This document shows, one piece after another, positions 1 to 64,000 of a DNA stretch of 64,000 bases. Below the pieces are notes generated by a model. It saw only the letters and a list, made by a program, of their open reading frames with translations. It was not told where the DNA came from and did no database searches. Position 1 is the first letter of the stretch; each line of letters opens with the position of its first letter. Source of the stretch: Candidatus Spyradenecus sp. (GTDB lineage: Bacteria; Verrucomicrobiota; Verrucomicrobiia; Opitutales; UBA953); the NCBI GenBank assembly GCA_045535075.1, contig JAZSKX010000015.1:32001-96000 (forward strand), read 5' to 3'. Both the position numbers and the translations under genes were made by a program.

Positions 1-359
1 TTACGCCGGAACGTTTCTTTGAAGAACATTTCGTGACGAATTTTTGCCCCTTGCTTTTTACGGCTGATAATCCCCGAGGGAAAAATCTTACGCCGGAGGA
101 TCTTGTTCCCGCCGAACGCAACGCGGTGCTTGCACCTTGTGATGCGTTTTTGCGAAAGCTGACGGAGTTGCTCGAACCCGAGTGGTTGGTCGGTGTGGGC
201 GCGTTTGCGCAAAAAGCCGCGATGCGTGCCTGCGACGGGCTTCCCGTGAAATATTCAACGGTGATTCACCCTTCGCCTGCTTCTCCGCTTGCCAATAAAG
301 GTTGGGCGGAAAATGCTTCGGGCGCACTTGTTCGCAACGGCATTTGGCAGGCGGACTAA
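1..359 (+). CDS. SMUG1-like uracil-DNA glycosylase, 3' part (5' end off window)
   Basis: Motifs NFCPLLF..GKNLTP, LVGVGAFA and IHPSPASP..NKGW resemble the SMUG1 family; frame is open to the left edge. Confidence 0.75.
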   Translation, partial: TPERFFEEHFVTNFCPLLFTADNPRGKNLTPEDLVPAERNAVLAPCDAFLRKLTELLEPEWLVGVGAFAQKAAMRACDGLPVKYSTVIHPSPASPLANKGWAENASGALVRNGIWQAD

Positions 360-386
360 TTCAGTTTTCTATTTTTCTGTATCGTT

Positions 387-2420
387 ATGAGTTACGCTAT
401 TTCACGTTTTAATACGATTCGCCGCAAAACGCGCGAAGTCCTCGTCGGAGGCACGGTCGGCATCGGAGGAAAGAATCCGATTCGTATCCAATCCATGACT
501 ACATCGAATACGCTTGATGTCGCGGGAACGGTTGCGCAGTGCATCCGCCTTGCGGAAGCCGGAAGCGAATTGATTCGTATTACGGCTCCGAGTGTTCCCG
601 CAGCTCAGGCTCTTAAGTCAATCAGCGAACAATTTCGTGCCGCAGGGTTCTCTCAGCCGCTTGTCGCTGACATCCACTTCCTTCCGGCTGCGGCGATGGA
701 GGCGATAGAGCACGTCGAAAAAGTGCGCATCAATCCGGGAAATTATGCGGACAAACGCTCTGCGGGAACGCGCGATTATTCCGATAAGGAATATGCCGAA
801 GAACTCGAACGCATTCACGATGCCGTTGCGCCGCTGATTCGCCGGGCAAAGGAACTCGGGCGTACGTTGCGCATCGGAACAAATCACGGCTCGTTGTCCG
901 AACGGACGATGCGGCGTTTTGGGGATACGCCGGCGGGAATGGTGGAAGCGGCGCTTGAGTTTGTCCGCATTTGTGAAGCGGAAAATTTCCGCGACATCGT
1001 GCTTTCGATGAAGTCTTCCAATCCGAAAGTTATGATTGAAGCATACCGCCTCGCCGTGGAGAAAATGAATGCCGAGCGCATGGATTATCCGATTCATCTC
1101 GGCGTGACGGAAGCCGGCGAAGGCGAAGACGCACGCATTAAATCGACAATCGGAATCGGGTCTTTGTTGGTGGACGGAATCGGTGATACGATCCGTGTTT
1201 CCCTGACGGAAGATCCCTGGCACGAGCTTCCCGTTTGCCGAGAAATTCTTTCCCGCATTCGTCCGGAAAAAATTTCGGGAAGTGTTTCCGCGAGCCCGGT
1301 TTCCGACCGAAGCGTCGATCCGCTCGAATACCATCGTCGTGAAATTGTGTCAGTAAAATTTAATGACAAATGCTCTGTTTCCGCGGGAACGCCGCCGCGG
1401 GTTTTTACGTTTGCGGATGTCGAAAAACCGCTCCCGCAAATTATTGCCGATGTGCGTGCCGCAAATTTGAAGTCGATGCCGATTGAGGGGCTTGTCCTTC
1501 CCGTTGCGACGAAATCGGACCTCGCGGCGGCCTGTGAATTGCAATGCGCGTTGGAAGATGAAATCCCAGCGTTCGTTTTCGATCCCGTGAAAGACAGCAC
1601 TCCGGAACTTTTCGAAAATTTCTGTCCTTCCCGAAAGTCCGCGTCATATATTCAGCGGCGCTTCAATCCGGCAAACGCGGAGATTATTCCCGAGTGGGTT
1701 AATATCTGCCGCCGGAAGGAAGTCGGGCTAGTCGTTGATTCCACGGCGGCGGCGCGTTCGGCGGTTTTGCCGGCGTTGCGCGATTTCCCTCAGGAAAAAC
1801 TCATTTTTACCACGAGCCGGAAAACTCCCGGCGTCCACATGGTGGGCGGTTATCGCCAGCTTGCGCAAGCACTCGCTAACGTCGGAATTCATTCCCCGAT
1901 TTGGATTCGGGCAAGCGCGAAAAACACCGTCTTGCCGTTCCCGAAAATCCCGACGGCTTCTCCCGACGAAGCGCCGACTCTGGAAGCCGCCTTGCTTGCC
2001 GGTCCGCTTCTTTGCGACGGCATCGGCGATATTATTTCCGTTGAAACCGCGGGAACGCTTTCCAAAAACCTGCAACTTGCTTACGGAATTCTCCAAGGCG
2101 CGCGCACGCGCCAGACGCGTACTGAATACATCGCGTGTCCGAGTTGCGGAAGAACGCTTTACAATATTCAGGAAACCGTTCGCGAAATCAAAGCGCGTAC
2201 ATCACATCTTGACGGTGTAACGATCGGGATTATGGGTTGCATCGTAAACGGCCCGGGCGAAATGGCGGATGCCGATTTCGGTTATGTCGGCGGGGCTCCG
2301 GGGAAAATTAATCTTTATGTTCGCAAGGAATGTGTCGCGACCGGAATCCCGCAGGCAGAAGCCGTTGAGCGCCTTATTGCTTTGATTAAAGAACACGGGC
2401 GTTGGAAAGATCCGGACTGA
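387..2420 (+). CDS. ispG: 4-hydroxy-3-methylbut-2-en-1-yl diphosphate synthase (long form with insertion domain)
   Basis: IRIQSMTT, VADIHF, RINPGN, RIGTNHGSLS, HLGVTEAG, GIGDTIRVSLT, CPSCGRT and MGCIVNGPGEM motifs. Confidence 0.97.
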   Translation: MSYAISRFNTIRRKTREVLVGGTVGIGGKNPIRIQSMTTSNTLDVAGTVAQCIRLAEAGSELIRITAPSVPAAQALKSISEQFRAAGFSQPLVADIHFLPAAAMEAIEHVEKVRINPGNYADKRSAGTRDYSDKEYAEELERIHDAVAPLIRRAKELGRTLRIGTNHGSLSERTMRRFGDTPAGMVEAALEFVRICEAENFRDIVLSMKSSNPKVMIEAYRLAVEKMNAERMDYPIHLGVTEAGEGEDARIKSTIGIGSLLVDGIGDTIRVSLTEDPWHELPVCREILSRIRPEKISGSVSASPVSDRSVDPLEYHRREIVSVKFNDKCSVSAGTPPRVFTFADVEKPLPQIIADVRAANLKSMPIEGLVLPVATKSDLAAACELQCALEDEIPAFVFDPVKDSTPELFENFCPSRKSASYIQRRFNPANAEIIPEWVNICRRKEVGLVVDSTAAARSAVLPALRDFPQEKLIFTTSRKTPGVHMVGGYRQLAQALANVGIHSPIWIRASAKNTVLPFPKIPTASPDEAPTLEAALLAGPLLCDGIGDIISVETAGTLSKNLQLAYGILQGARTRQTRTEYIACPSCGRTLYNIQETVREIKARTSHLDGVTIGIMGCIVNGPGEMADADFGYVGGAPGKINLYVRKECVATGIPQAEAVERLIALIKEHGRWKDPD

Positions 2421-2427
2421 TTTGACG

Positions 2428-2459
2428 AAATCCTCCGAGAAAATTCGGAGGATTTTTTT
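2428..2459 (+). terminator. Rho-independent terminator after ispG
   Basis: AAATCCTCCGA-gaaaat-TCGGAGGATTT followed by a T run. Confidence 0.85.
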
Positions 2460-2626
2460 GCGTTCCCGCAAAATGTTTCCGCCGGAAAAATCTTCGTTAG
2501 ATAGCTTTTTCTCGCAATTCCCGCGTTCTTTTAGGAAACGCTCTTGCCTTTGTCAAAAAACAGATTTTAATTCGTCAACGTAGCCGCGAAAGCGCGGAGC
2601 TACGAACAAGTCTTTACAAAAACCAC

Positions 2627-5600
2627 ATGGCAAAAAAAACACCCGTTAAATCCGGCGCAAAATCGACCAAGTTCGTTTATGAATTCGGTAAAAAAACCGA
2701 CGGCGCCGCGACGATGAAAAACCTTCTTGGCGGCAAAGGCGCCAATCTCGCCGAAATGGCTCGCATCGGTCTTCCCGTGCCGCCCGGCTTTACGATCAGC
2801 ACTGAAGTCTGCACGTATTATTATAATAATAACAAGACTTATCCGGTTACTTTGATGGAGGATGTGCGCAAGGCCGTCGCCAACATCGAAAAGCAACTCG
2901 GCAAAAAATTCGGCGACTCGGAAGGATTTCCGTTGCTCGTTGCCGTGCGTTCCGGAGCCCGCGAATCGATGCCGGGCATGATGGATACGATTTTGAACTT
3001 GGGGCTTAACGATGCGACTGTCGAAGCGCTTGCCCGCGTGACGCAGAATGAGCGTTTTGCTTGGGATTGCTATCGCCGATTCGTTCAGATGTACGGCGAC
3101 GTTGTTCTCGGTGTGCAAAAACTTCCGGGCGAAGATCACGAGCCGTTTGAAGTTGTCATTGAATCCGTCAAAGCGGATATGCTCGGCAATCCGGCGGCAA
3201 GCGATACGGAGTTGAATGCGCCGGAACTGCGGGAACTCGTTGTCCGCTTCAAAAAATTGATTAAAGACCGTACGGGATCGGAGTTTCCGAGCGATCCGTG
3301 GGTGCAACTCGAAGGCGCAATCGGCGCTGTCTTCGGGTCTTGGATGAACGATCGCGCGATTGTTTATCGCCAGAAATACCACATTCCGTCGGATTGGGGA
3401 ACGGCTGTCAACGTGCAGTCGATGGTTTTCGGGAACACGGGTGAAAAATCCGGTTCCGGAGTCGCTTTTACGCGCGACCCGGCGAGCGGCGAGAAAGTTT
3501 TCTACGGTGAATTTTTGATGAACGCGCAGGGCGAAGATGTCGTTGCGGGCGTCCGCACGCCGGCTCCCGTCGCAGCGCTCAAAAAAGTTATGCCGCCTGC
3601 ACACGCTCAATTGCTCTCGATTTGCAAAACTTTGGAAAATCACTTCCGCGATATGCAGGACTTCGAGTTTACAATCGAAGATTCCAAGGTTTTCATGCTT
3701 CAAACGCGTAACGGCAAGCGCACCGGTCTTGCGGCAATCCGTATTGCCTGCGAAATGGAACAGGAAGGACTTATCGATTGGAAGACGGCGGTTCGCCGCG
3801 TTCCCGCCGATCAGCTTGACCAAGCGCTCGCTCCGATTTTTGACCGCGTTGCGCTAAAAGACGCTAAGCAAATCGCGAAAGGGCTGCCCGCCGGTCCGGG
3901 GGCGGCTTCCGGACGCATTTACTTCAATGCGGAACGCGCGGAAGCGGCTGCGAAGGAAGGACAAAAAGTACTCCTTGTCCGCCTCGAAACCTCGCCGGAA
4001 GATTTGCGCGGAATGATTGCCGCAGAAGGCATTCTCACGGCGCGTGGCGGCGTTTCTTCGCACGCGGCGCTCGTTGCTCGCCAAATGGGGAAGGTATGCG
4101 TCTGCGGCGCTTCGGGAATCTCGATCGACTACGCGAAAAAAACGCTCTACGCGGGAACGCTCAAAGTCGAAGAAGGCGAATTTCTTTCCATCGACGGAAC
4201 GACGGGAACGGTTTACGAAGGACAGATTCCGACGGCTCCGTCCGATATCGTTCTCGGGCTCGTGAAAAAAGACGCAACGGCGCGCCGTTCCAAAGCGTTT
4301 AAGAATTTTGCTAAGCTCATGGATTGGTGCTCGCAGGTTACGCGCCTCGGCGTGCGTACGAACGCGGACGCGCCCGAGCAGGCGGAAGTCGCCGTCGCTT
4401 TCGGTGCGCAAGGTATCGGGCTGACGCGTACGGAACACATGTTCTTTGAAGGTAATCGGATTGATGCCGTTCGCGAAATGATTTTGGCGACGGATCTTGA
4501 AGGTCGTCGCACGGCAGTGAATAAATTGCTCCCGTATCAGCGCGGCGATTTCCTCGGAATCTTCAAAACGCTCAAAGGGCTTCCCGCAACGATTCGCTTG
4601 CTCGACCCGCCGCTACACGAATTCCTTCCGCATACCAAGGAACAGCAACTCGACCTCGCGAAGAAGCTCAACGTCTCCGTCGAGCAGGTGCAGCGTCGTG
4701 TTGCCGAACTTCACGAATTCAATCCGATGCTCGGACATCGTGGTTGCCGCCTCGGAATTTCTTATCCGGAAATTACCGAAATGCAGGCACGCGCCATTTT
4801 TGAAGCGGCGGCGGAAGTCATCAAAATGCGCATTCCCGTCAATCCGGAAGTGATGATTCCGCTTGTCGGCTTTGCGGCTGAATTTAAGAACCAAGCTGCA
4901 GTCATTCGCCGCGTTGCCGCGGAAGTGATGGCAGAGAAAAAGGTAACGATTAATTACAAAGTCGGAACGATGATTGAAATTCCGCGAGCCTGTGCGACAG
5001 CGGATCAAATTGCCGAAGAAGCGGAATTCTTCTCGTTCGGGACAAATGACCTTACCCAAACCACGCTCGGAATGAGCCGCGATGACTCCGGTTCGTTCCT
5101 TGGCGATTACATCAATCGTGAAATCCTGAAGGCGAATCCGTTTGCCTCGGTCGATCGCGAAGGCGTCGGCGCAATGATGCGTCTTGGCGTCAATCTCGGT
5201 CGCCAGACGCGTCCGGACATCAAGCTCGGCATTTGCGGCGAACACGGCGGCGATCCCGCGTCCGTTAAGTTCTGCCACAGCCTTGGTTTGACCTACGTCA
5301 GCTGTTCTCCGTATCGCGTCCCGACGGCGCGCTTGGCGGCGGCTCAGGCGGCGATTGAAGAGTCCGCTGCTTTAACCTCCCAAAACATGGCTACCAAAAC
5401 CACCAAAAAAGCAGCCCCGGCGAAGAAACCGGCGGCGAAGAAAGCTCCGGCCGCTAAGGCCGCTCCGAAGAAACCGGTTGCAAAGAAAGCCGCTCCTGCG
5501 AAGAAGGCGGCAGCCCCCAAACCGGCCGCTAAGAAACCGGCAGCGAAAGCTCCGGCGAAAAAGCCCGCTCCCGCCCAAAAACCGGCAGCCAAAGCCGCTC

Positions 5601-5779
5601 CGGCTAAGAAAACCGTAGCGAAGAAAGCTGCGGCTCCGGCGAAAAAGGCTGCTCCGGCAAAGAAGCCGGCGGCGAAAAAAGCGGTTGCCAAAGCCGCTCC
5701 CGCGAAGAAGGCGGTTGCAACGAAGGCTGCTCCGGCGAAAAAGCCCTGCGCGAAGCGTTGCGGCTGCAAGAAGAAATAG
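2627..5779 (+). CDS. ppdK: Pyruvate phosphate dikinase with in-frame C-terminal Lys/Ala/Pro-rich histone-like extension
   Basis: [39 protein letters not shown] (phospho-His), [10 protein letters not shown] and VSCSPYRVP motifs; the frame continues about 140 aa past the usual PPDK end. Confidence 0.95.
5387..5779 (+). CDS. Histone H1-like / Hc2-AlgP-like basic protein (130 aa), possibly with its own in-frame start
   Basis: ATG at 5387 preceded by TTTAACCTCCCAAAAC; repeats of [13 protein letters not shown]-terminus [13 protein letters not shown]. Confidence 0.7.
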
Positions 5780-5804
5780 AACTTCTTCTCTAACCTAAAA
5801 CAGA

Positions 5805-5852
5805 AAACGTTCCCGTGAAAATCGGCACTTGCCGCACGGGAACGCTTTTTTT
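5805..5852 (+). terminator. Terminator built from an inverted pair of the dispersed motif
   Basis: CGTTCCCGTG ... CACGGGAACG followed by CTTTTTTT. Confidence 0.8.
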
Positions 5853-5996
5853 GCAGAGATGAGCATTTTTGCCTGTCTCGAAAGAAATATGACGGCAACC
5901 GGGACAGACGAAAGTGTCTGTCCTGTGTTTTAACTTTTGAAAATCTTATTTTGCTTTTGGCTTTGGCGGATAAAAAAATTATGCTTTCCCGCCAGT

Positions 5997-7514
5997 ATGT
6001 TTCTGAATCTTTTTGCACAAATAGTTGAAACGACGGAGCAGGCGGCTTCCGGTTTGTCGAGCGGTGTTCCGCTTTGGGCTTGGATTGCATTCGGAGTCTT
6101 TATTGTCGGAATGCTTGCGCTTGATTTAGGCGTTTTTCATCGGAGCGACAAGGCGGTCCCGTTTAAGGAAGCGGTGCTTTGGAGCGTGATCTGGGTCGGC
6201 TTGGCGGCGCTTGCTTGCGGTGCTATCGGTTTGTGGCACGGGAGCTCGGTCGCCGAACTTTTTGCCGCCGGCTATTTGCTCGAGTTGTCGCTCAGCGTGG
6301 ACAATCTTTTTGTTTTTCTGCTGATTTTTTCGTTTTTTAAAGTTCCGGACAAATACATGCACCGTGTGCTGTTTTGGGGCATCCTCGGTGCGGTTTTCTT
6401 CCGTGCGCTGTTTATTTTCGGTGGTGTTGCGCTCGTTGAGAAATTCTCGTGGCTGATGTATGTGTTCGGCGCGTTCCTGATTTATACCGGGATCAAAATG
6501 TTTTTCCCGGAAAAAAAGGATGCGGATCTCTCGAACAATTTTATTGTCAAGCTTGCCGCAAGAACCGGACGCTTTTCGAAGGAATTGCACGGACATTCCT
6601 TTTTCTTTCTTAAGGACGGATTGATTTATGCGACACCGCTTTTTTTGGTGTTAATCGTTATTGAGCTTTCGGACGTTATGTTTGCCGTGGATAGCGTTCC
6701 CGCGATTCTCGGTGTAATCCCGAAGGAAACGGATACGGAAATGAAAATGTTCTTGGCGTTTACGTCGAATATTTTTGCCATTCTCGGGCTGCGTTCGTTT
6801 TTCTTCGCCTTGTCGGGCTTTATGAAAATGCTGCGTTTCCTGCGTTTCGGGTTGGGCGTGATTCTCGCTTTTATCGGCGTAAAGCTGACGCTCGCGGAAC
6901 TGGATTGGTGGCACCCGAGTACGCAGGTTTCTTTGCTTGTTTTGCTGAGTGTTTTGGTCGTTTCGGTTTTGCTTTCCGTTTTTATTCCGCCGAAAGGCGA
7001 GAAGACGGCCGACGAGCCGGATCTCTCGGATGAATCCTTGCCCGAAAATCGCGGTGAAGAACCGACGGCGGAAAACGAGAACGCTCCGTGGATCGGCGTT
7101 GACTTGGACGGCACATTGGCGCGGTACGACGGGTGGCGCGGTTTTGATAAAATCGGCAAGCCCGTTCCCGTCATGCTGGCTCGCGTGAAGCATTGGATTA
7201 AAAACGGCTATACCGTGAAAATTTTCACGGCACGGGCGGCGTTCCCGCAACAAGGTATCCCGCCGGTGAAGAAGTGGCTTGCGGAAAACGGATTGCCGGA
7301 ACTCGAAGTTACGAATCGGAAGGATTTTTCGATGATTGAACTTTGGGACGATCGCGCAATTCAGGTGGTCGCCAATTCCGGAAAACCTTTCCTTTCGCAA
7401 TATTCCGCCGGTCGCCCGAAAGCACCGATTCTTCCTGACGAAAATGCCGGGGAGACCTTTTATCTGATGAGACCGTGCGGTAAGCCGGAAACGGCAGATG
7501 AAAATAATGCTTGA
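5997..7514 (+). CDS. TerC/Alx family membrane protein fused to a C-terminal HAD-like domain
   Basis: ELSLSVDNLFVF, HRVLFWGILGA, DVMFAVDSVPA and SNIFAILGLRS (TerC), an acidic linker, then WIGVDLDGTL...VKIFTAR...WDDRAI (HAD). Start taken at ATG 5997. Confidence 0.88.
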   Translation: MFLNLFAQIVETTEQAASGLSSGVPLWAWIAFGVFIVGMLALDLGVFHRSDKAVPFKEAVLWSVIWVGLAALACGAIGLWHGSSVAELFAAGYLLELSLSVDNLFVFLLIFSFFKVPDKYMHRVLFWGILGAVFFRALFIFGGVALVEKFSWLMYVFGAFLIYTGIKMFFPEKKDADLSNNFIVKLAARTGRFSKELHGHSFFFLKDGLIYATPLFLVLIVIELSDVMFAVDSVPAILGVIPKETDTEMKMFLAFTSNIFAILGLRSFFFALSGFMKMLRFLRFGLGVILAFIGVKLTLAELDWWHPSTQVSLLVLLSVLVVSVLLSVFIPPKGEKTADEPDLSDESLPENRGEEPTAENENAPWIGVDLDGTLARYDGWRGFDKIGKPVPVMLARVKHWIKNGYTVKIFTARAAFPQQGIPPVKKWLAENGLPELEVTNRKDFSMIELWDDRAIQVVANSGKPFLSQYSAGRPKAPILPDENAGETFYLMRPCGKPETADENNA

Positions 7515-7539
7515 CGACGCATCAATTTAAAGGCATATT
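7511..7539 (+). promoter_or_regulatory. Putative sigma70 promoter for the tRNA
   Basis: TTGACG-17 nt-CATATT ending 14 nt before the tRNA 5' end. Confidence 0.5.
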
Positions 7540-7553
7540 GGGGTTTCAATTTT

Positions 7554-7628
7554 GCCAGAGTAGCTCAGCGGTAGAGCACGGGACTCATAAGCCTATGGTC
7601 GGTGGTTCAAATCCACCCTTTGGCACCA
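7554..7628 (+). tRNA. tRNA with CAT anticodon (elongator Met or Ile2)
   Basis: Acceptor GCCAGAG/CTTTGGC, D arm GCTC/GAGC, loop CT-CAT-AA, T arm GGTGG-TTCAAAT-CCACC, encoded CCA. G1-C72 is paired, so not an initiator. Confidence 0.93.
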
Positions 7629-7636
7629 ATTTCGAA

Positions 7637-7674
7637 AAGAGAGCGTTTCTGCGGGAACGCTCTCTTGCTTTTTC
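7637..7674 (+). terminator. Terminator after the tRNA, containing the dispersed motif
   Basis: AAGAGAGCGTT...AACGCTCTCTT hairpin including GCGGGAACG, followed by a T-rich tract. Confidence 0.8.
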
Positions 7675-7769
7675 TTGATGGAACCAGAGTGATGAGGGTT
7701 GATTTTTTCCTTTACAAAAAAATGCCATGGTTTAACCTTAGACAAAATTTAACCCCTTTAATCTCATAA

Positions 7770-8051
7770 ATGAAGACCATGCGCAAAATCTCTCTTATTG
7801 CTTCGGCTCTCGCACTCGCTTTTGCATTCACGGGTTGCAATGCCTATGACACGGATTACCACGGAACTAATGTTAGCGCGGAAGCGTCTCACAATTTCAT
7901 GGGCATCGTGAAAACAAATCCGAATTCCTACCGATACGTGGATGATGCGTCCACTATTATCGTTGATACGGATGAATTGTGGTGCCGTCGCGATTTTAGC
8001 GGATCCGATACGTCGCTCTTCTGGGGACTTATCAATATTCGCGATTACTAG
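7770..8051 (+). CDS. Small hypothetical lipoprotein
   Basis: Signal peptide with lipobox FTGC; followed by its own terminator. Confidence 0.7.
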   Translation: MKTMRKISLIASALALAFAFTGCNAYDTDYHGTNVSAEASHNFMGIVKTNPNSYRYVDDASTIIVDTDELWCRRDFSGSDTSLFWGLINIRDY

Positions 8052-8073
8052 ACCGAAAATATTTTCTTACGCG

Positions 8074-8102
8074 AAAACCCTCGAGAGCTTCGAGGGTTTT
8101 TG
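8074..8102 (+). terminator. Rho-independent terminator
   Basis: AAAACCCTCGA-gagct-TCGAGGGTTTT. Confidence 0.85.
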
Positions 8103-8123
8103 TTTTGTTAAAAATCTTTCCCG

Positions 8124-9791
8124 ATGACAGTCCATTCTTCCAATGTTGCCCGATTTCTCCGCGAGTCTGCCGAACGCGTTCCCGCCGTGTGCGCGATTCG
8201 CCTTCCCGCAGGGCGTGAGTCCGACGGCTCTATTCGCTATCGAGAGCTGAATTTTGCGGAGCTGGATCGTCATACTGCCGCTGCTGCCGAAATCTTTCGT
8301 GCCAACGGAATTGTTGCGGGAACGCGTACCCTTTTGATGGCGCGCCCGGGCTGGGATCTGATTTTATGCGCCTTTGCGCTGTTTCGAATCGGAGCTGTTC
8401 CCGTCGCGATCGACCCCGGAATGGGCTTGCGTCATTTTCTGCGTTGCGTCGAAAACACGCGCCCGGAAGCTCTTGTCGGTATTCGGCTTGCGCATTGGAT
8501 CAGCCGTTTTTTCCGAAAATCGTTTGCCTCTGTGAAAACGAAAATCGTTGTCGGGAGCCGTAAATTCAATCGGATGATTTCGGAGCTCGCGACGTCTCCG
8601 GATCTTAGAAGCGAAATTGCCGTGTGCGGCGAGGAGGAGCTTGCGGCAATTCTTTTTACCAGCGGTTCGACGGGCGCTCCCAAAGGGGTTTGTTATACGC
8701 ACGGAATGTTTGACGCACAGCAACGCATTGTGCGTGATTTTTACAAAATTGAACCCGGAGAAATCGATTTGCCGCTGTTGCCGATTTTTGCACTTTTTAA
8801 TCCGGCGCTCGGAATGACGACGATTACGCCGGAGATGAATCCGTCAAAGCCGGCGACGCTCGACCCGGAAAAAGTCGTTCGCGCGATCCGCCAAAATCAG
8901 GTAACAAATAGCTTCGGTTCGCCGATTCTTTGGCGGAAAATTGCCGAATATTGCGAGGCTCGCGGCGAAACGCTTCCGAGCGTTCGCCGTATTCTTTGCG
9001 CGGGAACGGCGGTTCATCCTTCCGTCATGGCGCTTTTGAAAAAAGTGCTTCCGAATGCCGAAATTCATTCTCCTTACGGAGCGACCGAAAATTTGCCCGT
9101 CGCCGACGTTGATGCGGAAACCGTACTCGGAGAAACCGGCATTCTTACGGCGCAAGGATTCGGCACGTGCACGGGAACAGTTGTCCCCGGCAATCGCGTA
9201 CGCCTTGTTCCCGCGTCCGACGAAGCATTTCCCGATTTCGAAACGGCGGGAACGCCGCAGGAACGTTTTCGCGGTTTCTCCGTCGGAGAAATCTGCGTTT
9301 GCGGTCCGACGACGACGCGTGCCTACGATAACAATGTGCAGGCAACCGCGTTAGCAAAAATTGTTGATTCCGCAGACGGAACGCTTTGGCATCGCATGGG
9401 CGATCTCGGCTATCTCGACGGGCAGGGGCGGCTTTGGTTTCTCGGGCGCAAAGTCGAACGCGTCGAAACAAAACGGGGAACGCTTTACACCGAAGCTTGC
9501 GAACCGATTTTCAATACGCATCCCGACGTGTTTCGCTCGGCGCTTATCGGTTTGGGAGAACGCGGAAGCGCCGTTCCCGCAATCGTTGTCGAATTGCGTG
9601 CGGGAACGCCGAAGCGCCGCCACGCCGAAATTCTCGATGAGTTGCGGCGGCTTGCGCGGGAACACTCGGTCACGCAGCCGATTACGCAGTTTTTTATTTA
9701 TCCGAAAAAATTCCCGGTCGATGTTCGCCACAATGCAAAAATTCATCGACTCACGCTTCGAAAATTTTACGAAAAAACTTCGTCTCTCTAG
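8124..9791 (+). CDS. oleC: OleC-like AMP-forming ligase (olefin beta-lactone synthetase family)
   Basis: ILFTSGSTGAPKG, SPYGATE, WHRMGDLGYLD and the C-terminal FPVDVRHNAKI typical of OleC. Confidence 0.8.
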   Translation: MTVHSSNVARFLRESAERVPAVCAIRLPAGRESDGSIRYRELNFAELDRHTAAAAEIFRANGIVAGTRTLLMARPGWDLILCAFALFRIGAVPVAIDPGMGLRHFLRCVENTRPEALVGIRLAHWISRFFRKSFASVKTKIVVGSRKFNRMISELATSPDLRSEIAVCGEEELAAILFTSGSTGAPKGVCYTHGMFDAQQRIVRDFYKIEPGEIDLPLLPIFALFNPALGMTTITPEMNPSKPATLDPEKVVRAIRQNQVTNSFGSPILWRKIAEYCEARGETLPSVRRILCAGTAVHPSVMALLKKVLPNAEIHSPYGATENLPVADVDAETVLGETGILTAQGFGTCTGTVVPGNRVRLVPASDEAFPDFETAGTPQERFRGFSVGEICVCGPTTTRAYDNNVQATALAKIVDSADGTLWHRMGDLGYLDGQGRLWFLGRKVERVETKRGTLYTEACEPIFNTHPDVFRSALIGLGERGSAVPAIVVELRAGTPKRRHAEILDELRRLAREHSVTQPITQFFIYPKKFPVDVRHNAKIHRLTLRKFYEKTSSL

Positions 9792-9830
9792 ATTTTAAGC
9801 ATTAGGCTTCTCAACTTTATAAAAATATCA

Positions 9831-10907
9831 ATGAATACGATTAAAACAGACGATACACGCATTCAGCGCCGCAAGCCGCTTTTGACGCCGGCGTTGCTGA
9901 TTGATGAAATTTGCCCGAGCCCCGACGGACTTCACGTCGTGGAAACCGCCCGCGCCGCCATCAGTGATATTCTTAACGGGAACGACGATCGCCTGATTTT
10001 TATCACGGGTCCGTGCTCTATTCACGACATTGCCGCCGCCAAAGAATACGCGGCACACGCCAAACGTCTCGCCGAAAAATACAAAGACGATTTGCTCGTC
10101 GTTATGCGCACTTACTTTGAAAAACCGCGTACCGTTGTCGGCTGGAAAGGATTGATCAACGACCCGTATATCGACGGCACTTTCCAAATCAACGACGGGC
10201 TTCGCATCGCACGCCGGCTTCTTTGCGATTTGGCGGAATTCGGCGTGCCGAGCGCAACCGAATTTCTCGATCCGATTACGCCGCAATTCCTCGCAGACCT
10301 CGTCTCTTACGGCGCAATCGGCGCGCGCACGACGGAAAGCCAAATCCACCGCGAACTCGCGTCCGGAATGTCCATGCCCATCGGATTTAAAAACGGAACC
10401 GACGGCACGATTCAGGTCGCTATCGATGCCGTTCGCGCGGCTCATCACTCGCATTGGTTCCCGTCGGTTACCAAAGACGGCGTTGTGGCAATTTTTGAAA
10501 CGCAGGGCAATAAAGACTCGCATATCATTTTGCGCGGCGGCTCCCGAACGGGCCCGAATTACGGCCCGGAATTTATCGCCGAATGCGCCGAGAAGCTTGC
10601 GAAAGTTAAGTTGCCGGAAAGCGTTGTCGTCGATTGTTCTCACGGGAACAGCAAAAAAGATTACAAGCGCCAGCCGCAGGTTGCGGCGGAAATCGCCGAA
10701 CAAATTGCCGCGGGAACACGCACGATTGTCGGTGTCATGATCGAAAGCAATCTCGTGGAAGGTCGTCAGGATTACGATTGTTCGCAAAAAGGTTCTTGTG
10801 TTTACGGACAAAGTATCACGGACGCCTGTATCGACGTCGCGGCGACGGAAGCGATTTGCGAAACCCTCGCGACTGCCGTTCGTTCCCGCCGAAGATCCGG
10901 AAAATAG
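9831..10907 (+). CDS. aroG: 3-deoxy-7-phosphoheptulonate (DAHP) synthase, class I-alpha
   Basis: GPCSIHD, RTYFEKPRTVVGWKGLINDP, GARTTESQIHRELASG, DCSHGNS and YGQSITDAC motifs; the aroF/G/H isoform cannot be resolved. Confidence 0.93.
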   Translation: MNTIKTDDTRIQRRKPLLTPALLIDEICPSPDGLHVVETARAAISDILNGNDDRLIFITGPCSIHDIAAAKEYAAHAKRLAEKYKDDLLVVMRTYFEKPRTVVGWKGLINDPYIDGTFQINDGLRIARRLLCDLAEFGVPSATEFLDPITPQFLADLVSYGAIGARTTESQIHRELASGMSMPIGFKNGTDGTIQVAIDAVRAAHHSHWFPSVTKDGVVAIFETQGNKDSHIILRGGSRTGPNYGPEFIAECAEKLAKVKLPESVVVDCSHGNSKKDYKRQPQVAAEIAEQIAAGTRTIVGVMIESNLVEGRQDYDCSQKGSCVYGQSITDACIDVAATEAICETLATAVRSRRRSGK

Positions 10908-11095
10908 AAAACGTCGCGGCGGAAATTTAATCCGAATTGCGGATTGCCGGAAAAACTCGCCGGCTCTTTCCCGTTTTCGAGCGATATTGTGTTCGGAAGC
11001 GGGAATTTGCCGTTTGAAAATTTTTATTAATCTTTAACCGAACACGCTTTTGCGTTAGTTTTTTTACAACACATTTCGAACTTTCTATATAAGCC

Positions 11096-12631
11096 ATGGC
11101 ACTCATTTCTTTTTGCAGCCAACTCATTGCAGACACCGGAATCAGCACCGGAGACGAAGGCAAGGGACGCCTCATTCCCGAAGTCATTCGCGAGCTTCAA
11201 GCCGAAACCGGCAAGCGCGGGATCGTTTCCGTCGTTATGAAAGTGAACGGCGGCGCCAATTCCGGGCACACCGTCGGCGGGCTCAAGCTCAACCTGCTTC
11301 CCGCAGGCGTGATCGAAAAGGATGTTGCCGTGCTCGCCATCGGTGCCGGTGTCGTTGCCGACCCGCGCAAATTCCACTGGGAAGCGCGCCCGCTCGAAAA
11401 GATGGACATCCCGATTTATTCGCGCCTGCGCATCGACGAGCGCACGATGCTCAGCGACGTTTCGCACCGCATGCTCGACCTCGCGTTTGAGGATTACCGC
11501 GTGAACGTCTTGAAGCACCTGCCGCGCGGCTCCACGGGGCGCGGAATCACGCCCGCGTATTGCGACGAAGTAGGGCAGTGGCAAATCACCTACGCGGATT
11601 TTCTCGGACCGAAGGAAGTTTTCGAAGAAAAAATGAACGCGCGCATGGACCGCGCCGAGCGCACGATTGAGCACGTTTGCCGCGTGGCACCGGAGCTTTG
11701 GAGCGAATTTTTCAAAAAACTCACCGCCGCGGAAGTGCGCGGGAACGCGCCCGCCATTAAAGACGGCATTTTCACCGAAGCCGATTTCGACTTCACGCAA
11801 TTCGACGCGGGAACGCCGTTTAAGTTTAACCGCGAAAAAGTGATCGAAGTTTACTGGAACGCCGGGCAGGAGCTCGTTCCCGCGATTTGCGATGTGCGCG
11901 ATCTCGTGCTCGATACGATGAAGCGCGGCGAATACATCATCGGCGAATTCGGGCAGGCTTACTGGCTCGACAAACGCCACGGCTTCCCGCCGAACGTTAC
12001 CGCTTCGCACACCTTTACGCCGGAATTTTTCCAATCCGCCGGCATTCCCGCGCAGCCCGTGCACACGATGGGCTGTTGCAAGGCTTACGACACCAAGGTC
12101 GGTACGCACGTTTTCCTCACGCAGATGGACGACGAACATCCGCTTTGTAGACGCCTGAAGAAGCTTGAATTCGGCGTTGTCTCCGGCCGCCAACGCATGG
12201 TCGGCTGGTGCGACTGCGTGGAAAAGGCAGACGCGCTCCGCTACGGCGGTTATCAGGATTTGGTCATTAATAAGCTCGATGCGCTTTCGCCCGCCGACGA
12301 ATGGCAGGGCGGCGATTTGCTCGTATGCGTCGCCTACAAGGGACCGGACGGAAAAATTTACAAACACGTGCCGCGCAACGACGCGCTGCGCCAGACGCTC
12401 GTTCCCGTCTACGAAACGCTCCCGGGCTGGACGGAAGACATTTCCGGCGTGCGCTCGTTTAACGATCTTCCCGAGAACGCCAAACGCTACATCGCGTTCG
12501 TGATGAAGACCATCGTCGAACTCGCCGACGCTCCCGCGCTCCCGAACCTCCGCTACATCGGCGTAGGCCCGCTCCCCTCCCAAATCATCAAAGACATCCC
12601 CACCACCGAAGAACTCATCAACCTCGTCTAA
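11096..12631 (+). CDS. purA: Adenylosuccinate synthetase
   Basis: [45 protein letters not shown] and LPENAKRYI motifs. Confidence 0.93.
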
Positions 12632-12669
12632 CGCGGGAACGCTGTTTTTACTTTGACGTTTTTGCAATT

Positions 12670-14520
12670 ATGGCTGAGAAAAAGAAAGAACAGTGTATAA
12701 ATCAGCACTGCGTGCTTATTGGAACGTATAGGTCTGGACAATTTGAATCTTGGCAAGGGTATTACAATTACCCGATTTCAGAGCAGGATGATATGAGTTC
12801 AGACCTGTATTCCATGATTGATGAGTTATGGCTTTTTTCTGGAAAAAAATCTCCGCTTTTTAGAAAAGCTCAATTTGTAGGGGTAAAGAGCAGAAATGAG
12901 TTAGTAAGGGATTACGGATATACTCCAAAAGGGGAAGGGCATGGAAAAAAGTATTTGCTCTTCAAAACAAAGCCTACGTATCTGCCGTCTAATTCGATTT
13001 CTAAAAAAGTGATTATTCGGGCCAAAGATTTCGCGCGGACACCTAGTGTAGCGAAGAAGATAAAGATTCTTCTCGCGTCTGATGATCGAAAGGATCAACC
13101 ATTGCTGGCTCAATTGCCAGAGGTGCTTTTGACCATTCCTCCAGAACGACTTTGTGTTTGTGAGGCAGCTTTTCAGATGGATTTTCTTGCCCAAATTTTC
13201 TCACCAAGAATAATATCAGTAAAAAAGAAACCCATTGCGAAAAAATGTGTAAAGTTTATTGACCTTTTTGCTGGTATTGGGGGAATTCGCAAAGGTTTTG
13301 AAATTGCCGCATCAGAGGAGGGGTTTGACTCTCAGTGTGTTTTTACGTCAGAAATCAAGCCGCATGCGGTAAAAGTTTTGATGCAGAATCATCCTGAGGA
13401 AGAGATTTATGGCGATATAACTTGTATTAACGCTGATGATATTCCAGACTTCGACTTCTTACTGGCAGGTTTCCCGTGTCAGGCGTTTTCTTCTGCAGGA
13501 AAGCGTCTCGGGTTTCAGGATACACGCGGAACGTTGTTCTTTGATGTTGAGCGAATCCTAAAAGCGAAAAAACCTAAGGGGTTCATTTTGGAAAATGTCG
13601 AAGGTTTGGTAAACCACGACAAGAGAAACCCGAATGATCGAATTGGAAATACCTTATCCACGGTTCTCGAACATTTAAGAGATTTAGGTTATAAAGTTGC
13701 GTGGCGTGTTTTGAATGCGAAGGATTTTGGTGTTCCCCAGGATCGGAAGCGGATTTACATTGTTGGCACGAAGGACTCTACTCCAGATCTGGAGAACTTT
13801 GAAGAAAAACACGCTATTGTTGAAGATGTTCTTGAATGTGGTCTTCCTCCCCAAAAAAGCCGATTCATAGATCTATTGCTTTCTCACTATAGCTTGGAAG
13901 AGCTTCATGGACGTTCTGTGAAAGATAAGCGGGGTGGTGAGAATAACATCCATAGCTGGGATATCGAATATAAGGGGGCTGTCTCCGTGAAAGAAAAGGC
14001 TCTTCTTAATGCAATACTTCGAGAAAGGCGCAAAAAGAAGTGGGCGGAAATATACGGCATTGATTGGATGGATGGAATGCCTCTTACAATTGACATGATT
14101 CGCTCTTTTTTTGACGTTCCTGGATTGACTGAAATGCTAAAAGATCTGGTAGAAAAAAAATATTTGAAGTATGAGCATCCTAAACGGAAAAGTGGTCATT
14201 CGCGGATTCAGGATTCGACTTTGCCGAAAGGATACAACATCGTCGCAGGAAAAATGTCTTTTGAAGTGAGCAAGGTGCTTGATCCTAAGGACGTTGCTCC
14301 GACATTGGTTGCAATGGATATGCAGCATCTTTTTGTTCCAGACTCTGGAGGAATTCGTCAGCTTTCTCTTCGTGAGGGGTTGAGATTCTTCGGATATCCT
14401 GAAAGTTTTAAATTTGATGTGGATCTCCATTCTGGCTATGACCTTTTAGGAAACACGGTCGTTGTTCCTGTTATTACATCCGTTGCAAATCGCGTTTTTA
14501 AAGCAATTAAACATTTGTAG
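12670..14520 (+). CDS. C5-cytosine DNA methyltransferase (NgoBV/NlaIV-like) with extra N-terminal domain
   Basis: DLFAGIGG, AGFPCQAFS, LENVEGL, PQDRKRIYIVG, KDKRGGENNIHSWD and LGNTV motifs; AT-rich DNA. Confidence 0.92.
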   Translation: MAEKKKEQCINQHCVLIGTYRSGQFESWQGYYNYPISEQDDMSSDLYSMIDELWLFSGKKSPLFRKAQFVGVKSRNELVRDYGYTPKGEGHGKKYLLFKTKPTYLPSNSISKKVIIRAKDFARTPSVAKKIKILLASDDRKDQPLLAQLPEVLLTIPPERLCVCEAAFQMDFLAQIFSPRIISVKKKPIAKKCVKFIDLFAGIGGIRKGFEIAASEEGFDSQCVFTSEIKPHAVKVLMQNHPEEEIYGDITCINADDIPDFDFLLAGFPCQAFSSAGKRLGFQDTRGTLFFDVERILKAKKPKGFILENVEGLVNHDKRNPNDRIGNTLSTVLEHLRDLGYKVAWRVLNAKDFGVPQDRKRIYIVGTKDSTPDLENFEEKHAIVEDVLECGLPPQKSRFIDLLLSHYSLEELHGRSVKDKRGGENNIHSWDIEYKGAVSVKEKALLNAILRERRKKKWAEIYGIDWMDGMPLTIDMIRSFFDVPGLTEMLKDLVEKKYLKYEHPKRKSGHSRIQDSTLPKGYNIVAGKMSFEVSKVLDPKDVAPTLVAMDMQHLFVPDSGGIRQLSLREGLRFFGYPESFKFDVDLHSGYDLLGNTVVVPVITSVANRVFKAIKHL

Positions 14521-14522
14521 AT

Positions 14523-15257
14523 ATGAAAATACTCGCTGCACAAGAAATTTACAGTAAGTTGATCAATGAAGATTGCATCTTAACTCTGAAAGGGCAGATT
14601 CAATTTCATCTTGGAGATGTTGGTATTGTTGTCCGCCAGAAAGATGTCGTGGGAAATATTATTCAGGAGTGGCTTCAGGGTTGGATGGAAAAAAGCGGAA
14701 TTGCGTATACGCTCAATTCAAACTCTCAGATGCCTCCTGATTTTTTCTTAAATCCTAACGACAAAACTCGTTCTCTCTTGGAGGTCAAGGCATTTAATCG
14801 TGATTCTACGCCTGGTTTTGACATTGCGGATTTTAGAATGTACAGCGAAGAAATCATAGAAAAACCCTATATGTTGGATGCGGACTATCTTATTTTTGGC
14901 TATCGCATGAATCCTAATGGGGTGGTGACGATAAAGGATTTGTGGTTGAAGAAAGTTTGGCAGATAACTCGACGTATGGGGAATTGGCCACTAAATCTCC
15001 AAGTGAAGGCTAAAGTTGTTCATAAAATTCGCCCAGGAGTTTGGTATAGGACTCCGAATAAGTTTAAAATGTTTGAATCATTGGAAGATTTTATTTCTGC
15101 TGTGAATCATACAGTTTGGCAAAACCCTAAAACAAAAGAGTCTTCTGGGACTTGGCTGGTGAACTTTATAAAGGCGTATAAATCTTTTTACGGAAAAAAG
15201 CTTAGAATTCCTCGTTGGGAGGATATTGAAGATAAATATTTGGTCGGTAATTCCTGA
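14523..15257 (+). CDS. NgoBV-family type II restriction endonuclease
   Basis: QKDVVGNIIQEWL, PPDFFL, LEVKAFN..PGFDIADF, KKVWQI and HKIRPG match the RE_NgoBV family as recalled; starts 2 nt after the MTase. Confidence 0.82.
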   Translation: MKILAAQEIYSKLINEDCILTLKGQIQFHLGDVGIVVRQKDVVGNIIQEWLQGWMEKSGIAYTLNSNSQMPPDFFLNPNDKTRSLLEVKAFNRDSTPGFDIADFRMYSEEIIEKPYMLDADYLIFGYRMNPNGVVTIKDLWLKKVWQITRRMGNWPLNLQVKAKVVHKIRPGVWYRTPNKFKMFESLEDFISAVNHTVWQNPKTKESSGTWLVNFIKAYKSFYGKKLRIPRWEDIEDKYLVGNS

Positions 15258-15282
15258 TTAGAAATTTCGTTATTTGTACTTT

Positions 15283-16977
15283 ATGAAAATTAGCAAAATC
15301 AAAGTTAAAAATTTTCGGTCAATACAAGATGCGGAAATAAGTGTTTCAAATTTAAATATTTTTGTTGGGCAAAATAATAGCGGGAAGACAAATTTATTTG
15401 AAGCCCTTGATTTCTTCTTTAATGGAGTCGGAAGAGGGGTTGATTTAATAGATTTAAAATATAAAAAGCATGATGAGTTAACGCTCTCTGTCGAAGTTGA
15501 ATTTAAAGGGGCTCAAGATGGACTTGCTAAAATGCAGAACGAGAAAAACAAGGCGACTCTTGAGAGAAAGATAGGTGGGAGTGATTGTGTTACACTAATT
15601 CGGCGTTCCGATGATCCCAAAAAACGTCAGATGATTGTTAATGGAGAGGAAGTGACTCCAGGTACCGGCTTTGATGCTGCTGTAAATGACTTTTTGCCCA
15701 AATTTGAGTATATAAATACGAAGCAGTACTACGATGCGGTTGCAAAATATTCAAAGACAACTCCGATGGGGATTATGCTTTCAGGAGTCTTATCTGCAAT
15801 CTTGGAGAATGACCCTCAGTACCAAAAGTTTCAGAAAACATTTCATGATCTTTTTGATGGGGAGGATTCAGGTATCAAAGCGAAGTTTGAACAAGTTGGC
15901 GTGGATGTAAAAGGGTATTTGGCAAAGCAGTTTCCGGATACAAAGAGAGTCCGATTCGAGGTACTCCCTCCTTTATTTGATGATTTGTTGAAAAATTTCA
16001 CAACGAGTGTTGATGACGGCGTTGAGACGTTTGCAGAAGATAAGGGAGATGGGATGCAGCGAGCGTTAATGCTCGCCATAATTCAAGTATACGCAGATTT
16101 TCGAAAACAGGGGGTAGATGCGGGAAAATCATTTTTATTTTTTATCGATGAGGCGGAACTTCACTTGCATCCTACAGCGCAAAGAAAATTGAAAGATGTT
16201 TTGGCGGAACTTTCTTGTAGCTCTGATCAGGTTTTTGTTAATACGCATTCGTCTGTTTTTGTTGCGGATGATTGTAGCGGACAAACAATTTTTAAGGTTG
16301 AGAAGTTGGAGGGGAGGACAGAGATAGAGATGATTGGCGACCAACAAAAGTTTGGCTTGGTGTTCGAGCTTCTTGGCGGGACTCCTGGTGATTTGCTGCT
16401 TCCACAAAATTTTTTGATTGTAGAAGGTGCTAGTGAAGTTGAATTACTAACGCGAGTCATTGGTCGGTTTTACTCGGACAAGCCTAAAATTCAGATTTTA
16501 GATGCACACGGTGATACAGGCCAGGTTGAGCGTTCCATTAACGCAATCGAGAAACTTTTCAATCCTTTGGATAAAACAATTTATGGAGACAAGTTGGTTG
16601 TTCTAATTGATTCTCCAAGCCCTGAGAGAGAAGCTGGTGTAAAACAGTTCAAAAAAGATCATAAGTCGCTAGTGAAAAGCGACCGCCTTTTTGTTTTGCC
16701 AAAGAGAGATGTTGAGCAGTGCTATCCTGATAGGTCTGATTCTATTTATGGGAGGTGGTTAAAAACACAGGGGGAAGTTGATAATATGAGCGGGAAACAA
16801 AAAAGGAATCTCGCCAAACACGTTGGGGGTAACATAACGCAGGAGGAATTTGAAACTGCATTAGGAGTCTGTTTTTGTGCACTGCAGAAATGTTGGAGAC
16901 TTTCGTTTTGCACAGACAATGGATCGGGTGAGCAGAGGAGCGCGTTCCCGCAATATGTAGCGGGAGAGGAGTCGTGA
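15283..16977 (+). CDS. OLD-family ATP-dependent nuclease (ABC ATPase + TOPRIM)
   Basis: KNFRSI, Walker A GQNNSGKT, signature GDGMQR, Walker B FIDEAELHLHP, NTHSS and TOPRIM IVEGASE. Confidence 0.85.
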   Translation: MKISKIKVKNFRSIQDAEISVSNLNIFVGQNNSGKTNLFEALDFFFNGVGRGVDLIDLKYKKHDELTLSVEVEFKGAQDGLAKMQNEKNKATLERKIGGSDCVTLIRRSDDPKKRQMIVNGEEVTPGTGFDAAVNDFLPKFEYINTKQYYDAVAKYSKTTPMGIMLSGVLSAILENDPQYQKFQKTFHDLFDGEDSGIKAKFEQVGVDVKGYLAKQFPDTKRVRFEVLPPLFDDLLKNFTTSVDDGVETFAEDKGDGMQRALMLAIIQVYADFRKQGVDAGKSFLFFIDEAELHLHPTAQRKLKDVLAELSCSSDQVFVNTHSSVFVADDCSGQTIFKVEKLEGRTEIEMIGDQQKFGLVFELLGGTPGDLLLPQNFLIVEGASEVELLTRVIGRFYSDKPKIQILDAHGDTGQVERSINAIEKLFNPLDKTIYGDKLVVLIDSPSPEREAGVKQFKKDHKSLVKSDRLFVLPKRDVEQCYPDRSDSIYGRWLKTQGEVDNMSGKQKRNLAKHVGGNITQEEFETALGVCFCALQKCWRLSFCTDNGSGEQRSAFPQYVAGEES

Positions 16978-17001
16978 TACCAAGCCAGGAGCTAAAATAG
17001 T

Positions 17002-17697
17002 CTACTTAAATCGAATTTGAAGATTTAGTTTTAGGTGAAAATTTCCATTTTTGTCTTTTCTTATTTTCCCAAATTGGAGAGCAGGATCGTTCGGCGTTTC
17101 TAGCATTGTCGCTCTTGAAAGGTATTTATCAAATTGGGGAGAATGGGAAATTAGCGTTTCCTGCTGAAGATTAGATTTCCCGACGAGAGTGTAATCTTTC
17201 GTCATTTTATATAATCCGTTCCATGTTTGATTCGAAGTCAAGCCAAGTGCAATACAGGATAAGAATTGTGTGAGTTTGTATGTGTAAAAATTTTTTGTAT
17301 TAAAGGGAAGCCTGAGTGGATTTTTATCGTCTATCTTTTTAGCAAGTTCTTGAAAATCATTCGTTCCTGTAGTGAAAAATTCGAGAATTAGATCTCCAAG
17401 AATTTTGGCTAAAAAAGATTTAACGAGCATCAAGTTCGAATTGAATGTTTTGTTCTCGATATGAGAGAAAATGATTTTTGCGTCGAGAACCTGAATGTAT
17501 GGTATTCTGTCTTCAATGGAGATTGCATTTATTTCTTCGAGCTCTCTTTTTGAAAAATTTCTTCCAAGAACCTTGTAGGTAAAAGCCGTTTCCCGAGTGG
17601 CTTCGAAAAATATTTGACGACCCTTGCTTCGGAATTTGATTTTGATATTTGATTTTTCGTCGTTGGAATAGCTGTCGTGATTCATACTGACAAGCAT
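17002..17697 (-). pseudogene. Degenerate, N-terminally truncated HpaII-family restriction endonuclease-like ORF
   Basis: NPL..FYTYKL..FL..IALG..WNG..LET..FG..KLNLQIRF resembles the RE_HpaII C-terminus; only about 230 aa, no cognate MTase adjacent. Confidence 0.6.
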
Positions 17698-17931
17698 TCC
17701 GGATTTGCGTTCCCGTGTCCGGGATATTTTGCGGGAATCCAGCGATCTTTGACGGCGGCGGGAACGCAGGCTTGTTTTTTGTAAGGATTTTTTCGGGGAC
17801 TCATCGGAGGAAATTTTACCGACAGAGTATTCCGGGAAAGGCGTGAATTGTCCGGGGGATTTTTTCGTTTCTACGGGAACGGGAATAAAATCTCGCATGA
17901 GGTAGGATTTTTTGCCGAAAACATAGTGACG

Positions 17932-18589
17932 ATGGCTCACAACGACGGAGAAAATTTGATTCTTTACCGGACGGCGGGCGGTAGGGCGGAGGTCGCACTT
18001 TATGTCTGTGACGGGAACGTTTGGTTGACGCAACAACAGATGGTGAACTTTTGCCTCCTCGAAGCAAAATGTAGGGCAACACATTGCCAATCTCTTTGCT
18101 GAAGCGGAATTGGACGAAAATTCAGTTGTAAAGAAATTCTTTACAACTGCCGCTGACGGGAAGAAATACAATGTGTTGTACTACTCGTTGGAAGTTATTT
18201 TAGCGGTAGGATTTCGTGTGCGCGGCGTCCGCGGAACGCAGTTTAGACAGTGGGCGAATCGTCATTTGCGAAACTTTCTCGTTAAGGGGTTTGTTATTGA
18301 TTCCGGGCGTCTTAAAAATCCGGATGGGAGACCGGATTATTTTGACGAATTACTTGCGAGCATTCGCGATATTCGAGCCTCTGAAAAACGGTTTTATCAG
18401 AAATCCGGGATTTGTTTGCGCTTAGCAGTGATTACGAAAAAACAGACAAGTCGGCGCAGATGTTTTTTGCAGAAACGCAGAATGAGTTGCTTTTTGCCGT
18501 TACGGGAAAAACAGCGGGGAAACGGGGCTGCGTGCTTGAAAGATTTTTATGGGAGAAAAGACAATTCGGAGGGTGACCTTCGCTCCTAA
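17932..18589 (+). pseudogene. rhuM: Frameshifted RhuM-family gene
   Basis: Pieces in different frames: LILYRT..VWLTQQQM; NSVVKKFFTTAADGKKY..GFRVRGVRGTQFRQWA..IRDIRASEKRFYQK; IRDLFALSSDY..FFAETQN. Confidence 0.85.
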
Positions 18590-18595
18590 TAAAGA

Positions 18596-19276
18596 ATGGA
18601 CGTCCAAGAACCTGTAAATTCTAAAACCTTAAATCAACTTTATAACGAGCTTTGGAGTGCATACGAAAAAGACGATCGGGAGTTGGTTATTCGCGCTATT
18701 GGTAAAATCGGCTGTGCACTTCCGGACATCCCGGGGCAGGCGTTAGACGTGACGCGTCAAATTTTCATGTCTCACGGGCAAGTAATGGTGGAGACGAATA
18801 TTTACTTGGTTTTTGGGGAAGAATTAAAGTGGAATGTTCAAGGATACCTGACTGCGATGGAGAGAGTCTTGCGGGAAGAAGATGAGACATTCTTTTCGAT
18901 CGAAGCTTTCGGGAAGTTGTTTGAAAATGCCGTAAAGTTTGAGGGGAAACAAAAACTTTACGAGCGGGAAGGCAAAACTCTAACCGTCGCCGGCTTGCTC
19001 TCTGTCGTGGAGTACGGGGTGCGGGCGTTTTATACGTTTGGTCCGGAAAAAGCGGCGGCGTATACGGAGGAAGTCGTTTCCGTGTTAAAAGAAATCCGTT
19101 CTTCGCTTCAAAACGAAAGCGGGGCTCAAAAACCTTTAAATCGTCAACTCCACGAAACGGTGGAATACTTTCGAAATCTCGTAAAACCGAACTTGGAAAA
19201 GGAAACGCATCGACGGGCGGAGGAGGGAATTTCGGCTTTGGTTGATTTAGCGATAGATTTCTTTTGTTGGCGATAG
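18596..19276 (+). CDS. Hypothetical helical protein
   Basis: 226-aa ATG-initiated ORF with no recognised motif. Confidence 0.6.
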   Translation: MDVQEPVNSKTLNQLYNELWSAYEKDDRELVIRAIGKIGCALPDIPGQALDVTRQIFMSHGQVMVETNIYLVFGEELKWNVQGYLTAMERVLREEDETFFSIEAFGKLFENAVKFEGKQKLYEREGKTLTVAGLLSVVEYGVRAFYTFGPEKAAAYTEEVVSVLKEIRSSLQNESGAQKPLNRQLHETVEYFRNLVKPNLEKETHRRAEEGISALVDLAIDFFCWR

Positions 19277-19277
19277 C

Positions 19278-19991
19278 CTAATAGATTATTAAGTCGCAAC
19301 AAATGTTTCTGTGGAATTCAAAGTTCAGAGCTTCCACGTCGTCGTTGTTTGCAGATTCAAGATTTTTAGCACCCTCTTCCGCGTAATTACAGATAGTTTC
19401 ACGGAGCGAGCGATTGTGATTCCATAGGTAGTTCATGATACGCGAAAGCTCGGCAAGAAGAAATTTGGCATGTTGCAGACAAAGATTGTAGGCAGGGGTA
19501 AGTTCTCCGCGTGCACGGATGAAGTAGTTTATGTCATTCATGCTTTTTACAAAGCTATCTATCATTGTAAAGATACGTTCCCGCGCTTTACTGCTTCTTT
19601 TTTGCCTGATTTCGGAAATGACCAGTTCGCGTTCCCTCAAGTGCGGAAATGCTTTGGCAAAAGCATTGATTCGTTTCCGGAGTTCTCTTTCCGGCATTTG
19701 AGTTGAGAGTTTTTTCCATCGGGAAATATCGTTTTTCTCTGCATTAAGAAGTGCAAGAGCGACGAGATGTTTACAGAATTTACCGGATTGTCCGACGGGG
19801 CAAGAGCAAGAGTAGGAGATATTTCCTGTTCTGCTACGAGATATGTTGGCGGTGTAGTCTTTTCTTCCGGAAACAACGGCAGAAAGCTTCGTGTGGGAGC
19901 GTCTTTTTATATCAACATTGTTCAGATAGCACTCTCCTCTCTTGAAAAATCGTTCTTCCGTAAGATTTTTAATTTCGCGTAGTGTCAGCAT
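19278..19991 (-). CDS. SWIM zinc-finger domain protein
   Basis: F.RG..Y, V.G...Y and CSCP..GKFCKHLVA pattern. Confidence 0.8.
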   Translation of the reverse strand: MLTLREIKNLTEERFFKRGECYLNNVDIKRRSHTKLSAVVSGRKDYTANISRSRTGNISYSCSCPVGQSGKFCKHLVALALLNAEKNDISRWKKLSTQMPERELRKRINAFAKAFPHLRERELVISEIRQKRSSKARERIFTMIDSFVKSMNDINYFIRARGELTPAYNLCLQHAKFLLAELSRIMNYLWNHNRSLRETICNYAEEGAKNLESANNDDVEALNFEFHRNICCDLIIY

Positions 19992-20096
19992 CGTGTAGAT
20001 CTTTCGAATTATACAAGGGATATTTAAATTAAGTCTTTTGCAATACTAAATAAGTTTGAGAAGACGTAGCGGATTTATGTTCCCGCGGGAACGCGA

Positions 20097-20417
20097 TTAG
20101 TGGGCGATTTTGAGGAGGATGACGCCGGCGACGATGAAGAACGCACCGAGCAGGCGCAGGAGGTTGAGCGCGTCGTGAAACGCGATTACGCCGATCGCGA
20201 AGGTGCAAACGGCACCGATTCCCGTCCACACGGCGTAGGCGGTTCCGACGGGAATTGTTTTTTGTGCGAAATAAAGAAAAACGCCGCTGAGCGTCATGGC
20301 TACGACGGCGAAGGCGATCCACGCGAATTTGTACGGCGAGCCTGCCGCCATTTTCAGACCGAACGGCCAACCGACTTCAAACACTGCGGCGACCAAGAGG
20401 TAAATCCATCCCAACAT
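20097..20417 (-). CDS. SMR/DMT family small transporter (SugE/Gdx-like)
   Basis: WIYLLVAAVFEVGW and IPVGTAYAVWTGIG; four hydrophobic helices; start ATG 20417. Confidence 0.9.
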   Translation of the reverse strand: MLGWIYLLVAAVFEVGWPFGLKMAAGSPYKFAWIAFAVVAMTLSGVFLYFAQKTIPVGTAYAVWTGIGAVCTFAIGVIAFHDALNLLRLLGAFFIVAGVILLKIAH

Positions 20418-20569
20418 GATTTTTCCAATAAAACGAATTTCCGGTTTTGAATAAATCCAAAACAAAGTTTTAGAGAAAGCACTGCTTAAAAATCCGGACG
20501 CATTGCGGGAACGGCAATTCGTTGAAGAATTGAATTTATAGACGCGTTTTTAAGGGTTAGGATTTTTAC

Positions 20570-21514
20570 ATGAAGATTTCGAAGGCTCGAACGGAGAAAG
20601 TTTTTGCGGGAACGGAGGTTTTGACAAGCGTACGCGATTGGGTACGTTTTGCCGTCTCGCTGTTTAATCGGGAAGAATTATTTTTCGGACAAGGAAGCCG
20701 AAGCGCCTACGACGAAGCGCTCTACCTTGTTCAGCGGGTTTTGCATTTGCCCTTGGAAGGACCGGAAACATTTCTGGATGCGCGCTTGACGGCTTCGGAA
20801 ATCGAATCCGTTAAGGATGCGCTCGCACGCCGTGCGCTCGGGCGTGTTCCCGCAGCTTACATCACTAAGGAAGCGTGGCTGGGCGATTATCGCTTTTATG
20901 TGGACGAGCGCGTCATCGTTCCGCGTTCGTATTTCATGGAAATTATTCCGGATCAGCTGATGCCGTGGATTGCCGACCCCGATGCGGTTGAGCGTGTTGC
21001 CGATGTTTGCACGGGCGGCGGCTCGATCGCGATTTTGCTCGCACATGCGTTCCCGAACGCGCAGGTGGACGCTTGTGATATCTCCGTTCCCGCGCTTGAG
21101 GTGGCGACAAAAAATGTCGAAGATTACGGCTTAGTTGAGCAAATTTCGCTTTTCCAATCGGATGTTTTGGATGATGTTCCCGCCGAAGAAAATGCTTACG
21201 ACGTTATTGTGTCCAATCCGCCTTACGAACCGGACGCGCTTCGCAAAACCCTTCCCGAGGAATTTAAGCACGAGCCGGACAATGCGCTGTTTTCCGGGGA
21301 AGACGGCATGGATGTGATTCGGAAATTGCTTCGGCAGGCGGCGGAAAAACTCAAACCGTCCGGGCTTCTCTTAATCGAAGTCGGCGGCTTGCAGGATGCG
21401 CTCGAAGCCGCGTTCCCGCAGATTGAATTCAATTGGCTGGCGACGGCGGACGAGTCCGACTGCGTTTGCCTGATTCAGGCATCGTCGCTGAAGCGTGCGT
21501 TCGAAAAAAAGTAA
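20570..21514 (+). CDS. prmB: 50S ribosomal protein L3 N5-glutamine methyltransferase
   Basis: RFAVSLFN..FGQG, PAAYIT, FYVDERVIVPRS, DVCTGGG and SNPPY. Confidence 0.9.
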   Translation: MKISKARTEKVFAGTEVLTSVRDWVRFAVSLFNREELFFGQGSRSAYDEALYLVQRVLHLPLEGPETFLDARLTASEIESVKDALARRALGRVPAAYITKEAWLGDYRFYVDERVIVPRSYFMEIIPDQLMPWIADPDAVERVADVCTGGGSIAILLAHAFPNAQVDACDISVPALEVATKNVEDYGLVEQISLFQSDVLDDVPAEENAYDVIVSNPPYEPDALRKTLPEEFKHEPDNALFSGEDGMDVIRKLLRQAAEKLKPSGLLLIEVGGLQDALEAAFPQIEFNWLATADESDCVCLIQASSLKRAFEKK

Positions 21515-21524
21515 AAGCCTTGCG

Positions 21525-22304
21525 ATGAAATTTAAATTTCAGATTCTCGGTTCGAGTAGCGGCGGGAACTGCGCTGTTTTGGCGAGCAATGCGGGAACGA
21601 TTCTCATAGATGCCGGTTTTACGGGAAAAAAAATCAAAGACGGACTGAAGACGCTCGGGCTTGCAATCGGCGATATTGACGCTGTTTTTTTTACGCATGA
21701 GCATCGCGACCATTCGCAGGGCGTTCCGGGTTTGTCGTCGGCGAAACATCTTCAGTTTTTTGCTAACCGTCGGACGGCGCGGGAAATCGAATATCGCTAC
21801 AACCGCGCGCTCCCGTGGAATTATTTCGATTCCGGCGATGCGTTTGAATTTCGCGATATGCGTGTAACGACTTTCGCGATCCCGCACGATTCGCAGGACG
21901 CCGTCGGCTACGCGTTTGAAATCGGCGGCGAAAAACTTGTTTGGCTGACGGATTGCGGGAAGATCACGCATCTTGTTCGCAGTAATCTTGCCGAGGCGGA
22001 TCACCTCGTAATTGAATCCAATTACGATCCGGTGATGTTGAATCGCTCCGATCGTCCTGAGGATTTGAAAAACCGAATTCGCGGGACGCACGGGCATCTT
22101 TCCAATGAACAATGCTCGGAATTTCTCGGCGAATACGATAATCCCCGGCTTCAAAATCTGTTTTTCGCGCACATCAGCCGCGAGTGTAATTCGCTTGATT
22201 TGGTCAGAGAAACTTCGCTTGCCGCTATCGGAGCGCGTTGCGGGAACGCCGCCATTGTCGATCCTTGCGCGTTTCTTGCGCCGGAAGCCGGATTCGGATT
22301 TTAA
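21525..22304 (+). CDS. MBL-fold metallo-hydrolase (YycJ/WalJ-like)
   Basis: LGSSSGGN, THEHRDH, IPHD, ESNYD, GHLSN and HIS motifs. Confidence 0.88.
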   Translation: MKFKFQILGSSSGGNCAVLASNAGTILIDAGFTGKKIKDGLKTLGLAIGDIDAVFFTHEHRDHSQGVPGLSSAKHLQFFANRRTAREIEYRYNRALPWNYFDSGDAFEFRDMRVTTFAIPHDSQDAVGYAFEIGGEKLVWLTDCGKITHLVRSNLAEADHLVIESNYDPVMLNRSDRPEDLKNRIRGTHGHLSNEQCSEFLGEYDNPRLQNLFFAHISRECNSLDLVRETSLAAIGARCGNAAIVDPCAFLAPEAGFGF

Positions 22305-22364
22305 AACGGTTTCCGTTCTAAAATTTTGTGTTATTTTCTTTTCCGTCTCGTTAAACTGGAACCC

Positions 22365-23321
22365 ATGGAACGCATTCTCATCATCAAGCCTTCTTCCCTC
22401 GGCGATATTTTACACGCGCTTCAGGTCGTCGAGACCATCCGAGAATGTCGCGGGAACGCCGGCGTCGAAATCACTTGGCTCGTTCGTGATATTTTTGCGC
22501 CGCTTCTCGAAGCTTGTTCGACTGTTGACCGAACGATTGTTTACGAGCGCGGGAAAGGCTTGCGCGGGATTTGGGAATTGGGGCAACGCCTGAAGCGGGA
22601 ACGCTTCGATCTTGTACTCGATATGCAGGGTTTGGCGCGTTCCGCGTTTTGGGCAAAATGCGCACGCGCGCCCGAAAAAATCGGACGCGGAGACGGACGC
22701 GAGTTTTCCCGCTTCTTTTTCAAAAAACTCGCCGATGAACCGGCAAACGGTTTCAAAAATTCTCACGCCGTTGAAATCCTCCTTCAGTTTTTGCCGAAAA
22801 TCGGATTGCCCGCCGAATTGCGCGGGAGCGTAAAGTTCCCGGGAGCAACGCTTTCCGAAACTCTCGAAAAAACGCTCGCCGAAACGCCCGGAAAACCGAT
22901 TTTACTTTTCCCCGATTCGCGCCGCGCCGAAAAAGAATGGCCGAAATTTGCCGAGCTCACGCCTTTGCTTCTCGAAAAATTCCCGGATTCGCAAATTGTT
23001 TGGGTCGGACAAAGCAATTTGAAGCCGCTTTCCGCATGGGAAAACCATCCCAATTTCCTGAACTTCATGGGAAAAACTCGCTTGGCGGACGTCATCGCGC
23101 TGATTGCACGCGCACGTTTTTGCATTACCAATGACAGCGGCCCCATGCATATCGCCGCCGCGATGAACGTTCCCGTGCTTGGGCTTTTCGGTCCGACGTC
23201 GCCGCAACTTTACGGCCCGTTCCCGCTGACGCGCTCAATCAATCGCGTGCTTTGCGCGCCCGACGGCGATTTGAAAAAGCTTTCCGCCGAAACCGTCGCC
23301 GACGAATGCCTGAAATTCTGA
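22365..23321 (+). CDS. Glycosyltransferase family 9 (LPS heptosyltransferase-like)
   Basis: ILIIKPSSLGDI, DMQGLARS, KEWP and NDSGPMHIAAA..LFGPT. Confidence 0.9.
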   Translation: MERILIIKPSSLGDILHALQVVETIRECRGNAGVEITWLVRDIFAPLLEACSTVDRTIVYERGKGLRGIWELGQRLKRERFDLVLDMQGLARSAFWAKCARAPEKIGRGDGREFSRFFFKKLADEPANGFKNSHAVEILLQFLPKIGLPAELRGSVKFPGATLSETLEKTLAETPGKPILLFPDSRRAEKEWPKFAELTPLLLEKFPDSQIVWVGQSNLKPLSAWENHPNFLNFMGKTRLADVIALIARARFCITNDSGPMHIAAAMNVPVLGLFGPTSPQLYGPFPLTRSINRVLCAPDGDLKKLSAETVADECLKF

Positions 23322-23444
23322 GTTTCTAACTCCGACTCAATCAATTCCCGCCCGGCTAGCGCTTTCTTTGCAGAAAGTCGTTCCAGCGATTTAGGTGCGG
23401 GAATGCACGCACAAAACGCTAGCTAAAACCGCTTTAAATAGGCG

Positions 23445-23472
23445 TTGACAACTTTTAGGGGGGGTAAAATGA
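23445..23472 (+). promoter_or_regulatory. Promoter-like element TTGACA-ACTTTTA-G7-TAAAAT (copy 1)
   Basis: 28 bp identical to 35763-35790 on the minus strand; the -10 box ends 34 nt before the PEP-CTERM ATG. Confidence 0.75.
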
Positions 23473-23504
23473 CAGGCTCATTTTAATCTCAATCCTAAAA
23501 TTCT

Positions 23505-24134
23505 ATGAAAAAATATATTCCTATCGTTGCTTGCCTCGTTGCGGGAACGGCATTCGCGAATGCGGCAGACACAGTCATTTTCGACTTCGATGCGACGGAT
23601 TTGACTACAACCGGTTTAACTTCCGTCACGCTTACGGACGAACTCTCGCAATTCAAAGCTACAATCGAAGTTGCTTCCGGCTACACCTTAGTCGGCGGAG
23701 ATTGGGGAACTGCAGGTTCGGGGGCGGAGTACGACTATATTGCTGCCAGTTCGAAGGTCCAAGCCGCGACACTCACTCTTACATTCTCAGGACTTGAAGC
23801 CGGGGAAAAATACGATATTTCCCTTGTTACGGGCGTTCCGTTTGAGGGAGCCGGTTCTTGGAATTCCATGAACACGTCCAACGAATATGATTCAACGGAT
23901 TTGGATCTCGGGACTCAAAATGTTCAGGTTCGTGCCATTACGACTTACAATGTCAAAGCAGTTCTTGCCGATCCTGAAGGGAACATTGAGTTCTCAATTG
24001 GTAAACATAGCGGCGCGCACACGGCTTCGTTCAACTATGCGACGATTACGCCGATTCCGGAGCCGTCGACCTTCGGGTTGCTCGCGGGCTTGGGCGCGTT
24101 GGCGCTCGTCGGCGCGCGCCGCCGCCGTCGTTAA
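23505..24134 (+). CDS. PEP-CTERM sorting domain surface protein
   Basis: Signal peptide MKKYIPIVACLVAGTAFANA and C-terminal IPEPSTFGLLAGLGALALVGARRRR. Confidence 0.93.
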   Translation: MKKYIPIVACLVAGTAFANAADTVIFDFDATDLTTTGLTSVTLTDELSQFKATIEVASGYTLVGGDWGTAGSGAEYDYIAASSKVQAATLTLTFSGLEAGEKYDISLVTGVPFEGAGSWNSMNTSNEYDSTDLDLGTQNVQVRAITTYNVKAVLADPEGNIEFSIGKHSGAHTASFNYATITPIPEPSTFGLLAGLGALALVGARRRRR

Positions 24135-24165
24135 TTTTTTGTGATAGATTAATTCATCTGTTGAC

Positions 24166-24202
24166 GTTCCCGCAGAGCAATACTTTGCGGGAACATTTTT
24201 TT
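24166..24202 (+). terminator. Terminator built from an inverted pair of the dispersed motif
   Basis: GTTCCCGCAGAG-caata-CTTTGCGGGAAC followed by ATTTTTTT. Confidence 0.85.
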
Positions 24203-24531
24203 AGGCGCCTAAAAAGATATTCATGAAAGTTAGTGGTGGCTCGCGGCTTCCCGCGAGCCGATTCTTATTTTTATCTTGAAACGAGAATCAAGAAAATCAG
24301 AATAAGAATCAGGATTAGTTGATTCGTATTTATCATCACTGAGTCCTTTAACCGTGAGAGGTGCAACTCTCACGGTTTTTTGCTTTAGCCCTGAGTTTGT
24401 TTTACCCAAGCGCGCGGGCGCATCCGTGCTTGGTTGTGTATAAGATTGCAGTGTATTTCCGTAAAAAAGCAAGTGTTTTCACGGAAATGAAAGATGTAAT
24501 TTCTTGCTAATTACGAATTAAATCCGCCCGA

Positions 24532-26655
24532 CTAGCGCTTTGCTTTTTTGCCGGCGAAGATTTTTTTGGCGAGCCAAGGCGGAAGTTTGCGCTTGGCGGA
24601 GGAAGCGGATTTTTTCTTCTTGGGGTGCGGAGCGCGAATTTGCTCCATAAAATCTTCCTCTTCCCGTGTGAGCACACCGGGATCTCGCGGAACGGAAATA
24701 CCTGCAAATGCCGAGGCTTTGCGTGTTGTGCGCGTTCCCGCCGGCTTTTCCGGCGGAGGAGTTTGCCATTCCATTTCAAAGTTCTCACAACCGCGCATGA
24801 CGCGTGATCCGAACGCCGTCAGTTTACAAAGCGGATATTCGCCGGAATTTTCGATTGCCAACAATTTTTCCCGCGTGAGCGCGTCCATTATCGCGGCAAT
24901 GAATTCGCGTTTCTCTCCGCGAAGAATTCCGTAGGTCGAAAGTTTGTCGTGCCCGAGCCGAAGCGTTTCGGCGTTGCGGGAACCGACAAGGCAATCAATG
25001 ACACGTTGTTTCCCGAAAATCGCCTGCCAGTCGTCCTGTCCGTTTTTGCGGGACAGTCGGGCGACGGCGCTGAGGATTTTTTTGACGAAGATGAGCTCCT
25101 CGGCATCCGGGCGGCGACGCGTTCCCGTGGCGCGGGCGCGGCAGACGTCGCATTGCCCGCAGGGAACGGCGGCTTCGCTGTCTCCGAAATAATTTAAAAT
25201 GGCTTCTTGCCGGCAAGTGTTCCCGTAGGCGAGGCTGACGACGGCTTCGAGCTTTTTTTCGTCTCGGCGTTGCTTTTCCGAAAGTCCTTCCCATGGGATT
25301 TTGAGTTGCGCGGCGGGAACGTCGGGTTGGAGCAGGCGCGTGCCGCGAATGCGCAATCCGGGAATGTCGAACCGTTCGATAATTCCGTAGCGTGCGAGCA
25401 TTCCGACGGCAGTTGAAATTGCCATCGGGTTAATTTTTTCCCCGCTGCGGCGCAGGATTTCTTCGCAGAGCGCGTCCATTGAAATTTTGACTTCGTTCCC
25501 GTTGTCGGCGAGTTTGCGAAGCATTTCGTAAACGGCGGAGATGATGATGCGCCCGGGATTGGCGCCTTCGATGAAGAAATCCTGCACGCGTTTATCCGAG
25601 AAATTGAAAAGCATTTCGCAATGGCCGGGTGCGCCGTCTCTTCCCGCGCGTCCGGCCTCCTGATAATAGGCTTCGATGCTTCCGGGCATTTCATAGTGGA
25701 CGACGAAGCGAATGTCCGAGCGGTCGATGCCCATGCCGAATGCGTTGGTGGCGACGGCGACATCGGCGGCGTTGGACATAAATTTTTCTTGGGCGGCGGA
25801 GCGCTCGTCGTCGCTCATCCCGCCGTGATACATAACGAGATTGACCTTTTGCGATGCAAGATCGTCGGCGACGCGTTCGACGCTTTTTCGCGTGGCGCAA
25901 TAAATAATCCCCGTGCGGTGAGCGGTGATGATTTTGAGAATTTCGCGAAGTTTGTTCAGGTGAAGCGAGCTGCGACCTTCGTTCCCGCGTCGCGCGCTGA
26001 TGCTGCTTTCGATGTGGCGGATATTGAAGGAAAGATTCGGGCGGGCGAATCCGGCGATGAACTCTGCGGGAGCGCGCAGGCGCAGAGATTTTTGAATGTC
26101 TTCCCGCACGTCGGGCGTTGCCGTTGCGGTGAACGCGGCGACAATCGGGCGTTTTTTAAAGAGTTTTAACGCCGAATCGAGGCGCAGATAATCCGGGCGG
26201 AAGTCGTGTCCCCATTGCGAAAGGCAGTGGGCTTCGTCAACGGCGAAGAGCGAGACGTCGAGCTCTGAAATGGTGCGGACGAAACGCTCGGCGCGAAAAC
26301 GTTCCGGCGCGATGTAAACGAGCTTGAGTTCGCCGGCGCGCATGGCGTCGAAGACGGCGTTTTGCTCGGCGAGGGTTTGCATTCCGTTGAGGCTGGCGGC
26401 GGCGATTCCGCGGGAACGCAGTGCATCAACCTGATCTTTCATCAGAGCGATGAGCGGCGAGACGACGATCGTCAGATGCGGAAGCATGAGCGCGGGAAGC
26501 TGGTAGCAAATTGATTTCCCGCCGCCCGTCGGCATGATGACAAGCGTGTCCTTTCCCTGAAGGATTGCGGAAACGATACGATCTTGGGGCTCGCGAAATT
26601 TTTCGAACCCGAAGTGTTTTTTGAGGACGGTTTCCGGCAAATCCATAATCGGCAA
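24532..26655 (-). CDS. recQ: ATP-dependent DNA helicase RecQ
   Basis: MPTGGGKSICYQLPA, VDEAHCLSQWGHDFRP, TATAT, ATNAFGMGID, YYQEAGRAGRDG, CRQ..YFG..CGQCDVC and an RQC domain. Confidence 0.95.
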   Translation of the reverse strand: MPIMDLPETVLKKHFGFEKFREPQDRIVSAILQGKDTLVIMPTGGGKSICYQLPALMLPHLTIVVSPLIALMKDQVDALRSRGIAAASLNGMQTLAEQNAVFDAMRAGELKLVYIAPERFRAERFVRTISELDVSLFAVDEAHCLSQWGHDFRPDYLRLDSALKLFKKRPIVAAFTATATPDVREDIQKSLRLRAPAEFIAGFARPNLSFNIRHIESSISARRGNEGRSSLHLNKLREILKIITAHRTGIIYCATRKSVERVADDLASQKVNLVMYHGGMSDDERSAAQEKFMSNAADVAVATNAFGMGIDRSDIRFVVHYEMPGSIEAYYQEAGRAGRDGAPGHCEMLFNFSDKRVQDFFIEGANPGRIIISAVYEMLRKLADNGNEVKISMDALCEEILRRSGEKINPMAISTAVGMLARYGIIERFDIPGLRIRGTRLLQPDVPAAQLKIPWEGLSEKQRRDEKKLEAVVSLAYGNTCRQEAILNYFGDSEAAVPCGQCDVCRARATGTRRRPDAEELIFVKKILSAVARLSRKNGQDDWQAIFGKQRVIDCLVGSRNAETLRLGHDKLSTYGILRGEKREFIAAIMDALTREKLLAIENSGEYPLCKLTAFGSRVMRGCENFEMEWQTPPPEKPAGTRTTRKASAFAGISVPRDPGVLTREEEDFMEQIRAPHPKKKKSASSAKRKLPPWLAKKIFAGKKAKR

Positions 26656-26789
26656 AGCCTAGCGGCGTTTGCGCCTGCGTTAAAGAAAAATGAAGCCGAT
26701 TCCGTGGCAATCGCGGGAACGCCTTTTGAGCGTCAGTATTGTTTTCCCGCGCTTGCAATTCGATGTGAAAAGTTTTGGAATTTGGGTTA

Positions 26790-28427
26790 ATGAAATTCGA
26801 CATCATCGTTATCGGAAGCGGGATTGCGGGTTTGAGTTTTGCAATCAAATCGGCGGCGGGCGGTTTGCGTGTCGCCGTTGTTACCAAAAAGGCTTCCTCC
26901 GAATCGAATACCAATCACGCTCAGGGCGGAATCGCCTGTGTTTACGACCAAGCGGACGATTTTGAAAATCATGTACGTGATACTTTGATTGCCGGCGACG
27001 GTTTATGTGACGAAGCGGCGACGCGTGCGATTGTGAGCGCCGCGCCGGAGCGTATTCGGGAACTGATTGAAATCGGGGTAAAGTTTTCCCGCGGGAACGA
27101 CGGCGGGTATGATTTGACGCGGGAAGGCGGACATTCGTTCCGACGCATTCTCCACGCGGACGATCTGACGGGAAAGGCGATTGAAGACGCGTTGTTATCC
27201 GTTGCCGGGAACAATCCCAACATCCGCTTCTTTGAGTATCATATGGCGCTTGACCTCATTACGGCGGCGCGCCTGCCGGGATCGAAAATCGCGACGAATT
27301 CTCCCGAAAATCGAGTGCTAGGCGCTTACGTGCTTGAAGTCGGCACCGGAAAGGTGAAAACGTTTCGTGCGGATGCCGTTGTGCTCGCTTCCGGCGGGAT
27401 CGGGCAAGTTTACCAGTACACGACGAATCCGGACATCGCGACGGGCGACGGTATTGCGATGGCGTATCGCGCGGGAGCGCTTGTTCGAAACATGGAATTT
27501 GTCCAGTTTCACCCGACGGCCCTCTACGCGCCGGACGGTTCCCGCGAGTTGATTTCGGAGTCTGTTCGCGGCGAGGGCGCGATTTTGCGCGATATTTCCG
27601 GGCGCGCGTTTATGAAGGATTACGACGAACGCGGAGACTTGGCGCCACGCGACATTGTGGCGCGTGCGATTGATTCCGAAATGAAAAAATCCGGAGCTCC
27701 GCACGTTTGGTTAGACATCACGCATAAGCCGGCGGACTACCTGCGGGAACGTTTCCCGCATATTTACAAAACCTGCCTCGCGCACGGAATCGATATGGCA
27801 AAAGACCGCATTCCGGTTGTTCCCGCGGCTCATTATCTCTGCGGCGGCGTGAAAACGAATATGCGCGCGGAAACGAATTTGCGCGGGCTTTATGCTTGCG
27901 GCGAAACGGCGGGAACGGGGCTTCACGGCGCCAATCGACTGGCCTCGAATTCCCTTTTGGAGGCCGTAGTCCTAGCGCACAACGGCGCGCATGCCGCTTG
28001 CGAATATTTACGAAAATGCGAAAAAGGAAACACGATTGACGTGCCCGAATGGCAGGACGGAAGCGTGTCCGATTCCGACGAACGCGTTATTCTTTCGCAC
28101 AATTGGAGCGAATTACGCCACACGATGTGGGATTACGTTGGCATTGTCCGCACAACGAAACGTCTTCACCGGGCACTGCGCCGCGTCCAAATGTTGAAGA
28201 AGGAAATCAACGAATATTATTGGGACTTTAAGGTCGAGGCGCGCCTGCTTGAGTTGCGGAATTTGGTTCAGGTTGCCGAAATTATTATTCTTTGTGCGCT
28301 TCAGCGGCATGAGTCGCGAGGCTTGCATTGCACGCGCGATTATCCGAACAAGTCTGACGAAATTTACGACTCGACGGCGTTGCATCCGGATTTGCAGCCG
28401 GGCGAACGCGCCGGGAATAAGTTGTAG
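26790..28427 (+). CDS. nadB: L-aspartate oxidase
   Basis: IGSGIAGL, AQGGIA, EGGHS, QFHPT, ISESVRGEG, AAHYLCGG, GLHGANRLASNSLLE and ESRGLH. Confidence 0.95.
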   Translation: MKFDIIVIGSGIAGLSFAIKSAAGGLRVAVVTKKASSESNTNHAQGGIACVYDQADDFENHVRDTLIAGDGLCDEAATRAIVSAAPERIRELIEIGVKFSRGNDGGYDLTREGGHSFRRILHADDLTGKAIEDALLSVAGNNPNIRFFEYHMALDLITAARLPGSKIATNSPENRVLGAYVLEVGTGKVKTFRADAVVLASGGIGQVYQYTTNPDIATGDGIAMAYRAGALVRNMEFVQFHPTALYAPDGSRELISESVRGEGAILRDISGRAFMKDYDERGDLAPRDIVARAIDSEMKKSGAPHVWLDITHKPADYLRERFPHIYKTCLAHGIDMAKDRIPVVPAAHYLCGGVKTNMRAETNLRGLYACGETAGTGLHGANRLASNSLLEAVVLAHNGAHAACEYLRKCEKGNTIDVPEWQDGSVSDSDERVILSHNWSELRHTMWDYVGIVRTTKRLHRALRRVQMLKKEINEYYWDFKVEARLLELRNLVQVAEIIILCALQRHESRGLHCTRDYPNKSDEIYDSTALHPDLQPGERAGNKL

Positions 28428-28517
28428 CTTGTCCGTAAAGGCTTTTTCGGTTAGAAATAATCCGAAAGCGGCGTTCCCGCAGTTCGTATCTCCAAGCAAA
28501 ATTACTTTTATAAATCT

Positions 28518-29618
28518 ATGAACGCATCTCTGATTGCTAAGCAATTCGACGTCGCCGGGCGCCTCGTCGCAGTTGAACCTTTCGGTTCCGGCAACATTAA
28601 CGACACTTATCGAGTCATCTTCCGGACGACATTTTCCGAAGTTCGATTTATCCTCCAACGCGTGCGCCGCAACGTGTTCCCGCATCCGGAATACATTATG
28701 GAAAATATGCGCAGAGTTACGGATGTCTGCCACGAAAAGCTGGAGGAAATCAATGAATTTTCGGATCGTATTTGGCAGATGCCGAAGATTATTCCGACTC
28801 GGGAAGGAAAAGATTTTTACATCGACGGCTCCGGCGATTTGTGGCGCGCGATTTCGAATATCGCGTCTGCAGTTTCTTATGAAAAAGTGCAGAGCCCGGA
28901 TCACGCATTCGAGGCGGGAACCGTGCTCGGGTGTTTCCAAAATCTTATCAGCGATATCCCTTGCGAGGAGCTTAAGTACGTTATTGAAAATTTCCACATT
29001 ACGCCGAGCTATCTTGAACAACTGGACGCTGCGCTGAAAACGCCGCTCGCACAGGAATTGCTGGCTCATTCCCGCGAAGCCCGCAACTGCCTCCGCCTAA
29101 TCGAAGAACGCCGCGATTTCTGTCACACGTTTGAAAACGCAAAAAAATCCGGAGAATTGAAACTGCGCCCGACGCACGGCGACCCGAAGGTCGCAAATAT
29201 CCTTATCGATACGGCAACGGGCAAGGGAATCTGTATCGTCGATTTGGATACAATTCAGCCCGGTCTTGTTCATGCCGATATCGGCGACGCCGTGCGCTCC
29301 GCCTGTAACCCTGCCGGCGAAGATGCCATGGATTTACATTCCGTTTTCTTTGACACGGATCTTTTTTCCGCATTCTATCGCGGATACATGCGCCATGCGA
29401 AAAAGTTCTTCACCGAGGCGGATTATAAATATCTTTTCGATTCCGTGCGCATCCTGCCGCTCGAACTCGGATTGCGGTTCTTCGCCGACTATCTTGCCGG
29501 AGACGTCTATTTCAAAACGCGTTACAAAGAACACAATCTCAAGCGTGCGCTCGTTCAATTAAAGCTCATGGAAAGCATCGAGTCCCGCGAGTCGCAGATT
29601 CGCAAGGTTATCGGTTAA
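28518..29618 (+). CDS. APH-superfamily phosphotransferase (N-acetylhexosamine-1-kinase-like)
   Basis: GSGNINDTY, HGDPKVANIL, DLDT and RFFADYLAGDVYFK. Confidence 0.85.
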   Translation: MNASLIAKQFDVAGRLVAVEPFGSGNINDTYRVIFRTTFSEVRFILQRVRRNVFPHPEYIMENMRRVTDVCHEKLEEINEFSDRIWQMPKIIPTREGKDFYIDGSGDLWRAISNIASAVSYEKVQSPDHAFEAGTVLGCFQNLISDIPCEELKYVIENFHITPSYLEQLDAALKTPLAQELLAHSREARNCLRLIEERRDFCHTFENAKKSGELKLRPTHGDPKVANILIDTATGKGICIVDLDTIQPGLVHADIGDAVRSACNPAGEDAMDLHSVFFDTDLFSAFYRGYMRHAKKFFTEADYKYLFDSVRILPLELGLRFFADYLAGDVYFKTRYKEHNLKRALVQLKLMESIESRESQIRKVIG

Positions 29619-29631
29619 TCGTTCCCGCAAC

Positions 29632-30498
29632 ATGCTGTTGCTTGCCGAAAACACGACTTCAAATTCACCCGCGAGTTATTGGCTTGCGGGTGTTTTTGCA
29701 CTCGTGTTTTTGGCGATTTTGTTTGTGAACTCCTGGCGCGGCTATTGGCGAGGTCCGATTCGCAGCGTTGCGCCGCTTGTCGCTTTCGCCTTCGCGGGAA
29801 CGCTTGCATGGCTTTTCGGCGCAGATTTGGGATTCGCGTTTCTCGGAAAATTCGGCATTCCGTGGGTATTGCGCGGGATTTTCGGCGTGTTAATCACGGG
29901 AATGCTTGTTTGGCTTCCTGTGTTCAGCCTGCTTTGGATGTGGGGAAAAAAGGATGTTTCCGAGAAAACCGGAGAACCGGAATCGCCGGTGCTCGGAGCG
30001 TGCGTCGGATGCTGGGCCGGATTTTTCTGGATCGGGGTTTGCGTGTTGGTGCTGACTTCCGTAGGCGCACTCGGCGAAGCGCTTTTGTCCGCTTCCCGCA
30101 ATAGAAAACAGGGAGCGTGGACGGCGATTTGCCGCGGTGCGGCATGCGCGCGCGGCTCCGTCGGGCTACTTCCCGGATTTTCTTTTGCCGCGAGCTGGAA
30201 TCCGCTTCCCGAAAGCGTGGTGCGCAAAATCGATAAATTATCTGCTGTCCTTTCCGATAGAAACTCCGCCAAAAAATTCATTTATACCGCAGAAGTACAG
30301 TCCGTCCTTTCGCTGCCCGCCGTTTATCCGATTGTAAATTCTCCGAGAATCCAGCAAATGCTTGACGCTCACGATGTTGACGGGATTCTTTCCGATCCCG
30401 AAATCAGCAAAATGCTCGACGACGAAGACTTCCGCCAAGCTTTGTCCGAAATCGATTTTGAGCGCCTTTTAGACCAAATCTTGGAGGCAAAACCGTAG
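29632..30498 (+). CDS. CvpA-like membrane protein
   Basis: WRGYWRG motif, four hydrophobic segments and a soluble C-terminal domain. Confidence 0.6.
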   Translation: MLLLAENTTSNSPASYWLAGVFALVFLAILFVNSWRGYWRGPIRSVAPLVAFAFAGTLAWLFGADLGFAFLGKFGIPWVLRGIFGVLITGMLVWLPVFSLLWMWGKKDVSEKTGEPESPVLGACVGCWAGFFWIGVCVLVLTSVGALGEALLSASRNRKQGAWTAICRGAACARGSVGLLPGFSFAASWNPLPESVVRKIDKLSAVLSDRNSAKKFIYTAEVQSVLSLPAVYPIVNSPRIQQMLDAHDVDGILSDPEISKMLDDEDFRQALSEIDFERLLDQILEAKP

Positions 30499-30555
30499 AA
30501 ACGGCTTTTCCGAATATCCGCTTCAGCAAAAGCAGGTGCGCTAAATCAAAGAAGT

Positions 30556-30594
30556 TGCGGGAGAAACCTTATTCGATTTCTCCCGCAGTTTTTT
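30556..30594. terminator. Terminator between convergent genes
   Basis: TGCGGGAGAAA-ccttattcga-TTTCTCCCGCA plus a T tract; the stem uses the GCGGGA part of the motif. Confidence 0.75.
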
Positions 30595-30619
30595 GGGATG
30601 TAGGTTATGTCAGATGTCT

Positions 30620-33061
30620 TTATTCACCTCTGCTTTTGAGCATCGGATCGGCTAAGATTTTTGTTAGCTTGGGCGAGGGTATATTCCAGAAGCGCTGAAT
30701 CGGCTTGCGTCCGTCTTTGTCCTTCGCGTAGACACTTGCTCCCGCGTTGAGCAGGGCGATAACGCAGGCTTCGTCTTCTTTCTCTGCCGCAAGATGCAAC
30801 GGCGTATCATCATGCTTGTTTTGCACGTTCACGGGAACGCCGCGCTTGACGATTTCGGGAATCATATCCGCTCTCCCCGCCAAAACCGCGCGATGCAAAA
30901 TCGAGTTTCCGAGAGCATCTTCGGGAACGTCCGTAAGACTGTTAATTCGCGGGAACATCTTTTTGAGCAAGTCAAAATCGTTGAGTTCGCAGACGTGAAA
31001 CAGAGCCAATTTTTTATCTGCGCCGTAGTTCAGGAGCAATTTTTCGAACTCAGGCTTGTCCCACAAATACGCGCAAACGAGGGCAGGGTGGTTTGTCTCG
31101 TTCGCACGCGCATTCACGTCGACTCCGTAATCCAGAAGGGCTTTTGCCGCTTCGACGAAGATTTCCGGTTTTTTAAATTCTCCGATACAGTGCTTTTTAT
31201 ACCAGTTCGGATCGACATCCCGCGGGTGCGGCGGATTGGCAATGAGTTCTTCCACGGGAACATCTTTGAAGAAGTCTGAAGCAAAAAAGCGTTCGAGCAA
31301 AGCCTGTTCTTCCTTCTGGCGGCCGATGCGCGCTTCCAGCTCTTCTATTGCTTTGTCGAAATCGTTTATTTCGGGGTTGAATTCCGGATTTTTTACCCAT
31401 TCGTCCAATTTCGCTTTGTATTCGACAAGGACCGGACGAATTTTTTCGATAAGCGCTTTTTTTGTCGCAGCTTGCGCCTTTATGCGAGCGGCCCAGGTTT
31501 CTTTCCATTGCTCGGCGAGTTCTCCTTCCAAAGGAGCTTCTTCGTAAAGTTCAAAGATTCTGGCGTTCAATTCGCGCTTAGGAGCATTCCATCCTTCGAT
31601 GCGTGAGTTGATTTCCGCGACTAGTTTTTCGCCGTTTGATGCAAGCTCAATCGCGCCGAGATAACGCCCGATTTGAGAGCCTTGCCGTTCGCCTTCCGCG
31701 CGTGCGGATTCCGTTTCCGCTTCCGTGAGATTTTCCCGCACAACAATCGAGCCGCCGCCGGCTCCGAGGCTCAGGAAACCGTCGTCGCCCGAAATTCCGA
31801 TGCCCATGCGCGCGGAAGACCAGTTGACTTTGCGTGTGTTTTTTTCTTTAGCGACAATCAAGTCCGAAACCGCCTCAATGCCTTGCTTTGCTGCTTCTGC
31901 GACTTCTCTGTCTTTAAGATAGAGGGTGAAGAGATATTCCTGCGGGACCGGTAAATCCAGCGTTTGAATCTGCTTTTTGAAGATTTCGTCGCTACGTCCG
32001 ATAAGCTGGATTAATGCAAGTTCGCCGTACCACAAACCGTCTACGACAACCGGAAACGCTTTGTGAATATCCAGTCGCGCAATGGGATCTATCGTCCACT
32101 TATCTTCCTGCCCTTTCCACTCGTCCTGCTTTCCTGAATCGTCTTGCGTTCCCGCGAGCAGTTGCCGCAAATTCGCTCCTTTTGCCTTTAAAAGAGCAAT
32201 GAATTTCACGTATTGAAGATTTTTTTCGGCGGCTTTTTTCCCTGCATCGGCTTCGCTCAAAAGCGCATTATAAATCGCGGAAGCGGAATCAAGCCCGTCG
32301 GGAACGTTGCGTTCGTCTTTTGTCGTTTTATAAAACGCGCAGGCTTTTTCGAATTCGTCCGAGTTAAAGTTTGAGCGGTCGCCGGCATCTTGAGGTTTTT
32401 GAGAAAAAACACGTTCGCGGCTTTGGTAAGCGTCCGATTCATATTTTGTTTTTTCAAAAAGCGTATTTGCTCTCAGCAATTCGTCTGCATTCAGGCGCAA
32501 TGCTTCATTAATATCGCTGAGATTCCCGTAGCGCGGGAGCGCATTTTCGTTTTCCTCGATTTCATATTGTCCGCGAAAATAACGCAGAGCCAAGGTCGCG
32601 CAGTTTTCGCCGAATGTGTTCTCGTAATTCGGATTTGCGCCGAGATTCAGGAAAAATTCCGCGCGGGAACAATCGCCTGCGCGCGCCGCGCGTTCCAGCA
32701 AATTATTTTTTTGGTGCTGAGCAAATTCGCCGCCGCTGTGCATGATGTAGGCGCAGAGCGGCTTGTCGTCGAACCAATGCCAGACCGACCACATCGCCGC
32801 CGACCAACCGGACGGATCTTTCACATTCACGTTCCCGCCTTTTTTGACGCAGTCTTTGACGGTTGCCAAGTCCTTCGCGTGCGCCGCTTTGAGCAATTTC
32901 AAATCCAATTCCTTTTGCTTGTCGACAGATGGCTTCGCTGCCGACTTTGCGACGGCGCGGCGCACGGGTTGCATTTGCGGTTTTTTTTGTACGCATCCCG
33001 TCGGGAACGCAAATACGCTCAGAGCGATTGCCGTGAAAATAATCGGGTTAAAAAATTTCAT
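30620..33061 (-). CDS. Ankyrin-repeat lipoprotein
   Basis: Lipobox FPTGC; N-terminal GGNVNVKD/GANPN repeats; C-terminal GVDVNAR, GNSILHRAV and DTPLHLAA repeats; central helical region. Confidence 0.85.
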   Translation of the reverse strand: MKFFNPIIFTAIALSVFAFPTGCVQKKPQMQPVRRAVAKSAAKPSVDKQKELDLKLLKAAHAKDLATVKDCVKKGGNVNVKDPSGWSAAMWSVWHWFDDKPLCAYIMHSGGEFAQHQKNNLLERAARAGDCSRAEFFLNLGANPNYENTFGENCATLALRYFRGQYEIEENENALPRYGNLSDINEALRLNADELLRANTLFEKTKYESDAYQSRERVFSQKPQDAGDRSNFNSDEFEKACAFYKTTKDERNVPDGLDSASAIYNALLSEADAGKKAAEKNLQYVKFIALLKAKGANLRQLLAGTQDDSGKQDEWKGQEDKWTIDPIARLDIHKAFPVVVDGLWYGELALIQLIGRSDEIFKKQIQTLDLPVPQEYLFTLYLKDREVAEAAKQGIEAVSDLIVAKEKNTRKVNWSSARMGIGISGDDGFLSLGAGGGSIVVRENLTEAETESARAEGERQGSQIGRYLGAIELASNGEKLVAEINSRIEGWNAPKRELNARIFELYEEAPLEGELAEQWKETWAARIKAQAATKKALIEKIRPVLVEYKAKLDEWVKNPEFNPEINDFDKAIEELEARIGRQKEEQALLERFFASDFFKDVPVEELIANPPHPRDVDPNWYKKHCIGEFKKPEIFVEAAKALLDYGVDVNARANETNHPALVCAYLWDKPEFEKLLLNYGADKKLALFHVCELNDFDLLKKMFPRINSLTDVPEDALGNSILHRAVLAGRADMIPEIVKRGVPVNVQNKHDDTPLHLAAEKEDEACVIALLNAGASVYAKDKDGRKPIQRFWNIPSPKLTKILADPMLKSRGE

Positions 33062-33089
33062 GAATATAAATCCTTTCCTGATAAAATTA

Positions 33090-33755
33090 TTACTTTTTGA
33101 GGCGCGTGATGACTTCCCGCACAAACGGATTGCGTTTCCCTTCCGGAGTTTGCGCATACGTTTTTAGGCGATTCGCCAGCTCCGCATCCGTGCGGAAACG
33201 CTGAAGCGCAAGACGATTCCCCTGCGATGCCGCACGCAAAAGCCGCTGAAAATCATCGACCTGAACGGCAGGTTCTTCCGCCTCAACCTCGTCAGCCTCT
33301 TCAATTTCTGCGGGAACGGATTGTTTGGGCGTAGCCGCTTCCGGCTCGGCTTTCGAAGCACCGAGAGAAAATGCCGGGAGAAAATTTCCGAACGGCGTCG
33401 ATGCTTTCGGCTCCTCTTTTGCTTGCTTCGGCGCAACTTTTTTCGGCTTCTCCGATTCCGATTTCCCGCGTTCTTTTGCCTGTTTCGCCTGCAATGCCGC
33501 AAGAGCGTTTCCGCCGGACTTCGCGCTCATATTCGGGTCGGCGCGAAGCAGCCATTGCTCCGAAAGCAAATCATCTTTTACGACTTCGTTCCCGCTTGCA
33601 TAGCGCGCCGCCAGCTGCTTTTGAGCGTCGTCTTTTCCGCGATTTGCGTCGTGCGCGATTTCCTCGATTCCGGCAAATGCCGTTCCCGCAAAGCCTGCAA
33701 GCGCGGCAGTCAAAATCATTTTTCTTAATATTGTTTTATCGGAGGTCATAAGCAT
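33090..33755 (-). CDS. Exported protein with a Sel1-like repeat
   Basis: Signal peptide ..AGFAGTAFA and ANRG..DAQKQLAARYASGNEVVKD..SEQWL.RA. Confidence 0.65.
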   Translation of the reverse strand: MLMTSDKTILRKMILTAALAGFAGTAFAGIEEIAHDANRGKDDAQKQLAARYASGNEVVKDDLLSEQWLLRADPNMSAKSGGNALAALQAKQAKERGKSESEKPKKVAPKQAKEEPKASTPFGNFLPAFSLGASKAEPEAATPKQSVPAEIEEADEVEAEEPAVQVDDFQRLLRAASQGNRLALQRFRTDAELANRLKTYAQTPEGKRNPFVREVITRLKK

Positions 33756-33773
33756 CTTTCATTTGGGTTAAAA

Positions 33774-34232
33774 TCATTCGTTCGCGGAGGATTTATTGCC
33801 TTCGGAAACATTCATTAAAACAACGTCTCCGTCGTAGAAGCGCATTTGTTTCTCGCCTTTTAAAAGCAACGGTACGCAGATATCGTCTTCGTTGAACGAT
33901 TCTCCCGCGCCGGCACGCGCATCAACCAGCATGCCGGGGACGAGTCCGGTAAAAATGTCGAGCACCAGCCAGCCGTTTATGCTTTTTTTCAATTTTACGC
34001 GTGTGTCGGCGTAACCTTCTTTTTTCAGAACGACGTACGGTTCCGTGTCTTGGTCTAAATCAATTTCGCACGGTGTCGTTCCCGCCAAATCGCCGTTGAC
34101 ATAGACGCTTGCGCCGGACGGTTTCGAGTCGATTTCCACTTCCTGAAACGTTCCCGTCATAATTGTCGCGCAAGCGCTTTGAAGCAAGGCTGCAAGCAAC
34201 AGAGGAATGAGCATTAAAGAATTTTTTTTCAT
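33774..34232 (-). CDS. PEGA-domain lipoprotein
   Basis: Lipobox QSAC, IDSKPSGASVYVNG..GTTP, KKEGYAD, hydrophobic hairpin ending VDARAGA. Confidence 0.85.
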   Translation of the reverse strand: MKKNSLMLIPLLLAALLQSACATIMTGTFQEVEIDSKPSGASVYVNGDLAGTTPCEIDLDQDTEPYVVLKKEGYADTRVKLKKSINGWLVLDIFTGLVPGMLVDARAGAGESFNEDDICVPLLLKGEKQMRFYDGDVVLMNVSEGNKSSANE

Positions 34233-34246
34233 TGTTTGCCTTTCGT

Positions 34247-35026
34247 TTAATCTTCGTATTTTACGGGAACGGAAAGCGTCAGCGGGCAAACCGATCTCAA
34301 TTCTTCCGGAAGAACAAATTTCGACTTCATTTTTTGAAATATCTTGCGAGCGCCGTTGTTTACTTCCGAAGCTCCTTCATGTCGCGTCGCTTCGAAATCG
34401 AGAATCGTCCCGTCGTCGGAAATCGTTACGTCTGTCCAAGCCGTTCCCGTCGCGCGATGGCGTCCGGCAATCTTGCCGTGCGTATCACGCACAAATACCC
34501 AAAGCGGCTCGATATATTTTTCGATTTCCAGGATAAGCGTTTCGCGAATTGCATTTTCTAAGGCCTTCATCTCCTTTGACGGATTCAGATTCGACACTTT
34601 CACGTTTCCTTTGTAATAAACGTTTTGAAGCGAATCCTTCGTCAGCACGGGAACGACAATGTAATTTTCCGTGTATTCCCGCGTCGCGCCGCTCCGTGTG
34701 TCGAGAATCCATCCCACCGGTGCAAACGGGAGAAAGAACGTGTTGAGCATCGTGGTGCCGTTCCACTCGTCTTTGATTTGCACACGCGTGTCGGCGTAAC
34801 CGTCTTTTTTCAAAACAATCAGCGGGTGCGAGTCGCGGTTCATGTCAAGTTTCACCGGAGTTCTTCCGACGTATTCACCGTTTGCATACAGCGAAGCGCC
34901 TTGGGGGAACGACGCGATTTCAATTTCTTCTTCCGTTCCGCAGAACATCGTTGCACAGCCGCTCAGCGTTCCCGCAAGTGACAACACAGGCACAACCCGG
35001 AGCGTTTTTTTCAGTAAGTTTTTCAT
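34247..35026 (-). CDS. PEGA-domain lipoprotein with TonB/TolA-C-like C-terminal domain
   Basis: Lipobox LSGC, ASFPQGASLYANG..GRTP, KKDGYAD; C-terminal VTISDDGTIL..SEVNNGA..LPEEL. Confidence 0.8.
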   Translation of the reverse strand: MKNLLKKTLRVVPVLSLAGTLSGCATMFCGTEEEIEIASFPQGASLYANGEYVGRTPVKLDMNRDSHPLIVLKKDGYADTRVQIKDEWNGTTMLNTFFLPFAPVGWILDTRSGATREYTENYIVVPVLTKDSLQNVYYKGNVKVSNLNPSKEMKALENAIRETLILEIEKYIEPLWVFVRDTHGKIAGRHRATGTAWTDVTISDDGTILDFEATRHEGASEVNNGARKIFQKMKSKFVLPEELRSVCPLTLSVPVKYED

Positions 35027-35037
35027 AAGCAAAAAAA

Positions 35038-35730
35038 TCAGAATGAAACGTTGTAGCCCACGGAGAAAAGAATCCACTTGGGATTAGATACAGAAAATCC
35101 TTCGTCGTCGTGGTTGCTCGAGCACATCAGGTAGTCTGCTCCGAAACGGATAGCGTCTCCGCGATTTCCAAGGTGAATTAAAACGCCTGCACCAACACCG
35201 TAAGTCACAGTAGAACTTGCCTTATGCTCGCTAAGAAGTATCCCCCCGCCCAAGCGAACTCCGCCAAAAACGGAAACAGAGTCTGAAAGCGGCATATGCA
35301 TATTTCCTCCTGCTGTACACGAAAGCAGTGTAAGTTGTTCGTCAACGTCCTCTTGTGTCGAGCCCGTCATAAATCCGAGAAGAAGGTACACTTCCGGTGT
35401 GAACATGGAATCTTCGTCCGATGAATTTTTCAGCCAATTCAATCGAAAGTTAAATCCGTAAAAATTTTCGAAATCCGTCTTCTTGCGAACGTATTCTCCC
35501 CGCCACCAGTAGTATTCGTCTCGAATATAAGCATCTCCGTAGCCGGACATTTTAGCTTTTCCAAAAACGCCTTCGATTCCGACGGAAAATTCCCATTCGG
35601 ATTCTTCCTGAACTTCCGGGAGGTCGTTTATTTCAAATTCGTCGTAAGAAAATTCGTTCTCGAAAGCAAATGCGGGAACGAGCGTGAGAAGCGGGAACGC
35701 CAAAGCGCCTAAGCATATTTGTGTCTTCAT
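35038..35730 (-). CDS. Outer-membrane beta-barrel protein
   Basis: Signal peptide, alternating aromatic/Gly strands, C-terminal SVGYNVSF. Confidence 0.8.
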   Translation of the reverse strand: MKTQICLGALAFPLLTLVPAFAFENEFSYDEFEINDLPEVQEESEWEFSVGIEGVFGKAKMSGYGDAYIRDEYYWWRGEYVRKKTDFENFYGFNFRLNWLKNSSDEDSMFTPEVYLLLGFMTGSTQEDVDEQLTLLSCTAGGNMHMPLSDSVSVFGGVRLGGGILLSEHKASSTVTYGVGAGVLIHLGNRGDAIRFGADYLMCSSNHDDEGFSVSNPKWILFSVGYNVSF

Positions 35731-35762
35731 AGTTTTAGGTTAGATGGGGGTTAAACGAGTTT

Positions 35763-35790
35763 TCATTTTACCCCCCCTAAAAGTTGTCAA
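35763..35790 (-). promoter_or_regulatory. Promoter-like element TTGACA-ACTTTTA-G7-TAAAAT (copy 2)
   Basis: Reverse complement of 23445-23472; the -10 box also ends 34 nt before the ATG at 35730. Confidence 0.75.
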
Positions 35791-35911
35791 GATGTTTTCG
35801 GAGCGCATTTTGAGGCGGTTTTACGTTTTCGCGGGGCGTTGTAATTTCGGATTAAGAATCACAAAGCTTTAAAGTCGCAAAGATTCGGATTCCCGGCGGG
35901 AACGCAATTTT

Positions 35912-36613
35912 TTAGAAGCTAATCGTGAATCCGAGCGAGTAAACGGTGTATGTTTGACTGCCGAGATAGATTCCGTCGACTTCCGGGGCCGCTTCAGTGC
36001 TCAAGCGCTCAACGCCGAAGTTCATCGCGAAATTTTCCGAAAAAGCGAGGCTACAGCCCATACCCCAGCCGTAAGTCAGTCCGAGATCGTATTCCTGATC
36101 TGTGTCGTGATTTCCGTAGTCAACAGAAAAGAGAATGGCTTCGCCTCCCATGCGTGCGCCGACATAGAGCGAAAACGCCGAGCCGATGTTGTAGCGCAAA
36201 TTCGCGCCCAGCGTGCACATGAAGTGGCGAACTTCGTATTCCAAAAAAGACTCTTCGTATCCGTAGTTGACCTTGTAAACATCTCCGCACCCGAATCCGA
36301 ATCCGCCGGAGATGAAGAATTCCGGAGAAAGCGTTTGAGGTTCATTGCTTGCGGGGATTTGGCGAATCGAATAACAGAGGTTTAGACCGTAAAAATCCGG
36401 ATCGTCCTTGAAGTAGCTGCCAGCTGATTCCGCGTAAAAAACCGACCCGCCGAATCCGGATAAATGCGTAGCCGGGGCGAATTCTTCCGGCGCGGTATTT
36501 TGCGTCAAGTCGGTTTCGTATTCGGTAAATCCGTCATAATATTCCTGCGCAAAAGCGCCTGCGGGAACGGCAAAAAGAAGAGCAAGGGTTGTGAAAAAAG
36601 AGGAGAATTTCAT
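35912..36613 (-). CDS. Outer-membrane beta-barrel protein
   Basis: Signal peptide ..PAGAFA, GANLRY..SLYVGARMGG, C-terminal SLGFTISF. Confidence 0.82.
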   Translation of the reverse strand: MKFSSFFTTLALLFAVPAGAFAQEYYDGFTEYETDLTQNTAPEEFAPATHLSGFGGSVFYAESAGSYFKDDPDFYGLNLCYSIRQIPASNEPQTLSPEFFISGGFGFGCGDVYKVNYGYEESFLEYEVRHFMCTLGANLRYNIGSAFSLYVGARMGGEAILFSVDYGNHDTDQEYDLGLTYGWGMGCSLAFSENFAMNFGVERLSTEAAPEVDGIYLGSQTYTVYSLGFTISF

Positions 36614-36664
36614 GGTGTTGGAGTTTTGGATTAAGGGGGTTATGCTTTTTTTGAGTTCGTAATT

Positions 36665-37153
36665 TTAGCGGGAACGGCGTTTGGTTGAGCTCGGACGTTT
36701 GGTAGGAGCTTGCTGTTTTTTCGGAGTGGCGCGCTCGGGAACGGTACGACGCGGAGTTTCTTCGTAAATGATTGCGCTTACGGATTCCGGAAGTTCCCAC
36801 ATGGCTCCGGTTGCGGGATCGACAATGACAAGCCCGATGAGTCCGCCGAAGATCGCGTTCCCGAAATACCACGGGTCAATCGAGCTATCAATCGTCAGCG
36901 TGTTGCCGGCGGCGAATTCGACCTTATAGGTTGCTCCGTCGAAAAAGCCGTCTCCGGCTTCCAACGGAATCGTCTGCGGCGTTTTGCCCGTAATAACTTT
37001 TTCGCCGTCTTCGTTTTTTACAACGAAACTTTTTCCGGGCGGAAAAGAGTCAATCATAACCGGATATATGCTTTCACTGACAATCGATGCGCAACCGGAG
37101 CTCGCAACAACAAAAGCGAGCATCGCGGGAACGAGGATGGGAGATTTTTTCAT
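36665..37153 (-). CDS. PEGA-like lipoprotein with hydrophobic hairpin
   Basis: Lipobox SSGC, IDSFPPG..GKTP and WYFGNAIFGGLIGLVIVDPATGAMW. Confidence 0.8.
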   Translation of the reverse strand: MKKSPILVPAMLAFVVASSGCASIVSESIYPVMIDSFPPGKSFVVKNEDGEKVITGKTPQTIPLEAGDGFFDGATYKVEFAAGNTLTIDSSIDPWYFGNAIFGGLIGLVIVDPATGAMWELPESVSAIIYEETPRRTVPERATPKKQQAPTKRPSSTKRRSR

Positions 37154-37176
37154 GGTTGAGTCGCGTGGTTTTGGAA

Positions 37177-37962
37177 TTAGAACGTGTATTTGTAGCCGAG
37201 AGAGAACATGTTGAATTTCTGCTTTTCAACCGTGACATTTTCTCCTCCGTATGTGTTGATTTCGGATTCTGCCGTGCTTCCGACAAATGCGTATCCGAGC
37301 GTCATCGCATGATGTTCATTAAACTTCCATTGAATTCCGGCTCCGACCCCGTAAGCGAATCCGAAGCCTGCTTCCGAGTCGTAGTTAGCATCTTCAACGT
37401 AAAGCATGCTTCCGCCGATACGTGCTCCCGCATAAATGGAAAAATTATTGCTGATGTGCCAACGGATGTTGGCTCCGAGTGAAGTTTCTACAAACCAAAC
37501 GCCGTATTCGCTCCAATAACCTCTCCAGCCGCTACTTCCGGAATATTCGCCTTCCCCGTAAGAATAGCCGCTGAGCCAATACAAATCATAAGAGAAATTA
37601 TCGGAGAGTGAGCGTTCTATCCCAAATTTCAGATTAAATCCGATCATGTCGACAGACGTGTCGTAAAGCATGTCTTCTGTCGGCGATACGGAAGTAATCT
37701 CTGTTTCCATGTAAAACGGAAATTGAGAAATATTGCTGTCTTCATATTCGTACTCAAATTCATCCCAAATCGAGCTGTCGTATTGATATCGTTTGGGAGT
37801 TGCGTCGGGATTTTTGGGTTTTTGCCCGGGGAGCGAACCGAGCGATCCGCCCGTATTCAGCCAAAGGTTTTTGTTGATAGCTTCTTCGTCAAAAGCCCAA
37901 GCATTCAGAGTACCGCATGCGTGGACACAAACTGCGAGTGCTAGAATTTTTGCAAGTTTCAT
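37177..37962 (-). CDS. Outer-membrane beta-barrel protein
   Basis: Signal peptide, GANIRW..SIYAGARIGG, YGVGAGIQW, C-terminal SLGYKYTF. Confidence 0.85.
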   Translation of the reverse strand: MKLAKILALAVCVHACGTLNAWAFDEEAINKNLWLNTGGSLGSLPGQKPKNPDATPKRYQYDSSIWDEFEYEYEDSNISQFPFYMETEITSVSPTEDMLYDTSVDMIGFNLKFGIERSLSDNFSYDLYWLSGYSYGEGEYSGSSGWRGYWSEYGVWFVETSLGANIRWHISNNFSIYAGARIGGSMLYVEDANYDSEAGFGFAYGVGAGIQWKFNEHHAMTLGYAFVGSTAESEINTYGGENVTVEKQKFNMFSLGYKYTF

Positions 37963-38088
37963 AAGTGTCAGAGTTTTTTGGGGTAAAATACAAATCGTAT
38001 CTCTTTGCAATGCAAAGCATTGCGTTTATTTCAAAAAGTTTCAAGGGTTTTGTTTCGCTTTGTCTGATATTGCACGACAATAGCTTGC

Positions 38089-38292
38089 ATGAAACCGAAG
38101 AAAAACGCTCAGATGAGCATTCGCATTGACGACGAATTTCAAACCCGAATAAAGCAGTTTGAAGATGAGACGGGCGTTCCGATGGCGACGCTTGTCCGAG
38201 CGGCGACGGAGGCGGCGTTGAACTACTATGATCGGGCGCAATCCATCACGTTTCCGCTGAAATGCGAGCCCTTGCGAAATCCGAAAAACTAA
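38089..38292 (+). CDS. Small ribbon-helix-helix-like DNA-binding protein
   Basis: QMSIRID beta-strand pattern followed by two helices (..ETGVPMATLVRAA); divergent from the barrel operon. Confidence 0.65.
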   Translation: MKPKKNAQMSIRIDDEFQTRIKQFEDETGVPMATLVRAATEAALNYYDRAQSITFPLKCEPLRNPKN

Positions 38293-38321
38293 AAAATCCC
38301 GCACGAAATGCGGGATTTTTT
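38292..38321. terminator. Bidirectional terminator
   Basis: AAAAATCCCGCA-cgaaa-TGCGGGATTTTT between convergent genes. Confidence 0.85.
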
Positions 38322-38359
38322 ATTGGTGCTTCGGGAGGCGCGTCCGTCGGGCGGTGTTA

Positions 38360-39001
38360 TTATTTGCATTTTATCCAACCGCGTTGCGGCGTGATAAGAT
38401 ATTGCAGGGGAATGTCCGTCGGTTCATGCGGGATCGACTCCAAAACCTGGCAATCAAAAGCAAGCCCGACGGTAACCGCGCTCGGCGGCAGTTTTTCCAA
38501 AAATCGATCGTAATAGCCTTTTCCGTAGCCGATTCTGTTCCCGTGAATATCGAAGACGACGCCGGGAATTATGTGGAGTGTCGGTTGGTTAAGAGGGATT
38601 TCTTCGCAATGCGGGAGCGGCTCAAGCACGCCGAACGTTCCCGTTGCAAGATCTTCCGCCATGTTTTGAACGCGAAAAAGTTTGATTTCGTTGCCGAAGA
38701 CTTTGGGAACGCAGGTGATTTTCCCCGATTCAATGGCACGAAGAATTCCGCCGTGATTACTGACCTCGCTACGGACGGAAATGTAACTCGAAATGCAATT
38801 CGCCTGATGATAAAGCGGATGTGCACGCACCTCATCACGAATAATCGAAGAAAGTTGGAGAAATTCCGGTCCGTTGATTTGATCCCGCAACGCCAAGTGC
38901 CGAATGCGCAACTTCTTTTTCTCGTTTTGAATTTCCGAGAGAGCGGAGTCTGCGACAAATCCGGGATATTGGACTTCTCTCGGTTTGCGGGGAAAGCTCA
39001 T
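38360..39001 (-). CDS. 5-formyltetrahydrofolate cyclo-ligase
   Basis: KKKLR, FGVLEP, PGVVFD..GNRIGYGKGYYDRFL and EPTDIP. Confidence 0.92.
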   Translation of the reverse strand: MSFPRKPREVQYPGFVADSALSEIQNEKKKLRIRHLALRDQINGPEFLQLSSIIRDEVRAHPLYHQANCISSYISVRSEVSNHGGILRAIESGKITCVPKVFGNEIKLFRVQNMAEDLATGTFGVLEPLPHCEEIPLNQPTLHIIPGVVFDIHGNRIGYGKGYYDRFLEKLPPSAVTVGLAFDCQVLESIPHEPTDIPLQYLITPQRGWIKCK

Positions 39002-39012
39002 TGCAGAAGGCG

Positions 39013-39420
39013 TTAAGAATTGGAAAAAGCGGCTTGGAGCTTCTCAATGAAGAACGTCGGCGGCTTGATTGCCTGTCCTTCACGATTCATAAAGGCGTGC
39101 TGCGTGTGCCCCGTCGCCAACAATTCGTTCCCGCGAAAAATTTCATAATCGATGTGGATGCGTACACGCGGCATTTCCGGCATGGTGGCACGGATGGAAA
39201 TCACATCGTCGTAGCGCGCGGGAGCACGGTATTTCAGATTAGCTTCCAAAACCGGAAGTAAAAAACCGTTTGCCTGCAATTCTGCATACGGCAAGCCGAT
39301 TCCCGCGAGCAACTGCGTGCGCGCAACCTCGCACCACGGCAAATAATTGGCGTGATAAACGACACCCATGGCGTCGGTTTCGGAAAAGCGGACTCGAATT
39401 TGTGCGGTTGTTTGAAGCAT
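39013..39420 (-). CDS. Acyl-CoA thioesterase (YbgC/4HBT family)
   Basis: RVRFSETDAMGVVYHANYL and YRAPARYDD; start set at ATG 39420, downstream of the tRNA. Confidence 0.9.
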   Translation of the reverse strand: MLQTTAQIRVRFSETDAMGVVYHANYLPWCEVARTQLLAGIGLPYAELQANGFLLPVLEANLKYRAPARYDDVISIRATMPEMPRVRIHIDYEIFRGNELLATGHTQHAFMNREGQAIKPPTFFIEKLQAAFSNS

Positions 39421-39438
39421 GAAATATAAACGATTTAA

Positions 39439-39522
39439 TGGTGCCGAAGGCGGGACTCGAACCCGCACGCCCGAAGACAACGGATTTTAAGTCCGCAGCG
39501 TCTACCATTCCGCCACTCCGGC
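39439..39522 (-). tRNA. tRNA-Leu(TAA)
   Basis: GCCGGAG..GCGGA-CT-TAA-AA-TCCGT, long variable arm, GCGGG-TTCGAGT-CCCGC, CTTCGGC-ACCA. Confidence 0.96.
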
Positions 39523-39612
39523 AACATTGAGCAAGAATTCTGACATTTTTGCGGAATTACTCAAACGGATTTTTATTTTCCTTTTGACTTCGTAGCGGGA
39601 AACGCGCCGCAC

Positions 39613-40542
39613 TTAATGCTTTTTTTGTGTGCGGAGGTAATTGATAAGGTCTCGGGGAAAATTGGTTTCGATAAGGGAAAAACCTTGGCGCGTGAGCCAG
39701 CCCCAGCCGTTGTCGGGCGAATCGAAAAACGAGGCGCGGTCGTCGTGCCCGGCGGTGTGGCTTGCCCACGTTGCGGCAACAAACGCTTTGCTGCCGGAAT
39801 CCAAAATTCGGGGAAGCATGCGAAACGTTTTTGAATTCTCCGATGCCATGCGAAACTGAAAGGCAGCGGGCTTGAGTTTTTCGAGATATTCGTTCACGTA
39901 AGCATCGAGGTTCGGAACGGTATCGCTAATCACCGGACAATAAATAACGCGCTCTAAGTCGTTCCCGAAGACCTCTTTCGCCTTTGCGTAAGGCCAATCC
40001 AAAACGAAAATCGCTTCCTCCAACGCATTGTGTTTTTTTAGAATTTCGAGCAATCTGCGAATGAGCGTTCCCGTGGCGTTGCCCGGCAAGTCGTAGCCGG
40101 CTTTGTCGAGGTAAAGATACGCCTTGCCTCTGACAACGCTGAGGTACTCGTCGAGTGTAGGAACTTGAAATTGCGTGTTCCCGCCCCAATTGGTTTTCAG
40201 ACGCAGTTTTTTGATTTCCGCGAGCGTCATGCGGGAGACGAGGCCGTTCCCGTCGGTTGTGCGGTCAACGCTGTAATCGTGCATGATTACAACGTGTCCG
40301 TCGGCGGTCATGCGCACGTCGGTTTCTATAATATCGGCACCGAAGGCAAGGGCGTATTTCAAGGCAGGAATCGAATTCTCCGGGGCGTGTTGCCACGCCG
40401 CACGGTGCGCCGCTACCCAAACGTAGTTTTCGGGCGCTTTTCCGCGCAAGGGGACAATTGCGCCGTGGCTTTGTGCGGCAAACAGCGTTCCCGTCAGCGC
40501 CAACAAAAAGGCTTTTGCACATTTCCCGAGAAAAGATTTCAT
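39613..40542 (-). CDS. Exported glycerophosphodiester phosphodiesterase family protein
   Basis: AAHRA..PENS, ETDVRMTADG..MHD..DRTT, VPTL; signal peptide. Confidence 0.9.
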   Translation of the reverse strand: MKSFLGKCAKAFLLALTGTLFAAQSHGAIVPLRGKAPENYVWVAAHRAAWQHAPENSIPALKYALAFGADIIETDVRMTADGHVVIMHDYSVDRTTDGNGLVSRMTLAEIKKLRLKTNWGGNTQFQVPTLDEYLSVVRGKAYLYLDKAGYDLPGNATGTLIRRLLEILKKHNALEEAIFVLDWPYAKAKEVFGNDLERVIYCPVISDTVPNLDAYVNEYLEKLKPAAFQFRMASENSKTFRMLPRILDSGSKAFVAATWASHTAGHDDRASFFDSPDNGWGWLTRQGFSLIETNFPRDLINYLRTQKKH

Positions 40543-40736
40543 CCTCGGAATCCTCGCAAAAAATTCTTTCTCCGACAAGCGCACGATTTTCTCCTAAGCG
40601 GCTTCCCGCGAAATCTTCATGAAAGGCATCGACTACTCCTACTACTACGAAGCCCACGGGAACGAAATTTTCTAATAAAATTTCATTTGCGCCCTTGAAA
40701 TAGTGCGGGCAATTAGCGGATAATAAGTCCGTCGCT

Positions 40737-42275
40737 ATGGCTAAGAAAAAAGAAACCTCAGACGAACCTCTGGAAAAACAGCTTTGGAAAGCTGCCGATA
40801 AGTTGCGAAAAAACATCGATGCCGCAGAATACAAGCACGTTGTGCTCGGCCTCATTTTCCTGCGCTATATTTCCGTTTCGTTTGAGGCCCTGTATGCCAA
40901 GTTGCAGGCGGAAGTCGCAGAAGGGGCTGACCCGGAAGACCGTGAAGAATACAAAGCGGAAAACATTTTTTATGTTCCCTCCGTCGCTCGCTGGAGCAAT
41001 CTGGTCGCCAATGCCAAAGATCCGAAAATCGGAAAATTTATCGACGATGCGATGGATGCCATCGAGCGGGAAAACCCGATACTTAAAGGCGTTTTGCCCA
41101 AAGTGTTTGCGCGTCCGAATCTCGATCCCGCGAGCCTCGGCGAGTTGATCGACCTCATCGGCAACAGCACACTCAGTGCCGCCACCAACAGCGCAGACCT
41201 CCTCGGGCACGTATTCGAATATTTTTTGGGCGAATTCGCACTCGCCGAAGGCAAAAAAGGCGGGCAGTTCTATACGCCGAGAAGCGTCGTCGAACTTCTC
41301 GTTAAGATGCTTGAGCCGTACAAAGGGCGCGTTCTCGACCCGTGTTGCGGTTCCGGAGGAATGTTCGTTCAAAGCGAGAAATTCGTCACGGAGCATCGCG
41401 GTCGACTCAACGATATCTCCGTTTATGGGCAGGAAAGCAATCAGACGACTTGGCGCCTCTGCAAAATGAACCTCGCCATTCGCGGGATCGACGCTTCGCA
41501 GGTCGCGTGGAATACTGAAGGCTCTTTTCTGAACGACGCGCACCGCGACGTGAAAGTTGACTACGTTATCGCCAATCCTCCCTTTAATGACAGCGACTGG
41601 AGCGGAAATTCGCTCCGTTCCGACGGTCGTTGGAAATACGGCGTTCCTCCCGCCGGGAACGCGAACTTCGCGTGGATTCAGCACTTCATTTATCACTTGG
41701 CTCCGAACGGACAGGCCGGATTTGTTTTAGCAAAAGGCGCGATGACGTCCAAGAGCGGCGGCGAAGGCGAAATCCGAAAAGCCTTAGTCGATGCCGGCTT
41801 GGTGGATTGTATCGTAAACCTTCCCGCAAAGCTTTTTCTGAATACCCAAATTCCTGCTTCGCTCTGGTTCCTCAGCCGCAACCGCACTGCGACTGACCGT
41901 TTTCGGGAACGCAACGGAGAAATCCTTTTCATTGATGCCCGCAATCTGGGGCATCTCATCAATCGCCGCACGCGCGAATTCAGCCCGAAAGATATTGCCC
42001 GCATCGCCGATACTTACCACAGTTGGCGCAATAAGAACGGAACCTACGAAGACGTTCCCGGCTTCTGTGCTTCCGTTCCCGTAGCCCGTGTTGCCGAACT
42101 CGATTACGTCCTCACGCCCGGTCGTTACGTCGGGCTTCCCGAGGAGGAAGACGATTTCAACTTCGCCGAACGCTTTTCCGCGCTCAAAGCCGAGTTTGAA
42201 GAACAACTAAAGGAAGAAGCCCGCCTCAACAAGCTCATCTTGGAAAATCTGGCGACGATCAAAGTCGGAAAATAA
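40737..42275 (+). CDS. hsdM: Type I RM methyltransferase subunit
   Basis: LWKAADKLR, GQFYTP, DPCCGSGG, ANPPFN and LTPGRYVG. Confidence 0.96.
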   Translation: MAKKKETSDEPLEKQLWKAADKLRKNIDAAEYKHVVLGLIFLRYISVSFEALYAKLQAEVAEGADPEDREEYKAENIFYVPSVARWSNLVANAKDPKIGKFIDDAMDAIERENPILKGVLPKVFARPNLDPASLGELIDLIGNSTLSAATNSADLLGHVFEYFLGEFALAEGKKGGQFYTPRSVVELLVKMLEPYKGRVLDPCCGSGGMFVQSEKFVTEHRGRLNDISVYGQESNQTTWRLCKMNLAIRGIDASQVAWNTEGSFLNDAHRDVKVDYVIANPPFNDSDWSGNSLRSDGRWKYGVPPAGNANFAWIQHFIYHLAPNGQAGFVLAKGAMTSKSGGEGEIRKALVDAGLVDCIVNLPAKLFLNTQIPASLWFLSRNRTATDRFRERNGEILFIDARNLGHLINRRTREFSPKDIARIADTYHSWRNKNGTYEDVPGFCASVPVARVAELDYVLTPGRYVGLPEEEDDFNFAERFSALKAEFEEQLKEEARLNKLILENLATIKVGK

Positions 42276-42373
42276 TGGAATTTATCTCGGAACGCGGTAA
42301 TTACCAAGAGCAGGAATCGTATCGGAACTCCGTTCTGATACACGACGCCACGGTGGAATTCTCCGCCAAGTGA
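42275..42373 (+). pseudogene. 32-codon remnant resembling the N-terminus of a four-helix-bundle protein
   Basis: ATG overlaps the hsdM stop; MEFISERGNYQEQESYRNSVLIHDATVEFSAK* resembles the recalled G.Y..L.SY....IYD.TV.F pattern. Confidence 0.4.
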
Positions 42374-42453
42374 AAGAAAATTGCCGACAACTTGAAATCC
42401 CGAGCAAAGAAATATTAAACTTTAGAACCATCTAACACTCTCCCCGAAACAAA

Positions 42454-43581
42454 ATGCCTAACGAATCAAAATCTTCGGAGCACTCCGAACCAATCCTCCA
42501 AAAGAAAATCGAGTGGAAAGAGTATAAGTTGGGGGAAGTCATTACCTTGCAGAGAGGGGTTGATTTGCCGAAAAATAAAATGGAGAAAGGTCGTTATCCT
42601 GTTGCAGGATCGAATGGAATTATTGGATATCACAATTGTCATACGACGAATGGTCCGGGGGTTACTATTGGTCGAAGCGGAAATATTGGTGCAGTACATT
42701 TCTATGAATCAGATTTTTGGGCACACAATACGTCCTTGTATGTAAAGGACTTTAAGGGGAACGACGAGAGGTATATCTATTATTTTCTAAAGACTATTGA
42801 CTTTTCACAGTTCAATACAGGAAGTGCGGTTCCCTCTCTGAATAGAAATCATCTACACGAATTGAGCGTCCGACTTCCACCTCTCTCGGAGCAAAAGCGG
42901 ATTGCGTCGATTCTTAGTTCTTTGGACGACAAAATCGACTTGTTCCACCGCCAAAACGTCACCCTCGAAGCCATGGCGGAAACCCTCTTCCGCCACCACT
43001 TCATCGAAAACCCCAATCCCAATTGGAAGGAAGTATCTTTAACAGAAATAGCGACGTTTACCAATGGGCTTGCATGCCAAAAATATCCGCCTAAAAATGA
43101 AGCCGAAAAACTTCCGGTTTTAAAAATTCGAGAATTGTCCAACGGAATCGGAAATGATTCGGATTGGGCGACAACGAATGTCGGGAGTGAATATGTCGTG
43201 CATGCCGGAGATGTAATTTTTGCATGGTCAGCTTCTTTGATGGTGAAGATTTGGGATGGAGAAGATTGTATTCTCAACCAACACCTTTTCAAAGTAACCT
43301 CCGAGAAATACCCGAAATGGTTTTATTATTTTTGGTGTAAACACCACCTCAACGAATTTATTTCTATTGCTCAAAGCCACGCAACCACAATGGGGCACAT
43401 TAAGCGAAAAGACTTGGATTCTGCGCGAGTGCTAGTTCCGTCAGATGATGAATTGCTTGGTTATAGCGACGAGATTTCTTTCCTCATACAAAAAATGGAA
43501 GTAAATAACAGAGCGATACTTCAACTCACTAATTTGAGAAGTATACTGCTTCAGACCTTTTTTAATAGAGAAAGGGAATAG
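42454..43581 (+). CDS. hsdS: Type I RM specificity subunit
   Basis: WKEYKLGE, TRD1, LPPLSEQKRIASILSSLDDKI spacer, WKEVSL, TRD2. Confidence 0.93.
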   Translation: MPNESKSSEHSEPILQKKIEWKEYKLGEVITLQRGVDLPKNKMEKGRYPVAGSNGIIGYHNCHTTNGPGVTIGRSGNIGAVHFYESDFWAHNTSLYVKDFKGNDERYIYYFLKTIDFSQFNTGSAVPSLNRNHLHELSVRLPPLSEQKRIASILSSLDDKIDLFHRQNVTLEAMAETLFRHHFIENPNPNWKEVSLTEIATFTNGLACQKYPPKNEAEKLPVLKIRELSNGIGNDSDWATTNVGSEYVVHAGDVIFAWSASLMVKIWDGEDCILNQHLFKVTSEKYPKWFYYFWCKHHLNEFISIAQSHATTMGHIKRKDLDSARVLVPSDDELLGYSDEISFLIQKMEVNNRAILQLTNLRSILLQTFFNRERE

Positions 43582-43583
43582 CG

Positions 43584-44234
43584 TTGGAAAAATTAAAGGA
43601 TAAAATATCTCGGTACGGGAGATGAAGCCCTATTAACGATTATATCAACCGAATACAGACACACTTAGATGATGACTTTTCAGTGTGTGTAGAGAATGCC
43701 AAAGCGTTACTTGAGACAATCGGAAAGGAAATATGTAAATCTAAAGGAAAACCACTAGGGAAATCACCTTCTATGAATAGTGTATTGAAGAATGCATTTT
43801 CGGCAATGGGGTACACGAATTCCGATATGATTACTCAGATTTCCTCTGCACTTGGGACGATTGGGCAGAAATTAGGTTCTCTGAGAAACGATGTGGGAAG
43901 TAGTTCCCATGGACGATCGTTAGAGGACTTGAAAAAAAGAAATGATATTGTTAACGAGACAACAAAATTATTTTTAATTGATAGTGTGGATTTGGTTGCA
44001 TGTTTTTTAATTGGGTTGTTTGAAGGGGAGCATATCGAGTCTTCTTCTGTTGAAGAAGTTGAATATAGTGCGTGCGAAGATTTTAACGCGTATTGGGACG
44101 ACCAATACGGAGAATTTTCAATGGGGGATTACTCGTACACGGCAAGTGAGATCTTGTACAGTGTAGACCCTCAAGCTTACAAAAGCGAATACAGTTCATA
44201 TCTAAATGAGGGTGAAGAGAACCTGGCTTATTGA
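43584..44234 (+). pseudogene. Abi_C-like abortive-infection protein with in-frame TGA at codon 14
   Basis: TTG 2 nt after the hsdS stop gives MEKLKDKISRYGR*SPINDYINRIQ.., in frame with ENAKALLETIGKEI..LRNDVGSSSHGR. Confidence 0.6.
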
Positions 44235-44246
44235 TCGTTCCTATCT

Positions 44247-45143
44247 ATGAATGACTTGACGACAAAGAGACTTGCGGTAATAAAGCAATTATACCTCCAG
44301 GGGGTAAATCAATCTTATGAAGTAGAGCCGATAAACGGATTCTCTATATTGTCATTTCACGACAGTGTCGAAATGTTTATGAAGCTTTGTGCAGAACAAA
44401 AAGGCATCCGAATAGATAGGCATACTAATTTTTCAGATTACTTTTCTAAGATTCCGGATTTGAAAGGAGGTTCCCCTATGGTTTCTTTGAACAGTAGGCG
44501 TGTCAGCTTGAAGCACAGTGGGCTACTCCCGTCGAAATTAGATATTGAAATATCGCGAAGAAATACCATGGATTTTTTCGAAGAAAATACACCAATTTTC
44601 TTTGGCAAAAGATTTGGTGAGATTTCTTTGATATCACTAATAAAGTATCCGTCGGTCTGTGAATATTTGGAAGACTCACAGGTCGCAATTAATGAAAATA
44701 AGTATGAGGAGGCGATCAAAATATCACAAGTTGCATTTAAGGAACTCCTGCATTGTCATCACGAAGAGAATTCCAAAGACTTTCTAAATCCGTTTTCTGA
44801 GGTAAAAAGTTTTACGTTTCATAAAAGCTTTTTTATAAAGCCGGAGATAGGCAAGAGGTTTGACAAATTTGTGGACGATGTATCCCTTTCTATTCCCAGA
44901 TTAGAAGAAGCCGTAAAGATAATTGGGTTTGGCATAGATTATAGACAGTATTGTAAATTCAGATTATTTACACCGATAATCTGTGTTGAATATGTCAATG
45001 ATGAGAGACAATACTCTGTTGGTGCGAGTGATGGTCGGTTGATTTTCAATCTGCAAAATGCAAGATTTTGTTTTGATTTCGTGGTATTATCGGCCCTGAA
45101 GCTCCAAGAGTTTTGTGTGGACCTCAAAAATACCATAAAATGA
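44247..45143 (+). CDS. Hypothetical protein with HEPN-like RxxxxH motif
   Basis: HDSVE and RVSLKH in a helical N-terminal domain; AT-rich, inside the hsd operon. Confidence 0.65.
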   Translation: MNDLTTKRLAVIKQLYLQGVNQSYEVEPINGFSILSFHDSVEMFMKLCAEQKGIRIDRHTNFSDYFSKIPDLKGGSPMVSLNSRRVSLKHSGLLPSKLDIEISRRNTMDFFEENTPIFFGKRFGEISLISLIKYPSVCEYLEDSQVAINENKYEEAIKISQVAFKELLHCHHEENSKDFLNPFSEVKSFTFHKSFFIKPEIGKRFDKFVDDVSLSIPRLEEAVKIIGFGIDYRQYCKFRLFTPIICVEYVNDERQYSVGASDGRLIFNLQNARFCFDFVVLSALKLQEFCVDLKNTIK

Positions 45144-45150
45144 TTTTCCT

Positions 45151-48100
45151 ATGCTTTCGCTCACTGAATCCAAGATAGAAACCTTTGCGATCGAGTTGTT
45201 GGGATGGCTCGGGTATCGCTATTTTTACGGGCCGGAGATTGCGCCGGACGGGGAAAAGCCGATGCGTGCGGCGTTCGGCGAAGTCGTCTTGGAAGCGGTG
45301 TTGCGTGAGGCCGTTTACCGCATCAATCCGGGCGTGCCGCAGGCGGTGTGCGACGAGGCGGTCAGCCGGGTGCTCCGCATCGCGTCGCCGGATTTGTTGG
45401 CGAACAACGAGCAGTTTCACCGTATGCTGACGGAGGGCGTTCCCGTGTCGGTGCATCGCGACGGTGCGGAGCGGGGCGAGTTGGTTTGGTTAGTAGATTT
45501 TGACAATCCGGAAAACAACGATTTTGCCGTCGTTAATCAATTTACGATTATCGAGAACGGGCACAACAAGCGCCCGGACGTTTTGCTTTTTGTGAACGGC
45601 TTGCCCTTGGTGGTGATTGAGCTGAAAAATGCCGCGGACGAGAATGCGACGGTGCAGAGCGCGTTCCGGCAGATTGAGACTTACAAGCAGATGATTCCGT
45701 CGCTGTTTACCTACAATGCGTTGACGGTGATTTCGGACGGCTTGGATGCGCGCGCGGGAACGCTTTCGTCGGGATTTTCCCGCATGATGGCTTGGAAGAG
45801 TGCGGACGGGAAGGCGGAGGCATCGCACCTGATCGGACAGTTGGAAGTGCTGATTCGCGGGATGTTGAACAAGGCAACGCTCTTGGACCTTGTCCGCTCG
45901 TTTACGGTGTTTGAAAAAACCAAGACGGAAGACAAGGTAACGGGGCTGACGACGATTCGCACCGTGAAAAAAGTTGCCGCGTATCACCAGTATTACGCCG
46001 TGAACAAGGCGGTGGAATCGACCGTGCGCGCAACGGGAATTAACTTGGACGATCGTTTTGTTTTGCGGGAAGATCCTGCGAAATACGGTTTAAAAGACGT
46101 GTCGGAACAGCCCCGGGGCGACCGCAAGGCGGGCGTTGTGTGGCACACGCAGGGCTCGGGCAAGTCTTTGTCGATGGTGTTTTATGTGGGCAAGGTTGTG
46201 CGCATACTGAGTAACCCGACGATTGTGGTCATCACGGACCGCAACGATTTGGACGACCAGTTGTTCGGGACGTTTGCGGATTGCCGCCAGTTGTTGCGGC
46301 AAACGCCGGTGCAGGCGGAAAATCGGGACGAGTTGAAACGCCTGTTGCGCGTGGCTTCCGGAGGTGTGATTTTTACGACGATTCAAAAATTCCAACCGGA
46401 GAGCGGGAACGTGTATGGGACGCTGACGGAGCGGAGCAATGTCATTGTAATCGCCGATGAGGCGCACCGCACGCAATACGGTTTCAAGGCAAAGACGGTC
46501 GATGTGCGCAACGAAGCGGACGAAGTGGTCGGCTCGGAAATTAAATACGGATTTGCGAAATATTTGAGAGACGCATTGCCCAATGCGACCTACTTGGGCT
46601 TTACGGGAACGCCGATTGAGGCGACGGACGTGAATACGCCCGCCGTATTCGGAAATTATGTGGACGTTTACGATATTGCTCAGGCGGTGGAAGACGGCGC
46701 GACGGTGCGCATTTTCTATGAAAGCCGATTGGCAAAGGTGGAACTGAGCGAGGCCGGACGCAACTTAATCGAAAGCCTTGATAGAGAGCTGAAAACGGAA
46801 AAGCTGGATGACGTACAGAAAGCAAAGGCGAAATGGACTCAACTTGAAGCGCTCATCGGAAGCGAATCCCGGATTCGCAACATCGCCAAAGATATTGTTT
46901 CCCACTTTGAACAGCGGCAGGAAGTATTTGAAGGAAAAGGAATGATTGTGGCGATGAGCCGTCGTATTGCTGTCGAGCTTTACGAGGCGATTATCGCTCT
47001 GCGTCCGCAATGGCACAGCGAAGATTTGTCGAAAGGTGCGATTAAGGTGGTTATGACTTCCGCTTCTTCGGACGGCACAAGTATTTCGAAGCACCACACT
47101 TCAAAAGAACAGCGGCGAACTTTGGCGGACAGAATGAAAGATCCGAAGGATGAGCTGAAATTAGTCATCGTTCGGGACATGTGGCTGACCGGATTTGACG
47201 TTCCCTGTTTGCACACGCTTTATATTGATAAGCCAATGCAGGGGCACAACCTGATGCAGGCAATTGCCCGTGTGAATCGTGTTTACAAGGATAAACCGGG
47301 CGGGCTTGTCGTAGATTATCTGGGAATTGCGTCGGATTTGAAAAAGGCGCTTTCGTTCTATTCGGATTCGCAGGGAAAGGGAAATCCCGCAGAGCAGCAG
47401 GAGCAGGCGGTTGCTTTGATGGAGGAAAAAATGGAAGTAGTTCGGCAAATGCTGAACGGAGTGGATTATTCATCGTATTTTTCGGCGGACGTTGCCAAAA
47501 AACTGTCGCTAATTCTTCACGCCGAGGATTATGTACTCGGTTTGGACGACGGGAAAAAGCGTTTTGTAAGGGAGGTTTCGACGCTTTCAAAGGCGTTTGC
47601 CATCGCGATTCCGCACGACAAGGCGATGGAGGCGAAGGACGAGATTTCATTTTTTCAGGCGGTAAAAGCGCGCCTTTGCAAATTTGATATAACTTCATCC
47701 GGTAAAACGCTTGAAGAAATTGAGACTACAATACGGCAAGTTGTCGATAAAGCTTTAGTTTCGGAGCAGGTCGTCGATTTATTTGACGCTACGGGAATTA
47801 AAAAGCCGGATATTTCCATCCTTTCTGAAGAGTTCCTCATGGAACTCAAAGGGATGCAACACAAGAATATTGCATTGGAGGTTTTGAAGAAGCTTCTGAA
47901 CGATGAGATTAAGGCCCGGATGCGGCGAAATCTCGTGCAAGGAAAAACGTTGATGGAAATGCTCGAAAACTCTATCGCCCGGTATCACAACAAGGTGGTT
48001 ACTGCCGTGGAAGTTATCGATGAACTGATCGCGTTGAGCAAACACATTGTCGGACAAGATAAAGGCGCGGAAGAACTCGGCTTATCCGGATACGAATATG

Positions 48101-48372
48101 CGTTCTACTCTGCGGTCGCCGACAATCAGAGTGCCGTGGACTTAATGGGGCAGGATAAACTGCGCGAGTTGGCGGTAGCGTTGACGGAAACGATTCGGAA
48201 AAATTCTTCGATTGATTGGGAAATAAAGGAAAATGTCCGCGCTAAAATGCGGGTCGCGGTCAAGCGGCTTTTACGGCGCTACGGCTACCCGCCGGACATG
48301 CAACTACTGGCAACCGAAACGGTCATCAAGCAGGCGGAAATGATTTCGGCGGAATTGATAAAATCCGCATAA
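45151..48372 (+). CDS. hsdR: Type I RM restriction subunit
   Basis: RPD..FVNGLPLVVIELKN, WHTQGSGKS, TDRNDLDDQL, IADEAHR, GFTGTP, MWLTGFD and QAIARVNR. Confidence 0.96.
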   Translation: MLSLTESKIETFAIELLGWLGYRYFYGPEIAPDGEKPMRAAFGEVVLEAVLREAVYRINPGVPQAVCDEAVSRVLRIASPDLLANNEQFHRMLTEGVPVSVHRDGAERGELVWLVDFDNPENNDFAVVNQFTIIENGHNKRPDVLLFVNGLPLVVIELKNAADENATVQSAFRQIETYKQMIPSLFTYNALTVISDGLDARAGTLSSGFSRMMAWKSADGKAEASHLIGQLEVLIRGMLNKATLLDLVRSFTVFEKTKTEDKVTGLTTIRTVKKVAAYHQYYAVNKAVESTVRATGINLDDRFVLREDPAKYGLKDVSEQPRGDRKAGVVWHTQGSGKSLSMVFYVGKVVRILSNPTIVVITDRNDLDDQLFGTFADCRQLLRQTPVQAENRDELKRLLRVASGGVIFTTIQKFQPESGNVYGTLTERSNVIVIADEAHRTQYGFKAKTVDVRNEADEVVGSEIKYGFAKYLRDALPNATYLGFTGTPIEATDVNTPAVFGNYVDVYDIAQAVEDGATVRIFYESRLAKVELSEAGRNLIESLDRELKTEKLDDVQKAKAKWTQLEALIGSESRIRNIAKDIVSHFEQRQEVFEGKGMIVAMSRRIAVELYEAIIALRPQWHSEDLSKGAIKVVMTSASSDGTSISKHHTSKEQRRTLADRMKDPKDELKLVIVRDMWLTGFDVPCLHTLYIDKPMQGHNLMQAIARVNRVYKDKPGGLVVDYLGIASDLKKALSFYSDSQGKGNPAEQQEQAVALMEEKMEVVRQMLNGVDYSSYFSADVAKKLSLILHAEDYVLGLDDGKKRFVREVSTLSKAFAIAIPHDKAMEAKDEISFFQAVKARLCKFDITSSGKTLEEIETTIRQVVDKALVSEQVVDLFDATGIKKPDISILSEEFLMELKGMQHKNIALEVLKKLLNDEIKARMRRNLVQGKTLMEMLENSIARYHNKVVTAVEVIDELIALSKHIVGQDKGAEELGLSGYEYAFYSAVADNQSAVDLMGQDKLRELAVALTETIRKNSSIDWEIKENVRAKMRVAVKRLLRRYGYPPDMQLLATETVIKQAEMISAELIKSA

Positions 48373-48376
48373 TAGT

Positions 48377-48401
48377 GTTCCCGTGAGTTTTCTGCGGGAA
48401 T
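48377..48401. terminator. Hairpin between convergent hsdR and uvrA made of motif copies
   Basis: GTTCCCGT-gagttttct-GCGGGAAT. Confidence 0.55.
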
Positions 48402-48412
48402 TTGCGGAGGTT

Positions 48413-51241
48413 TTACAGAAACTTGGCGGTGGGGGTGGAGGCGCGGGAGCGAAGTTCCTCGGGCGTTCCCGTGAAGATGAGTTGACCGCCTGCGTTCCCG
48501 CCGCAGGGACCGAGCTCGACGATCCAATCCGCGCAGCGCACGACGTCGCTGTTGTGTTCGATAACGATGAGCGTGTGCCCGGCGTCGCGCAGTTTAAAAA
48601 GCAAATTCATGAGCAGGCGGATGTCGTCCCAATGCAGGCCCGTCGTCGGTTCGTCGAGCAGGTAAAGTGTGCGTTCCCGCTTGCGCTTGGAAAGCTCGAG
48701 CGCGAGTTTGAGGCGTTGCGCTTCGCCGCCGGAAAGGGTCGGCGCGGGTTGCCCGAGTTTCAGATAGCCCAGCCCGACTTCGTCGAGCGTTGTAAGTAAA
48801 TTTCGGATACTCGGTTGAGCGCGGAAAAACGTGCACGCGTCGGCGACGGTCATATCGAGCACTTCCGCGATGTTCAGCCCTTTGAAAAGCACTTCGAGTG
48901 TTTCGCGGTTGTAGCGCGCGCCGCGGCAACTCGGACACTCAACCCAGGTTTCGCCGAGAAACTGCATGTCGAGCGCGATTTGCCCTTCGCCCTGGCATTT
49001 TTCGCAGCGTCCGCCGCGTTTGTTAAACGAAAATCTTCCCGCGTCGTAGCCGCGCATTTTGGCGAGCGGCGTGGCGGCGTAAAGTTTTCTCAACAAGTCA
49101 AAAATCCCGGTAAACGTTGCCGGATTCGAGCGCGGCGAGCGCCCGATAGGCGCTTGGTCAATGCGAACGAAACCTTCAAAATTTTCCAATCCGTCTATTC
49201 CTGCGTGCTTGCCGGGAACGCATTTCGCACGATTGATTTTGCGCGCGGCGGCGTTGCCGAGAATGCCGTTGACGAGCGTGGATTTGCCCGAGCCGGAAAC
49301 GCCGCAGACAACGGTCAGCGCGCCGCACGGGAACGCGACATCGATGTTTTTCAAATTGTTTTCCGCCGCGCCGCGCACGGTAAAAAATCGCTTCGCGGGA
49401 ACGCGCGGAAAAACTTCGGTGAGCTCACGGGAACGCGCGTCCGATGAAGTATTCAGAAATTGAGCCGTGCGTGATTTCCCTTCGGCAAGGCATTCGGGGA
49501 GCGTTCCCGAAAAGACGAGCGTGCCGCCTTGCGTTCCCGCTCCGGGACCGATTTCTACGACGTGATCCGCCGCCAAAATCGTGTCGCGGTCGTGTTCGAC
49601 AACGAGAACGCTGTTCCCGCGTTTGCGCAAATCTTTCATCTGCGCAATCAGCCGCGCGTGGTCCGCCGGGTGCAAGCCGATGCTCGGTTCGTCCAAAATA
49701 TAAGTTACGCCGACGAGGCCCAAGCCGAGTTGCGCGGCAAGGCGCACGCGCTGAACTTCGCCGCCGGAAAGCGTCGAGTAGGCGCGATTCAGCGTCAGGT
49801 AAGAAAGCCCGGTTGTATCCAAAAATCGGAGACGTTTTTCCAAGCCAGCGCGCGCGTCTTCCACGGGCGCAACTGCGGGAACGCTTTTCAGATTTTTGAC
49901 AAAATCAAGCGCGGCGGGAACGCTCATCGCGAAAAAATCGCCGACGGATTTTCCGCCGAGTTTCACGGCGAGTGCGCGCGGATTCAGGCGCAATCCGCCG
50001 CACGCAGCGCAGGGCGCGGAATGCTGAAACGCGAGTAAACGCGTGCGCAGAAGCAGGCTCGATGTCGAGGTTGCCGTTTTTTTCAAGTCGGCGAGCACGC
50101 CTTCGAAGGGGCGCGGCGCGGGCTTGCGGCGACCGTTTTTCAACAGGAATTCTTTTTCTCCGCTCCCGAAAAGGATGAGCTTTTGCGTTCCCGCGTCGAG
50201 TTTTTCCCAAGGCTCTTTCAGTGAAAACGGCACTTGCTCGGCGAGCTGGCGCAGCCACGCGTTGCGCTGGGTAATCATTTTTTTCGAGCCGTAGCGCCAA
50301 GGCTTGATCGCGCCGTCTTTGAGCGATTTTTTCGGGTCGGGAACGATGAGTTCGGGTAAAAATTGCGGTGTTTCGCCGAGTCCGCCGCACGCGGGGCACG
50401 CGCCGTCGGGGTGGCTTTCGGAAAAATTTTTCGGCGAGAGTGCCTCGTAGGTTTTTCCGCAGATTGTGCAGGAAAAATCGAGGCGAAGGGGAATTTCCTT
50501 TTCTTCTGCGGGAAGCAGGGCGAAGGCGCGGTTTTTGCCTTCGCGAAAGGCGAGTTCGAGCGAGTCGGCAAGGCGGGAACGCGCGTCGGCGGAAACGACG
50601 AGGCGGTCGACGATGAGATCGAGTGCGAGGACTCCTTTTTTTTCAAACTTGGGCAATTCGTCGTCGAGGTCGAAAATTTCGCCGTCGATGCGAATGCGCT
50701 GGAAACCGCGCCGGCGGAGGTTTTCGAGCTCGTCGTCGAGTAGTTTTCGTTTAATTTGCGTGTAGGGAGCGCCAAGGATGAGTTTCGTTCCCGCGGGCAG
50801 GGCGCAGAGTTGTCCGAGGCAATCGTCGAGCGTGCGGCGCGTGATTTCGCCGCCGTCGTCCGGGCAAAATTGCGTTCCCGCGACGGACCAGAGCAGGCGG
50901 GCGTAGTCGGCGATTTCGGTGGCGGTGGCGACGGTGGCGCGCGGGTTGTTGTTGGCGGAGCTGCGTTGTTCGATGGCGATGACGGGCGAGAGTCCGTGGA
51001 TGAAATCGACGTCCGGGCGCGGAATTTGCTCCAGATTCGCGCGCATTTTTGCCGAAAGGCTTTCCAAATATTGGCGTGCGCCCTCGGCGTAAATTGTGTC
51101 GAACGCGAGCGAGGATTTCCCGGATCCGGAAACTCCGGTAATTACGACGAGCTTTCCGCGCGGGATCCGAAGCTCGATGTTCTTCAGATTGTGTTCCCGC
51201 GCGCCTTTGACGTGAATTGTTCCCGGGGAAATTTCGCTCAC
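48413..51241 (-). CDS. uvrA: Excinuclease ABC subunit A
   Basis: [24 protein letters not shown], zinc fingers, LSGGE twice and DEPTTGLH. Confidence 0.96.
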
Positions 51242-51247
51242 GGCGAT

Positions 51248-51445
51248 TTAGCGTTGGCGATTGATGGCGTCAATAAGCGCTTGATTGCGTTCCCGTGCTT
51301 TTTCGTCGGCGACAACGAGAATGGCATGAATCATTCCCGGCACCCAGCCGAGGAAGCACAGCAACAGATTGAGCAGAAATTGAAACGGCTTTCCGCAAAG
51401 CAGGACTGCCAGCGGCGGAAGCAAAATTGCAATCAGATACAGCAT
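51248..51445 (-). CDS. YqaE/Pmp3 family membrane protein
   Basis: IAILLPPLAV..LLCFLGWVPGMIHA. Confidence 0.88.
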   Translation of the reverse strand: MLYLIAILLPPLAVLLCGKPFQFLLNLLLCFLGWVPGMIHAILVVADEKARERNQALIDAINRQR

Positions 51446-51525
51446 AATGATTCCAATTATCGCCTCCTGCGGGAACGTCGCAAAGTTAAAATAAAAAAAG
51501 TGTTTCAGTTGCGGGGACGGGACTT

Positions 51526-52623
51526 TTAGCTTTTTACGTAAACGGTTTGCGTCGGAAACGCAAATTCAAGTCCGGTTTCGTTGAATCGCCTCAGAATTGC
51601 GAGATTGAGATTGTGTTTAAAACGAAGAAATTCGGCGTAGTCCGACGATGCGAAATGATAAACGGCAGTGATGTTGAGTGAGGCGTCTTGGAAGCGACTG
51701 AAATAGACGCGCGGGGCGGTTGTTCCGTTTTGAACGCAGAGCGGGTCGTTAAGTAATTGACGAATAATTACAACGGCGTTTTCGATTTGCTCGGGTTGCG
51801 TCGAGTAAATCAGCCCGAGGTTGATTTCGTCACGGATTGTTTCCCGAGCCGTTACGGTTCGGATTATTCGATTGGCGAGATCGCCGTTGGGAATGCTCAG
51901 TACCGAGCCGTCGCGGGATCGAATCCGCGTTGAGCGCACGCCGACTTCTTCGACCGTTCCCGCGAGTTCGGTTCCGATGTCAATCATGTCGCCGACTTGA
52001 AACGGGCGGTCGAGAATCAACATCAGCGAGCCGAAAAAGTTTTTGACGGTATCCTGCGATGCTAAGCCGACGGCGAGCCCGCCGATGCCGAGCATCGCGA
52101 TAATTTCGGCGGGTTGGGTGTCGGTTGCAATGCGGATAATGATCAGGATTCCGATCCCGAGGATGCCGATTTTCATTAGTGCGGCAAAGAGCGGAAGTAG
52201 CGTTGCCGCCGATTTACTGCTTGGAGAGGCGTATCGGCGAATCAACGCGAGCGGCAGGCGAACGAGGTTCCAAGTGAAAACGGCGAGCGAGCAGGAGACA
52301 AAAATCCAAAAGAGGCGCGACAGAGCTTTCGTGGCTTCGGGCGGAAGATTTGCCGTGTTTCCGGAATAAATCGCGAATGCGATGAAGCCGATTCCGGTAA
52401 AAAGGAAAATTCCGGTTCGCGCGAGTGCTTCGAGGATTGTTCCCGCGATTATTTTTCGCGTCGGGATTGCTGCCGTTCCCGTCGGCTTCAACAGTATTTT
52501 TGACGCAAATAAGAAAAATTTTCGTAGTGCCCCTCCGATTGCAATTCCGCATAAAACAAAGGCAACAAGTTGAATTGCCGAGATTGCATCGGGAATCAGA
52601 GCCTTAAAAACAACAGAAATCAT
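51526..52623 (-). CDS. MscS family mechanosensitive channel
   Basis: GIGGLAVGLASQDTVKNFFGS..DRPFQVGD, GVRST, IPN and FAFPTQT. Confidence 0.92.
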   Translation of the reverse strand: MISVVFKALIPDAISAIQLVAFVLCGIAIGGALRKFFLFASKILLKPTGTAAIPTRKIIAGTILEALARTGIFLFTGIGFIAFAIYSGNTANLPPEATKALSRLFWIFVSCSLAVFTWNLVRLPLALIRRYASPSSKSAATLLPLFAALMKIGILGIGILIIIRIATDTQPAEIIAMLGIGGLAVGLASQDTVKNFFGSLMLILDRPFQVGDMIDIGTELAGTVEEVGVRSTRIRSRDGSVLSIPNGDLANRIIRTVTARETIRDEINLGLIYSTQPEQIENAVVIIRQLLNDPLCVQNGTTAPRVYFSRFQDASLNITAVYHFASSDYAEFLRFKHNLNLAILRRFNETGLEFAFPTQTVYVKS

Positions 52624-52752
52624 ATTAAAGAATAAGCGTCGGAGTGTCTGGTATTTGACCGGGAATTTCGGATTTTCGTTCTCGTTTTTGCCGGATTCTT
52701 TTGTTTTGTGTTTGTGATAAATTCGGGAAAAATTAAGCCAATTTATTTTTAC

Positions 52753-53865
52753 ATGGACACGGAACTCTTCGATTACGACTTGCCGGAACGCTTAATCGCG
52801 CAAACGCCCGCCGCCCGGCGGGAAGATTCGCGTCTGCTTGTCGTAGAGCGGAAATCGGGAACGCTCAGGCACTGCATCTTTCGCGATTTGCCCGATTTGC
52901 TGCCTGCGGGAACGCGAATGTTTCGTAACAATGCCGCTGTCTTGCAGGCGCGGCTTCCCGGTGTCCGCGAAGGCTCCGGCGGCAAGGTCGAATGCCTGCT
53001 GCTGCGCCCGGGCGAGATCCCGACGCGTTGGTGGTGCCTGCTCAAACCCGGGAAGAAAGCCGCTTCGGGAAGCTTCGGAATTGAAGGTGTCTATCGTGCG
53101 CACGTTGTCGCAAAAGAAGATTGCGTTGACGGCGGCGGAGAGTACTTGGTCGAGTTCGAAATCCTTCTTCCGCAGGGCAATGTGCTTGATGTTGCCGCGC
53201 AAGTCGGCTCGCTCCCGCTCCCGCCTTATATTACGCGTTCGCGCCCGAAGGACGCGGATTTTTCCGAGCTGGATAAAGAGCGTTATCAGACCGTTTACGC
53301 GTTTCGGGAAAATCCCGTTGCCGCTGCTGCGCCGACAGCCGGATTGCATTTTTCCGACGCGTTGCTGGAACGCTTGCGTTCCCGTGATGTTCCGCAATTC
53401 GATTTGACGCTTCACATCGGACTGGGAACATTCCAGCCGATTAAATCCGCAACGATTGAAGCGCATCCGATGCACAAGGAATTTTACACGATTCCTGCGA
53501 AAACGCGGGAACAGCTTGAAATCATTTGCCCGGAAAAATCGCCTCGCCTTGCCGTCGGAACAACCAGCTTGCGTGCCATGGAAGACTTCGCGCGCCGCCG
53601 CGCCGCCGGAGATCCGCTTATTCCCGAGGCGGGAAGCGTTGCCGCAACCGCCGGGCTTTTTGTCTATCCTCCGCAAACGATTTCCGGCGCGGATATTATG
53701 ATCACGAATTTTCACCTGCCGAAATCGACGCTTATGTGTTTGATTTCGACATTTCTCGCTCCGGGTGAAATGCGCGGAATTCAATGGCTAAAGGAAATTT
53801 ACGCCGAAGCCGTTTCCCGCGAATACCGATTTTACAGCTACGGCGATGCGATGCTGATTCTTTAG
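52753..53865 (+). CDS. queA: S-adenosylmethionine:tRNA ribosyltransferase-isomerase
   Basis: FDYDLPERLIAQ, PLPPYI, YQTVYA, AAPTAGLHF, TNFHLPKSTL and YRFYSYGDAM. Confidence 0.96.
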   Translation: MDTELFDYDLPERLIAQTPAARREDSRLLVVERKSGTLRHCIFRDLPDLLPAGTRMFRNNAAVLQARLPGVREGSGGKVECLLLRPGEIPTRWWCLLKPGKKAASGSFGIEGVYRAHVVAKEDCVDGGGEYLVEFEILLPQGNVLDVAAQVGSLPLPPYITRSRPKDADFSELDKERYQTVYAFRENPVAAAAPTAGLHFSDALLERLRSRDVPQFDLTLHIGLGTFQPIKSATIEAHPMHKEFYTIPAKTREQLEIICPEKSPRLAVGTTSLRAMEDFARRRAAGDPLIPEAGSVAATAGLFVYPPQTISGADIMITNFHLPKSTLMCLISTFLAPGEMRGIQWLKEIYAEAVSREYRFYSYGDAMLIL

Positions 53866-53934
53866 GTGATTGCAAATCCGAGGCTTGATGTTTGAGAGTT
53901 GAAATTTAAAACTTAGAAAAACCCCGTTAAAATT

Positions 53935-55317
53935 ATGAATAAACTTTCCGTTAAAAATGCTCTTTCCGCGAGCGTTCCCGCAGACGAAGTGCTTGTCCAA
54001 GGTTGGGTGCGTACGCGCCGCGATTCCAAGGCGTTTTCTTTTATCGAGCTCAACGACGGCTCGTGCCAAAAGAACCTGCAAATCATCGTCGATGCAAATT
54101 GCCCCGGCTATGAGAATGTAAAGAATACGCTTACGGGAGCGGCGGTTTCCGTTGTCGGCGCGCTCGTCGCCTCGCAAGGGAAAGGACAAAGTTGGGAAGT
54201 TCACGCGAAAGATTTTCGCCTCGTCGGGACGGCGCCGGATTCGTTCCCGCTTCAGAAAAAAGGACACACGGTTGAATTTCTGCGCGATATTCCGCACTTG
54301 CGCGCCCGGACAAATCGCCTCGGCGCGATGTTCCGCGTGCGTTCCCGCCTTGCGTACGCCGTGCATAACTTTTTCCAGTCCCGCGGCTTCGCTTATGTTC
54401 ACACGCCGATTATCACAACCAGCGATTGCGAAGGCGCCGGCGAACTTTTTCGCGTGACGACGCTCCCGCAGGACGCGCTTCCGAAAACGCCGGACGGCAA
54501 AATTGATTACGCGCAGGATTTCTTCGCCCGCCAATCTTTCCTCACCGTCAGCGGACAGCTCGAAGCCGAAACGCTCGCCTGTGCCCTCGGCAACGTTTAT
54601 ACGTTCGGGCCGACGTTTCGCGCGGAAAATTCGCACACATCGCGCCATGCCAGCGAGTTTTGGATGATTGAACCCGAAATGGCATTTTGCGATATTTTCG
54701 GCGATATCGATATGGCGGAGGCGTTTATTAAACATCTCATCGCCGATATTTTGGAAAATTGCCCGGATGAAATCGCGTTCTTCGACAAATTTGTCAGCAA
54801 AGGCTTGCGGGAACGCCTGCAGGCGGTTTTGGACAATCCGTTTGTGCGCGTTTCTTACACGGACGCGATTGAGATTCTTCAAAAATCCGGTGAAACGTTC
54901 GAGTTTCCGCCGGTTTGGGGCGAAGCGCTTCAGTCTGAACACGAGCGCTTCCTGACGGAAAAACACTTCCGCTCGCCGGTCGCCGTTTACAATTATCCGC
55001 GCAAGGCAAAACCGTTTTACATGCGTCAAAATGACGACGGGAAAACCGTCGCGGCGGCGGATTTGCTCGTTCCCGGAATCGGCGAAATCGTCGGCGGGAG
55101 CCAGCGTGAAGAACGCTTGGAGCGCCTTTTGGAGGCGATGCGGGAACACGGCTTGAGCGAAGAGGATTACGGCTGGTATGTTGATTTGCGCCGCTTCGGC
55201 AGTGTGCCGCATTCCGGTTTCGGTTTGGGCTTCGAGCGTATGTTGATGTTTGTTACCGGCGAAGGGAATATCCGCGACGTCATTCCGTTCCCGCGTACGC
55301 CGGGAAATGCCCGCTAG
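53935..55317 (+). CDS. asnS: Asparagine--tRNA ligase
   Basis: [42 protein letters not shown] and GFGLGFER. Confidence 0.96.
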
Positions 55318-55342
55318 GAAATTTTGCTCCCGGATCGGCAGA

Positions 55343-55720
55343 TTACAATGCCGGTTCGGGGCGGGAAATGCGGACGGAAATGTCGCCGAACGGCGTCGGA
55401 ATCGGAGCTTCCGGCTTGTGGATTTCAACGTCGATGCTTTTCAGAAGCGGAAATTCAGCCAAGAGAGTTCCCGCGATTTTTTCGGCGAGCGCTTCAATTA
55501 AATTAAAGCCGGGCTTGGCTGAAACGATTTCGACGACACGCGCGATGACGGCGGCGTAGTTGACGGTTTTTGCCAGCTCATCGCTTGTTCCCGCAGGTTT
55601 TAAATCGAGCGAAAGCGTGAGCGTGATGTAGAAATTTTGTCCGTTCTCTTTTTCTTCCGGCAAAACGCCGTGGTAGCCGAATGTATGTATTTTTTCGATA
55701 CGGATTTTATCGCTTGGCAT
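55343..55720 (-). CDS. folB: Dihydroneopterin aldolase
   Basis: GYHGV..EK..GQ, SDEL..TVNY, LIEALAE and KP.API. Confidence 0.92.
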   Translation of the reverse strand: MPSDKIRIEKIHTFGYHGVLPEEKENGQNFYITLTLSLDLKPAGTSDELAKTVNYAAVIARVVEIVSAKPGFNLIEALAEKIAGTLLAEFPLLKSIDVEIHKPEAPIPTPFGDISVRISRPEPAL

Positions 55721-56750
55721 TTTGAATTTCCTCCAGCATGACGGCGACGTTTTCGATGCAGGCTTGCGGTTGAATGCCGTGTCCGAGATTAAAAATAAAT
55801 CCGCTTTCTCCGTGCATTTCGTCAAGAATTTCCCGTGTGCGTTCCCGTACGATTTGCGGATTTTTCAAATTTAAGATGCACGGATCGAGATTGCCCTGAA
55901 GCGCGAGGCGCGTTCCCGCAGGAAGGTTTTTACGGATGCCGGAAAGCGAATGCGTCCAGTCGACGCCGAGGACGCTTGCGCCGGTTTTTGCGACGGAGCC
56001 GGCAAGATGAGCCATGCCTTTTGCGAAAACGATAACGGGTACGTTTGCGGGAACGGCGGCGATGATTTTACGAATCCAGCGCAGTGAAAGTGCTTCGTAT
56101 TCCCGTGCGGTACAAAGCGAAGCCCAGGAGTCAAAAAGCTGAACGGCGTCAACGCCCGCCGCAATTTGCATTTGTAAGTAAGCGATAATTGCGTCGGAAA
56201 GTTTTTCCATCAGCGCGTTAAAATCAGCGGGATGTTCGGCGGCAAGCTCTTTAATTTTTGAAAATTGTTTGGAAGAGCCGCCTTCCACCATATAGGTCGC
56301 CAGTGTCCACGGCGTTCCCGCGAATCCGAGCAAGGCTCGCGTGCCGCCGAGGCGTTCCCGTACGATTTTTTGCGCGGCGGGAACGTAGGCGAGTTTTTCG
56401 TAAACTTCATCGGCGGTTCCGAGACGTCGGATTTGTTCGGCGGAATCGAGTGTAAATTCCATGGAAATGCCGCCGTTGCCGAAGCGGTAATTTTGCCCGA
56501 GGGCTTCGGGAATGACGAGGATATCGCTGAACGTGATTGCCGCATCCAGCGTTTCAAAGCGTTGCACGGGCTGGAGCGTTACCTCTGCCGCCAGTTCCGG
56601 CGTTTTTACCAAAGTGAGAAAATCGTAGCGTTCTTTGAGCGCGCGATATTCCGGCAAATAGCGTCCGGCTTGGCGCATAATCCAAACAGGCGGGCGATCC
56701 GTCGGTTCACAACGGGCGGCGGCGAGAAAACGTTCGCGGGAAGAAATCAT
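55707..56750 (-). CDS. hemE: Uroporphyrinogen decarboxylase
   Basis: PVWIMRQAGRYLPEY, FSDIL, FDSWA, QGNLDP and NLGHGI. Confidence 0.95.
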   Translation of the reverse strand: MISSRERFLAAARCEPTDRPPVWIMRQAGRYLPEYRALKERYDFLTLVKTPELAAEVTLQPVQRFETLDAAITFSDILVIPEALGQNYRFGNGGISMEFTLDSAEQIRRLGTADEVYEKLAYVPAAQKIVRERLGGTRALLGFAGTPWTLATYMVEGGSSKQFSKIKELAAEHPADFNALMEKLSDAIIAYLQMQIAAGVDAVQLFDSWASLCTAREYEALSLRWIRKIIAAVPANVPVIVFAKGMAHLAGSVAKTGASVLGVDWTHSLSGIRKNLPAGTRLALQGNLDPCILNLKNPQIVRERTREILDEMHGESGFIFNLGHGIQPQACIENVAVMLEEIQNAKR

Positions 56751-56756
56751 ATTTTT

Positions 56757-58427
56757 TTATTTGAGGAATCGTGAGGCGGCATCGATGCGTTCCCGCGCTG
56801 CTTTTGTTTGTGCGGCGTGTGCGCTTCCGAAACCGGCTTCGACGGTGAAGGTTTCGCTTAAAAACTTTTCCAGCTCGGCGACGGCATTTTTGAGTTCGGC
56901 GGGAGCGCCGGGTTCACGGGCGGCTTCGCGGAGGATGCGGATTTTTTCAAAATCTTCGATGCCGTCGCGTAGTGTTTCGAAGCGCAAAGTCGTGCGATTT
57001 CCCGGATAGACAAGGAAACAGTCGCCGGCGGGCCAATAGCGTTTCGGCCAGCGGCAATCCGCAAACGGATTGTCGACCCACGAGTTGTACGCCCAGCGCA
57101 GAAGACCGTCGAAGCGGTTTGCTGCCGTGTAGAGCAAAAGCCAGTGCGGTTCGGCGGCGGTCGAATGCGGGAACGTGTTCGGTTTTGCCGGATTCGTGCA
57201 GACGTAGCAAGTCGTTTTGCGCTTGTCTTCTCGGCGGGAATTTGTGAGCTCGGTGAGCCCGTTCGAGTGCTGAAAAACAACCGAAATGTCGTGGACGAAA
57301 TGCGCCATCTTGGTCGGGCGATCGACGGCTGAAACGATTTTGAGTTCCGGAGCGTATTTTTCGACGACTCCGCGTGCGGCGTTGACGAGATGATCCGGGC
57401 GTTCGTCGAGCGCGATGCAGGTTTTTTCAAGCAAGCCGCGTTTTTTCAGGTGCGCGCGAAAGTTTGTCAAAAATGCTTTCCACGTGGCATCGTAATCGGG
57501 CGATTTCGGGTCGAGCGAAATTGTTTTTTCCGTTCCCGCGGCTTCGTCGAAGTAAGTTGTTTTAAGCGACCATGAAACCATTGTATAGCAGGAGATTTGC
57601 TCTTTGATTCCGATTTCTTTCGTCATGAAATCGACGTATTTGTCGAACGCCGTGTAGTCGAATTCCCATTTTCCGGATTTATTTTTGCGCCATTTGACCA
57701 TCGAACTCCAGTGGTCGCGCGTTTGGTGATCCCAAGGTTCTTCGATGATGGAGCAGGTAATGACTTTTTGCCCGGCGGCGGCGAGACGTTTCATAATCGG
57801 CTTCATCGCCTCGAAGTGTTCCCGCGACCAAAGCTTTGTTCCCGTCCAACGGGCAATCGCCTCCGGATGTTGCCAAAGGTCGAGGTGAATTGTCCAATCC
57901 TGCGGCGGGGGAAGTTGCGCGGGAAGGACTTCGATTTCCGCTATTTTTTGAGATTTCCCGTTAATTTCGAGAAACAGGCGATATTTCCCGGGAGAAATTT
58001 GCGCTTGTGCGGTATCGACGGAAACGAGCAGGACGGCTTCGCCGGCGGGAATTTTAAAGCCCGTTCCCGCAGGCTCGACGATGTCGGCGACGGATGTGCC
58101 GCCTTGACCGATTGTCGATCGGACATATTCCGCGACTGCAGGCGCTTGTATTCTTATGGAACGCCCGCCGGAGCGAGCTTTTTTTTCGCTCTTAATAAAT
58201 GCTCCCAGCTTTGCGTTTTCGGGAAGCGTGGTTTTGATACGAAAAAGAAGAAGTTCGCCGCGCCATGCGACGCGTTTTTCGCCGAGAAAATTTTCGGAAG
58301 CTGCCGTGAGATCGCCCGCGGGAACGAAGGTCATTTCGTCGGCAACTTGGCTTTGTGTGTAGGCTCCGGCTACGGGAACGCCGAACAAGGCGAGTGCGGA
58401 GAAAGAGATGAATTTCCCTAAATTCAT
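56757..58427 (-). CDS. Exported DUF4091 / GH123-like glycoside hydrolase
   Basis: HLDLWQHP, AGQKVIT, SMVKW, ALDE, DGLLRWAYNSW, GDCFLVYPG and LRDGIEDFEKI. Confidence 0.82.
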   Translation of the reverse strand: MNLGKFISFSALALFGVPVAGAYTQSQVADEMTFVPAGDLTAASENFLGEKRVAWRGELLLFRIKTTLPENAKLGAFIKSEKKARSGGRSIRIQAPAVAEYVRSTIGQGGTSVADIVEPAGTGFKIPAGEAVLLVSVDTAQAQISPGKYRLFLEINGKSQKIAEIEVLPAQLPPPQDWTIHLDLWQHPEAIARWTGTKLWSREHFEAMKPIMKRLAAAGQKVITCSIIEEPWDHQTRDHWSSMVKWRKNKSGKWEFDYTAFDKYVDFMTKEIGIKEQISCYTMVSWSLKTTYFDEAAGTEKTISLDPKSPDYDATWKAFLTNFRAHLKKRGLLEKTCIALDERPDHLVNAARGVVEKYAPELKIVSAVDRPTKMAHFVHDISVVFQHSNGLTELTNSRREDKRKTTCYVCTNPAKPNTFPHSTAAEPHWLLLYTAANRFDGLLRWAYNSWVDNPFADCRWPKRYWPAGDCFLVYPGNRTTLRFETLRDGIEDFEKIRILREAAREPGAPAELKNAVAELEKFLSETFTVEAGFGSAHAAQTKAARERIDAASRFLK

Positions 58428-58432
58428 TTTTT

Positions 58433-58939
58433 TTATTTTGCTTGTTTTTTAGAGGCGGGAAGAGTCTTTTGGCACGGAGCATTGGGATCTTCCGCATTGT
58501 TTTTACAAGTGCAATTCGGGCATTGTGCCGTGATTTGCAGGTGTTGAGAGATGAAAGTCAGGCCGTTTTTTTCGGCAACGGCGCGCCCGTACCAATCCAT
58601 AAACGGCGCATCGAACTCGATAATTTTTTCGCAGTTGGTACAGACGATATGACCTTTAAACGTTCCCGCGTTGCGCGTACTTTCGTAGTACTTGAAGTCG
58701 CGCCCGACATTAAGTTCCGTTAGGATTCCGGAACGAATTAAATCCGGGAGCGCACGATAAACCGTGGCTCGGGAAATTTTAGAATATTTCCGGCGGGCGA
58801 CGGTAAGCAAATCTTCTGCGGTAAAATGCCCGTCGTAATGATATGCGGCTTCCCAAATTGCCAAGCGAGGTTGGGTGTTTCTGAGCCCGACGGACGCGAG
58901 CACTTCTCCGAAATTCAAGGTGGGCGGGGGATTTTTCAT
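58433..58939 (-). CDS. Fur family transcriptional regulator
   Basis: GLRNTQPR, HFTAEDL, ISRATVYRAL, HIVCTNC and CPNC. Confidence 0.88.
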   Translation of the reverse strand: MKNPPPTLNFGEVLASVGLRNTQPRLAIWEAAYHYDGHFTAEDLLTVARRKYSKISRATVYRALPDLIRSGILTELNVGRDFKYYESTRNAGTFKGHIVCTNCEKIIEFDAPFMDWYGRAVAEKNGLTFISQHLQITAQCPNCTCKNNAEDPNAPCQKTLPASKKQAK

Positions 58940-59049
58940 GCTAAAATTTGAGACAGTTTTGCGAATAAAGGCAAGCGCGTTCCCGTAGGGCGAGATTGCG
59001 CTTGCAAGCTTGGCGGCGGATAAAGGAGAATTGCGCATAGGCGCTAACG

Positions 59050-60474
59050 ATGAACAAAAAACTTTCTGAACTTTGCTGTGCCGGAATGCTGATTGCGGGA
59101 GCCGGGATTTTTTCCGGGTGTGCATCTTATTCCGAAAAATCTGCAGACATGCGCTCGGCGTGGATTCAGGGGAATTTTGCTCATGCCGAAAAAATTACGG
59201 CGGAAGAGGCGGAATCTGCCTCGGAGGAAGATCGCCTTCTTTGGCAACTTGAGCATGCTTCGGTTTTGCGCGGAATGCAGAAGAATGCGGAAGCGCAACA
59301 TGCACTTGAGGCAGCGGCGAAAACCTTGGAAGCGTGGGACGAAAAGGCGGAAATTCTGCTCTCTAAAGAAGCGGCGGCAACGCTTTCAAATTTGTCGGCG
59401 CTTCCGTATCGCGGGCGCGGGCTCGATCGTATCATGCTTCACACCTACCGGAGCCTGAATTTTTTGGAAGCGGGAAAAATCGATGCCGCGCGAGTTGCCC
59501 TCAATGCCGCGTTTCAGGCTCAAAGCGAAGCGGTCGAGCGCAATGCAAAAAGCATCGAAGCCGCTCAGACGACCGCGACTGAAAACGATGTCGATTTGGC
59601 GGATTTGAAAAAGAACCAAAGCGTCGCGAATGCGATTGAAATCGGGAAAAGCGGACTCTCCGGATTCTCCGCTTACGCCGATTATGTTAATCCGTTTACG
59701 ACTTGGCTCCACGGAATTTATTTTCTCCATGCGGGAACGGATGCGTCCGACCGCGAGCGTGCACGCAAATCGCTGGTGCGCGTCGCGCAGATGGAACCCG
59801 AAAATACCTTTGTTTACGAAGACATTAAGCTCGCAGAAAAGGCTGTTCCCGAAGACGACGCAATAACGTATGTTATTTTTGAATACGGAGTCGCTCCGAC
59901 CTTATCGTTTGTCCGCGCCGACCTTTTCCTGGCGATTCCCACCGGAACCGGAAGCTCGACAATCGCGCCCGTTTGTATCGCATTGCCGAAACTTTCTCGG
60001 GAACACTCCGCGGGGCTTCCCGTGATGCGTGCAAACGACGTTCCCGCGCAGACCGTTTGCGATATGAATCGAGCCGTTAAAACGGATTTCGAAAACGCTT
60101 ATCCGGTGGTGCTTGCACGAACGCTGACGACGGCATTTCTGAAGACGGCGGCGAGCGTCATCGCCAACACTGCCGCGCAGGAATACGCTCTCAGAGACGG
60201 GAGCGCCGCCGCGTCGTTGATTGCGCTCGGGACGATGATCGGAACAAGTGTCGCAACTTACGCGACAACGGATGCGGATTTGCGTACTTGGCAAACGCTC
60301 CCGGAATATTTTTCCGTTGCCCGGATTCCGACGCCGAAATCACGCTGTGTTACGGTAGAAATTGCCGGACATCGCACGACAACGAAGTTGCTTCCGGGAA
60401 AGGTGAACGTCGTTGTCGTCAAATCGGTCGGTTTTGCATTGGAACCGAGGGTGAATCAATTTATCCTCAAGTAA
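59050..60474 (+). CDS. COG3014-like TPR lipoprotein
   Basis: Lipobox FSGC, ARVALN, YVNPF and ADLRTWQTLP. Confidence 0.78.
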   Translation: MNKKLSELCCAGMLIAGAGIFSGCASYSEKSADMRSAWIQGNFAHAEKITAEEAESASEEDRLLWQLEHASVLRGMQKNAEAQHALEAAAKTLEAWDEKAEILLSKEAAATLSNLSALPYRGRGLDRIMLHTYRSLNFLEAGKIDAARVALNAAFQAQSEAVERNAKSIEAAQTTATENDVDLADLKKNQSVANAIEIGKSGLSGFSAYADYVNPFTTWLHGIYFLHAGTDASDRERARKSLVRVAQMEPENTFVYEDIKLAEKAVPEDDAITYVIFEYGVAPTLSFVRADLFLAIPTGTGSSTIAPVCIALPKLSREHSAGLPVMRANDVPAQTVCDMNRAVKTDFENAYPVVLARTLTTAFLKTAASVIANTAAQEYALRDGSAAASLIALGTMIGTSVATYATTDADLRTWQTLPEYFSVARIPTPKSRCVTVEIAGHRTTTKLLPGKVNVVVVKSVGFALEPRVNQFILK

Positions 60475-60482
60475 TGATTTCT

Positions 60483-60914
60483 ATGAAACGTTTTGCTTCA
60501 AAAATTCTGTTTGCGGGAACGGCTTTATTGCTCGCCGTTTGCTTTGCCGGATGCGCGGCGTCCGTGAATACGCTTGAAAATGCCGATGCGGGATCGGGGA
60601 AACGACTTTTGAACGACCGGCGTATCGTTACCGATTCGGGGACTCTCGATATGGCAACGCCGCTTGAGGTGCGCACGGGAACGACGCCCGACGGCACCGT
60701 AATGCGCATTCAGCTTGAGCTGATGAACCGCACGGACGAAATCGGTCGCGTGTTTTATCTCGTCGAATGGTTTGACGAACAGGGCATGAAAATCGAAGTT
60801 CCCTCCGCGTGGAAGCAACTTAATATTCAGCCGGCAAAAATCGAATCCGTTACCGCCGTTGCTCCGAATGCCGCCGCAAAAGATTTTCGCATTTCATTAA
60901 AACGCAGTGAATAA
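60483..60914 (+). CDS. YcfL/DUF1425 family lipoprotein
   Basis: Lipobox FAGC, EWFDEQG..W and APN..AKDFRI. Confidence 0.8.
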   Translation: MKRFASKILFAGTALLLAVCFAGCAASVNTLENADAGSGKRLLNDRRIVTDSGTLDMATPLEVRTGTTPDGTVMRIQLELMNRTDEIGRVFYLVEWFDEQGMKIEVPSAWKQLNIQPAKIESVTAVAPNAAAKDFRISLKRSE

Positions 60915-60939
60915 AAACAACAAACGTAAGGAAAAAATA

Positions 60940-61518
60940 ATGACGCTTAAAAAATCCTTTTTCATGACGGTTCTTGCCGCGGGAACGCTGGTGTTCGGCG
61001 CGTGCGCTTCGCAAAAAGCTCGCTACATCGATTCCACGGGAACGGAAACCGTTGTCTCGTTGAACCGGGTCGATATTCAGGATTTTCAATCTGCAACGGA
61101 CGCGCTTGTCGCCGATATGTTGACTTGGGACGCGTTTGCGGGAACGAAAAAACCGGTTGTGGCGCTTAGCCGCGTTGTCAACGATACGACGAATAATTTT
61201 GATACGGCTTTGCTGACGAATCAGGTTCAGGAAGCCATTCTGAAATCCCGCAAAGCGATTATTTCGATGTCGATGAGCGTTGATCGCAAAGACGACGTGG
61301 TACGCCAGGACGTTGCTTCGCTCGGCGGAACGGAAACGGTTGTTCCGGATTTGACGCTTATCGGAAAAATTTCCGAAGTCGCCGCGCGCGCGGATTCGAC
61401 GAAACAGGTTTCGTATGTTTTTGCGATGCGACTCGTGGAAACCAAGACCGGAAACGTCGTGTGGATGAATTCGAAGACCATTACGAAGCAGGGCGAGAAA
61501 AATTCGGTCGGCTGGTAG
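60940..61518 (+). CDS. LpoB-like lipoprotein
   Basis: Lipobox FGAC, DIQDF, NDTT..FDT and MRLVETKTGNVVW..ITKQ; operon context with YcfL. Confidence 0.78.
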   Translation: MTLKKSFFMTVLAAGTLVFGACASQKARYIDSTGTETVVSLNRVDIQDFQSATDALVADMLTWDAFAGTKKPVVALSRVVNDTTNNFDTALLTNQVQEAILKSRKAIISMSMSVDRKDDVVRQDVASLGGTETVVPDLTLIGKISEVAARADSTKQVSYVFAMRLVETKTGNVVWMNSKTITKQGEKNSVGW

Positions 61519-61521
61519 TCG

Positions 61522-63285
61522 ATGACGGGAACAAATTTTTTTGAACGACAGGACAATGCGCGCCGGGCGACGCGTTGGCTTGTCGTTTGGTTTGCGCTTG
61601 CAGTGTTGGGGACGGCGGCGGCGGTTTACGCGGCTGTGATGTTTGCGTTGATTCGCGCGGATGTCGTTTCTCAAGCATCGTACTGGAATGCGGAGATTTT
61701 TGCTTATGCGTTCGGCGGGACGCTCCTGCTTGTCGGCGGTGCGAGCTTTTTCAAAAGCCTCGAATACGGGAGCGCGAGCGGAGAACTGATTGCGCGGGAA
61801 CTCGGCGGTGCTGCGGTTAATCCGAATGCGGACGAACCGTCGCGCCGTCAACTCGTGAACGTCGTTCAGGAAATGTCCATCGCCTCGGGCGTTCCGATGC
61901 CGAAGATTTTTATTCTCGAACACGAGCGGAGCATCAATGCGTTTGCGGCGGGAACGCGGATTGAAAATGCGGCGATCGCCGTTTCGCGCGGTGCGCTCGA
62001 TAAACTTTCCCGTGACGAGTTGCAGGCGGTTGTCGGGCATGAGTTCTCTCATATTCTTAACGGCGACATGCGTTTGAACGTCAAGCTCGTCAGTTGGATT
62101 TTCGGCTTGGTTGTTTTATCGCTTGTCGGGCGTATTCTGATGCGAAGTGCCGTGTTTTCGGGAAGTTCGCGTTCCCGAAAAAATGACGGCGCGCAGGTTT
62201 TGGTTTTCTTCGGCTTGGTGATTATGATTATCGGCTTTGTCAGCCAATTTTTTGCAAGCATTATTCAAGCTGCTATTTCGCGCCATCGCGAGCGCTTGGC
62301 GGACGCTTCGGCGACTCAATTTACGCGCAATCCGATCGCACTTGCCAATGCGCTTTCCCGCATCGGCGGCGATTCGAGCCTGCTGAATTCTCCTCATGCG
62401 GGCGAATATTCGCATTTCTTTTTTGCCTCCGGCGTGCATTCGCTTTTTGACACGCATCCGCCGTTGGAAGAGCGTATCCGCGCGCTCAATCCCGCTTGGG
62501 ACGGAAAATTTTTGCGTTCCGCCAATCCGCCGAGCTGGACTGCTGAGGAAACGGAAGCTCTCACGAGAAAATGGGCGCTTGCCGACTTGGCCAAAGATGT
62601 TAAGGGCGCTCGGGCGCTTGTTTTTCTGTTGATGATGACGCATTCCCGCGACGACGATCGCGCGCAGGCGGAGTTGCTTTTAAAGACGGAACGGAAAGAC
62701 GTTTTTGCAATGTTGGAAGCGAATTGGGATGCCGTTTTGGCGCTCCCGCCGGAAAAACGGCTTTCTCTCGTGATTCTTGCCGCGCCGCAATTGCGCGAAT
62801 ATCCGCAGAAAGAACGTAAGGCGATTTGCATGACGCTGAGGCGCTTGGCGGAAATTGACGGCGAAATTGCGCTTTTTGAGTTTTTGATTATTCGCATCGT
62901 CGAAGGTCTTTTGCTTTGGGAAGAACATTCGAGCGTTTCCGAGTCCCAACGTTTTGCCGCCGCCGAAATTGCCTTTTCCGTCGTTATGCGGGAAAATCGC
63001 TTTTCCGCTACCGAGGCTTCGCGGAAAATGCAGGCAATTCTTGATGTGCAGGATTTCTTCCCGAAAAGCCTTCGCCTCGTTCCCGCAACACAACTCTGCG
63101 TTCCCGAGTTGGACAAGGCATTTGATATTTTGCGGGCAACGCCGATTATTTTCCGCGAAAACCTGATTAAGGTTTGCGATGCCGTGGCGCTTGCCGACGG
63201 GAACGTTTCCGCTCAGGAAACCGATTTGATTAACGCGATTGCGCTTGCGCTCGCTTGCCCGATTTATAAACGCATTCGACTCTAA
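61522..63285 (+). CDS. M48 (HtpX-like) membrane metalloprotease with C-terminal helical domain
   Basis: NVVQEMSIASG, INAFAAG, GHEFSH..NGDM, SRHRERLADA and THPPLEERI. Confidence 0.9.
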   Translation: MTGTNFFERQDNARRATRWLVVWFALAVLGTAAAVYAAVMFALIRADVVSQASYWNAEIFAYAFGGTLLLVGGASFFKSLEYGSASGELIARELGGAAVNPNADEPSRRQLVNVVQEMSIASGVPMPKIFILEHERSINAFAAGTRIENAAIAVSRGALDKLSRDELQAVVGHEFSHILNGDMRLNVKLVSWIFGLVVLSLVGRILMRSAVFSGSSRSRKNDGAQVLVFFGLVIMIIGFVSQFFASIIQAAISRHRERLADASATQFTRNPIALANALSRIGGDSSLLNSPHAGEYSHFFFASGVHSLFDTHPPLEERIRALNPAWDGKFLRSANPPSWTAEETEALTRKWALADLAKDVKGARALVFLLMMTHSRDDDRAQAELLLKTERKDVFAMLEANWDAVLALPPEKRLSLVILAAPQLREYPQKERKAICMTLRRLAEIDGEIALFEFLIIRIVEGLLLWEEHSSVSESQRFAAAEIAFSVVMRENRFSATEASRKMQAILDVQDFFPKSLRLVPATQLCVPELDKAFDILRATPIIFRENLIKVCDAVALADGNVSAQETDLINAIALALACPIYKRIRL

Positions 63286-63291
63286 TTCTTT

Positions 63292-63975
63292 ATGCTCCCG
63301 GATTTATCGAAAATTCAAACCGTTTTCTTTGATTTGGACGGTACGCTGATTGATAATTTCAGCGCCATTCACAAATGCTATGCCGATATTGCGCGGGAAA
63401 TGGGGCTGATCCCGAAAAGCTACGAGCAGTTGCGCGCCACCGTCGGCGGATCAATTACGCTCACGTTGTCCCGACTCATCGGCGACGACCTCGCCGAAGA
63501 AGGCGTGCGGCGTTTCCGGGCGCATTTTCCCGAAGTAATGTTCGACGACGTTTTCGTTTTGGACGGGGTTGAATGGATTTTGAAAAAGCTACGGGAACGC
63601 GGTATCAAAACCGCCGTTTTTACCAACAAAGAACATTCGGCAACGCTCGCGCTTTTGGAGTATTTGAACTTGTCGGCGCTTGTTGACGGCGTTTTCGGAA
63701 CGAATCTTCCCGACATGCCTTGGCGAAAACCGAACCGCGAGTATTCCGAGTATGTTTTGAAAAAAATGGGCGTTCCTGCAGAAAACGCGATGCTTATCGG
63801 CGATTCGCCGTTCGATGTCGGAGCCGCGCGAATTGTCGGTATGCCCGTTGCTTGCGTAACGACGGGAACACACATGCCGGAAGCGCTTATCGAATGCCTC
63901 GGGACGCAGGAACTTGTTTTCCCGAACATGTTTGCTTTGGGACGGGATTTGTTTAATTTTAGTCCGCAAAATTAA
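63292..63975 (+). CDS. HAD family phosphatase (Gph-like)
   Basis: FFDLDGTLID, FTNK, RKP and IGDSPFDV. Confidence 0.9.
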   Translation: MLPDLSKIQTVFFDLDGTLIDNFSAIHKCYADIAREMGLIPKSYEQLRATVGGSITLTLSRLIGDDLAEEGVRRFRAHFPEVMFDDVFVLDGVEWILKKLRERGIKTAVFTNKEHSATLALLEYLNLSALVDGVFGTNLPDMPWRKPNREYSEYVLKKMGVPAENAMLIGDSPFDVGAARIVGMPVACVTTGTHMPEALIECLGTQELVFPNMFALGRDLFNFSPQN

Positions 63976-64000
63976 ACACTATTTGTTTGCTATGAAAAAA

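Follow-up and report, generated by a model that had tools for sequence, protein, structure and literature searches.

Why should a stretch of gut bacterial DNA be filled, almost from end to end, with one short word? The window (the whole stretch that was analysed, 64,000 nucleotides long) comes from an uncultured Opitutales bacterium of the animal gut, whose species is present in numerous gut metagenomes, among them those of sheep and goats, so that the Verrucomicrobiota-like host guessed in the initial annotation was the right one. That annotation had estimated about 195 copies of the 7-mer CGGGAAC/GTTCCCG and about 150 of the 8-mer CGGGAACG/CGTTCCCG, and had suggested a DNA uptake signal. The counts are 201 and 155, the latter to be compared with a mean of 5.1 and a maximum of 10 in 100 dinucleotide-preserving shuffles.

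105..63869, no single strand: field of the word (G/A)CGGGAACG(C), with 155 8-mers and 201 7-mer cores, on both strands and mostly intragenic

Judging from sequence data, we give about even odds (roughly 0.5) to the reading that this word is an uptake sequence of the DUS/USS type, which a single genus of gut Opitutales would have evolved on its own.

Abundance of the word and its relation to composition

The consensus is Y-R-CGGGAAC-G-C. Its logo carries no information outside about -4 to +7, and the word is therefore a short one and not a repeat element. It extends over the whole 1.95-Mb genome (18 contigs), with 5,159 copies of the 8-mer CGGGAACG, 3,244 of GCGGGAACG and 1,614 of GCGGGAACGC; each contig longer than 10 kb has 2.0 to 3.2 8-mers per kb. 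The spacing of the word is near-Poisson (CV 1.09). The balance between strands and the use of all six frames, first claimed for the window, hold genome-wide: 2,527 copies lie on one strand and 2,632 on the other, and the frame counts are 419/1476/732 in sense and 300/289/1179 in antisense. Counts of mismatch variants indicate a strict CGGGA core with graded flanks. The earlier remark that one-mismatch variants are common is thus correct for the flanks, where the enriched changes replace G by A at position 1, A by G at position 7, and G by A or T at position 9, but not for variants of the core, which stay at background level.

The word could be a mere by-product of codon usage, of amino-acid or base composition, or of dispersed repeats. 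Such an origin would fit the dominance of sense frame 1 and antisense frame 2, and the two giant genes in which the word occurs in sense orientation only (61:0 and 47:0). However, all nulls are exceeded. Genes contain 4,395 copies, about 85% of the total, against 494 +/- 14 after shuffling of synonymous codons, 164 +/- 10 after shuffling of codon order and 1,587 +/- 32 in a Markov model of pooled dicodons; an exact within-gene shuffle preserving dicodons, a null that is nearly degenerate, gives 3,472 +/- 37. Moreover, the word is denser in non-coding DNA (3.5 per kb) than in coding DNA (2.5 per kb), the flanks of its copies share no similarity, and it does not vary among genomes of 45 to 59% GC while sister genera of like composition are not enriched. 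The nulls already refute an origin as a by-product, to which we leave next to no weight. Codon bias alone is insufficient, as had been argued from the window, and the whole-genome k-mer count proposed at that stage gives an enrichment that persists under the dicodon nulls.

Inverted pairs, terminators and strand bias

Among the places in the window where two copies of the word face each other are these:

5809..5843, + strand: intrinsic terminator following the pyruvate phosphate dikinase gene, formed by the pair GTTCCCG...CGGGAAC and then a T-run (from folding)
24166..24194, + strand: intrinsic terminator after a PEP-CTERM gene and facing recQ, formed by the pair GTTCCCGCAGAG...TTTGCGGGAAC plus ATTTTTTT (from folding)
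9573..9607, + strand: inverted word pair without a T-run, in or at the end of the gene for an AMP-binding enzyme (from a pair scan)
56354..56384, + strand: inverted word pair without a T-run, within the uroporphyrinogen decarboxylase gene of the minus strand (from a pair scan and gene annotation)

The RNA of the first folds at -26.7 kcal/mol (z -5.75, with 0 of 200 shuffles as stable); the second, a 12-pair stem ranking second in the scan, folds at -23.7 kcal/mol (z -5.38). Over the genome, close inverted pairs are orientation-specific (136 versus 15 within 20 nt), and 142 of the 181 inverted pairs spaced by 30 nt or less are intergenic, with A- and T-runs on their flanks. About 140 close inverted pairs are intrinsic terminators, in agreement with the pairing first noticed in the window. 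If the word is an uptake sequence, such pairs would have been co-opted as terminator stems.

Hairpins of this kind recall the NTS/dRS3 repeats of Neisseria and the nuclease Ssn, which are linked to transformation. The word might then be half of a site that is cut, as a single-stranded hairpin, by a small GIY-YIG nuclease limiting transformation. The Neisseria stem ATTCCCGC/GCGGGAAT, as given in PMC11893778, is near-identical, being one base away from GTTCCCGC/GCGGGAAC here, and about 180 hairpin pairs are found in the genome. But the NTS/dRS3 repeats are intergenic, about 30 bp long and accompanied by the small nuclease, with 2% of NTS reported as intragenic (PMC11893778), whereas here about 94% of copies are single words and 85% are intragenic. 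The hairpin loops are variable, and the A/T-run flanks are typical of terminators. Finally, a GIY-YIG domain search of the genome returned UvrC as the sole match and thus no Ssn-type nuclease, and we consider this explanation very improbable.

Alternatively, a G-rich, over-represented octamer might be a polar site of the Chi or KOPS/AIMS type, acting in recombination repair or chromosome segregation. Strand choice does weakly track GC skew (Spearman 0.64 in 86 bins, each of 20 kb). Nevertheless, only 2,498 of 4,564 copies are co-oriented with the G-rich strand, a ratio of 54.7:45.3, when by our own calculation base skew predicts about 56:44 (G exceeds C by two in the word, and the skew is about 0.06). 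There is consequently no polarity beyond base skew, and the replichore polarity that would have pointed to a Chi/KOPS-type site, according to the initial annotation, does not appear. Known polar sites are strongly skewed. At 2.6 copies per kb the word is also far denser than these sites, and neither this density nor the inverted pairs suit a polar signal, so that a polar role is close to refuted.

Regions poor in the word

Two regions of the window differ from the rest:

12633..16943, no strand: 4.3-kb motif desert with 40% GC, containing a C5 methylase, an NgoBV-type endonuclease and an AAA ATPase (from Pfam and GC)
42082..48463, no strand: motif-poor stretch with a Type I specificity subunit, an Abi_C protein, an unknown ORF and a Type I restriction subunit (from Pfam and GC)

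The desert (C12:44633-48943) is a restriction-modification island; the low-GC, motif-poor DNA extends to about 20 kb and includes an HpaII-type endonuclease. The second region, at 48% GC, has four 8-mers in 6.4 kb. Loose ends of strain contigs lie at 48407/48413 (runs X1 and X7), with unlike sequence beyond, and since these contigs part from the window just downstream of the stretch, it is probably variable between strains. Deserts of at least 3.5 kb number six in the 1.95 Mb, three of them at 40 to 43% GC, and defence islands lack the word. Under a molecular drive towards the word, recently acquired DNA would be left without it.

Restriction to one genus

Among 401 genomes of the order, the word is enriched in the host genus only, in 19 of its 19 genomes and in 0 of the 382 others; this is the survey of relatives that had been put forward with the uptake proposal. 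Copies of the 9-mer number 340 to 5,581 per genome in the genus and about 240 or fewer elsewhere. Dense species reach 1.7 to 3.3 9-mers per kb; the density of DUS and USS is roughly 1 per kb. The consensus does not change between genomes of 45%, 58% and 59% GC, and uvrA loci are rich in the word at 46 to 69% GC. No alternative words (dialects) were seen in k-mer spectra of 50 to 100 kb each from G001, G002, G013, G014, G009, G003 and G015, and the low-density species have the same word, only thinner.

Conservation at the DNA level and its decay

Orthologous sites permit one to ask whether the DNA word is conserved, or just the protein that it encodes. One gene of the window was used both for these sites and for a tree:

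48413..51241, - strand: uvrA, with 16 copies of the 8-mer (from annotation)

In dense species, synonymous third positions are identical to those of G000 at a rate of 0.76 to 0.88 inside the word, versus 0.50 to 0.56 outside. The in-word sites that are the same amount to 193 of 253 in G009 (0.50 outside, p 5e-17), 315 of 356 in G003 (0.54 outside, p 3e-43) and 246 of 288 in G015 (0.56 outside, p 3e-25). Word 8-mers of G000 are likewise kept at 36 to 53% in these species, versus 8 to 13% for other 8-mers. The in-word comparison was also made on uvrA alone; in this gene the motif codons occupy less conserved protein positions (0.37 to 0.52 identity to outgroups, versus 0.54 to 0.61).

The situation is different in four low-density species, where the in-word excess has disappeared or is marginal (p 0.86, 0.68, 0.56 and 0.04). 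They retain 4 to 18% of the G000 words, although three of the four are closer relatives, and their orthologous word sites carry one to four mismatches. On the UvrA tree they form two lineages nested among dense ones, G014 on the one hand and G001, G002 and G013 on the other, and upkeep of the word has been lost in both; the dense species of the genus number 15.

At shorter distance, strain differences in four metagenome runs were scored on the 40 listed of 538 variable places; two fall in the word when about 2.3 are expected, and thus no depletion is seen in this comparison of very low power. Among four close genomes, 15 of 47 informative sites of uvrA are in conflict (runs test, p 0.09), and the signal of homologous recombination in this gene is only suggestive.

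A possible uptake mechanism and its machinery

How could such a word be spread and kept? We propose that a surface receptor, probably located in the type IV pilus machine, would bind double-stranded DNA bearing the word, which pilus retraction would then draw through the secretin. One strand would enter the cell via ComEC, to be recombined into the chromosome by DprA and RecA. If word-bearing fragments are preferentially taken up, word alleles would as a consequence displace wordless ones, and this molecular drive would both spread the word into genes wherever the protein tolerates it and keep existing copies intact.

Many of the genes required are present. ComEC occurs in 41 of 41 relatives, and each of the 19 genus genomes has DprA together with three pilus ATPases; the host also encodes PilM, PilC and a secretin and has five pilin-like genes. 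The window itself has no competence gene, as first reported, the PilM-to-secretin cluster being about 18 kb upstream on the same contig. Competence genes are near-universal in bacteria, and their presence is therefore permissive only.

ComEA was not found in the host with PF12836 or TIGR00426, the sole HHH_3 domain being that of Tex; its lack extends across the order, in which a ComEA-like small ORF is present in 2 of 41 genomes. The ComP_DUS domain had no match in G000, but this model also matched 0 of 14 control genomes. A 141-aa pilin was considered as receptor. It is full-length in the genus only, each of its 12 homologue clusters has an identity of 63% or more, and it is 46 to 48% identical to G016, G007 and G010. 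Its AlphaFold model (pLDDT 71.7) has no PDB match at an E value of 0.001 or better, and PDB sequence matches cover its N-terminal helix only. Being hypervariable among close relatives and lacking a match to a ComP-like fold, it is a poor candidate.

A broken uptake gene might be expected where the word decays. Among the genes examined this is not what we observed, since both decayed lineages still have ComEC, DprA and the pilus ATPases, a secretin, two minor pilins and the 141-aa pilin; their pilin frames are open, except for one TAA flagged in the match to the 228-aa pilin in G001. A second secretin and an extra ATPase, also considered, occur in the low-density species, and equally in the dense G004, G012 (secretin) and G018, and do not correlate with density. 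The uptake signal first suggested for the window is thus upheld at the level of the sequence predictions examined, while on the side of the machinery neither a ComP-type receptor nor ComEA was found. As these two were not found and no gene loss among the genes examined accounts for the decayed lineages, we infer a function for the word from its distribution and conservation, and biased uptake would be the force behind it.

A possible binding site for another factor

DNA-level conservation and clade restriction need just a conserved reader, which may be unrelated to uptake: an abundant nucleoid, repair or methylation-linked factor, or a system for which the word is a non-polar mark of self. A site for an abundant DNA-binding or repair factor was the second option of the initial annotation. 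Upkeep would then come from selection, or from a bias of repair or conversion, as debated for HIP1 (GCGATCGC) of cyanobacteria. We regard this as a serious alternative, albeit a rather doubtful one. The failure to find a receptor and the retention of the examined competence genes in decayed lineages are in its favor, as is the precedent of HIP1, a hyper-abundant conserved octamer whose function PMC5861425 describes as unsettled; yet HIP1 has itself been tied to natural transformation (10.1101/2024.09.10.611283, PMC13756078). No candidate reader emerged either. There is no Type III methylase of the Mod family (no match to PF01555), the three N6 methylases resemble HsdM of Type I systems, and Eco57I-type enzymes are below cut-off in the dense G003, G006, G008, G009 and G012 while present in four of four low-density species. 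Patch repair of the Vsr kind would shield one position, not eight. Selection per site would be very weak at about 5,000 sites, whereas drive accounts for the upkeep, and the terminator pairs and island deserts are classic traits of DUS and USS.

HIP1 resembles the word in its abundance, in having orthologous sites conserved beyond neutral expectation and in a function that was long obscure. It differs in being a palindrome with orphan methylases; the word is asymmetric and no methylase family tracks it, and GCGATCGC has 83 copies in the genome.

Comparison with DUS and USS

Returning to uptake, the closest parallel is the DUS of Neisseriaceae, read by ComP. Both are short non-palindromic words that reach a density of about 1 per kb or higher and occur on both strands and, inside genes, in several frames; both form inverted pairs in terminators, are specific to a clade and are scarce in acquired DNA, and the genome here encodes a type IV pilus, a secretin, ComEC and DprA. 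The differences are the phylum, a density above the usual DUS level, and the word itself: GCCGTCTGAA has 6 copies in the genome. Besides, no dialect was seen in the seven genus members sampled, when Neisseriaceae have several (PMC3630211).

With the USS of Pasteurellaceae, the word shares a location mostly in coding DNA, where the protein is less constrained, and a strict core with graded flanks. Again the phylum is another one and the words differ (AAGTGCGGT, 9 copies; ACAAGCGGT, 10 copies), and ComEA was not found; furthermore, the logo has no AT-rich flanking segments. The statement that the word matches neither DUS nor USS was therefore accurate. For the USS receptor, not yet established by experiment, 10.1101/2025.06.16.659825 predicts the minor pilin ComN.

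In the literature searched, uptake sequences are ascribed to two proteobacterial families, Neisseriaceae and Pasteurellaceae. There we found no description of this word, nor of uptake sequences in Verrucomicrobiota; among the matches listed for the literal word, all were primers or unrelated. We tentatively suggest that this may be a third independent system of sequence-specific uptake and the first outside Proteobacteria, working with a receptor other than ComP and with no ComEA, and whose drive would have been lost in two lineages.

If so, a third case, in another phylum and with a new word, would mean that uptake specificity evolves repeatedly, and would provide a fresh system in which to study its origin. 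The genus is a good case for this, given a word that is very dense and constant across a wide range of base composition. The two lineages without upkeep provide an internal control for identifying the reader protein, and the receptor might be findable by comparative genomics alone. Adding the word to donor DNA might render uncultured gut bacteria genetically tractable. Should uptake not be the force, a genome-wide word with a reader yet to be identified would still be of interest. Whatever its function, the word is a sharp marker for binning and for detecting foreign DNA in genomes of the genus.

Viral contigs carrying the hairpin were also considered. At least 120 matches were obtained, near the estimated chance level, and among the viral loci of 80 of them, 58 have only two or three 8-mers. 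Two low-GC phage contigs contain tandem GGGAAC repeats, which are unrelated to the word.

Abundance and codon nulls

The window holds 155 copies of CGGGAACG and its complement and 201 of the core 7-mer, CGGGAAC/GTTCCCG, close to the roughly 150 and 195 claimed in the initial annotation; 100 dinucleotide-preserving shuffles gave a mean of 5.1 copies of the 8-mer and a maximum of 10. In the whole assembly (1.949 Mb in 18 contigs, the window being C12:32001-96000), CGGGAACG is the commonest 8-mer, with 5,159 copies (2,527 and 2,632 on the two strands), and the longer words GCGGGAACG and GCGGGAACGC occur 3,244 and 1,614 times. Density is 2.0 to 3.2 copies per kb on each contig longer than 10 kb. 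By our own, crude gene call (1,503 genes, 89% of the genome), 4,389 copies fall entirely within coding DNA, at 2.54 per kb, and non-coding DNA has 766, at 3.51 per kb. Genome-wide counts confirm the use of all six frames (sense 419/1476/732, antisense 300/289/1179).

A compositional reading would make the word a by-product of codon usage, and was confronted with four nulls.

Copies expected in coding sequences (4,395 observed)
Synonymous codons shuffled, protein kept: 494 +/- 14
Codon order shuffled: 164 +/- 10
Pooled dicodon (first-order codon Markov) model: 1,587 +/- 32
Exact within-gene dicodon-preserving Euler shuffle: 3,472 +/- 37

The exact shuffle retains the word's own hexamers in each gene and is a nearly degenerate null, still about 25 sd below the observed count. 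Under the pooled dicodon model, the 10-mer is observed 1,324 times against 229 +/- 12 expected, and the 12-mer 230 times against 21 +/- 6. A dicodon-preserving null had been named beforehand as a possible refutation; since both dicodon nulls are exceeded, the enrichment does not vanish, and the compositional reading is close to excluded.

Anatomy of the word

In a logo of 6,920 GGGAAC sites the information is confined to about -4 to +7, and the consensus reads Y-R-C-G-G-G-A-A-C-G-C. Its flanks are random; this is therefore a short word, and a REP, MITE or other repeat element is ruled out. One-mismatch variants, said earlier to be common, are so for particular flank changes but not for the CGGGA core: in GCGGGAACGC, variants at positions 2-6 are at background level (at position 2, observed/expected 8/9, 0/4 and 8/8), whereas G to A at position 1 is found 592 times for 40 expected, A to G at position 7 192 times for 34, and G to A or to T at position 9 191 times for 18 and 146 times for 21. 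Any base is tolerated at position 10. The word thus combines a strict core with flanks of graded tolerance. Its copies are spaced in a near-Poisson manner (CV 1.09), short gaps being somewhat too few and long gaps too many, and the 7-mer is absent from just 29 of the 822 genes of at least 900 bp.

Strand and terminators

Chi and KOPS are polar octamers, and strand choice of the word does track the sign of GC skew, though weakly: 20-kb bins of positive skew contain 1,292 forward and 1,120 reverse copies, and those of negative skew 946 and 1,206, which amounts to 54.7% co-orientation. By our own calculation, the word's excess of two G over C should produce about 56% co-orientation when the skew is about 0.06. 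Polarity of the Chi/KOPS kind is therefore absent beyond base skew, and that reading is close to excluded. Two bins with extreme bias correspond to two giant genes outside the window, in which all copies are sense:

G000 C5:125845-140217, giant gene of 4,791 codons, word copies 61:0
G000 C8:185333-198142, giant gene of 4,270 codons, word copies 47:0

This is probably a protein-level effect, a constraint from repetitive protein.

Close pairs are orientation-specific, CGTTCCCG being followed by CGGGAACG within 20 nt 136 times and the opposite order occurring 15 times. Among the 181 pairs within 30 nt, 142 are mostly intergenic; for the most part they follow a gene on its downstream side, 54 of them where two genes converge, and they have the form AAAAAG-CGTTCCCG-loop-CGGGAACG-CTTTTT. 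The pairing of the word in terminators is borne out by the folding of two pairs in the window:

5809-5843, inverted pair, -26.7 kcal/mol, z -5.75
24166-24194, inverted pair, -23.7 kcal/mol, z -5.38, rank 2 in a terminator scan of 5-25 kb

The abutting pair at window 20079 forms no stable hairpin (z 0.02). Hairpin repeats are also known in Neisseria (NTS), with the small GIY-YIG nuclease Ssn (PMC11893778); a nuclease of this kind was not found in the genome of the window (G000), whose sole GIY-YIG domain is that of UvrC, and this explanation too is close to excluded.

Distribution among genomes

Judged by its UvrA relatives, the organism belongs to the uncultured Opitutales (Verrucomicrobiota) of ruminant and other animal guts, beside MAGs named Ca. 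Spyradenecus and Ca. Spyradosoma (genus names as in PMC8035907). Metagenomes of 9 studies, from sheep, goat and other gut or faeces samples, contain near-identical DNA. The survey of relatives that had been suggested finds GCGGGAACG enriched in all 19 genus genomes, with 340 to 5,581 copies versus 12-59 for a reversed control word. Six genomes of other genera of the family, from a first draw, have 23-82 copies, and in a draw of 401 genomes of the order (133 genera, 41 families), the 382 outside the genus all stay at or below about 240. The consensus is identical in G009 (45% GC), G003 (59%) and G015 (58%), with about five 7-mers per kb; the outgroup G019 has 0.12 per kb. The uvrA loci of named MAGs with 46-69% GC are dense too. 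Four genus members are thin, with 746 (G001), 732 (G002), 760 (G013) and 340 (G014) copies of GCGGGAACG, and the k-mer spectra of 50-100 kb of each reveal no alternative word.

Two genomes of one family of the order (f17), G188 and G244, show a mild GCGGGAACG excess over control (154/80 with strand asymmetry, and 119/119 versus 31/39). Among IMG/VR contigs, L184 (15 kb, 50% GC) contains 1.7 copies of the word per kb, set in the normal context and including a typical terminator pair, and is probably a prophage or chromosomal fragment of the genus filed as viral. The phage contigs L211 and L226 (32-33% GC) contain repeated intergenic AACGGGAACGGGAAC elements, tandem GGGAAC units that have no relation to the genome word and may be a regulatory repeat of the phages.

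History and conservation of the word

In a UvrA tree (FastTree, LG+gamma; 16 genus genomes and 7 order-level outgroups, with G005, G017 and G018 left out), the genus is monophyletic. Its deepest branch is the dense pair G008 and G009, followed by G014, and G001/G002/G013 form a nested thin clade whose sister group is dense G011 plus G000, G016, G010 and G007 (this node has support 0.80, the larger clade 1.00). Many word sites of the uvrA codon alignment are common to the genus, including G008 and G009 (positions 361, 699, 1807, 2017 and 2881); there, thin species have 1-4 mismatches and outgroups mostly 3-8. High density is thus ancestral and has decayed twice.

For codons with unchanged amino acid in orthologous genes (39-55 for each genus genome), identity of third positions to G000 was compared inside and outside the word, and retention was taken as the share of G000's 8-mers still perfect.

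Third-position identity to G000 (inside; outside; Fisher p) and retention (word 8-mers; other 8-mers)
G009, dense, 49 genes, 61% mean aa identity: 193/253 = 0.76; 0.50; 5e-17; retention 52/143; 8%
G003, dense, 49 genes, 65%: 315/356 = 0.88; 0.54; 3e-43; retention 93/175; 10%
G015, dense, 42 genes, 66%: 246/288 = 0.85; 0.56; 3e-25; retention 73/142; 13%
G001, thin, 40 genes, 84%: 0.62; 0.62; 0.86; retention 20/147; 22%
G013, thin, 55 genes, 84%: 0.65; 0.59; 0.04; retention 30/171; 19%
G002, thin, 48 genes, 81%: 0.57; 0.58; 0.68; retention 28/184; 17%
G014, thin, 39 genes, 66%: 0.48; 0.50; 0.56; retention 4/112; 8%
G019, outgroup, 17 genes, 45%: 12/38 = 0.32; 0.41; 0.32; retention 1/29; 2%

The picture is unchanged on uvrA alone, where word codons occupy less conserved protein positions (0.37-0.52 identity to outgroups versus 0.54-0.61 for other codons). 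A force therefore acts on the DNA word itself, across thousands of sites and in most genus members; in two lineages it has been turned off, or nearly so.

A candidate uptake sequence

In its entirety, the signature agrees with that of the uptake sequences of Neisseriaceae and Pasteurellaceae. We give a probability of about one half to the word being a DNA uptake sequence, spread by the drive of biased uptake and recombination. To our knowledge, such a drive is the sole process that can both propagate a short word and preserve its copies where thousands of sites are each under weak selection. The known words themselves are not enriched in G000: DUS has 6 copies, the USS words 9 and 10, cyanobacterial HIP1 83 and E. 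coli Chi 17. Our literature search found no description of the word, or of uptake sequences in Verrucomicrobiota; uptake sequences are described in Neisseriaceae and Pasteurellaceae (10.1101/2025.10.24.684340, PMC7811141), with dialects of DUS (PMC3630211) and ComN as predicted USS receptor (10.1101/2025.06.16.659825). The main rival, possible though somewhat doubtful, is another sequence-specific reader, giving the word a role like that of HIP1 (PMC5861425, 10.1101/2024.09.10.611283, PMC13756078); judged on gene content alone, no methylase family tracks the word.

As to machinery for uptake, G000 encodes ComEC, DprA, two PilB-type ATPases, one PilT-like ATPase and PilC in one cluster, and a 141-aa pilin. 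PilM and a TPR-secretin lie upstream of the window, at a distance of about 18 kb, and four minor-pilin-like genes form a cluster next to RuvX, with RecJ in the vicinity. ComEC is present in 41/41 genomes of the relatives survey, and DprA and the three ATPases in 19/19 genus genomes, without internal stops. ComEA was not found in G000, where the HHH_3 domain is part of Tex, and a small ComEA-like ORF occurs in just 2 of 41 order genomes. The ComP_DUS domain has no match in G000, control genomes being also silent for that model. No tested machinery gene is missing from the decayed lineages (G014; G001/G002/G013).

G000 C5:99026-99451 (locus L136:3026-3451), 141-aa pilin, outside the window

This pilin, full-length in the genus only, is hypervariable. 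Its identity is 46-48% with the copies of G016, G007 and G010, whose UvrA is 97-99% identical to that of G000, yet 90-91% with the copy of the more distant G001/G002/G013 clade. On these comparisons, the major pilin seems to have undergone exchange of alleles or strong diversifying selection. Such variability among close relatives led us to reject it as a conserved receptor, and its model matched no ComP-like fold.

A second secretin, of about 790 residues (about 145 bits), occurs in G001, G002, G004, G012, G013, G014 and G018, and an extra PilB/GspE-type ATPase in the same genomes except G012; other genus members lack this ATPase. These genes make up a second secretion or pilus system, which part of the genus has lost and which shows no correlation with word density.

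Motif-poor stretches and other features of the window

Only six stretches of at least 3.5 kb lack the 7-mer genome-wide, three of them at 40-43% GC. The window contains:

12633-16943, one of the six 7-mer deserts: C5 methylase, NgoBV-type endonuclease and AAA ATPase, then HpaII-type endonuclease
About 42.1-48.4 kb, second word-poor stretch: Type I specificity and restriction subunits, Abi_C protein

The low-GC defence island at 12670-18171 comprises the C5 cytosine methylase, the NgoBV-type endonuclease, an AAA_15/AAA_21 ATPase and, on the other strand, the HpaII-type endonuclease. In the Type I restriction-modification locus (40737-48372), the Abi_C gene and an unannotated 298-codon ORF lie between hsdS and hsdR; the word is present in hsdM, and hsdS and the inserts are without it. 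Contigs of other strains end in unlike sequence at 48407/48413, which suggests that the second stretch varies between strains.

Pyruvate phosphate dikinase (2627-5779) has a C-terminal tail of about 145 residues, a basic low-complexity extension unusual for a metabolic enzyme, with a sub-threshold match to histone-H1-like HC2 (33 bits, cut-off 40). Finally, all four metagenome runs have one base fewer than the window at 58427, the final base of a glycoside hydrolase 123 ORF, and at 60913; either assembly indel errors or differences between strains may account for this.
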